The position numbers were made by a program, and so were the translations under genes. A stretch of 63,410 bases of DNA, counting the filler, from Conidiobolus incongruus B7586 (lineage: Eukaryota): the NCBI GenBank assembly GCA_000697335.1. It is 7 parts of 7 records of this genome, joined end to end, with 100 filler letters (N's around TTAATTAATTAA, not from the genome) between each part and the next. Parts side by side here need not be neighbours in the genome. Positions count along the whole stretch, not along the records: positions 30,055 to 36,691 come from JNEM01007281.1; positions 36,792 to 51,999 come from JNEM01007282.1; positions 52,100 to 59,451 come from JNEM01007283.1; 4 more parts are not named here. One strand, 5' to 3'. Of this stretch, positions 1-63,410 are shown in pieces (position 1 is the stretch's first letter; every line of letters begins with the position of its first letter). A model generated the notes under the pieces. It did not search any database. It was not told where the DNA came from and saw only the letters and a list, made by a program, of their open reading frames with translations.

Positions 1-40
<40 letters not shown>
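1..40. repeat. (TA)n microsatellite
   Basis: Perfect TA run at the window start. Confidence 0.95.
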
Positions 41-41
<1 letters not shown>

Positions 42-796
42 TTATTAAAAAATAGGAATAATTAAATATATAATTATTAATTATTAATTTTCTAGTAATT
101 GATTAATTATATTAATTATTAATAATTATATTATTAGCATTATTATGTCGGGTGTTAACACTGACAACAATGGGCTTTACGAGCTTAAACGGGGAATCGC
201 CAGTGGTAAACGATAAATTACCACGTAATTAAGGGAAGTTATTGGGGTTCACCAAAGTAGGTGAAAATGACTTGTTACGAATTGGGTTCTTTGAATAAAG
301 TAAATATCTCACGCTCGTCACGACTCAACACTTTTGTGAGGGCTACGAGAAAAACTTAGAGACGGTATACTTTTGAAAATGAAGATAGAAGATGTGTTTA
401 TTAGTTTGCTTGTGATAATCTTATATTAGGTTCCATTGTTGATTTTTGTGGACATGAATGACTTACGGGCAGAAAGTAATGGGATCAACTAGTTCATGGG
501 GTGTGATATCTCCAATGTGACTTCTCAAATCCTGCGGTAATCGGAGTTTCTTGAGTAATTGACAGGATTATTCTCCATCAATTAATACTCAATTCAATTT
601 AAACTAAAAGGAAAATTTTTAATAATTCAAAATATAAAAGCAAAAAATATATATTTTAAAATAATATCATAATTATATATTAATATTAATTTATTCATTA
701 TCTTCTTTAATATGTAACTAAAATTCTAAAGTATTTTAAAATATCTTGTTTTATCCATTGTATTCTCTTTCTTTATAATTCTTTTTTTGGATATTT

Positions 797-828
<32 letters not shown>

Positions 829-1580
829 TTATCCTCCAATATTTAAATTAATTTGACAAATACTCATTTAATAAATTCTTTTATTTTTTTTTAAAAAATC
901 TATGTGATAATAAAATTAAAAATTAATGTCATATGAAATAGTTATATGACTAGTATTTTTAATTTTATTAAGGTACTTTTGTGCAAGATCCGAATTTTAT
1001 AATTTAATAATTAAATTTTAAAACTTCTTTCTTTGAAATAATTTTCTCACAATCGGTCCATTAAGTACGGAGATTGTGGTGGTGCTGAATTTGGTAAATG
1101 GGATGGCTGGATTTTTGTTGAGTTTGAGGCTACATTGAAACTAGGATCCACCAACTCTGATAAGATTGACCTTGGCGTAGTAGTGGTGGAGTTGGTGTCA
1201 AAGCTTATTAGTTAAGCTCAACGAGTCGATGATGATTTCATTTCAGTACTCTTTGTTTACGTCGATTACAAAGAGTCCAAGGGATACAAGGAAGTAATGA
1301 GAACATTTCAAGTATCCCGACAATTCAATTCTATCCAATAAAAATAGCCACCCAATTAACAATTGATCCAATTTCAGTGAACAGATGTGTATAACCTACA
1401 GATTAACGAATTGATAACACAATCTAACTAATACAAATTTGAAAAAAAATTTCTCAAGGTAAAAATTCTCAAAATCATCAATGTATACAAAATAAACAAA
1501 CACAAGATTAAATAATAATGATAATGATATAATAGATTTTATTTAGTTAATTATGTAATCATATACCAAATGGCAAGCTT

Positions 1581-2406
1581 TCAAAAACTTTGATGAAGGT
1601 AGTAAAAATTAACTTTAAATAATCTTAAGTCCTGCTGATGTTCCATTGCTGATGGATTGTGTTCCATGCGGCTTGGTTCCATTTTTAGGGTGGCTTGGCC
1701 TGCATGATTTGAACAGTAGGACTTGCTATATAATATAGGATGGAAATGATCTTAGGAAGCATATTTACTCGTCCAATTTGTAAACGTTTCGCGGCGTTGT
1801 AGAGCCTTTGGTGGAAATGTAAGAGTTGGTGGGGCTGGAGGCCTTGGAGGAGCCTTCGTCAGTCATCAACTCCTCGTCGAGAAGCAGACTGTTGGATCTG
1901 GAAAGTGAGTGGCAGAGATCAGCATCAAAGTTGGCAGGATTACACCACGTCGGCGTGTCTCTGTCTTTTTTGCTGGAGCCTGACCACTTGGGCTTGAGGT
2001 TAAATTTGAAATTTTTCTCCTTGATCTTCTCTGATAAATTAAAAAAGTTGAATAGAGAGTTCTGGGTTCCAGTACTGCCATTTGTCGGTATACTGTATAC
2101 TTCGCGTTTTGTAAGGTTGTCATACTCAGCGAATTGCTTCAAAAATGACTTCTCTTTAGAGTATTGGAACAGTGATGGTACTGGCGATACGGGGTGTGCT
2201 GGTTTCTTAGCATGTGTAGAAATTGCCGACCTGACATGATGAATGGTTTGTGCAGCCGATGAGCCTGTCATCGTAGCATCTCCCTCGCCGGTTTCACGTT
2301 TCTTTTGATTCTTGTCGTAGATCACACCGAGCATCCAGTGGGCTTGCTCGAACCATTGGTCCTGCTGCTCAGCATCGGTTACTTCCATATTAATTACGAG
2401 AGGCAT
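1581..2406 (-). CDS. Hypothetical Ser-rich protein, probably 2 exons
   Basis: GC-richer 216-aa ORF; first ATG at 2406 (MPLVINMEV...). A candidate 43-nt intron at 1726-1768 (GTAAAT...ATATAG) removes the stop and extends the frame (DKSYCSNH...HQSF*) to TGA at 1581. No recognisable domain. Confidence 0.55.
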
Positions 2407-5400
2407 TTTTCCCAATTAAAAAAATAAAAAAATTTTAAAATGGTCTAACAATAGTAAACAACTCAGCAAGCACAGTTGAATATTTATATAAATAATTTAT
2501 AAATATGGGGGACTTGAGACAAAATAATAAATCTAAGAGTAAATCTATATTGTAAAACCCAACTAACTCTAACCCAAGTTGAAACCCTTGCAAAAATATC
2601 AAAAACAAAGTGAATGAGAAGTTACGAGGTCATGGAAGGAGGAGGAGGAGGGTATTATATACTCCATTAATCACCTCTTTTGCATAACCTGAATGGATCA
2701 CATTTACCAAGTTCCCAAACTTAATTAAATTAAATATTAAACCAATTTGCAAACCTTCAACTGCCCAATTTGGATTAAATTTCTAGCTAATTAACGCTCT
2801 CAATCATGCCTCCATCTGCCAATAGCAAACACCATTCAGTTCAAGAGTTGGGTTATTGGATATTTTATGGGAAACTTGAACCGAAATAGTAATCCAATCA
2901 ATTAAAATTTTTACGAAATGATAAATTGCAAAATAGTGATAGCATCTAGAAACCAAATGGAGAGTATTTACCTCCTTTCCCCATCCAGTTACTCTCCTTG
3001 GATTAGTCCTCCTTGGACACTGGTCGCCCCCTCAATTCCTTCTGCTTGGGATTTATCTCCCCCTTTGCCAAATCCAGCCCAATTTACAGATCAAATATCC
3101 TTAAGGATTGAAAATTTAGCAAATTTTAGTGTTAATTATGACTTCATAGTCAACTAACTCTAATTATATTCCTTATTTTATAATATAGTTAACTAAATTT
3201 TCAATAATCCAACTTATAATGATCCTCCTCATTACCATTTGATCTCCATTACTATTGCATTCTAATAGATATATATATATGTAAGTATTATATAAGATTT
3301 AATCGATTTTAATAATTGTTTATTTATTTATAAATTTTTATACCAATTTAAATTATAATAATTTAATTTGATAAAATTAATATATTATGAAATAAAAATA
3401 AAATATATTAAAAAAAGAAACTTAATTAATTAATATATACTAAAATATACTTATCAATATTTTATAATACTAGTCAATAATAAATTATACTCCATATTCT
3501 TTGGATTATTATTATTATTATTATTATTTTATCCAATTATCCTATCATTCTTTTAATTAATTTTATTTAATCAAAAATTAAAATCTAATAAAATTTTAAA
3601 ATCCAATTTAAAAAGTATTTGATTTGCATTATTTAAAATTAAATTTGGATTGGGTAATAATTCTAAATAACAAATTTAGTTACAAATTGGATTAAATCAT
3701 ATTATTGGTAGTATTTTGTGATACTGATATAAATCATTATTTTTTGAATTGTTTTTTTACCTAATACTTTAGAGTTATGACTAATTTGGCTCAAATGAGC
3801 TAATCAGCTCTTTGGAATTAGGCAGGAAATACAAATTATGATTTGAATTAATTACTTTAGTATGAAACCTATGAATTAAGCGTGCAAACGTGATGGAAAT
3901 ATGAATTGAAAGCCAAATCATCATGGAATAATCATATTTAAAGTAATATCCATTGTAAGTTATAGATCCATAATTAAAAAGGGGAAGTTTTTATCATTTT
4001 TAAATTTGTTAAAATTTATCAATTATATCAATTATTACTGCTAGTTTATATTGAATATTTTATAATATTTCAATTAATTAAATCAGGTTATCATTAAATA
4101 TTTCAATAGAAATAATCAAAAACTAATTATTATGTATTTCTCTCTGACTAGTTTCTACTTAATATTAATAAAGTACATAAAACATGAGTTAAAAAATTGA
4201 ATGGCTTTTAATCCTTTTTTGCCAAATTATTAATTTTTATGAATCAAAATTTCAGTTAAATTATAATATAATTTCTATTCAATAATTTATCATATTGTGT
4301 TTATATTTTTATATTAACCAAGAATAATAATTAAAAAGCAATAAGAAATAATAGAGTTATTGATTATTAATTAAATTAAATGAATTTAGTTTTAAATTTA
4401 ACCTTGGTAATATTGGAGATTTTAAAATTTATCAAAGTTAAAATAAATTTATAGCTAAATATTTAAATGATAAGTGTTAATATTATACCATAATCATAAT
4501 TATCAAATTATAAATATTTATTGAATATTTTATAAATAATAAAATTAATTAATTATTAATTATTAATTATTAAAATTATAAAATAATATCTAAATTATTA
4601 CGATTATCAAATAAGTATTTTTAAATTATTTTAACAAAAATTCATTTACATTATTTAGCATTGCAATTAAATTATAGTAATAAAGAATAATATACAAAAA
4701 TGTTATAGTGTATTTTAATACATGTAATAATATACTAATTTATTAATATATTTAATAATTAGTTTCATAATTAGAAAGTAGTCACATACTTTAATTTTAC
4801 AAATTTTAAACTTTACTATCGTTATGATTTGAAGATATGCACATCATAATATATTAGAAAACCACCATTTCAAAAAATAGCTTTATGCCAATGAGATAGT
4901 TGTTGTGATTTCACATGTGATAGATTCTAACAAATATAGAACCTCAGTTGAAGTAACTATGCCAGTGATTGTTTGTTGTAGAATTTTCTATGTTACTATG
5001 CTCAATAAATTCTACATCGATAAAGGTTTCCTTTATTGTGATATTAGTTTAAATGCTCATAGATTATTGATTTTAAATATTTAAGAATTTTAAACAAAAA
5101 AAATATTTGGTTTATTTGCATTACAATCTCAATTAATTTATTAAACATCTTAATTTCATATCAAAACAAATAAATTTTTAAAAATTAATGACAAAATATA
5201 TAGTATAATTAAAAAACATATTAGGATAATATCTGAATAAGGTGTTTCCATTTATTATTAAATTTTTAATTTTGATTATATCAAATAAATTCAAATTTAA
5301 AATATGAATATTATAGCTTTTATTATCCTATAATATATATTTAAATTAAAATATCGAAAAAGAAAACTATATAACAACTTAATTCAAAAACACCTAATAA

Positions 5401-6978
5401 ATGACTTAAAATCAATTAATCCAATTGAACTTTCTTTGTTTCTCAATAAATACTAATATTTGAAATTATAGTTAAATTTTTAAAAAAATATATATTTATA
5501 TTTAATTAAAATTTAACATTAAAAGATGAATTTAAAAAAAATTATAAATCACTTTTTTTCATTATTAACCAATGAAATTAATATATTGTAATTTATCCTT
5601 TTTGTAGGGATGCTATAGCTCTTAGTAGTATTACCATTGAAATCATGATCTACTAGGAATTGTCACCAATCTATAACCTACACAATTAGAACTTTGCTAT
5701 ACACTAATAGATAAACTACTAATAAACAGAAATATGTTAAAAATAAGGATAAGGTTTATTATAGATATTATACACAATAATAATATAAAGCTTAATTATT
5801 ATACCAAAGATGGTGTTTATATAATAATACCAATATTGAGATAGATTTATATTCACCTGATATAATTCTATTAATAGAAAGCTATAAGACTGGTGAGCCC
5901 TCTAAATAATCCTTCTTTATTTTGCTTAAGTAACATATTATACTATTTATTTATATTATTAATAAAATATATTATATAGGTAAATATTAATGCTTTATAA
6001 ATAAGTTATAAGTTTAGTTTAATAATAAACCCAAATAATCTCTTAGTTATTATTATTATATAAAGTATAATCTAAGGTGATATATAAAAGAATAGATTTC
6101 TAAATAAAACAACAATTAACTTTTTTGTGACTTAAATAAAGGTAGTAAAAACCAGCTTTATATTGTTTAATTAATCTTAATTTATTATCTAATAAATTGT
6201 TTAATTAATAATTATATCAGATATTTTGTTTAATAATATTCTTTTGAGTGAAAAAGCTATTTATAATATTTTTGATATTGATTATAATAGTAAAATCTTA
6301 TGAAAACTTATTCATTTTATTAAAATAATATATTATTGATTAATAATAACAAGTTATAAATCATTAATATAAAATTGATTATTTGTTACTTAAAAAAGGC
6401 AACTTAATTGTCTTAATAATACTTTAGAAGATTACTAATATAATGTATTAGATTAAGACAGAAAATTAAGAGAAATGGGATTAAATTAGTCAAAGTTTTT
6501 ATTAATTAAATTTGATAATCTAAAGAAAAAAAAATATACTTAAATTATTTTTATATAATTTAATTAAAAAAAACTTTATTTTTCTATTATATCACATTTA
6601 CATTATATTATATTTTAAATATAATTAATATTAATTATTTTATAAATTAATTATCCTTTATTTAAAATAAATTTAAAAAAAACTTTTTTAAATAAATTAA
6701 TTTAAATATTTTATAATTTAAGTTTATTTTATGAAAAAAAATTTTTTTATTTTAAAGTATAATAATAAATTATTTAATTAATTCTATTTTATAATCGAGA
6801 TGAATTTATTATATATATAACATTAATCACTAATCATTAATCTTAATTTGAATAATAATTATATTAAAATTTATTTTAAAAATAAAATTAAAATATGAAT
6901 TAAATTGAGTTTGAATGTGATATTTAACAAAGTATGAATTGATTTTATATGTGAAAAAAGATTTGAAGTATCGATAAT

Positions 6979-7553
6979 TCAATTTTGTCGCGGCTATTAG
7001 CTCTTTGAGCGTCATCGAGGACACTGACATAGCCATTGTGTAAGTCAGGTTCTGAAGCATGGTACCTACAAACTGAGGTAGGATACCGATTATCAGTTCC
7101 CTAGCTATCCGACGATGATTACTGATAAATGGGGCTTTGAAGATGGTGACTAGACCAGTAGCAGCAGTAGTAGCGTGAGAATCTGGCATGCTAAGAAGGC
7201 AAAATCACAGAATATAAATAGGAATAGACGCAGAACGGTTAATGGAATATGCCTCAAGTGAAGCTATAAGTGGCTCCTTGAGTATGTTTGAGAGTAGGTC
7301 TTTAATAGGAAAGTAAGGTTTATTTGTAGAGTAGAATAGAAAGTCCTCCCTTGGACTGAGTGGAAAGTGTTAGCATAAATAGGCAACCACGGATGAATAG
7401 CGTGGTGATGTAGATATTGAGATATCAAGGGTTTAGAGCGTTATTCACAAGTGATTGATATTATTTATATGGCTTAATTGAAATGATCAGTGATTTGATA
7501 GTGATTCTGAGTGAGAGAAGGTATTGATTAGATAACAATTGTCACAAAATTGA
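6979..7553. mobile_element. Candidate solo LTR or MITE-like insertion abutting tRNA-Lys
   Basis: ~570-bp GC-richer island with no convincing ORF, bounded by a 10-bp inverted repeat (TCAATTTTGT 6979-6988 / ACAAAATTGA 7544-7553). Internal TGT...ACA ends (6986-7546) have a near-TSD AATTT/AAATT, and TATAAATAG lies at ~7213. Confidence 0.3.
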
Positions 7554-7556
7554 TAT

Positions 7557-7629
7557 GCCCGGCTAGCTCAATCGGTAGAGCGTGAGACTCTTAATCTCAA
7601 GGTTGTGGGTTCGACCCCCACGTTGGGTG
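7557..7629 (+). tRNA. tRNA-Lys(CTT), intronless
   Basis: Complete cloverleaf GCCCGGC...GTTGGGT-G; anticodon arm TGAGA-CTCTTAA-TCTCA; T-loop TTCGACC; downstream oligo-T. Confidence 0.97.
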
Positions 7630-8258
7630 TAAGCTGATCAATTTTAGTTGACATAATTTTTTTTCTCCACTTATCAATTAATTAATTTTCTTCTCATTAC
7701 TTCAATTTTTTTTTAAATGTTTATATCACAATATCTATTTTATTTTTAAAATCTTTTAGTCAACCTTTTATATTAAATAATTTACTTTAATTATTTTAAA
7801 ATTTTTATAAAAATATAATTTATTTTTATTTTAATATTAAAAATATTGTATTCAAATATTACATCCTATATCCTTTTATTTTTTTAATTGACTAAATATA
7901 TGTTGAAATATAATAGGAAATTAAGTCAACCACTTAATTATTAGATAATGAAATTATAATATAAGAATAATAATAATAGCTTATAGAATAATAAAATTTT
8001 TTTGATAATTAATTAACTATTTTAAACTTGAAATAATTCATTTTTTCATTATTAAGAAACCCAATTACATCTATTTCAAAATTCCCATAAATGAATTCAT
8101 TAAATAATCATTAAATAAATGATGATTTAAATGATAAACAAAATAGTATTTAAAATTAAATTTACTTTTAAAGTATAATAATTTTAAAATTTAAAACAAA
8201 ATTAAATTAAATAATTTTAAATAAATTAATTTTTTTAATAGTTAAAATATTATAAACT

Positions 8259-10604
8259 ATGTCTGGAGCTTATATGCAAGATTGGAGGAGTACATTAACT
8301 ACACAAGAGAGAGAAAATGTTAAAACAATATTATCCCAATTTCTTCAAAGTCAGCCAAATGTAAATGTTATGCAAATAAAAGCTAGTATTGATCAATTTG
8401 AAAATGCTCTATATACTCAGTCTACCTCGAAGCAAGATTACATTGCGAAATTTCATCAAAAGGTTGCAGAGTTGAAGTCGAGAGTTGCTAATATTACTAG
8501 GATGGGAGCTGCGAATCAGGATCCCGGTAATGTTCAGCAGAGACCTCCGATGCAACAGCAGACTCAGCTGCAAAATCCCCAGGTTCAGTATCAGAACTCG
8601 CCAGTTATGTTTAATCCGGTGAGGACACCTCAGCTTTCAATGGCAAATAATCACTTGAATCCTGCTATGATGGCATCTCCCCAGTTCCCTCCTCTTAATG
8701 GAAGTCCGCAGGTTCGTCCGGTCGGTAACGGCGTTATGATGCCTGGAATGCCTCAGAATCAGCAAACTATTCATTCCCTTTCTCAAATGCAACAGCAAAT
8801 GGCTGCTGCAGCAAGTCCCCACTTGCAAGCTGTCCAGAATAGTATGAACGATCCTTCTAAAATTAATATGCTGAACGCTCAGTTTGGCAACAATGGCCAA
8901 ATTCCTCAAAGTCTTCCTCAGCAACAGCAGCAACAACAACCTCAGCCTCAACAACAGCAGCCTCAACAACAACAGCCTCAACAACAACAGCCTCAACAAC
9001 AACAGATGTTTACCAATCAGGGTGGTGTTCCTCAGTCGCTATCTCCAGCTGAGCTGGCTGCATTAATTCAAAAGGCCAAAACTGGTACTATCACTCAGGC
9101 TCAGTTACTTGTGTTGAACAACGCAATTGCTCAAGCACGTGCAAAAATGGCTGGAAATAATCAAGCTCAAATGCAAGCACAAGCACAGGCACAGGCACAA
9201 GTACAGCAGCAAATGCGTCCTCAGATGCAAATGCCTTCTCAAGCACCTGTCCAAGTGCAGCTCCAGAACGTTGGTCAGATGCAGCTCCCACCAACCAATG
9301 CTACCCAAATGACAACAGCTCAAATCGGGCAGTCTCCAGCAGTTAACCCTGTGGCATCCAATCCACAAATCCCTACCGCTCCAAATCCAACAATCCAGCA
9401 GCCCCAACAAGCCCAACAATCCCAGCAACCTCAGCTCCCCAATGTGCAAATGAATGCTCAACAGCCCATAACACATCAGCAGGCTATGAATATCAACTTG
9501 CCAATGAACATCAACCCCATGAATCTAGTTCGCCTGCCTGCGGATGTTTTCTATAAACCACAATTAATTGATGCTATTGTCAAGAGAGCAGGACTCACGC
9601 AGCAGCAGGTAAACGCATCTTTGCAGCACGTTCTCCAGCTCATCAATCGCGCAGATGCGAGTACGCCAATCCCCACGATGTCGTACCAGGTGACCGAGCA
9701 AGACGCCAAAGAGTTCCCTGAAGTTCTCAAGTCTGGAGGGATTGTGTGCAACGGTCTTGTACGTATACTAGTCTTCATCAATCACTACAGTCCCGACGAT
9801 GAGAAATTCCTTCAGGTACTAAGTGCTAGAAGGTTGCTTTCCATAATTGCCGATCATATTCGACAAGGGACTTACCTCGCAGAGTTAAATAGAGTTAAGA
9901 ATATTATTTCCACTATCGATCGCTTCTGTCGTGGCTGTTTATTCCAAATCCTTACCACCTCGTTGGGAATGACAGGTGCCAATCCGGCTCAGCAACAGGT
10001 GCAGGCTCAAGTGCAAGCTCAATCTCAAGCGCAAACACAAGCTGCGACTCAAGCTCCTCAACAGGCTCAAGTACCTCAAACCAATTTACAACAGCTCCAA
10101 ACTAATCAGAACGCTCAGCCGGTAGCTCAACCTCAGCAAGCTGCAACGGTTCCAGCAGCAAATAACCAAACACCTCAGGCTATAAACGCTGCAGAATTCC
10201 AAAATGCATTGAAACAAACTGCTCCCAAGGTTCAGAACTTAAAATTACCACAAGGCCATCAAGCTCAAGCCCAAGTTGAAGCCACTGCCCCATCCAATAA
10301 TAATCAAGCACAATCACAGCCCGTAGCATCCCCAGCCGCTGTCAAGCCAGAGCAACCCAAACCCAAACCTAGGCCTCAGCAGCCATTAGTCGCTTACCCC
10401 ACTAATAGGTCAGCTCGCCACTCCCTCGAGTATCTCAAAGACTCTCTCAACAAGCTCAAAGCCAAAGGCGACACTAACACTCTTAACGAGCTTCAGCAGA
10501 CGCTTCAGCAGTTGGCATCGGAACGCAAACATTACGATATGGACGATATCCGATACAAGCGCTACGAATTATCAGAATATATGAAGGAAGTCAAAACCAA
10601 CTAA
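8259..10604 (+). CDS. MED15: Mediator subunit 15 (Gal11/Med15)-like
   Basis: Intronless 781-aa ORF. The N-terminal fungal KIX-like domain (DWRSTLTTQERENV...FENALYTQSTSKQDY) is followed by long Q/P/A-rich regions and a central helical domain. Confidence 0.8.
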   Translation: MSGAYMQDWRSTLTTQERENVKTILSQFLQSQPNVNVMQIKASIDQFENALYTQSTSKQDYIAKFHQKVAELKSRVANITRMGAANQDPGNVQQRPPMQQQTQLQNPQVQYQNSPVMFNPVRTPQLSMANNHLNPAMMASPQFPPLNGSPQVRPVGNGVMMPGMPQNQQTIHSLSQMQQQMAAAASPHLQAVQNSMNDPSKINMLNAQFGNNGQIPQSLPQQQQQQQPQPQQQQPQQQQPQQQQPQQQQMFTNQGGVPQSLSPAELAALIQKAKTGTITQAQLLVLNNAIAQARAKMAGNNQAQMQAQAQAQAQVQQQMRPQMQMPSQAPVQVQLQNVGQMQLPPTNATQMTTAQIGQSPAVNPVASNPQIPTAPNPTIQQPQQAQQSQQPQLPNVQMNAQQPITHQQAMNINLPMNINPMNLVRLPADVFYKPQLIDAIVKRAGLTQQQVNASLQHVLQLINRADASTPIPTMSYQVTEQDAKEFPEVLKSGGIVCNGLVRILVFINHYSPDDEKFLQVLSARRLLSIIADHIRQGTYLAELNRVKNIISTIDRFCRGCLFQILTTSLGMTGANPAQQQVQAQVQAQSQAQTQAATQAPQQAQVPQTNLQQLQTNQNAQPVAQPQQAATVPAANNQTPQAINAAEFQNALKQTAPKVQNLKLPQGHQAQAQVEATAPSNNNQAQSQPVASPAAVKPEQPKPKPRPQQPLVAYPTNRSARHSLEYLKDSLNKLKAKGDTNTLNELQQTLQQLASERKHYDMDDIRYKRYELSEYMKEVKTN
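8919..9005 (+). repeat. Coding poly-Q/(QPQQQ)n minisatellite in Med15
   Basis: Tandem CAGCCTCAACAACAA-like units. Confidence 0.85.
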
Positions 10605-10627
10605 GTAGATGTATTTTTATACTAATT

Positions 10628-10628
<1 letters not shown>

Positions 10629-10682
<54 letters not shown>
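10629..10682. repeat. (TAA)n microsatellite between convergent 3' ends
   Basis: Perfect trinucleotide run just after the Med15 stop. Confidence 0.95.
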
Positions 10683-10683
<1 letters not shown>

Positions 10684-10769
10684 GAATAAATTAATTGTAA
10701 ACAAACAAACAATTTAATAAATATTGATTCCAAATAATTTTTCATTTCGAATTTATTATTAGTATACAA

Positions 10770-13164
10770 CTATTCAATTTTATTAGTAATTCTCAACTGA
10801 TTCACAACTTCCTCGCAACTCTTAAGTAATTCTAGACCTCGGTTGTAAATTTCCGTATTCTCTTTGTTGAACATGATCGCATTATAGCACATAATTAACA
10901 AATCCAAATGAAATTCATCAATGTTGGTTATTTTCTATTCAACTATTAATTAATTTTGTAATTATAATATTATGATAATTACCTGATTTCTAATATTCGC
11001 TTTGATCGTATTCAAATCCTTTGGCTGTTTGATGAGTCGGTAGTAGTCCGGAGCGTTCGCTTCCTTAATCGGGTTTTGAAACATATTGGCATATTTGTGT
11101 GTGGACAGTTGACTCCAATTGAATAGTAAAAGTTGTTTGATTCTGTTACTGTCCTTGCTACCTCCGCCACCCGTCGTACTCGGCGTCGGCTGAGGCTGTG
11201 ATTGTTGAGATGGGGATGTAGCGTCGGAGTTAGATCCTAAATGGAGTGTTATGATTGTAATAATATGGATTTGGATTTTCGTTTACCTTCTGTGGGTTTT
11301 TCTTGCTCATCATTGTCCGATTCGCGTTTAGAAGCTTCGTCATCAACGGTTTCCTTATCATCTTCAGTTTTAACTTTTTCATCAGATTTGTCTTGAGACA
11401 CTTCCTTAATAGTTTCTTCGGATGGCGATAATGATTTGTCGCCATTGTCTTGTAGGTTGGATTCCGTTAATTCGGAATCTTCTAGATTAGTCAAATCGCT
11501 TAATTCGTCTATAAATTAATTAGTTTTGGTAGGCAATGATGTAATGATATGCAATTACTGGTTAGGTAAGATGGGTCTTCATTTTCTGTAGGTTGATCAT
11601 TGTTATCAATTTCTTTGAGTTCTAATGTTGCTTCTGTAGGCTTTTCAACTTCTTCCGTAATCATATCAGGCGTTGAGGAGGGTTTAGATTCAGATACATT
11701 CTTATTAACAAATTTTTCAATTGACTGAGTTTTCGTCGTCTCAGATTCTGATTTGATTTCCAAAGCTTCTTCATTTTCGTCCACTTCCATTTTCGTATCC
11801 TCCTCATCGGGAATCACTTGGATTTCCTCCTCAACTTTTTCATCGTTGTCAGGCTCTTCCTTTGTGGCGGCGGGTTCTTCGTCAATTTCCATGACATCTT
11901 CATCATTAGCGGATTCTTCAACCTTGGTTTCAGGCGCGTCAACTTCCATGATATCATCTCGGTCTTTAAATTCGCTAGGGGTAGGTTCCTGATTAGTGTC
12001 TTCCTCACTCTCTTCCACTTTAACTTCGGTCTCATTATCAATATTTTCGGACTTGTTGTCGGTTGTTGTTTCGACAATTTCCAAATCTGAAGGCTTCTCA
12101 ACCTCCACTGGAACTTCTTCAACTTCTGTTGTGGGTTGATCATGTTTGATTTCTTGAACAGTTTCTGATTGAGGTTCGGAATCTTTGATCTCGATTAGTT
12201 CTTCTTCCTCGGACTTTGATTCAATTTCTGTGACATTGTTATCATTTTCGTCTCGATACTGTTGTTGTGAGTCTTCGTCAACTTTCACATCATTACCCAA
12301 CTCTACAGAGCTTTCTTTGGGTGTAAAAAACTCCTCTTCATCCTTTTGGTTCTCCCCACTCTCTGAAGATTTACTCGTATTCGCATCATTATTGTCGACC
12401 TTATCATCCGCTGTCTTGGAGTCCTTTGGCAATGTTTCCGGAATAATATCACCTTCTCCCATAGACATATCCACATTAATTTGAACGTCGTCCACCTCCA
12501 TCATATTCAAATTATTCAATGTATCATCACCACCTTTAGCTTCCGGTATAGTATCGATCTGTGATATTTCATTACTGTCGCAAATGCCGATATCGGTCTG
12601 AACTTCTTGGATTTTGTTTTGAAGTTTGCTAATATAAAGGTTACCAATCGTTTTAAACAATTGAATCAAATAACTGGGATTTTTGATAGCTTCATCCAAA
12701 GTTCTATAAGGTATTAGTATAGAGCTATTATAAATTATTTAAAAATTTACTTTATATTGTCGTAACCTTCTAATCTATTATCATTCATTAGTTTCTCTAG
12801 CCTACTTTTAATCATCTAATCCAATCAATAAAAAAATTCCAATATCTATTTCGAATCAATTTACCTCAATGTTTAAACAACCCTCAAATTTTTCGAGTAG
12901 CCAATACCTCTTAAACTTCTCTAGCACTTCATCCCAAATGCTTTCACTCTGTAAATTATTGATAATACACCCCAATAAAATTAGGTCAAATTTGGGATTC
13001 CAATTAAATTCTCCATTACCATTAATATCCATTAAAGTCATTAGAGTTTCGTGTTTCATCAAAATTTTGGATTTTTTGGTATTTGGGTTCTCCGACGAAG
13101 TTGGCAGGGTACGTTTTGGGGATTTCGTGAAATAGGACCATAGCTCAGGTGTTAAATTGGACAT
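10770..13164 (-). CDS. BRD8/Bdc1-like bromodomain protein (NuA4/SWR1-associated), ~6 exons
   Basis: ORFs 12856-13164, 11509-12699 and 11249-11494 join through short GT-AG introns to C-terminal exons. These encode a bromodomain: WSQLSTHKYANMFQNPIKEANAPDYYRLIKQPKDLNTIKANI / ITNIDEFHLDLLIMCYNAIMFNKENTEIY. Long acidic linker; TAG at 10770. Confidence 0.8.
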
Positions 13165-13526
13165 ATTTGGGTAAAATTAAATTATTGTGGTAATTAACAG
13201 ATTAAAGTAATAATTTTTGGTGTTGATATTGAAGATTATAGGATATTTTAATATTATTAATATTTTTCAAGTGAATAATTTGAGTAATTAAAGTGTTAAA
13301 TAATAAGAGAATAAATTCCAAAATTCAAGAAAATTTAAATTAATTGAATTGAAAATAATGATTTATGGGATAAATAATCGAAAAAGAGCCAAATGAAAAA
13401 AAATTAAAAATTGATAAAGATTAAGTTGAATGATGGAATTATGTATTATTAAAAAAATTAAAATGAATAAATTTAATTTGTATCAATATCATTAGTTAAT
13501 ATAGAAATTGTAATTTTGAGTATTAA

Positions 13527-13598
13527 GCCTCCGTGGCCTAGTGGTAAGGCGTCGCTCTCGTAAAGCGAAGATCTCCGGTTCAATCCCGGACGTGGGCA
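13527..13598 (+). tRNA. tRNA-Thr(CGT), intronless
   Basis: Cloverleaf GCCTCCG...CGTGGGC-A; anticodon arm TCGCT-CTCGTAA-AGCGA; T-arm TCCGG-TTCAATC-CCGGA; TTTTT downstream; one C:U mismatch in the acceptor stem. Confidence 0.93.
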
Positions 13599-13867
13599 TA
13601 TTTTTGCTGTAAGTATTTTGCTAAATTTCCATATAATTATTTATCAAATTATTTTGCTCTTTTTAGTTACTGAATCTTAAAGGAAATGTTAAATCAGCGA
13701 TTGTTAATATATTAAATATTTTATAAATAATAACAAATTACATAGGTTATATATAAATCAAAAAATGTATATTCAAAGACTTTAATGTATAAAAAATATT
13801 ATACTTTATTCCGGAGAAGCGCTAATATTAAAAAATTAATACGTTAATTACTATCGCTACGTATTAT

Positions 13868-14782
13868 TTAATGATGATTTTGACTAGGATTCAAAGGTTG
13901 ATTCTCATCAGCATCTTCCTCAAGCTCTTCAACTACGACAGTGGGTGAAACAACTTCGGGGGCAGTGCGGGTCTTTTCGTCGGCGGGGTATTCGGGAGGG
14001 GCATCAGTAGCGACACGGCCATATTCGAGGCCGCGGTCCTGTTGGCGACGACGGTAGCTGAGAATAACCATAAGGGGAAAGAGGAAGAGGGACATGCTGA
14101 GGAGTACTAAGAGACCTGACAAGGCAACGAAACTAAAGTGGCCAGAGTGGTGAAGTTTCTTGGAGCCGCAGTCGTCGAAGGGTTTGAAGAAGGTTTCGGA
14201 GTGCTCGGGTTGGAAGGTAGCGTAAGCACCTTGGTCGAGTTTGAAGGAGTCGGTATCTTGTAAATGATAGTTGACATTGGTCAAGTCAGCAGGTTCGATC
14301 CACATTAAATTGTCGTCCAACTTGGCGTCGATAGGAGTAGTGGGTTCGTCAGTGACTACAGTGTAGACAACTTCAATGTACTCGGGAGATTCTGTAGTAA
14401 CTAAAGGACCGTTGGGACTGGCCTTAAGTTGTTCGAAGGTGGGTAAATCGCCATCTTCAAGTTCAATTTCAATAATTTGGGGACCCAAATTGCTGCTAAA
14501 GGGTGCGAATAAGGAGCTGAAGAGTTCGTCCTGCTTCTTCTTAGCCTTTTCGAAGAAACTCTTGGAGGATTGGGAGAAATCTTTAAAGAGGGACTTGCTG
14601 TTATCTTCAATTTCAATAACCCAATCCTTACTCTTACTGATTGTGGTATCAAAAAGTTTGTCCATATCCTTTAACAAGGCATCCAAGTCGGGTAAGCCAG
14701 TGCTTGGAGCATGAGGCTCTGCAACAACTAATTGAGAAGCAACAGCTAATAAAGTGAAGATGTGACTGGTTGACAATTTCAT
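13868..14782 (-). CDS. Type I single-pass membrane protein with signal peptide and cytosolic PPxY motif
   Basis: 304 aa. N-terminal signal peptide (MKLSTSHIFTLLAVASQLVVA), TM helix followed by RRR, tail containing PPEY. Confidence 0.85.
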   Translation of the reverse strand: MKLSTSHIFTLLAVASQLVVAEPHAPSTGLPDLDALLKDMDKLFDTTISKSKDWVIEIEDNSKSLFKDFSQSSKSFFEKAKKKQDELFSSLFAPFSSNLGPQIIEIELEDGDLPTFEQLKASPNGPLVTTESPEYIEVVYTVVTDEPTTPIDAKLDDNLMWIEPADLTNVNYHLQDTDSFKLDQGAYATFQPEHSETFFKPFDDCGSKKLHHSGHFSFVALSGLLVLLSMSLFLFPLMVILSYRRRQQDRGLEYGRVATDAPPEYPADEKTRTAPEVVSPTVVVEELEEDADENQPLNPSQNHH

Positions 14783-16789
14783 TTTAACGCAACACTAATA
14801 AAAGAAACAAAAAATAAAAATACAAAAGGGTCAGGAATGAAAAATGAGATGTTAAGGGAGGGAGAATTGGATTTTTAAATTAATAAATCTGAAACTTGGT
14901 AAGATGATTTAATATTGGTCAATCTGTGCTTTTTTTGAGTGTGGACTATTTTTTGAAGTGGTGATCAACTCTGTTTTATATTGATCAATAAAAGGGATTC
15001 GTAATGAGTGTTATGTGGGTAGATTGAATTAGATCTTGCTTTGAACATGATGGCTCTTTATATATTTCCTCCCACCCTTACTCCTTCCTAATCGGTAAAC
15101 GCCCTTTTTATATTGTGGAGGTAATTAAGGGTTTATGGAGGGAGAATTGGCGCAGGACTGAAAATTCTTAGGATATTTAAAGTTGTCAACGTTGAATAGT
15201 TTACCTTTTGTTGATTTTCATTCCGTCTAAACATTCCAAGTTGACGGCTTTCACCAATCTGACCATTTCGTCTTTTTTCATAATATCAATATCGTAACTA
15301 TTGTTATTAATTCATTCTGAAAAGTACAATAATAGATATAGAATTTGCATTTGAATCAAACTGACACAATTAAATAATCTTAATGAAATAGCCTCTCAAT
15401 TTACATCACGGCATAAATGAAAAACCCACCCTTCCATATAATACTCCTCACCATTCTTTCACCTACATTATTCCAAGTCATATGCTCAATATTCCTCTAA
15501 TCATTATTTATTCATAAAATTTTTCAATAATGATGTGATTTTTAAGATCTCAAAAAATCATTAAAAAATATAAAATAATGAGTATATTTATTAAGAATAT
15601 TGATATATTCTGATTAATTCATCTAAATTAATCAAGCATTAAATAAATTAAAGTCAAAATATCTTCATTGATTCAATTGATATGTATTGGGGATATAGTT
15701 TATAATGATTAAAAACTTGGCACTGATTAATTTCTCTGATAAAATGTTTTTCCTTATTTTGAGCAAATTGTTTCAGTGTGACATTGTTGGATTTATGGTT
15801 TAGGAGAGAGATCCAGTTAATTGTTCTATATACTCTTTGTTAAATGATTAATGGCAATTATCAATGAAAGAATATAATTTTTTTGATTAATTAATAGCAA
15901 TTTTTATATTATGATAAAATATTCACTTGAAATTATTTTAAAGTCATTAATATATATTAGTGAATAATTAACTAAAACTCCAATTAATGGATAACAAGTT
16001 ACCATTAAATATGAAAAAATGAAACTGATGTGTTAGCTTCAATCTTGTAATCAACACAATTTTTCTCTATTTTTAACAATTATTAATTATTCTATTGATT
16101 ATTAACAAACATATGATGTTTGATATTTTAGTTTGTTTATTGATGAGATGTATAATTCTAAATTAATAATGATAAAAAATTTCTTCAAAATTAATGAATA
16201 TACGAAAAATTTATTAGTCATGTAAATTGGCCAATTTGGTGATTATTAATAATTGATAGTATTCGTCGAATTGAATTTAATTTGTAATGGAATGATGAAA
16301 TTTGATTAATTTCATATTTATAATGCTTAAGAAATAGATCATTCAATATATTTTTATATTATCTGACTATATTGAATACCTGAGCTTGTGATATCATTGA
16401 ATTTATTACTAGATCGAAATAATTCTAAAGAAATTATTAATATAATATATGCTAATATTGTTAATTATTCCAATCTGGTTGAATATAAACACTTTAACGA
16501 ATTAATTATTATTATATGCTCTATAAAATTATTATTCCATATTTTAAGTAATGGCACAATTTTAAAATTAATTTTTTATATAACTTTCAATATATAATTT
16601 AAAAAATAAATAAAATATAAAATTAATACTTTTTTATTTACAATAACTTTTTTTTCTATACTTTTGGTAAAATGATAAGACTGAAATTTGATATTTTATA
16701 TACTAATTAGATTTATTTGCAAAAATTTTTGAATAAATTCTTAACTTCTTAAAGAGTGTATAGTTAAATAAGTTATAGTCTAATATATA

Positions 16790-17409
16790 TTAGATAGAAT
16801 AGTTACTTTTATTTTAGATTAAATTTTTTATTAACTTTTAAATTTTAAGAATACATAATTATTATATAAAATTATTAAAGAATTATAAATAGCTTATGGA
16901 TATGATATTTTATTTAAATTTACTATCTTAAAACCAGAAAGAATAATATTTAAAATTTACCTAAATTTAAAAGTTTAATTTTTATTATTATACTTTTATT
17001 AATTAATAAAATAAAAAAATATATTGAAAAACACCTTTTTATTCTAGTTAGAGAATTATCTAAGTAATTTAATATTAATTATATAAGTATTTTATATATA
17101 TTAAAGTTTAAATCTAAATTAATTAATATAAAATATAAATTAGATATTTTATAATTTAACTAAAATTTAAAAAAATAAAATAACTATAGCTAAATAAAAC
17201 TTATTAAAATATTATTAAAATTAGATGTTTCTATAGCAAAATATTATAATTAATGAATTTTAAATTCTTTATATAATATTTTACTTAAAAATCAAATAAA
17301 ATATTGGGTTAGGTAAAGATTTTTTTTTAAATATTAATGAATAAATATTTTTTTAATAAGCAAATATTAATTCTTATAATAGTTTATAATGATATATAGT
17401 TTTTTTATT
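16790..17409 (+). mobile_element. Degenerate mariner transposase, 5' part (truncated by gap)
   Basis: Aligns by eye to 58570-58960. Relic motifs KTRKNNI*NLPK (~FKxGR..DLPRSG), KYIEKHLFILVRELS (HTH) and IIINEF*ILY (~IVTGDESWILY). Left boundary approximate. Confidence 0.65.
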
Positions 17410-17509
17410 NNNNNNNNNNNNNNNNNNNNNNNNNNNNNNNNNNNNNNNNNNNNTTAATTAATTAANNNNNNNNNNNNNNNNNNNNNNNNNNNNNNNNNNN
17501 NNNNNNNNN
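17410..17509. other. Assembly gap linker
   Basis: 44N + TTAATTAATTAA + 44N. Confidence 0.98.
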
Positions 17510-17696
17510 GTTAAATTTAATTAATTTTAATTGATATAATTTTTATTATTATAATATAAATTAATAATTTAATTTTTAATTTATCTTAAATAAGTGATTT
17601 ATATATGAATAAATAATTATTATAATAATACTCATTTATATATTTTCATTTGTTAAAAAATTTATAAATTATATATAATTATTAATTAATTAATAT

Positions 17697-18094
17697 TATT
17701 AAGAGACTAATTCTTTAAATTCTTATATATACTTTCATATAATTTAATTAACTATATACTATATGATTAATTTATATTTTTATAGCTAAATTAATTATAT
17801 AAATAACATTGAACTATTTAATAAACTAGGTTCTTCTTTTTCTATTTAATTCTTATTATTTCTTATCTTTTTTACTATTTCTAAGATTAAAACTGCATCT
17901 TATCAATATTACAATATATTAACACTACCTAATATAAATCTTAATATATTAATAACTTATCTTAATTTGAAGCTTAATTAAACTTTGTTTATATTTATAC
18001 ACTACACCTATATTATAGTACCACATTCTATGTTATATTACTCTTATATTAAATCTTCCTCTATATTATATTGGTATTTGCCACCACACTTACA
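17697..18094 (+). mobile_element. Solo LTR of the Gypsy/chromovirus family
   Basis: 398 bp, reverse complement of the LTRs at 30871/36178/52366/57680. Ends TATTAAGAG... (ancestral TGTT) and ...CACTTACA; flanks AATAT / GATAT. Confidence 0.92.
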
Positions 18095-19511
18095 GATATA
18101 TTATTATAATTTTTTTTGAAATTATATTAATTAAAATATAAAATAAGCTATTAAAATCTTTATATTTGAATATATTTGATAATTAAATAATGATGTTTTT
18201 ATTTCTCTCTTTTTTAGATTATTACTTTTTGAGCTTTATTAATAACTTTATTTTCAAAATAAGTGGTTTTCTAAGATTTATAACTAATGAAGTATATTTT
18301 TCAGAAATTATTGTATATATCATAAAATAATTGGTTGATTAATAGTTAGTTGTTTAAAAAATATAATAAAAGAGTAGTAATAGATAATAAAATATATTAT
18401 AAAAGGTATATAGCTATAAATTACTCTTGTTTTGAAAATATTCAAAAAGTTTATTTCAAAGAGTTTTATAAATATAATTTTATATAAGATATATAATGAT
18501 TCATTCAATTAGCCTTTGATAATGGTTTTCATGAAAATGGCTAATGGTGTGATTATTGGTTTTGTTGTATTTTATAATAAACTTTGTAAATAAAGATGGT
18601 TGTTAGAAGAGTACTTATAATATGATTTAGTAAATTATTAATTCTGCTCTTTAATGAATTGGGTTGTATGTCTTAAAACCTGATATTGAGACGTTGTAGC
18701 AAAACATTCAGAAAAACTAGAGTTCTTTTCTATTCTTACGACTTCTGTGTTTAAATAATTCATTCAGCGAGTAACATAGGTTTTGGACAAATTCTAATAA
18801 AAGGAGCTAAAGAGCATTATTTGAGTATGAACCAACAAACCCACTATAGACAGGTGGTAATGTGGACTTAACTATCAAATCCAGACAGACTGGTATTTTT
18901 GAAATAGAACAGTTTGAGTGATACTTTAATGATATCAAAAAATACAAAATTCATTATTCAATATTATAAGTTGAACATTTCTCAATCGAATATTAACTGC
19001 GAAAACTTTTAAGGTCCAGCAAAAACATATGAAATTAATGAATTATTAAATCAATACTTGAAAATTATATTTAGTACCATGTTTTGCTGATATAATATGA
19101 ATCCGTTCAGATATTATTTTAAAAAGGCGAATTAAATTATTAAATGTAATGAAAATAAATATCTGCTAAGATTTACATTATATAATTTTTTTAATCATAT
19201 CACTTAGGTGGAAAATGCTCTTTATTGAATGCGCAGTAAACTCACAAGGAAACATATTAAATATACTAAAATAATATCATATATTGCTAATTTGAATTTT
19301 TTATTCCAAAAGCTTCTATAAAGAGACAAAAGCAAAATTTCAAATATTATTTGTTAAACAAAATTTTATCCATTCCAAAATTGTTATTTTCTTTCTTTGA
19401 TTCCCATAGATTTTTAGTTTAATTCTCATTTGTCAATTAAATACAATTGAGATTTTGTTTTTTATTTATACTTTATTTTTTTTCTTCAATTTTAATATTT
19501 TTCAAAAAAGA

Positions 19512-20090
19512 ATGAGATTAACACAAGTCGGAAAATATGTTGGAGCAATTTTGATATGTCAATTAATCTCTAACTATTACATATCAATGTTCCAAATACT
19601 CCGTCCTCTCTCTATTATTAACATCGTATGCATCGTTTATCATTCGGTTCTTAAACTTGGAGCTGGGCCCGACGATACATTAAATTGTATTTTATATTTT
19701 ATACATAATGCCGTATTTTTTTCAGCCATTGTTGAATTTATTACAGGATCCTACGCTGCGTACTCAGCTATCGAATATCTCAAACAATCTAGTGAAGCAG
19801 GAATGGTAAGTACTCAAATATATAATGGAAGGTGTTCAGCTGCGTATTACTTTGATTCTGAATGTACTGAAAAAACTTTTTCTAAACAATGGGAAAAGCC
19901 ATATTTAATTTTTAAGATTGGAGGATTCAGTAGTAGAATTGGCAGTTCTATAAAGAGAATGGACGGTAATTGGAGTGGCTATCTGATCGACTGTTCACCT
20001 AATCATAGTAAAAAAGTCAGGGATAAAATCAAATATTACAAGTGGGACCGTTCTCATACTAATGATAATATGGTCGAGTGTAAAGGTTAA
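19512..20090 (+). CDS. Orphan membrane protein, DCSPN family paralogue 1
   Basis: Intronless; first ATG at 19512; 2-3 hydrophobic N-terminal segments; C-terminal domain shares CSxxY, W, G and GYxxDCSPN with paralogues 2 and 3. Confidence 0.8.
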   Translation: MRLTQVGKYVGAILICQLISNYYISMFQILRPLSIINIVCIVYHSVLKLGAGPDDTLNCILYFIHNAVFFSAIVEFITGSYAAYSAIEYLKQSSEAGMVSTQIYNGRCSAAYYFDSECTEKTFSKQWEKPYLIFKIGGFSSRIGSSIKRMDGNWSGYLIDCSPNHSKKVRDKIKYYKWDRSHTNDNMVECKG

Positions 20091-21343
20091 AAGTAATTAT
20101 TGATACGAATAAATTATTGATTCTATATTAATTACTGGCCCAATATATCTATTTAAAAAAATTTTTAAAGAATATTTCAAATTAGTCATTAAAATTGCAA
20201 TCTCTCCAATTTGTTCTACTGCATATTTAAATCAACGATATTCAAGGTAATATTAACATTGTAATTTCTCTAAGTGGAAAACTTTGTCTTTTGAATTGGA
20301 TTAAATCTATTTTGACATTATTCTAAAGAAAATGTGTTAATATTTTCATTAGCTAAGCTAATTTGACTTTAATAATCTTGAAATGATATTATATTACACA
20401 ACAATAAGTAAAAAATATATATTGGTATTTTATTTAAATATGATTTCAGTAACATATAATATATTCATTTTAATTCTGTCGACAAAAACAATTAATAAAT
20501 CCATTTCCTTCATATTTGACAATTTTGAGCAATTGAAATATTTCTGTTAAAAACCTATAAAACCATGAATCAATATTGAATTATGATAAGAATTCGGCAT
20601 GAAAAATTGAAAAATATAAACACTCAAAATAAATGGAAGAATTATAACAATGCAGCCATTAAAAATTTGCAATAGATATATAAAAAAACTAGATTAGGAG
20701 TTAATATTAGTTAATTTGTCCTCAATTGAGCTTGGCAATGGGAAAATAATAATAAACTTGAAAATGTATTTTATAAGCTTGTTCACCTTTGATTAAATAT
20801 ATACTAATTGAATAAAACAAGATAGAATTATTTTAAAAACGTTTGTTTAGTATTATAGATTGATATACAAAGCTCTGATAATATTTGAAATAAAAATGTT
20901 ATTACAAAATGATGAAAGATTTTTTAATGACATTGAATTTTCAGACTAGAAAATCTAATCAATTATCAAATTTCACTCATATGATTTCATAGATTAATAT
21001 AAAGAATAGTTTAATATATTTCCTATTACTGCGAAAATTTAGAGAAAATTTAATAGTATTATTTTAATTAAATTGAAAAAACATCGACAATATATTGGTT
21101 GACTACTTATATACTGTATAAAAATTGGATAAATTCTCAAAAAACCACTATTAATATTATACCAAATTAGAAATAATAGTAATTTTTTCATTATATAATA
21201 TAAAAAACTAGTATAAATATTAAATTTTTTGGGATCAACTTTTTATATATAAGGAACTGTAGAGGACATGATAATATTGAACTCTAATAAATTAAATTTT
21301 TCAATCTAATATTCACTTGAATTCATAATTATATTATTAAAGT

Positions 21344-21937
21344 ATGATCGATATAAAATTGATTAAATACATTGTGATCGCTTTAGTAACTGACTGGATA
21401 ATTCAAAGTTATGGTTTATACTTTTCAACAATTTTGCTTGGTGTATTGCTCCCCTTAGGATTGGTCAAGCTTACAAAACCAGAAATTGTATCACACCAAG
21501 ATAAGGGATTCAGCCTAAAATATATATCCTATAATTTATTTTATATCTTCTTATTTCCTATGTATTTTTTCTTCATATCCCTTCCAATGATTAATATCAT
21601 GTCAAGAGCATATTCTGCAATTGCTTTATATGAATCAATATACAATTCAGTACTATATGGAGTCACCAATTCTTACGCTGCTTCTAATATTTGCTCTGTT
21701 GGATACGTGTTTCCTCCTCATGAACCAACTCCAATTTTAAATACTGAATGGACTAAAATAATTCAAGTTGGTCTTGCTGGAGTTCTAAGAAGAACAATTA
21801 TTAGTGAGGGAGTAACAAATAATGGGATTTTGTATGGTTACATGCTTGATTGTTCCCCTAACCGTGAAGAAAATGTCATGCAATTTTTGAACAAATTTCG
21901 CCTCTCACCCACTAACAATAAATTCTTGCTTGATTAA
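21344..21937 (+). CDS. Orphan membrane protein, DCSPN family paralogue 2
   Basis: 197 aa, intronless; hydrophobic N-half; CSVGY...W...GYMLDCSPN; TATA-like TATATATAAGG ~100 bp upstream. Confidence 0.85.
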   Translation: MIDIKLIKYIVIALVTDWIIQSYGLYFSTILLGVLLPLGLVKLTKPEIVSHQDKGFSLKYISYNLFYIFLFPMYFFFISLPMINIMSRAYSAIALYESIYNSVLYGVTNSYAASNICSVGYVFPPHEPTPILNTEWTKIIQVGLAGVLRRTIISEGVTNNGILYGYMLDCSPNREENVMQFLNKFRLSPTNNKFLLD

Positions 21938-24900
21938 AAAATGCAATATACTTGTTTGATGATTTAGTATAATTTCACAATATATAGCTATAAAACTATA
22001 ATTATGATAATAATAATTTCTTTTGGGTTCTAGTATTATGGTAACGCAGTCTGAGGAGATATTAAATAAATTTTTATCTTAATATCTTGAAATTTATTAT
22101 TTTTCAACTAAAATGATTTTATGATTGATATATTAGAAAAAAATGAAAATATGGTTTTAAATAATAGTTTGCACATATATTTCCTTATTTAATAGTGATC
22201 TTTAATAAATAAATAAATAAATATCACTCTTGAAGGATTTATAGTTCTGAGCTCAAGATTAAATTAATATGGTCTTATTGTATAATTATTGTTAGCAAAA
22301 AAGATCATATTTTAATTTTTAAAAAATATATCTTATATTCTACAGATGATATATATAAGTAAATATTTTGAATAATATATAAATATTATTTCAGATAATA
22401 CTGAAAAATATGGGTAAAAAAGTATAATATTGATTTTAGAGTGTGAATATAATATTATAATTTTGTATTAAATTAATTTTGATCAATATTTAATAACTTT
22501 TGTCTTATAAATAAAATGTATATTTTGTAATTAATATATTTTCAAAAACATTTTAATCCTCTTGAAGTTAAATAATGATAATTTTATGATATATTTTCAT
22601 ATCATTTTAGTGCAAAGTTAAATCCCTTATTATTGGTTGCAAAAGATTCATAATTAATTCATATTTCAAACTAATTAATAATATTAATATTGATTATTTG
22701 TTAAACAACTTTAGTGAATATTATACTATTATATATATTTAAAATATGAAGGAACATAATAAAACCTCAAATACAAATGCATTTTTAACATAATTTATTT
22801 AAAAACATTTAATTAATTTTAAGATATTATTTTTTATCAAAATGAGAGTATTTAAGAAAATAAAATATTCAATAAAATTTGAAAATTAAATATGTAGGTA
22901 TATTTAGTCATTAATTTTATTAATATTATATTTCCTAATTGATAATAGTATATAATAATTTTTAGATTTATATTTAATCCTGGTGTTTTTTGTGAAAGTT
23001 TCAATAATATTGGAGGATAAACTAAAAAGTGATCCTTTAAAATTTGATAATTATTCAAAAAATATATATTTCAATCTATCCTTTGCCGATTATTCTATAA
23101 CTAACTAGATTTAATTTTCATAAACTAATTTTTTGTCTGGACATTTTTTGAACTTAAAATAGTCGTGGTATATAATTGACTAAATCCAATTTTATCCTAA
23201 TGATAAGATGAAAATATTAAAAATTATTATGAATGATTTTAATAAAAGTTAGTTCTAATTATTAATAAGTTAGATATAGTAATTAATATAGTAATGTTGT
23301 TTCCCCTTTATTTTGTAGTTTATTTTAAATAGAATACCCAATTCAAGTAATATAAGTTAATCATCAGAAGCTCATTAATTTTTATTATTTTATATTACAA
23401 TATTGCTAAGTTTTAATAATAATAATATGTAAATCTTTTCATAATTCTGTGTATATCTGACTAGTTAAAGATACAATTAAATTCAAATTGCAATAAATGG
23501 AGTATTTTTAATAAATATTGGGAAAAAATGAAATATTAATTAACAGTATAAATTAATAGATAATAAAAAGTATTAATTTGAACTAAAATTTCAATGTTTT
23601 ATTGATAATTATATACAATTATGTATATATTTTTATATTGTGCAGAAATTATTCAGAAGTATTATTTAATATAAATTTTGAATATTGAATGGTTGTATAT
23701 ATATAGAATTTAAAATATCAAAGTTATTATTATTAACCTTTAGTTTTTCATTTATTTTGTATATTTACTTCAAATAAATCTTTTAAATTGGAACTTGATC
23801 TAAGAAATCACAATTTTCGATTTACAATAATAGAAATATCTTTTTTTTCTTAAAATATTTCTCTAGCGTCTATTTATAAAGGTTCAAAGAAGCATTATTA
23901 TTTGATTTACACTCTAATAACAAATTGCTAACAAAAATGATTGTTAATAATCTCTAAAACACATTGAAACCATAGATAGACTAGCGAAAGTTAGAGTGGT
24001 AATATCGGCCATGCTACAGGCCGAGAGAGCTTCAAGGACTACCTGGACCAAGTAAGGTACATATATGACTAAATAAGCGGCCAGCATGGTGCGAAGAGTT
24101 GGAATATAAGCCACCGTTCATGGTTCTATAATGATGAAAGGGCCAGAAGTCATGACGGCCAAAATATATACGGACAATTACTATATTAAGTTAGGTACAG
24201 AGATTTATTACCTTAATTATAGGATAGCAATCGAGTCAGTAAGCTGAGTTTAATCGAGGGGAAGATTAAAGAACGCCGTGATTATAAAACCATGTTACTT
24301 TATCGAGAGCTCGTAGATCCACAAGTGCAAACGCCTCCATGATTCCCAATCCATCTCAATCGATTTTGGCAAGAGATCGTGATAATTGCAAGATGATTTG
24401 ACTGGTTACTCAATCGACACCTCTAACACATAATTAATATTGAACAAATTTCCTTCTCAGCGATTGTTATATTTATAATCAAAAAGTTTGTATATTGGGG
24501 ATATTTTCAAAACCAAATATTTTAATTTTATCAAATGAGATTTTATTTAAATGGGTTTAAAAATATTATTAATTCAAAAATTTTCGATTTTTTTATTTAT
24601 AATTTATATTTCAAACATTTGTAATATTATATTTTAATAAAAAAATAATATTTGAAATATTAATAACTCAATCCTTTATTATTTATTCACTCGAAAATCA
24701 ATAATCTATTTTATATATGTAATCATTGAAATATTACAACGTTCTGATTTTTTAAGAATATAATAGAAAAATACAAATTACTTCTACAATTTTATGTTTA
24801 TCAGAGTATGTACAATTTACTTGATATTTAAATTCCATTTGCCTTTTTGATTTATTTTGAATCATTAAAATATTACTCACTTTTATACCTATTATTTTTC

Positions 24901-25763
24901 ATATACTAATATAAATGGTTATTAATTAATTTCTTTTAATATGAATAATATATGTTCTATTTTATATTTTTTTTAAATCTTAGATTATATTAATGCAAAA
25001 TAAACCTAATACAATTGAAAAACTAATGAATAACTTTAACAGGATTTATAGTATTTTTAAAAATTTAGTGATTTAATTAAATCTAATTAATTTGATTTCT
25101 CATATTGAAAAATATAATCAAGTTGGATAATTTGATTATATGAAATATTTGAAATTTTGAGTTGAAATACTATTAAGGACATTTGATTTTTGCGTTATCA
25201 AAATTAATACGAGTTTTTAGTGAGAAATAGCTTTATATTTACACGTGTTTTGTATTTCAAAATTGCCTATCTGTTTCAATTTGATAGTTAGGTCAATAGT
25301 ACCCATCATTCAGAGTGGCTTTGTTGGTCTATAATCAAATGATATTCTTTATTTCCTTTTATTAGAATTTATCCAAATCCTAAGTCATTTACTGATCAAA
25401 CTATTTAAACCCAAGGGTGACAAAGAAAGAAAATTGGATATTCTACTAAAACATTTCAACGGTAAGTAAATTTAAACAAATACAATCCCATAACATTAAG
25501 ATCAGGATTAATAAATTAACTTTCCAAACTGAATTACAAAACCTTTTCTAATAACAATCTTTATTTATAGAGTATATTACAAAACGCAACAGCATGCACA
25601 TGTAAATGGCTTGATTTAGTTGAATAGATAGTATATAGGGTAAGAAAATTCTAAGACAAGATATTAATTTTATTTTTGAACTTTATTATAATTATTCACA
25701 ATTTTTAACCTGAAATTTTAATTATTTAGATTTAAATTTATTGATGTATTTTAATTATACCAG

Positions 25764-26366
25764 ATGCTCTATATCAAAATAGCCAAATTTATTTTATCTA
25801 CATTAGCTTTCCATTATATAATCACTAAATATGATTTAAACATTACAGGAGTTTTTTTTGCGATATTTCTCCCCTATTTCATTGTCAACCACATAAAGCA
25901 ATATTTTTTATTTCCACAATATGAAAGACCCATTTACATGAATTTGAATTATTATTTAATGGATATTTTCTTACTTCCTATTTGCGTATATTGTATTTCG
26001 GTACCAATGCTTAATTTTTTATCAGGATCATTGTCAGCAATTGCTTGCCTTAGATTGATGGACAGCGCTATTAAAAGAGGATCAGAAGGTCATAAGTCTT
26101 TAGTGTATCGTTGCTCTGCTGGGTATTATTATCCTCTTAAAGGTCAAAAACCCACTATAAATGCTCAATGGAGAAATATGATTGAAGTTGGTATTGCTGG
26201 AGGTCAAGGAAGTACAATTATTTATGAAGAACAGAGTTCAAATGGTGCTAGAAATGGATATATATTTGACTGCTCTCCCAACCATGAATCAAATGTCCAA
26301 TTCTTTTTGAAACAATTAAAAAACTCACACTCTTCTACTAAATCGAAAAGCAAATCCAATTATTAA
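25764..26366 (+). CDS. Orphan membrane protein, DCSPN family paralogue 3
   Basis: 200 aa, intronless; hydrophobic N-half; CSAGY...W...GYIFDCSPN. Confidence 0.85.
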   Translation: MLYIKIAKFILSTLAFHYIITKYDLNITGVFFAIFLPYFIVNHIKQYFLFPQYERPIYMNLNYYLMDIFLLPICVYCISVPMLNFLSGSLSAIACLRLMDSAIKRGSEGHKSLVYRCSAGYYYPLKGQKPTINAQWRNMIEVGIAGGQGSTIIYEEQSSNGARNGYIFDCSPNHESNVQFFLKQLKNSHSSTKSKSKSNY

Positions 26367-27369
26367 TTAATAAACAACCATTCAATATTTTTTAACAGTT
26401 GGCATTGGCTTTTGTAATTATCTTAAAACTATTTTAAGAGATTGTATCGGGCAGAAATATCTATTATTATATTTACAGATATTACCAATTTTTAATCTTA
26501 ATAATAATCGATTATGAATAGCTGCCTTAGTATTCTTTTATCAAATTTTTATATTTAAATAATATAAATAAAAAAATGGAATTTTAAGTATGAAAAGGAT
26601 TATTGATAAAATTTCAGTTTAAATATTGAGTATATTTTTTATTAGTTATAGCAACTAAGTATGCATTCAAATCATTATTATTATTATTATTATTTGTAAA
26701 AATTGAAAATATTTTTAACATTTAAAGGGATATAACATTGTTTTTTGTAAAATTTATGATTTTGATTTAGGATAATAATAATAATAATATAAAGTATTGA
26801 AAATTTTTTCTCCAAATATTTGATTGAGCTTTTTAATTATAATAAAATTATTCATGTTATTTCCAAGGTTATTAAATTATAAAATATTATTGATATATTA
26901 AATTATGGTGACATATTTAAATATTTTTTTATTTGAAATTAATTTAAACAAATTACAATGAACGGAAAAGTTAAACTAATAGTCACTTAATCAATTTAAT
27001 ATATCAGTGAGTTTATTTAAGCTTTAAATATATCTGTTAATATATATTAGATAATATTAATATAAATAATCTTATATTTTATCAATTGATTATGAGAAAT
27101 AACAGTTAAGAAATAATAAAATATTTAACAAAAATTAAGAAAAAATATATTTATAATCGATATTAATTATATTTTTATATTTATATTAATGGTAAAAATC
27201 TAATTTATTTTATTATTTAAAAAATTTTGTATTTATACAATAATATGATAGTTTAAGAATTAGTCTTTTAATTTTAATACAGAAATTTAATAATGTCAAA
27301 ATTTCAAAATCAAAATTAATATAAATATTTTTATTTAATTTATAAAAATAAAAAAATAATATAAAATTA

Positions 27370-27738
27370 GTATTTTATATCATAAATAATTTTCCGTATT
27401 TTTGGCAAGCTTCTAATATTTAAAAGACAGTCCATTTTATTAAGGACTGAAATTTAATATTTTATAAACCATTTTAATTTATGTATAAGTATTATTTTTC
27501 TTATAATGATATTTTATATTTATCTAAATAATTATAAATATATGTGTAAGAATATAATAAATATATTAAATATGGTATTTTTTTTAATTTTTTTATTTAG
27601 TAATTTTTTATAATTTTAGTATTATAAATTTTAATAATTATAATTCAAAATGATAAATATTTTTAAAATATAATAAAAATATTAATTAGAAGTTATTTTA
27701 TATAATAAAATAATATATAACTTGGTGTTTGTTGATTT
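27370..27738 (-). mobile_element. Degenerate mariner transposase, 3' part (truncated by gap)
   Basis: Reverse complement matches 59340-59420 and 59710-59800; relic IRSLPKIRKII (~GIxxLPxRW). Boundaries approximate. Confidence 0.6.
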
Positions 27739-27838
27739 NNNNNNNNNNNNNNNNNNNNNNNNNNNNNNNNNNNNNNNNNNNNTTAATTAATTAANNNNNN
27801 NNNNNNNNNNNNNNNNNNNNNNNNNNNNNNNNNNNNNN
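27739..27838. other. Assembly gap linker
   Basis: 44N + TTAATTAATTAA + 44N. Confidence 0.98.
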
Positions 27839-29163
27839 TTATAACCATATCTTTTTTCTCTCTTTGTTATTATTTTATATTATATTTTACAGATATACTA
27901 AATTTTTTTTATTAGTATTATTATACCTAAATCCCTCTCTAAAAAAATTTACTTATGTATTAATTAACTTTATAAAAAAGGTAAATCAACTTATAATATT
28001 GCTAGAATTATTAATGTTAGTTAGTTTACTATAGTTAAAGTTGTTAAGAATAACAATAAAAAAACATTTAAACTTAAACTTAAGTGTGCTAGGATTATAA
28101 ATGAACATGATGAGAAGTATATCTATAGGTTAGTTAATACAAGCAAATATAGTACTACTGTAGAAATACAGCAAGAATTATAAAACTATACAAGAATATT
28201 AGTTAGCATTAATATTATTATACATACTTTATGTTAGCATAGATACTACTTACACTTTAAAAAAAACACCCCCAACTAAAAAAATCTAATTATAAAGTTA
28301 GGTGGGAATTTAAATATCACCACTAATATTAAACTAAAATTGATTAGAGTAAGGTTATTTAGTTTAATGAAACAAAAATATACTTTAGTAAATTTAATAA
28401 AAAAGCTAGATATTTTAAAAAAAATACAAAACTATTTTGTGACCATTATGTTAATTTTATCTAAAAGTATAATAGTAGGTTAATTATTATTTGGGGATGT
28501 ATGTTATCTTTAGGTGTAAGGTATCTTTATAAAGTTAATAAAGGAATTAATACTGAGATGTACTAAAGTATTTTAAATAATAAATTGAAAAAAACCATTG
28601 AATAATATAGGTTAAATAAATCTAATATTATTTTCTAATAAGGTAATGCCTCTTGTTATACTATAGCTTTTACTACCAGATAACTTAAAAATAACAAAAT
28701 AATAATTATAAAGTAGCTTCTTCAATCTCCTAACTTTAATCTAATTAAACACCTTTAAAATCAATGAAAAAAGCTATTAAAGTTTTCCCCCTAGTTAAAA
28801 ATTTAAATCAACTTTAGGAATATGTTTAAGAAATATAAAACAAGATTAACTTTTCTTAGTATAAGAAGTTAATTGATTCTATACCACATAAACTTAAAGA
28901 AGTTAGAAAAGCTAAAGGTAAATACACTAGGTTTTAATTTTTTTTATCACCAAAAACCTACAAATTTATAACTCACCCTAGGTAAAATTTAAAGGTTTAT
29001 ATTTTAGTTAATTAATAGCTAAATATCATCATTTAATAATATATATAATTAATAAATATAATAGATTTTAATAATTTAATTTAGATTTATTTCATTAAAT
29101 ATTAATCAAGTTATTAGTAAAAATATAAGTGTTTTTGATTTTATAACTCACTTTTGTAGGTTA

Positions 29164-29166
<3 letters not shown>
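27839..29166 (+). mobile_element. Tc1-like DNA transposon (left end lost in gap), long right TIR
   Basis: Contains a transposase relic. The right end ~28945-29166 is the reverse complement of the left end at 62865-63090; it ends ...GGTTAGTG followed by TA. Confidence 0.9.
27923..28937 (+). pseudogene. Tc1 DD34E transposase pseudogene
   Basis: Relic motifs VI*FNETK (WSDETK), IIIWGCM, IF**GNASCY (FQQDNAxCH) and *LLQSPNFNLIKHL* (WPPQSPDLNPIEHLW). There are 102 nt (34 codons) between the second D and the E positions. Confidence 0.92.

Positions 29167-29194
<28 letters not shown>
29167..29194. repeat. (TA)n at Tc1 insertion site
   Basis: TA run directly after the TIR, consistent with a TA target site. 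Confidence 0.9.
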
Positions 29195-29197
<3 letters not shown>

Positions 29198-29954
29198 CTT
29201 TAATTAATTTTAATAATATATTTGAAAATTTAGAAATTGAAAAATATCCTATTATTTTAAATATAAGATAGTAATTATAACTTCAATATTAACTTAAAAT
29301 AGAATATTAAAAGCTTTATCATAGTAACTATATATTATTAACTAATATATAAACATTATATTAAAATAGCATTTCTTTATAAATATTATTATTTTAAACT
29401 TATAAGAATTATTGATTTAAAAAAATAAAGTTTATATTTATTAAAGATATTTATTTTATCAAAAATATAAATTAATATATTTATTATAATTCAATATTTA
29501 AAAAATACTTATATTTTTCCATTTAATAATTAAGCCAATTACTACCTAAACTAAAATTGCTTTGTTAGTTTATAATTAAATAATATTCTCTATTAAATTA
29601 ATTATATTTTAATTTATTTTATAATATTTATTAAAAGTTCATATTTAATTAAAAATTACAAAAATAATGCAAAGAAATAATATTTATAATTCCTTAAATT
29701 TAAATAATTTATATAAAGCAAAATTAAAAATTGAACTATATTAATAATATTTATCTAGTAGTTATTTATATTTTTAAACGATATTAATAAATATAAATTA
29801 TAATAGAATTTAAAGAAATTAATATAATTCATTAATAAAAGTTAATATAGATTATTTTAAATCAGGTTTTTTAAAAATAATTAAATTTTTATATATATTA
29901 TAGTTAAATATATTTATTAATTTCGTAAAAAAAAATTGAAAATTAAAAAATTTC

Positions 29955-30054
29955 NNNNNNNNNNNNNNNNNNNNNNNNNNNNNNNNNNNNNNNNNNNNTT
30001 AATTAATTAANNNNNNNNNNNNNNNNNNNNNNNNNNNNNNNNNNNNNNNNNNNN
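29955..30054. other. Assembly gap linker
   Basis: 44N + TTAATTAATTAA + 44N. Confidence 0.98.
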
Positions 30055-30870
30055 AATTAAAGAAATTATAATAAATAGAGAAATATATATCTGTTATATT
30101 TTAAATTTAAAAATATATAAGATAAATTATATATAAAAATTCCAAATATAAAAATAATATAATATTTTATATAATTATCATATTACTATAAGGTAATATA
30201 TATTAAAAAAATAATATAATAATTATATAAATAAATAAAATAATACAAATATATTAATTAATAAAATTAAATTCTAAAAAAAATTATTATTCTTTTTATT
30301 TTAATTTAATTTATTTGGCTTTGAAATAACTTATATCATATTTTACGATTGAATTATATTCTTTGATAAATTAATAATTAAATTAAATATCTTAATATAT
30401 TAATAGTTACCTAAATTAATAATAAATATATTGGTTTTAATTTAAATAAAAAACTCAAGCTTAGTATTTTTAATTTTTGTTCTTTAATCTTTTTGATTTT
30501 ATATATTATAGAATTTATTAGTTTTTTCTATTAAAGACAAATAATTTTATTTGAATCAAAATATATTTAAAGGAGAATATAAATTTATTTAATCTATGTG
30601 AAAAATATTGAATTAAATTAAAATTAAAAAAATTTAAAGAAATTACTTTAAATCAACTATTTTGTTAGTTTTAAATTATTCAATTGAAAAAAAATATTAT
30701 TATGAACAATAATAAATTATTAAACAAAAATATCTCATCTATCTAATATATATAAAATAATAAATTTTTAGTTAATTATATAAAATATTTTGACTTATCT
30801 TAATATCAAAATTTTTATTAATTTTTTAAGAATATTTTAAATATAAAAAAATTTACATCTTTAAATTAAA

Positions 30871-31267
30871 TATAAGTATAATGGTAGTTAACCAATATAG
30901 TATAGAAGAAGACTAATATAAAAGTAATGTGGTATAAAATATGGTAATATAATGTGGTTATAGTGTGCAAGTGTAAACAAAGTTTAATTAAGCTTCAAAC
31001 TGGGGTGAGTCATTAATATATTAAGATTTATATTAGGTAGTGCTAATATATTATAATATTAATAAGAAATAGTCTCAATTTTAGAAGTAATATAAAAGTA
31101 AAAAATAATAAGAATTGAGAAAGAAAAGAAAAACTTAGTTTATTAAATGATTCAATACTATTTATATAATTAATATAACTATATAAGTATAAATTAATTA
31201 TATAATTTATAGTTAATTAAATTATATGAAAGTATATATAAGAATTTAAATAACCAGTTTCTTCACA
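30871..31267 (-). repeat. 3' LTR of copy A
   Basis: 397 bp; starts TGTGAAG on the minus strand immediately after the PPT. Confidence 0.93.
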
Positions 31268-34200
31268 CTCCCTTAGTAAGTTTCTTAGAAGAGACACATT
31301 CCTTAGATTTTTACAAATAGGTATAATAGGTTAAAATATTCTTAATATTCTCTAAAGGTTTTTATATAGCTTTTTTAATAGGATAATCTATTTATTTTAT
31401 ATAAAAATAAAACTTGTTCCTAATAGATTTAGATTTAATTATGTAATTAATATAGTATTTTTTTTCTCTATCTTAATTAATAATTAAATCTAGTTTTAAA
31501 GTATTTAATTAATTAAGAAAAGTATTAAAATCTTCAAAATATGGTTTAATGTTGGATATATGAAAGGTAAAGTTGATCCTTAAAGTTAAAGATAATTCCA
31601 AGGTAATATTTTCAAAATTTGAATCAATAAATTAAATCTTATAAGGATTATAGTATAATGGTAAATATTTTAGATTTAAGCTAGATTTAAGTAGGGTAGG
31701 TTTAAGGGCAAGTTGTTCTAAGTATATAAACATGCTAATTTTATATTTAAGAGGATTTCTAGATAACTTTAAGTATTGTTATTCTATAATCCTTTAATTT
31801 TCTTTTAAGTTAAATTTAACAAGGGAATTAATATACTTGATATTAGATTAAAATTTAACAATATCTAAAGGTAAGTTGATTTAGAGTTTTAGAACAATTA
31901 TTTAATTAGAGTGTTTGTTATAATTAATAAAATAAAAGTTAAAACCAGTTGATTTGTTAATAGAGGTATTGAATAAATATTAAAATTAATAGATATAAGT
32001 ACTTTAATTTAACTGATTAGATGTTAATATAAGCTCTAATCATTTGCTTTAAGGTTTTAATAGTCTTTTCAACAAGTTTATTGGTTTAGTGATAATTAGT
32101 AATAAACATAGTTAGATTAATCTTGAGGGAAGAGGAAGTAACTTCTAAAATTAAAAGTTGAATTATATATCTCTAATAAATATAATAATTTGTAGAATTT
32201 TATAGTAGGTAAAGATATTAGAGAATAATAATTATACAATATATTTAGCTATAGAAGTTTTGAAATAAAGAATAAAATAAGCATATTTAGAAAATAAATC
32301 AATTACAATTAGTAAGTTATTATAACCATTTGTTAATTTAAAGATTTCTATAAAATCAAGCTGGATTTGTTATTAAGTTTTATTAGGGACTTGTAGAAGA
32401 ATAAGTTTACCATATTTTAGTTAAATATTATATTGATTTCTTTAGCATATATTATAGGTATTAGTGTATTTCTAAATTAATTTAACTAGGGAAAGCTAGT
32501 AATACTTTATTTTAATTCTCTCAACAATCTTTAACTAGTTTTGATGTCTTCTAATAAGTAAGTTATAACATTCAGTAAATATTGTTTGTTAAATCTTAAG
32601 AATATTAGAAATATATAAATAATTATTATAATATAATAGGTTATTAATAATTTTAAATTTTTTGACATATTTTAATTAGTTTTCTAATAGTTTAAAGAGT
32701 GTTTCTTTAACTAAAATAAAGAAATTATTATTTGGTAGTATTTTTTAAAGTAGTTTAATTAATTCTTTATTTTCTTCATGAATAATTATTAAGTTAATAT
32801 TTGCTAGGTTTTTATAATTAGAATAAAAAGATAGGTATATAAGATTTTTTAACAAGGTATCTATAATATGATTTTATTAACCTAAGAGATATTAAAGAAA
32901 GAAAAGGTAAGCTTAGATAGTTTTAATCTATTTAACTTATTTTTTTAATAAATGCTTCTAAGTATTTAAGTAGATAAGTAGTTTATAATCTGTAAGTATT
33001 AGGAAAAGATTATAAAACAAGAAATATGAGTGATTTTTGATTATTTTTACTAAAGCAAAAAGTTTTTATTTATAGACTAGATATTTCAATTCAGCTGGTT
33101 TTATTTTTATTAACCAGAATATTATTAATTTTAAGGTAATATTTATAAGGTTAAATTTAACTTATTCTCCTCTATTTATTATTTTATCCTATAGTTAAAA
33201 GGTAAAATATAAAATAAATTCAAACTAGGTTAATTATCTACCAATTACAAAAAAACTAGAGTTAGTAAAAATAATAATAGGTAGTTTTAGATTAAAGATA
33301 GATAAAGCAAAAGCATTAGTAATATAGAAAATTAAAACATTTATACAAAAAGTATATAGTAGGGTTTATTCAAAAAGAGAGTTTTTCCTTAAGAGATTAA
33401 TAAAAAAGATAATAAGTTTAATAAAAAAAATCAATGAAAGCTTTAAAGTAATTTAATAATCTAAATATAAACATAAGTTGATTTTTGTTTATAGATATAG
33501 TAAAAACTTTAACACTATTGAGTTTAGTTAGATTAATATTAATTTCTTAAGAGGAAACAATATAACTATAGAAGGGGATAAAAGAGACACTAATAATATA
33601 TTTTGATAGTTTTAAAGGTAATTTATATTTTTGAATAATTTATAAAATTTAATTAACATGTTAAATATATTCTTCTTTAGTTTTTAATTAAATTAAAATA
33701 TTATCAAAGTAAATAATAACAAAGTTATTAAAAACAAGGTTGAAAAGGGAATTGATAAATTAAGTAAAAATTACAAAAACATTACACAATTTAAAGTTTA
33801 TAACTGTAAATTTATAGTGGTTTAAAAGAGTGTTGAAAATAATTAAAAGGATAGAATTTTCTTTAACTCTAATATTATTATATCTATTCTTAACATTTAG
33901 TTTAGTGAATATAATTGATTTAAATAGTTTATCCCTAATATTATATAGGTTTAATAATAAAGTTTTATCCTTAATAGTTTTAGAGTTTAAAATACAATTA
34001 TTAATATATAGTCTTTAACCATCATTAGCTTTTTTTAAAAAAAATTAGAGATTTTTATAATAAGGAAAAAAGTCTAATATATTCATTTTTAAGTAGTTTT
34101 TGGATTTCTTCTTTTAAAGTTTAATATTGTTTAAAAGATAAATAGTAAGTAAACTTTAAATATAGTTATATCCCAGGAAATAATTTAATTTTATGTTTAA

Positions 34201-36177
34201 TATTATATTTAGGAGGTAATTTAACTATAGGTTTAAAGACATTAGTAAATTAACTTACTATATTATATAAGAAATGTTTAATAGATATAACTTTATTAAA
34301 GTTAACAAATGAAATGTTAATAGATAAATATTAAACAAATATATATTTTTATAAATTATTAAAGTTTTAATTAATCTTTTATATTGATTTTTATTTATAA
34401 TAATAGAATTATTTGCTATAAGTATAAAGTTAGTGTTAGGTATAATATTTAATAGTTTAATAATAGGGTAATATAGATTTTTTAAGATTAATTCTACTAA
34501 TTTCTTTTGGAATTTAAAACAAATAAACTTGTAACCTTCTAGGGTAATATTTATAAATATAAAACTATAATATTTAAACTAATTTTAACCCTGTATAAAA
34601 TTATAACTAATATTACCAACTATAAATTTAATATATTAAGAGTAGTTAAGAAATAATAATAGGTATTTAAATATAATACTAGATGTTTGTTCCATTAAAT
34701 TATTAGTATATTTAATTATCAAGTTATTTTTTTAAGTAGGTAAAGATAACTTTACAATAATAAAAGAAGAGATAATATAATTAAAACAACTAGAATTAAT
34801 TAAAACACTAACAAGTTTATTTATAAAAGAACTAATTAACATAAATAATAAAGTGATAGTTAAAGGTAAAAAATTACAAGACAAATTAGTTACTAGAATA
34901 TTTCTAGTTTCTAATAGTTTAATCAATTAGATTTCTCTAGTATATATAATTTAATTTATAGAATCATTAGTCTATTAAAACTTTTGTGGATTAAATTAGA
35001 ATCTGCTAACTAATTGTAAAAGGGGTAATTTTAAAATTATATTTATATTATTTAGGTTTGATTTATGGTTGATAGGTTAAAATTATTAAGAATTAAATAA
35101 ATATTATTTCTTTAAAAGGTATTTGTTAACTTTATAGTTAACTTAAGTTTTTTAACAGTAACAATAACTTTTATTTACTCTCAAGTAAGTTTTAACTTTG
35201 TTACTAAAGGTTTTTTTATAAAGCTTTAAAATAAAAACATCTATCATTTGAAATTTAAGTAAACTAGAGTAAGTTTTAAAAGATTAATTCTTAAGGTAAT
35301 AAATTTTAATTATAAAGTAAAAGATAATATCAATTATAATTACTATATCATAAATGTTAGAAAAAGACATATTATTAAAGTATTCTTTACTAACTAACTA
35401 ATATTTCACTTAAAGATTAAAACATTATAATAATTTGTGGATTTGTTTTTCTTTAGTTATATTTAATATATTTAAACATATCTCATTAAATTTCTCAATT
35501 AATTATATTGTAAAAGTTTTTTATTTAAGCTAAAAAAGCTTTTCTCTTGTTAATTAAATTTAATCTTTTAAGTAATACTTCTCTTTAAGAGTTTTTTCTA
35601 ATTGTTTAGAAGTTTATATTTTTATAGTAGGTTATCCTCTTTAAGATTTTTTAGGATTAAGCTTATAATAAGTTAACTATTAAATATAAGTAGATTTTTC
35701 TAAAAAAGAAGTAGCTAATTTAAGGATATTTTTTAAATATATATTAAAGATTAAATCAAGTAATTTTTATATTTTTAAGGTAGTTTTTAAGTTTGTAGAG
35801 GTTTTTAAAACTATCATAAATAGTTAATTTGTATTTATAAATATTAAAGAGGTAGTTTAATATATTAATTATAGTGAAATAACTAGTTTGTTAGATTTAA
35901 ACTCTTTAAAATATTTTTTTAATTAAAAGTTGTCTAATATAGGTTTTTTAGAGGGTAATAAGTTTTTAAAAGCTAAAGTCTTAAATTCACTTAATAATTA
36001 AGCTGTTATTATTATTAAAATAATATGAGGGTATTTTAATTTTTAGTAGTATTATAGTATATAGTGTTAAATTTAAATAAAATAGATTATAGATAAAATT
36101 TAAAATAATAATAAATAGATTTAATACAGATAGTTATTAATTTCTAATAGGTTTTTAATAGTTTTATTGCTATTCTA

Positions 36178-36575
36178 TATAAGTATAATGGTAGTTAAAC
36201 TAATATAGTATAGAGGAAAACTAATATAAAAATAATATGGTATAGAATATGGTAATATAATATAGCTATAGTGTGCAAATATAAACAAAGTTTAATTAAG
36301 CTTTAAACTAAAATAAGTCACCAATATATTAAGATTTATATTAGGTAGTGTTGATATATTATAATATTAACAGGAAGTAATTTCAATCTTAGAAATAGTG
36401 TAAAAATAAAAAATAGTCAGAATTAAAAGGGAAAAGACAAGCCTAGTTTATTAAATAATTCAATGCTATTTATACAATTAATTTAACTATATAAGTATAA
36501 ATTAATCATATAATTTATAGTTAATTGGATTATGTGAAAATATATATAAGAATTTAAAAAACTAGTCTCTTAATA
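36178..36575 (-). repeat. 5' LTR of copy A
   Basis: 398-bp direct repeat of 30871-31267, followed by a degenerate PBS. Confidence 0.93.
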
Positions 36576-36691
36576 TTAAATATAGTTGTTCTTTATATTT
36601 TTAAGCTAGAATAATATAATAGTTATAAAATAATCTAATTTTTTAATAAGCTAACTTATATATTAAATATATTATAATATATCTTTATATT

Positions 36692-36791
36692 NNNNNNNNN
36701 NNNNNNNNNNNNNNNNNNNNNNNNNNNNNNNNNNNTTAATTAATTAANNNNNNNNNNNNNNNNNNNNNNNNNNNNNNNNNNNNNNNNNNNN
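36692..36791. other. Assembly gap linker
   Basis: 44N + TTAATTAATTAA + 44N. Confidence 0.98.
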
Positions 36792-37895
36792 GAGTCTCTC
36801 AAATGGTTCAGAAAAGCAGCTCTCCAAGGTCATGCAAGAGCTCAGAACAATGTGGGTTCCTGCTACTATTTTGGACTTGGTGCAAATCAGGATCGATCTG
36901 AAGCTGCAGGTTGGTTCAAGCGTGCCGCCGCTCAGGGCAATGCAGCTGCTCAGCACAATCTTGGTGAATGCTATGCTAATGGAAGAGGTGTTGAAAAGGA
37001 TTACAAAGAAGCTTTCAAATGGTTCTTGAAGGCTGCTGAGCAAGGCCACGCAGCAGCCCAAAGATCAGTTGGTATTTCATACTTTATGGGCCATGGTATC
37101 ACTCAAGATCGTGAAGAAGCTGTAAAGTGGTTCCAATTGGCAGCTGAACAGGGCAATGGAAGAGCTCAGTGCGCATTAGCCCAATGCTATATTAAAGGAC
37201 ATGGTGTAGCACCAAATCCCCAACTCGGATTTATGTGGAGTGAAAAAGCTGCTGAAAGTGGTCAAACCGAAGGTCAATACATGTTGGCCACTTGCTACTA
37301 CCATGGATTGGGTGTTGTCCAGGACTATACACAAGCTTACCGCTGGTTCTACCAAGCTGCTCAAGATGAACACGCCCTAGCCAAATTCTCTTTGGCAGGT
37401 TGCCATCGAGACGGTCTTGGTGTCCAAAAAGATCCCACTACAGCCTTTAAGATCTATTTAGAATTGGCTGAAGCTAACTATCCTGATGCCATGAACAATG
37501 TCGGTACATGTTACTCTGGAGGCCGAGGCGTTACTGCAGATCCTAAGAAAGCATTCTACTGGTTCCAACGCGCTGCCCAATCCCAAAACCCCTCAGCAAT
37601 GACCAACCTTGCACAGTGCTACCAAATGGGACGTGGTGTTGCTCAAGATCCCGTAGTCGCTGTGGAATGGTACGAAAAGGCTGCCAACTTAGGCTCACCC
37701 GTCGCGCAGTTTAATCTCGCAGCATGTCATGAGAAGGGCGAAGATATCGCCAATCCTGATCCCGATCAAGTCATGACACTCTACAAAGCAGCTGCAGCCG
37801 CTGGCTTCGAACCCGCGATCAAACGCCTAGAACAGTTACTTAAAAACGCGGCCAAGCAGGGCAAGATGGATAAGGATTCGTGTAGGATTATGTAA
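36792..37895 (+). CDS. SEL1-like repeat protein with C-terminal CaaX (Chs4/Skt5-like architecture), 5'-partial
   Basis: Frame is open from the gap edge (ESLKWFRKAALQGHARAQNNVG...). About 9 tandem 36-aa SEL1 repeats (AQxxLGxCYxxGxGVxxDxxxAxxWxxxAA); ends CRIM*. Confidence 0.9.
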   Translation, partial: ESLKWFRKAALQGHARAQNNVGSCYYFGLGANQDRSEAAGWFKRAAAQGNAAAQHNLGECYANGRGVEKDYKEAFKWFLKAAEQGHAAAQRSVGISYFMGHGITQDREEAVKWFQLAAEQGNGRAQCALAQCYIKGHGVAPNPQLGFMWSEKAAESGQTEGQYMLATCYYHGLGVVQDYTQAYRWFYQAAQDEHALAKFSLAGCHRDGLGVQKDPTTAFKIYLELAEANYPDAMNNVGTCYSGGRGVTADPKKAFYWFQRAAQSQNPSAMTNLAQCYQMGRGVAQDPVVAVEWYEKAANLGSPVAQFNLAACHEKGEDIANPDPDQVMTLYKAAAAAGFEPAIKRLEQLLKNAAKQGKMDKDSCRIM

Positions 37896-38094
37896 ACTGT
37901 CACATTTAATTTATCATCAGAAACATGTTTCCAATTATTATTTATTTTTCCAAGGTTTTCTCCCAATATTTTTTTAATATCAATAAAATTGATTATCATT
38001 TTTGATTTATCACAAACCCTTAATTTGAATTTCACTATAATGAATTTAAAATATGTTGGCATCAGTCATATTCCCTATTAATTAATTTTAAAAA

Positions 38095-39535
38095 ATGTTG
38101 GACATTGAATTAATTACTATTGACACTTTAAAAAATGATACAATTTTTAGATTTAATGTTAAAGTAACTCACTTCCTAATATCATATTATTACAACTAAT
38201 TACTTATCTCTATAGACTAGTCTAAACCACTACAAATCCACCAATTACGTCAATGTTGAGAGGAACTACTCTGAATTGGAGAAATTGTACGTGTATCTTC
38301 AAAAAAATTATTTCGAGTTGGTACTCCCTACCCTACCACCATTACCCTCTCCTGATATTCTTAGGAGTGTAGACCTGAACCAAATTGTATTGGAGTACTT
38401 TAAGAGGTACTTTAAATTACTCAGTGCTAAAGCATCTTTGTGGAAAGATATTGAATTACAAAATTTTATTGAGAATGAGTTCCTGGTATGTTAAAATGAA
38501 CATAGATTTAACCCATATTAACTTTTTTAGTATTCTACTAGCGTCAGAACTACGGTGAGTCAACCTCGTTTTAAGACTGGTAGTTGGTCCAGTGCAAGAT
38601 TTAGGGGTTTGGGAAGCTCCAGTCAAGATAAGGATGACCAATTTTTCCAGACTTTGGAGAAGGCTTTTAAAGGAACTACTCCATTGGTTACAAAAGCTAA
38701 GAATGATTTTTTGAGGTTGAATAAATGTGAACAAGGTGGGTTGTTTAGAGGTTTGATGGATTAGTATTAATTTTAAGATTAGATTATATTGGCTATATTT
38801 CTAAATTGAATAAGAATATTAGTAATCTACAATTTTTAATAACACAAAAAGAATTTGTTGAGTAAGTTTGTAATGGCAAGACCAAAGTGTTCAGTATATA
38901 AATCATTTTACATAGTTATTTAGTTCAAGTAAACTCCAATTTGAATGAGTATACCAAAAACTATCACCTACAGGTATATTTGACCAATATGTGAACATTG
39001 CAATAGTCTTAAGTATAGTTTTAGATCCATCAATTGGGATTCTATCAAAATTATTTTTTTAATTTCAAATTTGCAGAATTTATGCAACTTCAAGTAATTA
39101 TTCAATTTATATGTTATCCTATAACTAATATGGGTTTAGGAAGTGATCAAAACACGAAAAGAGCTGGTAGACGCTCATAATTTCAGTATGGAGTTGACTC
39201 GACGCAAAAAACAGACGATGATCGTTTTGAAATCGAGTACCACTATCAATGAGGAAAAAGTCAATCAAGCTTTACAGGACTATGAAGAGGTAATTACCAC
39301 CAAATTCGATCTCACCATTACTAACTGTCAATAGGTCAAACAATACGAACAATATCGCGAAAAACAGGTAGAAAAGTTACAGTCGCAACTGCCCCAAGAG
39401 TTCATGGACTGGAAAATGCAGCACACTGATCACACTATGAAATGGATTCGAGACTACGTAGGTTTGGAATTATCCAAACGTAAAAATGGTTTACATCATT
39501 TGAAATCATTGCTGACTACAGAATCTACAGCTTAA
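38095..39535 (+). CDS. VPS17: Vps17-like PX-BAR sorting nexin (retromer), multi-exon
   Basis: Spliced reading MLDIELITIDTLKNDTIFRFNVK/TSLNHYKSTNYVNVERNYSELEKL...LVLPTLPP...ELQNFIENEFL/YS resembles the Vps17 PX domain. Later helical exons (LKSSTTINEEKVNQALQDYEE) fit the BAR region; TAA at 39535. Confidence 0.75.
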
Positions 39536-42266
39536 TTTAATCATTGGAAATTCTAATTAAAATCAAAATAAAAATTATGATTGAAAATTATGTTATGTTA
39601 TGTTTTATAGTGAGTTTCTTCAATAAAGACGGCTGATAGCAAATTAATTAAATAGTTGATTCAGTGAAAGTTATAATCTATTAAATACTATTTCCTTAAC
39701 TATATCCAATTAAGCTCGACGCTTAATTTGAAATGCAACAATTCTTTAAATTATATAATAATTTGATAAGTATATTTCCTTGGGAGGAATTTGGTTCAAA
39801 CAAATATTAATTTAATTGAAGTAGTATTGGTATTAAAAATAATATTGATAGTTAATTCAGATTCATTTTACCTTATTCATAAACATTTATTGAAATATGC
39901 AATTTTATTCAATAATTTTTAATCTTTTTTACATTAACAAAAATTTAACATTGATAAATAAAAGTGACAATTTAATGAATTTTTATTTGATTATGTTTCT
40001 ATTTAATTCTATTATTAAACTTTGAATTTAAAGACCATGATCATAATAACTATTATAAAATTCCAATTTAGAATATATCATTAACTCTTTAATCACTTAA
40101 TTGTATTTACCTCAAATTCAGAAAACTAATCTATTTCATGATATTTAAACTTCACTTTATTGACATCAATTATTTTATTTTCAACTATATTTTCTATATC
40201 CAATCATTTGTTAAAATATATCATAATCAGTATGAATGATATCTAGCTTTGATTCTAAATAGATAATCAATAAATTTTTACTTCTTTATTTTAATATTTT
40301 AAAGTATTTCTATTTATTCTTATTTTACTAGCCTCTCAAATCAAAGTTTTTAAAATATATTCTGATTTAACTATGTTCAAGAATAAATTGATTTATTTGA
40401 GTTATGATTAATTCACAAATATTAATTATATATAAAATTAAGAAAATAGAATATAATTATTTTTAATTAGTATAGGTCGGTTGTATTTAATATTAATTTG
40501 AATCAATTTTTTCCAATTGTTTTCTTGCAAATTTAATAAAAATAAAATAATAAATATGAAAGTAATAAAATTTTTAAAGATAATAATATATAGCCTAAAT
40601 AATTCTACTACTCTTATATTATTAATTTTCCTCATATTTCTTATATTAGATATATTTGGAAAGATATAATAAATTATTTTATTCAATGAGTATAAAATTT
40701 GAAATTTATATTATTAATATTTCAATATATTTTTAGACGAGGTATTATATATATTTATATATTATCTAATGATTTTTAATTAAGTTATTATTTTATTGGA
40801 TTTTTTTGCATAATCATATATAATAATTTTAGTATTAATAATAGTTCAACTGTATATCAAAAACTTATTCAATTATAATTTAAAGTTGATTTATCTATAT
40901 ATAATATATAAATTTAAAAATATATCACAATTTTAATTTAATATATATATAATATTTTATAAATAATATGAAAAAACAATATAAATTACAAAAATAAGAA
41001 AAAATATATAAAATTCAAATATTGATGGTTTTTATTAATATGGATATAATTTACTATAGATAATATATATACTAAAATATCAAACAATAATATCCTGTTA
41101 TAAGTATAGTATCTTTTAATAATTAATGCTTATATTATTCATTTTATTTTAATTAAATAATACTATAATACTGAAATTATATGAAATATAAAATATATAT
41201 TAATTATATATAAAATAAAATGAAATTCTTTGATAATAAGAATATATACTTAGTTTTTTTATTAAATATTTATTATATTCTAAATTTAAGATAGATAATT
41301 AAATCTTAATATATTTGTTTTTATTTAACTATCTATTATATATTGATATTTTTTAAAATTCATAAAAATAGGATAAAAAAGATATAAAAAAACAAATATC
41401 ATTAAATATTTTACATATCACAATATATTGAATTTATATAACTAGACCCTTAAAATATTGGGATATTGTTAAATTATTGTGCTTCAGTGATTAATCAGCA
41501 CTTTTCAATTAAATATATTGAATATAAAAAATTAATTCAGATATTATATTTTGTAGTAAAATTGGTCAAATATCATTTTATAAGTTAATAATCCTATAAA
41601 TAAGTAACTTTAGGCAAATTCAATAAAATAAACTTTTAGTATCTACAATGAACACTTTGGAATTCATTTTAATAATTTGATATTTTTTTTATTAATCCTT
41701 TTGGCAAGCTAAGAAATTGCTCAAAGTTTGGAAATACTTGTCCCAAAGTGTTTATGAATTTATGAAAAATATTTGAACTTTAATCATTGATGATTAAATT
41801 AAGGTATATATATTAAAAATTTTAATACAGTAATAAATATATTGATGTAGTTTGTATTAGATATTTATTATGCTAGGAGTGTTTTTTTATATACATCTGT
41901 AATTTCTACTATAACATAATTAATGATTAAAACAAAACTTATATCACCTCATATGAAAAATTATTATTAAAGTTGCATGGCCTATTTGCGGGCCAAATTA
42001 TACCCAGGAGTTAACTAGACAATCCACTTTTCACATTGAATCCTTTTATAGTTATCAATATATCATAAATTGGTTAAAATATCAATTTAGCTGTTGTAAA
42101 ATGGAATACAATTATCAACATCATCTAAATGATTGGATAAAATTCTATCATTTGAATCTTAAAAATTTTATAACAACTAAAGCCTTTAATATTAAATTAT
42201 TTTATTAAGCAGATAAAATGATTAAAATGATTCCAAGTTGAAATAAATACCCTCACGCTGTGATAA

Positions 42267-45200
42267 TTAATTTTTTATACTGCCGAATCCCTTTTTGATT
42301 TTACCGAAGAGCTTGGAGCCCTTGGAGCTGTCGGTTTCGTTCATATTGAAGCTAGCTTCGCTGAGGTTGGAGGTAGAGTTACGTGCTAAGGTGGGGCTAA
42401 GGTAGACACCTTGGGGGATGAATTCGAGTTTGAGGTGAAGGCGACCGGATTGGCCTTCTCCCAAGCCGTTGGAGGTCCAAAAATCTTGCGACGTGTTGGT
42501 GGGGGAAATGTAGTCACCGGTGTTGAGGATATAGTGACCCAGGTCGGGTCGATCGCCCAGGAGTGCGTAGCTCTTGATCTGGAATTCGATGCTGATGGGC
42601 TCGGAAATCAAATAATTGGGGATGATGTACACTTCGTTCCATTGGGGATTGCGTGTCTTTTTAATCACCTTAGTCTTGTACACATTCTTGCGATTGATGT
42701 ATAGTTTAATGTAAGGATCTGAGCTGCTATTCTTAGTATCTGCGACCATTAAATCTTCAGCTTCAAAAATGGTTAATTTGAGAGAGCCAGGAGAGTTGAA
42801 ATCATCGGAAATGTTAGAATTTGTACTTGTAGGCTGATGGAGAGGTACACCAACATTATTACCAGTTTGTGGAGGACTGAGGGTTACAGATGGTTGTTGA
42901 AAAGTATGATGCGATGGTTGATTATTATTCATTAAGGTTGGAGTTTCAGAATTTATAGTGTCTAAAATCAATGATTAATAAACTAATGTAGATATTAATT
43001 CAAAATATAGAATTACCTGTATGTGATTCAACTTGATGGACAGGAGTATTAGCTTTGGGAGAGATTAGAGAATTATGTTGGGTAGAATTTTCGGAAGCTC
43101 GGCTTTCACGATCGGAATCAGGGTTTTCTTTCTTCTTTTTACCTAATAAACTACCAACGAGACCAGCGCCTCCCTTAGCGACATTGATGGGTGCGGAGAG
43201 GACAGTTTTGGCACCTCCAATAGCCAATTTGCCACCACCAGCAATAGCTTGTCCAGCGAATTTACCAGTTCCAACGGCAAGAGAAGCACCTCCAGTGAGC
43301 GATCTAGCAGCTAATTTGACACCTCCTTTAGCAAGTCCAGTTGCAAATTGGGCACCTGAGTCTAAAATCATGCCTGGTAGAGCATGTTTTTCGTCATCTT
43401 CCAAGACATATTGAGGGGCAAAGAACATTCTCAAATTAACAATACCAGATTTAACGTTTTCTAATTCAACTGGGACATCAAAAGGAGTCTCAACATCTAA
43501 TAAAGAGAGATCTAATTGAGCCGATCCTAAACTCTTATGCTTCTCAAGTTGATTCCAGTCAAATACTTCCATGACAAATTTAGATTGAATACGATCTTCA
43601 ATAGCAACAGTGAAGGTTTCATTGAATTCAGGGTTGAGATTCTTCTTGTGGGTTTCAGTTTTAAAAACCTTTTCGCCATTGAGAGTGAAGGAAATATAGG
43701 GATCACTGGTACCGGATCTATCCGCCGCAATCAAATTCTCGGCATTGACAACGGTGACCTGTAAGATGCCCATATTTCTGCCGCTCTCGGAAGGATTGAT
43801 CGTGTAATCACAGGCATCGAATTTGAAACTGAGTCGAAGTTCGCCAATCGTGTTGTTGGTAAAATTAAATGTCCTGCTTTCTTCGGAGAGGTTCTCTATG
43901 ATATCCTTGACAGGTCCAGTCCATCTAGCGAGTTCTGATTCTTTGCCTTGGCCTCCCTCCTTGGTGGATCTAATACTGACAGTAATACGATCGATGTCGA
44001 CCTCTTTAATGAAAGTTTGACATGTGTCTTCAAAAATGGGGTTAGAGCCACGTTTGGATGTTGTTTTGTGAACTGGAACACGTTCATTGTTATTGAGAAG
44101 AATCACAGCATGAACGTTAGATTTAGCATTTCCAACACCTTTAGCTTCATGAAGAATGATACGAAGGATTCCAGCATCTAAAACAAATTTGAATAAATTA
44201 AGATGTATTATAAGTATATAAAATAAAATTACTGTAATCTGTAAGTTTGAACTGATTTTCAATTTCTTCATGAACTTTTTGTAACTCTTCAGGGTTGACA
44301 GATGCAAGAGTATTGGAATCAGCTGGAGTATCTTGAGTTTCATGAGTCTTAGTTTCGACAATTGCATTATCTTTTTCTTTTTCTTTAGCTTGGTCTAAGA
44401 CTTGTTCCACTTGTTTAGTATCATTTAGACATTGAGGATGAAGTGAAAAGTATTGCAAATTCAAGTGAATACTGCCTCTTTCTTTTTCTTCTTTGATATG
44501 TAATGGATACCATCTAAAATAAATTAATAAAAATATTTCAAAATACCAAAAAAAAATAATCTTACTCGTCGCGAGCCTCGCCATGTTGATAGCCTTCTTT
44601 GAATTCCCATTTGGGTCCAAGTAAAGGTTTAATAGGTACGCTAGTTTTACCCAATAGTTTGTCTTTTTGAACAGAATTGAAATGCATGACTTCGAAGGAT
44701 AGGGCATCTCCCTCACCATGAACAGGGATGTAGTACACATCATTCCACACAGGTTTAGTCGTATTATCTAACCAACGCGTTTTGCCAACCAATTTGTTGG
44801 AGTGAACAACTTGACAATAAGGTTCGGGCTCTAAAAATTATGAATTAATAGAATATTAGGAGTAAAAGTGAGGGATCTTACTTGAAATTAATTCACCTCC
44901 CTTGAGGCCTGTAGCTTCAATAACTTCAACTCGGACAAAGCCAATAGGAGGAAGAATACCCTGAATAGCGTTAGGATCAACAATGACTGGCTTGGATCTG
45001 ACGTCCAATTTGACATTTAGACTACCCTCGTGACCTAGGGCCTCGAACTTGAACCATTCTTTATTATCGGCAATACTGGCCATCATTTCAGATAAAGTAG
45101 AGGAGTAGCGACCAACTACAGAACGATCTGAAAGACGTAAAGAGATCTTGACTTTCGTTTTCTTTATACTCTCGATGAAGGTTTCATATGTATCCTCGAA

Positions 45201-46978
45201 AACCATGTTGCCGGAAATATTCTTGAAAGGTGATTTATGTTGAACCTTTCCATTGAGATCCAAAATGAGTTGAGCTTGGTTCTTTGTTAAGTTAATGATA
45301 TTGCCACCCTTTTTCATGCCTTCGACTTGTCTTAAATGGAAACGAACGACAGCACTGTCAGATTCGATAACTTGTTCAGTTCCATCTTCGTTCTTGATAG
45401 GGTCAGCTGTGGGAAAGTAATTAACCCTAAACGCTAGCTCACCAACTGTCTTGGAGTTGCGCATAACCTTGGTAACAAGGTCTTGACGAGGGTTAGTAAG
45501 TAAAGAGCTCATATTGAATTGTGCAGTTCCCATTTTGGATTGTTTGGCAAGATTATGATTCATCACTTTCAAATTTAAAGTTTCAGAAAGACTGTGAACT
45601 AAAATAGTGAAGGATTCACCCCAAGTAGGGTTGAGATTGTTCCAAACAACTTGAGTACGTCCAATTTCTTGACGACCTTCAATATTTAAGCTAACATAAG
45701 GATCAGGAACACCAATAAGTTCAGTATTCTTAAGACCACGAGCGCTGTCAATGTAAATCTGGAGGACACCAATAGGGAAATTGGCTTCAACACCGCCACT
45801 CAAGATAGCTTCAAGGTCGAGAATAAATTTATTAGGAGCAAACATCATTGGATTTAAAATAGCATTCACTTGCTTTTTAATAAAAGTTTGGAGGTAAGGA
45901 ATATTAGTTAGATCGTAACCAAATCTTTCGCTAAATAATTTAATGCTGTAATCGTAAGTTGGTGCATTTAAAAGGGAGGTTTCTACCATTCTAATATGTG
46001 GGAAATCATTCATAAAACGAAGTTTGATCCTTGCAAATGCGTGTAAATGAACGTTATCGACATAAACTGGAATATCGATGTGATAGCTGCCAAATTGAAC
46101 CCGAGCAGTAACTACAATTTTTAAATTGGTTTTATCTTCATTCAAATTTTCTTCACTGTATGGTGTGAAGGAAACTTCGGCATCCATGAGTACGAGATCG
46201 GTTTCAATCCTTCTAAATCCTTTGATCGATTCAATAATTGGTGCTTTGGTTCCCATTGTAAAGGTAGTAAATTTGACCCAGGGCACAAAAGCAGGTAAAT
46301 AAGGAGTGATAATGGGTTCGACGCTGTCAACAATAGTTTTGGTCAAATAATTTTCGAATTCGTTCCAAAATCTATTTAAAAACTGATTTACCCAAAGGGC
46401 CCTTTCGTAATCGGTATCTAATTCAGGACCGTTTACAGCTTCTTTAATGTTTTGTATTTCTTTTAAGTATGTTGTCTTCCAAGATAATTTATATAATTGT
46501 GCTAAATATAGTGATTAGTTAACTTGAAATAAATTATAATTTTAATTATACCAATTAAATATCCTAAACCGAGACAGGTGACTACACCCATGCGAAGATT
46601 TGTCATAAGATATGTCAATATCACCATAGAAATGATCAAACCATAATTAAACCAAGTACTTCCCATAAAAGGTTCAAGATAGACTAATATGGGACCCAAA
46701 GGATGGGATTTAGATACCGGAGCATCAGTTTCTGAAATGGCATCTTTTATACTGGAAGTATCTATACTTTGGGGAGATAATGGAGTATGAAATTCTGGAG
46801 TATTACTCATTGAAGGAGTGTTAATGTCCGTTTTTACTTTACGCAAAACGTCAGGACTTTGAGGACGGTTGGTGTAAGAAGTAGCTGATTTCAACGGAAC
46901 TTCTAGTGGTACATTAGGACGAGGGCTATGAGAATCCATACGTGGCTCATTATTGCCACTTGGAGGTATTGTATTCAT
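42267..46978 (-). CDS. Tricalbin / extended synaptotagmin (ER-PM tether), multi-exon
   Basis: N-terminal TM hairpin, SMP domain (ERALWVNQFLNRFW...FTMGTKAP), and several C2 domains (PDPYV, AADRSGTSDPYI...FDWNQ, SSDPYIKL). The ORFs join through short GT-AG introns. Confidence 0.93.
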
Positions 46979-48089
46979 TATTGCAATACTTTTTAAACCT
47001 GATAATTCAATAATAAAAATTCAATTATAAATGCTGAATTAATATATTAAAAAATGCTAGAAGGTTGGATATTAATTGTTGAAGAAGAAATAATTAAAGA
47101 ATGGATTAATTATTTATTTTTAGTTAAAAGTTAAATTTCTTATTATTCATGCTTATTTTCATTCCTTCATAAAAATTCAAATTGTGGTTAATTGAAATAG
47201 AATTGATGCGTGAGTGATTGTTAATGAGATCATCACTTTTGTAAGTCAAAGATCTGCATTCATCCAATTGTCTTGGTATTTTCTTTGATGATTGACGTAA
47301 CAATTGCTCAATTTAATCAAAATCTATTCAATTAAGCTTTTAATCTTTCTCCATTGATAATTTTGATTGGCTCTCCAAATTGCATATTATTTGCACTTTT
47401 AACAACGAATATTTATCAGTTATATGAATATTAGTGTAAACATTTATTGTATTGGATAGATAAAAAATAAATAAATTGTTTGTCAACAGAATGGCTTTAA
47501 TTCATTAATTGTTATTAGTTCAAATATGAAATTTACTAATATTATTTTCAATAAATATAATCTTAAAACTTAACAAACAATGATATCCTTGAAATATAAC
47601 TGCTCATATTTCAAAATCTTTTTTAATTTTTTAATTTCACTTGAATTTTAACTTTCAGAATTAATTTTAAACACCAGAAAATTCGAAATTATTGCATATA
47701 AAATAAGTTTTTCATTCGAAAGTAACTTAGCTGAATTATATAATGCAGTAATTGAGAATCTGTTCAATTATCACGATTGATTTAAAGGACTTTTTACTTG
47801 AAATTAATCCATTTTACTTCAAAAATTGATCAAATTAATTTATTTTTCCAAAATTTTATACAATTTTAAATTATTCCAAAATAGAAAAATTTTTTAATAA
47901 TTAAAATATTAGGTTTTTTTAATATAAATTTAATTCAATTTAATTATTTGTGAATAATAATTTTATTTTAATTTTAAATATTTAATATAACATTTTTATT
48001 AAAATATAATCAATTATTATGAATTTAAAATATTAGATAACATAAACAAAATCTGTTTGTATTTTAGTTTTATTCTTTCCATACTTTAT

Positions 48090-48096
<7 letters not shown>

Positions 48097-48131
<35 letters not shown>
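48097..48131. repeat. (TA)n microsatellite
   Basis: Perfect TA run. Confidence 0.95.
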
Positions 48132-48134
<3 letters not shown>

Positions 48135-51100
48135 TACCTTCAGATTTGAGTATTACATTCAGAAATATTTTACCCCAATTCCTCACTTAATTCTAAACTT
48201 ATCATCCTTTCCAAGTACCAGCAACCCTATTTATTATACTTGCATCAAATAATACTGATTATTTTTGATCAACATTGGATTTAAAGATTATTAAATACTT
48301 ACCAGTTGAATTTAATATTATTATTAGTTGTCATATTTCCTAAAAACGATTAGGGTGATTATTATATTACTGAACTAAAAAGTAAAATAAAAATATATAT
48401 TGTTATATTTATAAATGCCTTATTGAATTCTCAAAATCCTTTCAATTATCTATATCCCAGTGCGACAGCTTTGATTAGCCGCTTTATCAATTAATTTTCA
48501 AATTTTAATTATAAATTTACTATATTAATAAAAAAGTAATTTAAGGAAATAAATAAATTATAGTGTATTTTGTTTATAATACTAATGCAGAATTTATATT
48601 TATATTTTTTCAAAATGTATTCAATTGATAGTTGAAAAAAGTTTGAGATATTTGAAAAATATCTAATGCAAATTTAATTCATAACTTTGATATTATTTTT
48701 GGAAATGTACACATATTGAAAAATAAATGTCAATACTTTTGAATATATATTGTTCACATATTATACATTCAATGGATTCAAATATAATTTGAACTTTTAT
48801 ATATTATTTAATCATACTCATTTTGAAAGAAACATTGATAAATTGTATTAATATATTTACTTTTATTTTATTATATTGAAAATTTATATATTATATTATT
48901 AAATAAATTTATTTAATTAAATTCAATATATTCTATATTAAGTGCAATAAAATCTATTACACTAATTGGATATGCTTTATTTGATAAATTCAATTCCCAA
49001 ATTTAAAAAAAATTTTATGTGTCATAGTCAATAACAAATGGTTTAAACAACGTTGAACAGAATTAGTATTGATAATAGTTAATATAGTTAATGGTTTTTG
49101 TAAATATAATAGTTCTGGATATTGTCATATATATTATTAATTGATCTAGCGTATTAGATATAATAGCTAAATTCGTCAAATTAAATTATTAGATTTTCTA
49201 AATTGATGACATAGACAGATATTGTTATTTTCAATTTTTGCTTATTTAGTGAAATGAATATTGGATGAATTTAAAGCTGAATATGTTGAGTGTTCTGATT
49301 AATTTTGACTCATATTTCAATTAACTATAATATTGTACAATTCTTTGAGCAAAATTAATATTTTGAATTTTCAATAGAAATAGCGATATTGGAAATCGGA
49401 CTGAATAATGCGTTATAATATATAATAAAATTAGCCTAATTTAAGCAATATAATTATTAATTCAGAGAGAATTTTTATTTTAATTCTAACAGCTGAATAT
49501 AAGACATTAAATTAATAGGTTGAATAATTATTCAACTGAGCTACGAAAATTTGTAGATGTAGTTCTTTTATCAAGATTATTTAAACTATATAATATTTTT
49601 TCATTCCATCATAAAATCTAATTTAGTTCGTCATTGAATTAAAGTCAAACAAAATTATCACATCAATTGTTTTAATTCTTAATTAATTATTCAAGTTTTA
49701 TAATAAATCAGTATATTTATATCTCTATTTTACATCAAATGAAAATTAATAGCATACTATTCGATTATTTATAAATCGATATAATTATATTAAATTCAAT
49801 TTAATTACCAATACTTAATCATAGAATATAAATTGAAATATCAATGATCTTGAAACGTTTGATTTCCTATGCTGTATTGAATCAATAGTTAATTCCAATT
49901 GAAATATATATTTAAAATATCCAAATTATAAAGTGTTTTTAAATATATAGTCACTATCCAAAATATAAATGCTTGATTTAGAGATGGTGAAAATTTATGA
50001 CAATTGCTAAAATTGACAAAGAGTACTGAATATAATCATTAAATTTCTATAGTATTATAGTATCGGATATCTATTGGTAAAATCCTGTAATAATTAAATG
50101 ACAATTTTCCAAATATTTCAATAATTTTATATATTTCAAATAATACTATAAAAATGGTTTTAAACTAGAACTATGTCGATTCAATTATATACTCCAATAA
50201 CCAATTGACTAATTCGGGGTAATTCCAGATAGTTAACACATTGCTGATAACAAAGTTAATTCATTCAATAATGGCTTTAAATTGTATCAATATGAATGCC
50301 AATCTGGTTGCTGATATCATTTTGATATTAAATAATTCAGTTTTTATAATATGAAAATAATAAAGTGCACAATCTATATGACACTTTTCTATATAATTAA
50401 TTAAATATTTTTATTAATTATATAATATCCAAATTTGACAACTTATCAGGATTAATTTTAATAAACTCAATCATAATTTATTAATGTATTTTTAAGGTAT
50501 GTAAATTCACAAAAATTTCTCTATTCATTAAAAATTTTAAAGTAATACCAATCTAATATTTTGTTAAGTAATTAAAAACCTTTATGATAATATAATACTT
50601 AGTTCTAAATTATAGTTACAGACAATGGTAGTTAGACAGAAAAAATGATTTGCCAAGTTATACTTTATAATCAACTTGAATTCAGTAAAGTTTTTGAACC
50701 AATAGAGGTATATAATTATAATGTGGATTCTTTGATAATAACTGGCTCAACCAACTTCATCTCGCAACTTATCACCTTATTGAGATATAAGCACAAAATA
50801 ATCACTACACCACTTCAAAATCTCATTTTTTGATGACCTAATACATTTTTTACATTTTCTACAGCCAAGCAATGGCCTATAAAGGGTAATTGTCAGTTTA
50901 CATTTCCATCATCACAATTGATCTTCTGTTAAGCCCATTAAATCTTTAAAAAGAGCTAAACCAAAAATCTTAGACCCGAATGCCAAACAAAGCACAATCA
51001 AGCCACTTTATTTCCTATTATCAGCATTCTGCCAGTAATCGGTATGACCATTATATTATTTTAATTTCGATATATATAATCAATTTAAATATATAAATTT

Positions 51101-51999
51101 ACATCTTAAAATATAATTGCATAAAATTATTTATTAAATTTTTTTGAATTTTATTAATTATATTCATTTATTAATTAATAACATATATATAAAAAATACC
51201 TATTAAGCTAGTACCTGAAATTAAATTTGTTTAATTAATCAAAGATTCTTATTTATATTATTAATATAAATTTTAATAAAAATTTTTATCTTTAAAGTTA
51301 TAATAAATATTATAATACTTTACCTTTTAAATATATTATTAATTCTAAAAAAATTGTTAATAATAAATTTAAATAAAGGATTAATATTTTACTTTCTATT
51401 TATTATTGATTTTAGTTTTATTTAAACTATAAAATAACTATTAAAAGTTAAAATTAATAATAATATCAAAATTTAATTTTTAGATTCTTAAATATTAATT
51501 AGAATTTATATATTATATATAAAAATTATCATTAGTTTCACCCTATCTTTTATTATTAGATTTAAATTTTAAAAGTAAAAAAAACTATTTTTAAATTTAA
51601 TGATCATTATAATAATAATATAAAAGCAATTCAATCTGCATTATATAATCATATTATAAATATACTTATTTAAACTTAATTTGATTAATAAAAATAGCAA
51701 AATATATCTTAAAATCTCAAAAGAATTTTGGAAATTAAATAAAATGATTAAAAATTAATAAAATTCATAAATATAAATAAATAAACATAATAGTCATATT
51801 ATTATCTCTTTATTATTAAATAATATTAATTTGAATTATATATTTTTTTGTTAAAAAATTATTAAAAATATTTAACTAAATTAAAATAATATAAATAATA
51901 TAATTTAATTAATAATTAATCTATAAATATTTATTGTTTCTTAAAATAAAATTAAACTCTTAATATTTTTTCTTAAATTAAATAGTTTTTTTTAAAAAT

Positions 52000-52099
52000 N
52001 NNNNNNNNNNNNNNNNNNNNNNNNNNNNNNNNNNNNNNNNNNNTTAATTAATTAANNNNNNNNNNNNNNNNNNNNNNNNNNNNNNNNNNNNNNNNNNNN
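52000..52099. other. Assembly gap linker
   Basis: 44N + TTAATTAATTAA + 44N. Confidence 0.98.
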
Positions 52100-52365
52100 T
52101 TAAAAATAAACTAATTGCAAGATTAATTTAATAATATATTAAATATTTTTGATAGTTTAATATAATTTTCTTCTATTATATTGATATATATTAATATATT
52201 AATTTTTAATAATATAGATAAAAAATTACAATTAAAAATATAACATTTCCAGGTAATTTTAGCCAATTTATATAATATTATATCTATATTTTGATTAATA
52301 TATATTTTTATTTATATTTTAAAATTTTAACAAAAATAGGAAATAATTTAATTAAATAATATATT

Positions 52366-52764
52366 TATAAGTGTAGTGGTAGTTAAACTAATATAGTATA
52401 GAGGAAAACTTAATATAAAAGTAGTGTGGTGTAGAACATAGTAATATAATGTAGCTATAGTGTGCAAGTGTAAACAAAGTTTAATTAAGCTTTGAACTAG
52501 GATGAGTCACTGATATATTAAGATTTATATTAGGTAGTGCCAATATCCTATAATATTAATAGAATATAGTCTTAATTTTAGAAATAGTGTAAAAGTAAAA
52601 AATAGTAAGAATTGAGAGGAAAAAGAAGAACCTTGTTTATTAAATAATTCAATGCTAATTATACAATTAATTTAACTATATAAGTATAAATTAATCATAT
52701 AATTTATAGTTAATTGGATTATATGAAAGTATATATAAGAATTTAAAGAACTAGTCTTTTAACA
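52366..52764 (-). repeat. 3' LTR of copy B
   Basis: 399 bp; TGTTAAA start on the minus strand after a purine tract. Confidence 0.93.
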
Positions 52765-55700
52765 CTCTTTTAGTAGGTTTTTTAGAAGAGACACACTCCC
52801 TAAATTTTTACAAATAAGTATAATAGGCTAAAGTATTCTTAATATTTTCTAAGGGTTCCTATGTAACTTTTTTAATAGGATAACCTATCTATTTTATATA
52901 AAAATAAAGCTTATTCCTAATAAATTTAAACTTAATTATATAATTAACATACTATTTTTCTTCTCTATCTTAATTAATAATTAGATCTAGTTTTAAAGTT
53001 TTTAATCAATTAAGAATAGTGTTAAAATCTTCAAAGTATGGTTTAATTTTAGATATGTGAAAGGTAAAGTTAATCCTCAAAGTTAGAGGTAATTCTAAGG
53101 TAATATTTTTAAAATTTGAATCAATAGATTAAATTTTATAGGGATTATAATATAATAGTAAGTATTTGGGATTTAAGCTAAATTTAAATAAGGTAGGTTT
53201 AAGGGTAAATTGTTCTAAGTATACAAACATGTTAATTTTATATTTAAGAGGGTTTCTAGATAACTTTAAGTATTATTATTCTATGATCCTTTAATTTTCT
53301 TCTAAGTTAAATTTGATAAGGGAATTAATATGTTTGATATTAGATAGAAATTCAACAATGTCCAAAGGTAAGTTGATTTAAAGTTTTAGAGTAATTATTA
53401 AGTTAGGATATTTGTTATAATTAATAAAATAAAGGTTAAAACCTGTTAATCTGTTGATAAAAGTATTGAATGAATATTAAAGTTGGTAGATATAGATATT
53501 TTAATTTAACTATTTAGTGTTAATATAAGCTTTAATCATTTACTTTAAAGTTTTAATAGTTTTTTCAGCAAGTTTATTGGTTTAATAATAATTGGTAGTA
53601 GATATAAATAGGTTAATCTTAAAGGAAAAGGATAATAACTTCTAAAATCAAGAGTTAAATTATATATCTTTATCAAATATAATAGTTTGTGGAATTCTAT
53701 AATAGGTAAAAATATTAGAGAATAACAATTATACAATATCTTTAACTGTAGAAGATTTGAAACAAGGAATAAAATAAACATATTTGGTAAATGAATCAAT
53801 TATAATTAGTAAGTTATCATAACTATTTGTTGATTTAAGAATTTTTATGAAATCAAGTTAGATTTATTATTAAATTTTATTAGGGACTTGTAAAGGAATA
53901 AGTTTGCTATATTTTAATTGAGTATTATATTTAGTTCTTTAACATATATCATAGGTATTAGTGTATTTCTAAACTAATTTAACTAGGGAAAGCTAGTAGT
54001 ACTTTGTTTTAATTCTCTCAGCAGTTTTTAACTAGTTTTGATGTCCTCTAATAGATAAGTTATAGCATTCATCAAATATTGTTTGTTAAATCTTAGGAAT
54101 ATTAGGAATATATAGACAATTATTATAGTATAGTAAGTTATTGATAATTATAAATCTTTTGACATATTTTAATTAGTTTTCTAATAGTTTAAAAAGTTCT
54201 TCTTTAACTAAAATAAAGAAATTATTATTTAACAGTGTTTCTTAAAGTAGTTTAATAAATTCTTTATTTCTTTCATTAATAATCATTAAGTTAATATTTG
54301 CTGGATTTTTATAATTAAAACAAAAGGGTAGGTATGTAAGATTTTTTAACAAAGTATCTACAATATAATTTTATTAACCTAAGAGATATTAAATAAAGAT
54401 AAAGTAAGCTTAAATAGTTTTAATCTATTTAACTTATCTTCTTAATAAATGTTTTTGAGTATTTAAGTAGATAAGTAATTTATAATTTGTAAATACTAGT
54501 AAAAAATTGTAGGATAGGAAATGTAAGTGATTTTTGACTATTTCTACCAAAGCAAAGAGTTTTTATTTATAAACTAGGTATTTTAATTCAGCTAGTTTTA
54601 TTTTTTTTAACCAGAATGTTATAAATTTTAAGGTAACATTTATAAAGTTAAACTCAACTTATTTTCCCTTATTTATTATTTTATTTTATAATTATAAGGT
54701 AAAATATAATTTAAATTTAAACTAGGTTAATTATCTATTCATTACAAAAAAATTAGAGTTAGTAAAAATAATAGTAGGTAGTTTTAGATTAAAGATAAAT
54801 AAAGCAAAAGTATTGGTAATATAGAAAATTAAAGCATTTATATAGAAAGTGTGTAATAGGGTTTATTCAAAAAAAGAGTCTTTCTTTAAAAGATTAGTAA
54901 GAAAAGTAACAAGTTTAATAAAAAAATTAATAAAGTTTTTAAAGTAATTTTATAATTTAAATATAAACATAAATTGATCTTTGTTTATAGGTATATTAAA
55001 AGCTTTAACACCATTGAGTTTAATTGGATCAATATTAATTCTTTAAAAGGAAACAATATAACTATAGAAAAAGATAAAAGAGGCACCAAAAATATATTTT
55101 GATAATTTTAAAGGTAATTTATATTCTTGAATAATTTTCAAAATTTAATTAATATGTTAAATATATTCTTTTTTAATTTTTGAATAGATTAGGATATTAT
55201 TAAAATATATAATAATAAAGTTATTAAAAACAGGGTTAAAAAGGGAATTGATAAATTAAGTAAAAGTTACAAAAACATTACACAATCTAAAGTTTATAAT
55301 AATAAATTTATAGTAACCTAAAAGAGTGTTGAAAGTAATTAAAAGGATAGAATTTTCTTTAACTCTAATGTTATAATATCTATTCTTAATATCTAGTTTA
55401 ATAAATATAGTTGATTTAAGTAATTTATCTTTAACATTATATAGGTTTAATAATAAAGTTTTATCTTTAATAGTTTTAGAGTTTAAAACATAGTTATTAA
55501 TATATAATTTCTAACCACCATCAACTTTTTTTATAAAGAAAATTAGAGATTTTTATAATAAAGAAAAAAGTTTAATATACTTATTTTTAAGTAGTTTTTA
55601 AATTTCTTCTTTTAAAGTTTGATATTATTCAAGAGATAAATGGTAAATAAATTTTAAGTATAGTTGTATACTAGGGAGTAATTTAATTTTATGCTTAATA

Positions 55701-57679
55701 TTATATTTAAAAGGTAATTTATCTATAGATTCAAAAACATTAGCAAATTAACTTATTATATTATATAAGAAGTGGTCATTAAATATAATTTTATTGAAAT
55801 CAACAGATAAAGTATTAATAGATAAATAATAAACAGATATATATCTTTATAAATTATTAAGGTTCTTATTTAGTTTTTTACATTAGTTTTTGTTTATAAT
55901 AATAGAATTATTTGTTACAATTATAGAGTTAGTGTTAAATATAGTATTTAATAATTTTATAGTAGGGTAATGTAGGTTTTTTAAGATTAATTTCACTAAT
56001 TTTTTTTAGAATGTAAAAAAAATAAATTTGTAGATTTTTAGGGTAATATTCATAGATATAAAACTGTAATATTCAAACTAATTTTAACCTAGTATAAAAT
56101 TATAACTAATGTTATTAACTAGGAATTTAATATATTAAAAGTAATTAGGGGGTAATAATAAATATTTAAATACAGTGTTAGATGCTTGTTTTATTAAGTT
56201 ATTAGTATATTTAATTATCAAGTTACTTTTTTAGGTAGGTAAAGATAGCTTTATAATAATAAAAGAGGAAATAATATAACTAAAATAATTAGAATCAATT
56301 AAAACACTAATAGGTGTATTTATAAAAAAATTCATTAACACAAATAATAAGGTGATAGTTAAAGGTAAAAAATTACAAGGTAAATTAGTTACTAGAATAT
56401 TTCTAGTTTCTAATAGTTTAATCAGTTGGATTTCTCTAGTATATATAGTTTAATTTGTAAAATCAATAGTTTGTTAAAACTTTTGTGGATTAGATTAGAA
56501 TTTTCTAACTAATTATAAAAGGGGTGATTTTAAGGTTATATTAATATTATTCAAGTTTGATTTATGGTTGGGAGGTTAAAATTGTTGAAAATTAAACAGA
56601 TGTTGCTTTTTTAAAGGGTATTTATTAACTCTATAGTTAACTTAAGTTTTTTAATAGTAATAACAACCTTTATTTACTTTCAAGTAAACTTTAACTTTTT
56701 TACTAAAAGTTTTCTTATAAAGCTTTAAGGTAGAAACATCTATCATTTGAAACTTAAGTAAGTTAAAGTAAAGTTTAAAAGATTAATTTTTAAGGTGGGA
56801 AAATTTAGTTATAAAGTAAAAGATATCATCAATTATAATTTTTATATCACAAATGTTAGAAAAAAACATATTATTAAAGTGTTCCCTATTAACTAACTAG
56901 AGCTTTACTTAAAAGTTAAAGTATTGTAATAGTTTGTAGATTTATTCTTCTTTAGTGATATTTAATATATTTAAACATATCTCATTAAATTTCTCAATTA
57001 ATTATTTTACAGAAGTTTTTTATTTAAGCTAAAAAAGCTTTTCTCTTGTTAATTAAACTTAATTTTTTAGGTAATACCTCTCTTTAAAAACTTTTTCCAA
57101 TTGTTTAAAAGTTTGTATTTTTGTAATAGGTTATCCTCTTGAAGTTTCTTTAAGATTAAACTTGTAATAAGTTAATTACCAAGTATAAATAAATTTTTCT
57201 AAAAAAGAAGTGGTGAATTTAAAGATATTCTCTAGATCTTTATCTAAGATTAAATCAAGGTAATTCTTTATATTTTTAAGGTAGTTTTCAAGTTTGTAAA
57301 GGTTTTTAAAACTATCATAAGTAGTTAATTTATTTTTAAAGATATTAAAGAGATAGTTTAATATATTAATTATAGTGAAGTAACTGGTTTATTAGATTTA
57401 AACTCTTTGAGACATGTTTTTTTCAATCAGAAGTTGTCTAATATAAGCTTCTATGAGGGTAATAAGCTTTTAAAAACTAAAGTCTTAGACTCACTTAGTA
57501 ATTAAGTTGTTATCATTATTAAAATAATATAAGGGTATTTTTTTTAGTGGTATTATAATATATAGTATTAAATTTGAATGAAATAAATTATAGATAAAAT
57601 TTAAAATAATAATAATTAAGTTTGATACAAATAGTTATTAATTTCTAGTAGGTTTTTAATAGTTTTATTGCTGCTACTA

Positions 57680-58076
57680 TATAAGTATAGTGGTAGTTAA
57701 ACTAATATAATATAGAGGAAAACTTAATAAAAAAGTAATATGGTGTAGAATATAATAATATAATATAGCTATAGCATACAAGTGTAAACAAAGTTTAATT
57801 AAGCTTTGAACTAGGATGAGTCACTAATATATTAAGATTTATATTAAGTAGTGTTAATATCCTATAATATTAATAGAATATAGTTTTAATTTTAGAAATA
57901 GTGTAAAAGTAGAAAATAGTAAGAATTGAGAAGAAAAAGAAAAACCTTATTTATTAGATAATTCAATGCTAATTATACAATTAATTTAACTATATAAGTA
58001 TAAATTAATCATATAATTTATAGTTAATTGGATTATATGAAAGTATATATAAGAATTTAAAGAACATCTCTTAACA
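57680..58076 (-). repeat. 5' LTR of copy B
   Basis: 397 bp; TGTTAAG start on the minus strand; followed by the PBS relic. Confidence 0.93.
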
Positions 58077-58429
58077 ATATTATTAATATTTGTTTATTTA
58101 ATAATTACTGTTTTAATATTTTATTTTAGTTTAATTATAAAATAAATTTATTTTTTGATTTATTATTTAATAATAAATTTATCAATAATTATATTATATA
58201 TATTTTTCACAAAATTATTAGTAAATAATAGTATATTTTAAAGGAAAACCCATATTATAAATAATATAATCAATTTAATAGATATGTGAGTTTATATAAG
58301 TTTATAAATATCACTATAATATCAAAGAAATAAGATATTATTTTATTTCCAATTTTTTAATTTCTTATTAAATTTATATAAAAAAAACTATTTAAAGTTA
58401 GTTATTTATTTTAAATTTATTTAAACCAA

Positions 58430-59451
58430 ATAATCATCATTAAAATATTTTATTTTAATATTTAGTAAAACTAAACCATAAATTTTTTAAAATTAAATAA
58501 AATTTATAAGTAGTTTTTAGTAATAAAATATTATCTAAATTAATAATTTATTGCTAGATAAATTATTATAAGGCTAGGAAAGAAATTATATAAAATTTAT
58601 TAAAATCTTAAAAATTATTTTTAATTATCATTATTTTATTTATATATTAAATAAAGAAATATATTAAAAAAAACTCTATATTTTAGCTAGAAAATTGTTA
58701 AAATATTTTAATATTAGTCATATAAGTATTTTTTATATCTCAAAATTAAAATTAAAATAAATTAATAAGAATATATAATAGGTATCAAATAGTCTAATTA
58801 AAGATTTAAAAGAACTAAACTAACTATTATTAAACAAAAATTACTAAGATATAGTTAAATACCAAGGCTTTTATAATAAATTACTATAATTGATAAATTT
58901 TTAATCTTTTTTATAATCTGTTATTAAAATTTAAATCAAGCTGTTAACTTAAGTAAAATCAAACTCTTTTATAGATTTTTTCAAATAAATATTATATTAA
59001 TAAATAAATATTAAATATTATGATAAATAATAATAATATATGCTATTTTTACTTAGTTCCTAAAGGAAAATAAATTAATAATAAAATCTCTATTGTTTTT
59101 ATAAATAAATCTATTTTTAATTAGTATTTTTAATATAATTTCAAAAAACCTATTATATTGAATAATAATAATAAAATTTATAAAGTTAAAATAATAAAAT
59201 ACATTTTATCAAAAATAACTAGAAAGAATTATTATATTTAATATATATTTCAGATTATAACACTTGTAATTATAATTATTTTAGAAAATTGAAAAACTAG
59301 CTTATAAAGAAGACAATTTTGGTAAATAATTTAACTAATTTATAAAATATCAAATTTCAGTCTTTAATAAAAAAAAAACTTTTTTTGCAATTAAAAGTTT
59401 ATTAAGAATATGGAAAAAATGTTTTTAAAAATAAAAAAATATTAAATATAT
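58430..59451 (+). mobile_element. Degenerate mariner (DD34D) transposon, near-complete transposase relic
   Basis: Relics *VSNSL (WVPxxL), ITIIDKFLIF (IVTxDETW), CYFYLVPKGK*IN, KKPIILNNN (ILHDN), N*KELLYLIYISDYNTCNY (WExLxHPPYSPDxxPCDY) and AIKSLLRIWKKC. There are 101 nt between the second and third D positions (34 codons with a 1-nt deletion). Left boundary approximate. Confidence 0.75.
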
Positions 59452-59551
59452 NNNNNNNNNNNNNNNNNNNNNNNNNNNNNNNNNNNNNNNNNNNNTTAAT
59501 TAATTAANNNNNNNNNNNNNNNNNNNNNNNNNNNNNNNNNNNNNNNNNNNN
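59452..59551. other. Assembly gap linker
   Basis: 44N + TTAATTAATTAA + 44N. Confidence 0.98.
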
Positions 59552-59830
59552 TATTAAATTCAAATTATAAAATATTTTTTAATTATAAAAATTAGAAAAA
59601 ATTAATATATTTAGTATATTCATTAGAATATAAATTATATGATTATTATTATTTTAAGTAATTATAAATTTAACTTATAAAAATAATTTCTATATAAAAA
59701 TTTAATTAATTTATAAAATATTCAATTTTAATCTTTAATAAAAAAATGTTTTTAGATATTAAAAGCTTGCCAAAAATATAACAAAGAGTTATTAATAATA
59801 AAAAAAAGATTGATTTTATGATATATTTTT
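59552..59830 (+). mobile_element. Degenerate mariner transposase, 3' part (separate copy)
   Basis: Relics N*KKLIYLVYSLEYKLYDYYYF (~W..L.HP.YSP...CDY) and DIKSLPKI*QRVINN (~GIKSLPKIWQRVIDN). Confidence 0.7.
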
Positions 59831-59968
59831 ATTTTTATAACTTAATTATTAAATCCTATATTTATTTTCAATCATAAAAAATTCTTATTATTCAAAATTT
59901 GGAGTAATAAATAAAAGTGATATTACTATAAATGTAACAAGTCTTTAGTATAATTAATTAATAGAGAT

Positions 59969-61706
<1,738 letters not shown>

Positions 61707-62534
61707 AATTCAATAATAAAAAAATAGCAATATTATAGTATATTTGTTGGCTTTATCTGATCTAATAAATTACTTTATTTTCTTTCTAATCGCGTTAATT
61801 TATGTTTATATATCCATTTTAATTTTGATTAAATTATGGTATCTGATTTTAATATCAATTTTGAATACATATTTATAATTAACTAATGTTCAAATTTAAA
61901 TTTAGTAATATTGATGTATAATTTGTATAATATATTGTTAACATTGTCTAGATATTAATTAAATAAAATTTTATATTAGACTTTAATGAATATTACTTTT
62001 TAAATCTGGACAACGTATTTACGAAGATTATTTAGTATATTTTTATCACCATATTGCTAGTGAAATTATGATTTTGAAAACAACTTGTCTACTTTCTGTA
62101 ATATTATTTACCTTAACAATTTCAATTCAAGCTATTTAATAAATTTCTCATTATTTATCTATTTTTGATAATTTTTTTGGTTTTATATCAAAAACATAAA
62201 AAAAAAACAATTTGAAGACTAAGAGATTGGGAAATTTTTTTACTCAATCTAATTATCATTCTTGCAAATAACTTATTCAATTATTACCTCAAATAATTAT
62301 ATACTTTGAGAAGTATACATTTTAATTTTAATTTGTATCTGATGATTATTTTCATTTTAATTCATAGTTTAAATTATAGTTAGGTATTAAATCAATGTTT
62401 ATTAAGATAATAACAAAAATTTATTTTAAAAAATATATTGGTTAATGTAGATATAGGTAAATTAAATAAACATATGATATATTAGCTTTATAATAATTAA
62501 AAAATATACTATTATTAAACTTTAATATATAATT

Positions 62535-62864
62535 TTTAAATATAATAATAAAAGGTTATTTATGTAATATAGAGGAAAAGTTGATATAAAAGTAATATGG
62601 TATAGAATATAATAATATAATATAAAAGATAGTGTGGAAGTATAAACAAAGTTTAATTAAGCTTCAAATTAAGATAAGTCACTAATATATTAAGATTTAT
62701 ATTAGATAATATTAATATACTATAATATTAATAAAATATACTTTTAATTTTAAAAATAATATAAAAGATAAAAAATAGTAAAAATTAAAAAAAAACTTCA
62801 TTTATTGAATAACTTAATATTATTTATATAATTAATTTAATAATAAAAATATAAATTAATTATA
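62535..62864 (-). mobile_element. Truncated LTR of the chromovirus family, interrupted by Tc1
   Basis: Matches the LTR (TAAACAAAGTTTAATTAAGCTTCAAA...GTCACTAATATATTAAGATTTATATT) until a TA at 62863-62864. Confidence 0.85.
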
Positions 62865-63410
62865 TATTAATTTACAAAAGTAAGTTATAAAATCAAAAAT
62901 ATATATATTAATTAATAACTAAAGCAATTATATATATTAGATTACTTGAAATTATAATATATAATTAAAGTATAATATTTAATAATAAATAAATATATTT
63001 AAATATATTTAGTAAACTATTAGCAAAAATATTAACCTTTAATATTTAACTAAGGTGAGCTATAAATTTGTAGGTTTTTGAGATAAAGGGATATATTTAA
63101 TAATATATAACTATATCTTTTTTCTCTCTTTGTTATTATTTTATATAATATTTTATAGATATATTAAATTTTTTTTATTAATATTATTATATTTAAATCC
63201 TTCTCTAAAAAAATCTATTTGTATATTAATTAACTTTATAAAAAAAATTAATTTGTGATATTGTTAAAGATACTAATATTAGCTAATTTACTATAGTTTA
63301 AGTTATTAAAAATAACAATAAAGAAATATTTAAATTTAAACTTAAGTATATTAAAATTATAGATAAATATAATAAGAAGTATATTTTTAAGTTAGTTAAT
63401 ATAAGTAAGT
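62865..63410 (+). mobile_element. Tc1-like element, left TIR and 5' transposase (runs off window)
   Basis: 62865-63090 is the inverted copy of 28945-29166; 63105-63410 aligns to 27839-28146. Confidence 0.9.

Follow-up and report, generated by a model that had tools for sequence, protein, structure and literature searches.

The transposons in the DNA window that we have analyzed (63,410 nucleotides, filler included) have undergone a one-way C:G>T:A change, which affects both strands about equally. Two Ty3/gypsy retrotransposon copies, A and B, keep their structure while their coding regions are destroyed, the same outcome as in RIP, and a DNA transposon carries the same signature. Within the window the hypermutation is confined to transposon DNA, unique DNA is spared. 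The reading we prefer, with a probability of roughly one half, is a methylation-coupled mutator of the DIM-2/DNMT1 type, acting on the transposons of a host which likely lies outside Dikarya.

Transposons in the window

The window is formed by seven pieces linked by identical 100-base N spacers, so the adjacency of the two elements and of most host genes is not established. An earlier note on this DNA had covered 30871..58076. The coordinates are given in Table 1.

Table 1. Transposons, solo LTRs and host genes used in this work.
Feature	Position	Strand	Remarks
Element A, full-length Ty3/gypsy retrotransposon	30871..36575	-	Hypermutated, small frameshifts
3' LTR of A	30871..31267	-	Target duplication TTAAA at 30866-30870
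5' LTR of A	36178..36575	-	Target duplication TTAAA at 36576-36580
Element B, second Ty3/gypsy copy	52366..58076	-	Internally 87% identical to A
3' LTR of B	52366..52764	-	Target duplication ATATT at 52361-52365; purine-rich tract immediately internal
5' LTR of B	57680..58076	-	Target duplication ATATT at 58077-58081
gag-pol of B	52766..57676	-	Single frame, 90 stops; domain order in text
gag of B	~56927-57133	-	gag, 2.9e-4
RT of B	~55088-55447	-	RVT_1, 8.9e-8
Integrase zinc finger of B	~53927-54091	-	Integrase_H2C2, 2.9e-7
SH3 and chromodomain matches of B	~52832-53152	-	Weak (Chromo 0.042), below Pfam cut-offs
Solo LTR S1, A/B family	17697..18094	+	Flanks ATATC/ATATT: target duplication differing at one C/T position
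Solo LTR S2, A/B family	62540..62875	-	Truncated, older; shares an N-free piece with the TyrRS gene
Tc1/mariner transposase relic	27840..28770	+	HTH_38; Sleeping Beauty transposase match in PDB search, E 1.1e-10
Second Tc1/mariner relic copy	63106..63408	+	Partial; 41 transitions, 4 transversions vs first copy
Mitochondrial tyrosyl-tRNA synthetase (TyrRS)	59969..61706	-	463 aa, 7 short introns; predicted gene model, one unusual acceptor
Tricalbin	42267..47020	-	SMP and C2 domains

Both elements are full-length 5.7-kb copies; their paired LTRs measure 397-399 bp, and their 5-bp target duplications are exact. The two solo LTRs bring the number of LTR copies to the six previously counted. A decayed primer-binding site is likely present immediately internal to the 5' LTR of B. 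The RT-RNase H-integrase order, the LTRs and the target duplications identify both elements as Ty3/gypsy. They resemble the chromodomain retrotransposons of this type in their gag-protease-RT-RNase H-integrase order, 5-bp duplication, TG...CA-type ends and SH3- and chromodomain-like tail; they differ in being dead copies, whose chromodomain and SH3 matches do not reach the Pfam cut-offs. The frame of B also contains a protease-like motif and RNase H (RT_RNaseH 1.4e-4), and the rve match is weak (0.11). The relatives retrieved with pol are distant Ty3/gypsy pols (22-36% identity), no close intact relative is found among these matches.

The destruction of gag-pol is confirmed: The frame of B is unbroken and contains 90 stops in 1637 codons, while A has small frameshifts. 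The decay of the catalytic motifs is also as claimed, RT being YFDN in A and YFNN in B, and protease NSS and DSN, respectively. TGG is kept at two in-frame codon positions in either copy.

Direction and sequence context of the changes

An alignment of the internal regions of A and B (4904 columns) contains 558 transitions against 80 transversions, with 10 gap openings, which is far from the equal frequency of both kinds of change which the earlier note had named as contrary evidence. Transitions and transversions in the LTR pairs are 48:5 (A) and 22:1 (B). The statement that nearly all differences are C/T or G/A thus holds at 87-96%, but not for pairs involving the old solo LTR, where the ratio is only 1.7-2.6:1.

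The direction was scored against intact pol relatives, at positions where C or G is obligatory. C>T or G>A is found at 74 of 142 such positions in B and 83 of 141 in A, the reverse change at 0-1 of about 143. In 161 conserved pol columns, 66 changes in B and 74 in A can be reached solely by C>T/G>A, and none in either copy solely by the reverse. In the RT block of B, 36 of 49 changed columns are of the C>T/G>A type; in 2000 shuffles the mean was 0.16 and no shuffle exceeded 0.29. From 52 to 65% of the conserved C:G has been lost, and by strand the conserved pol positions of B show 27/59 C>T and 47/83 G>A. A naturally AT-rich active element is rejected by the 90 stops and the one-way changes.

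The absence of CpG in both copies is confirmed, with 40.6 expected in A and 47.9 in B, about 88 altogether. The order of loss is CpG > CpA > CpT > CpC: CpG is entirely gone, and the losses in the other contexts are 0.61 (CpA), 0.47 (CpT) and 0.30 (CpC). Where the codon fixes the context, A and B have both lost CpA at 15 of 18 sites, and at least one of them has lost CpC at 22 of 32. Six former CpG sites can be inferred in the LTRs. CpA/TpG is depleted in the elements (0.61-0.68; 1.02-1.23 in unique DNA), and the composite RIP indices are positive in the elements (0.70 and 0.66) and negative in genes.

Unique DNA and other repeats

As a control we have used unique non-coding DNA (16,906 bases) whose GC content is similar to that of the elements. 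CpG:GpC is 0:77 in the elements vs 104:207 in the control, and CpA:CpT is 553:1241 vs 1510:1181. The same AT-directed decay in single-copy DNA, which the earlier note would have counted against it, is not seen in this control. Unique non-coding DNA is nevertheless AT-rich and CpG-poor (GC 17-24%, CpG observed/expected 0.32-0.84), and hence an AT pressure acts across the whole genome as well. To call the host genes CpG-rich is an overstatement: They retain CpG, with observed/expected values of 0.39-0.98 over 12 coding stretches.

Every affected repeat identified in the window is a transposon. The region of the Tc1/mariner relic (27839-28950) has no CpG, with 11.9 expected; its catalytic domain is recognised by the PDB search and not by Pfam. 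The signature is absent from a duplicate pair with 70% identity and from three diverged paralogous genes. In four AT-rich repeat pairs of greater age, transitions are about as frequent as transversions or rarer (ratios around 1 or lower). No recent non-transposon duplicate is present within the window. Sequencing damage is rejected, since the changes are confined to transposons.

Timing and spatial pattern

Comparison of the LTR pairs shows that much of the damage in A and B arose after insertion. Outside CpG, the loss per cytosine in each LTR is no less than 0.33 in A and 0.12 in B, with 0.006 and 0.001 transversions per site: The ratios are 53 and 96, with lower bounds of 23 and 17. On the other hand, 75 of 112 stop positions are common to both copies and no CA/TG mismatch survives between their internal regions, therefore some damage may predate both insertions.

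RIP is known to act in clustered, strand-coordinated bursts. Changes private to A or B show neither clumping nor strand runs (169 in A vs 176 in the null, 129 vs 130 in B). This pattern appears to fit many small events better than a few RIP bursts. It does not by itself dismiss true RIP, because many RIP rounds would also erase clusters.

Taxonomic placement of the host

TyrRS and tricalbin have been used to place the host. The fungal mitochondrial TyrRS enzymes in PDB have an insertion of about 17 residues which is absent in the host: 65 host residues correspond to 66 bacterial residues and to 82 in chain 5ijx, as seen in this one gene. The host enzyme is collinear with bacterial enzymes. Its identity is 50-56% to every group and so gives no placement. 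The TyrRS tree includes 15 of 32 homologues, mostly near-duplicate basidiomycetes having been dropped, and has no ascomycetes; the host stands apart from the basidiomycetes with support 77/89. No ascomycete is named among the 32 TyrRS or the 3 tricalbin matches, and the best tricalbin match is Neoconidiobolus (34%).

The host thus likely falls outside Pezizomycotina, judging from these two genes. With no insertion of the Pezizomycotina type in TyrRS and a tricalbin nearest to Neoconidiobolus, ordinary RIP in a Pezizomycotina host, the other counter-case of the earlier note, is unlikely. An early-diverging fungus outside Dikarya is likely, although this part of the claim rests on weak evidence, which does not fix the phylum.

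An exact look-up of window proteins found none of five. The tricalbin stretch is present in four runs of one sample (X1-X4), with no RNA run among those listed.

Possible mechanisms

In the mechanism we favor, a DIM-2/DNMT1-type cytosine methyltransferase would place its mark on transposon chromatin whatever the context, and marked cytosines would turn into thymine over many small rounds. The targeting step would be chromatin, not direct homology sensing. Non-CpG C>T changes restricted to transposons, as expected from a DIM-2-coupled mutator, are what we find. Mitotic C>T at CpA by Zymoseptoria Dim2 is described in PMC8016269; PMC7862722 and PMC5751038 place DIM-2 in early-diverging fungi and RID mainly in ascomycetes, and PMC11258239 describes Phycomyces transposable elements as methylated in CG and CHH. 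On the other side, 5mC is described as scarce in Mucoromycota and Zoopagomycota. The match with Zymoseptoria Dim2 is inexact, because Zymoseptoria spares CpG, while our elements have lost CpG and are affected at CpT. The genome-defence mutator previously proposed stands as far as the changes are one-way, confined to transposons, largely later than insertion and not limited to CpG; a few-burst pattern is not seen. Somewhat more tentatively, this may be an early-diverging, probably entomophthoralean fungus with an active defence mutator of RIP strength and no RID, which would predate Dikarya via DIM-2 or have arisen twice.

True RIP outside Pezizomycotina is possible, if doubtful: a mutator of the sexual stage, RID-like or convergent, would sense homology and act on any duplicate over many rounds. 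CpA as the strongest non-CpG target, the RIP indices of elements and genes and the 80-94% identity of the copies agree with it. The 70% pair and the three diverged paralogs are unaffected, as an identity threshold would predict, and PMC11105155 reports two-domain methyltransferases in Entomophthorales along with a RIP-index signal. True RIP is harder to reconcile with private changes lacking runs or clumps, or with a complete loss of CpG and heavy loss of CpT and CpC, broader than the RID-linked CpA preference (PMC4352252); moreover, PMC5751038 reports RID homologues in Dikarya alone. A Dikarya host (such as Taphrinomycotina or an atypical basidiomycete) with a known RIP or RIP-like process is quite unlikely. 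The flat TyrRS identities and a tree whose 77/89 separation concerns basidiomycetes, with ascomycetes missing, leave room for it, but the lack of the TyrRS insertion in a protein collinear with bacterial enzymes and the lack of ascomycete names among the matches point elsewhere, and basidiomycete signatures are reported as CpG-only (PMC4352252).

Purely passive decay is unlikely: Dense transposon methylation and slow spontaneous 5mC deamination would act without an accelerated mutator, in a genome under AT pressure. CpG as the most depleted context, evenly scattered mutations and unique DNA which is likewise AT-rich and CpG-poor are in its favor. It predicts, however, an excess of CpA/TpG, the opposite of what the elements show, and the rate of non-CpG cytosine loss exceeds that of transversions by a factor of at least 17-23. 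Such values match or exceed the figure for methylated CpG in mammals. For passive decay to reach them, methylation would have to be nearly complete in every context, or T:G repair weak. An APOBEC-like cytidine deaminase editing the element during reverse transcription is very improbable. A retroelement hypermutated by C>T/G>A suggests it, but both strands are about equally affected, LTR divergence followed insertion, and the changes extend to a DNA transposon. This evidence refutes cDNA editing; a chromatin-targeted DNA deaminase falls outside the refutation.

Comparison with known systems

RID-dependent RIP (Neurospora crassa, Pezizomycotina) shares with our case a directional C:G>T:A change far in excess of transversions on both strands of repeats, CpA as the main non-CpG target, intact structure with ruined coding, the involvement of class I and class II elements and the sparing of unique DNA. 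It differs in the host, which here is likely not Pezizomycotina, and in that here all CpG is gone, CpT and CpC are heavily affected, and there is no clustering or strand run. The Zymoseptoria tritici Dim2 mitotic mutator (PMC8016269) resembles our case in its scattered, transposon-confined C>T changes, far over background and at non-CpG targets, as does the branch of RIP in which DIM-2 acts on heterochromatic repeats (reviewed in PMC13297926). In Zymoseptoria, another lineage, more than 98% of the changes are at CpA and CpG is spared; here all four contexts are hit, no CpG is left in A or B, and the enzyme would be a putative one. The basidiomycete CpG decay linked to Masc2/DNMT1 (class IIA only, PMC4352252) also shows total loss of transposon CpG, and our fungus is probably without RID as well. 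That decay is CpG-only, while CpA, CpT and CpC account for most of the visible changes here, and the CpA/TpG excess of such a pattern is absent from A and B.

Published results on RIP-like mutagenesis outside Dikarya differ (PMC11105155 vs PMC12543289). A screen of 1,239 genomes detected the signature in ascomycetes alone (PMC12543289), a conclusion which a RID-free mutator in an early-diverging fungus would contradict. In Entomophthorales, where lineage and process may both be the same as here, RIP-index signals have been published with major caveats, covering 24.2% of the genome in Zoophthora radicans (PMC11105155), so to call the mutator undescribed was too strong. If the host belongs to Zoopagomycota, the origin of this defence would be placed nearer the base of terrestrial fungi, or else convergence would be involved. 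Published support beyond Dikarya is at the level of indices only, based on dinucleotides in 1-kb windows in PMC11105155; the present comparison adds direction, context and post-insertion timing from alignments, in two transposon classes and with a matched unique-DNA control.

Elements and layout

The full-length Ty3/gypsy elements A and B have LTR pairs of 397–399 bp. The coding region of B is one unbroken frame when stops are read as X, with stops in 90 of its 1637 codons. Its matches follow the Ty3/gypsy order (gag, RT, RNase H, integrase), and there are also weak SH3 and chromodomain matches. The window consists of seven pieces, separated by six spacers that are all alike, each of 100 bases made up of N44, a stop linker of 12 bases and N44 again. 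Adjacency across spacers is not shown; since A and B lie on different pieces, neither is their neighbourhood in the genome.

Features found in the window
Feature	Position	Strand	Remarks
Element A	30871-36575	minus	LTR pair, exact 5-base target duplication
Element B	52366-58076	minus	LTR pair, exact 5-base target duplication
Solo LTR S1	17697-18094	plus	Target duplication with one C/T difference
Solo LTR S2, truncated	~62540-62875	minus	On the TyrRS gene's N-free piece
Tc1/mariner relic	27840-28770	plus	Piece 3
Tc1/mariner, second partial copy	63106-63408	plus	
AT-rich repeat pair	16937-17407 with 58578-59051		
AT-rich repeat pair	27312-27715 with 59091-59868		
AT-rich repeat pair	28943-29219 with 62817-63087		
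Inverted pair	18563-18909 / 25250-25591		70% identical
TyrRS	59969-61706	minus	
TyrRS intron 2	61324-61371	minus	Frame requires unusual acceptor GAG
Tricalbin	42267-47020	minus	
Hydrophobic paralogues	19512-20087, 21344-21934, 25764-26363	plus	~200 aa
Sel1-repeat gene, partial	36795-37892	plus	At piece start
Med15/Gal11-like KIX protein	8259-10601	plus	
Gene region with bromodomain piece	10965-13176	minus	
PX-domain piece	38216-38491	plus	
Open frames	13871-14782, 1768-2415	minus	No Pfam match
Spacer	17410-17509		Five further sites

Direction and context of the mutations

The internal regions of A and B differ by 558 transitions, 80 transversions and 10 gap openings (4904 columns). Neither element contains a single CpG (40.6 expected in A, 47.9 in B), and the decay of catalytic motifs quoted in the earlier note reads as claimed there. 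The direction of change was tested by aligning B to intact pol relatives from a representative search. The 161 columns used are at least 80% conserved: 87 lie in RT, where 152 relatives were aligned, and 74 in RNase H-integrase, with 58 relatives. In B, 70 columns are unchanged, 66 are explained only via C>T/G>A, none via the reverse changes and 25 are other cases; the figures for A are 57, 74, 0 and 29, plus one gap. Obligatory bases tell the same direction: C>T 27/59, G>A 47/83, A>G 0/79 and T>C 0/64 in B, and 35/59, 48/82, 1/79 and 0/63 in A. Both strands are affected, 52–59% of C:G pairs being lost at these positions, or 57–65% once transversion positions are set aside. In a first run, limited to 84 RT columns, permuting the codons among columns never gave a one-way fraction above 0.30; the observed values are 36/49 (B) and 40/54 (A).

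Cytosines polymorphic between A and B amount to 0.61 in CpA, 0.47 in CpT and 0.30 in CpC. Codon-fixed context was scored in those 131 of the 161 columns in which A and B are both compatible with the conserved residue: of 18 CpA sites, 15 are lost from A and B alike, and of 32 CpC sites, 22 are gone from at least one copy. Six former CpG sites may be recognized in the LTRs by CA/TG mismatches, one of them inside B's own pair: CpG did exist there and disappeared independently. Between the internal regions of A and B, no mismatch of this kind is left.

Timing and clustering

Because the two LTRs of an element are identical at insertion, whatever separates them now is younger, namely 48 transitions with 5 transversions in A and 22 with 1 in B. 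At non-CpG sites, at least 0.33 (A) and 0.12 (B) losses have occurred per cytosine, with 0.006 and 0.001 transversions per site; the ratio is 53 in A (lower bound 23) and 96 in B (lower bound 17). Over the four LTRs, 36, 34, 13, 24 and 14 sites have zero, one, two, three and four losses: There are hot and cold sites. The 75 stops common to A and B, next to 22 and 15 confined to one copy, may thus be partly parallel hits. Two-loss patterns favour the same element (8 vs. 5, p 0.03); part of the damage, especially that in B, may therefore be older than the insertion or may have been equalized among the LTRs. Private mutations neither come in strand runs (169 vs. 176 in the null; 129 vs. 130) nor pile up within bins of 250 bases, which fits many small hits, mitotic or across many sexual cycles.

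Transposons and unique DNA

As a control we have used unique non-coding DNA with a similar GC content (0.20 vs. 0.18), 16,906 bases in all. CpG:GpC is 0:77 in the elements vs. 104:207 in the control, and CpA:CpT 553:1241 vs. 1510:1181. CpA/TpG relative to expectation is 0.61–0.68 in the elements, 1.02–1.23 in unique DNA and introns. The Tc1/mariner relic, absent from the list in the earlier note, matches Sleeping Beauty transposase (E 1.1e-10). It has no CpG (11.9 expected), and comparison with its second copy shows 41 transitions, 4 transversions and hits at 18 of 21 CpA sites. The inverted pair, apparently pieces of a gene that was duplicated, has retained its CpG, has 58:36 transitions to transversions and lacks the signature. 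Two observations count against a clean targeting picture. Unique DNA, too, has a high AT content and few CpG (0.32–0.84), and the transition:transversion ratio is about 1 or lower in four repeat pairs that are very rich in AT. The pairs listed in the table (8–14% GC, 74% identical) have A/T transversions as numerous as transitions; they may be older repeats that are exhausted, or else matches of low complexity.

Taxonomic placement of the host

The host is a fungus, as indicated by a fungal-type tricalbin, a KIX_2 protein and a TyrRS that falls inside the fungal group (support 93/88). The TyrRS (463 aa) is collinear with bacterial enzymes. One block has 65 residues in the host, 66 in bacterial enzymes and 82 in chain 5ijx; chains 5ihx and 1y42 align only past it. 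We take these three chains to be Pezizomycotina enzymes, and the gap with 5ijx is presumably Ins 2. Spacing in the insertion region is 38 residues in the host, 47–93 in eight basidiomycetes and 58 in Coemansia. Specific insertions are described for Pezizomycotina mitochondrial TyrRSs in PMC4275181. No ascomycete is named among the 32 TyrRS matches, identities are flat across groups, and the split between host and basidiomycetes has only 77/89 support, in a tree without ascomycetes. The tricalbin search gave 3 matches among 6292 candidates, the best being Neoconidiobolus thromboides (34%, 398 bits), followed by an incomplete protein from Mortierella (32%, 340 bits); in the block covered by both, the scores are 330 vs. 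305 bits. The host is almost certainly not a member of Pezizomycotina and very probably lies outside Dikarya; we lean towards Entomophthoromycotina. The GAG acceptor of TyrRS intron 2 could be genuine or reflect an error in sequencing.

Possible mechanisms

The cytosine hypermutation is real, strong and confined to transposons, and it works like RIP, in a host that probably does not belong to the group for which RIP is recognized. Its membership of RIP is not shown. Our literature search, with most subscription papers outside its reach, found a RIP signal described for a fungus outside Dikarya in one paper, Stajich 2024, which gives an index-based 24.2% for Z. radicans, with "major caveats" (PMC11105155). 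Badet and Croll 2025 found the signature in ascomycetes and nowhere else (PMC12543289).

Direction, load, contexts, timing and targeting are direct observations. To account for them we suggest, with a probability of about 0.5, a DIM-2/DNMT1-type, methylation-coupled mutator which would act on transposon chromatin through a putative enzyme, methyl intermediate and trigger. True, homology-triggered RIP is a less likely candidate, and several rounds of it would be compatible with the lack of runs and clumps. Passive deamination seems improbable to us. A Dikarya host, which would be compatible with the other readings, is doubtful in view of its placement. Editing of cDNA is very hard to sustain: a DNA transposon is also hypermutated, so the process is not tied to reverse transcription.

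Other genes

The three hydrophobic paralogues are 26–34% identical; they have no Pfam match and are absent from the protein collection by exact look-up. The Sel1-repeat gene (48% GC) has eight Sel1 stretches and no intron in its visible part. The product of the 13871-14782 open frame resembles a protein that is secreted or crosses the membrane once.
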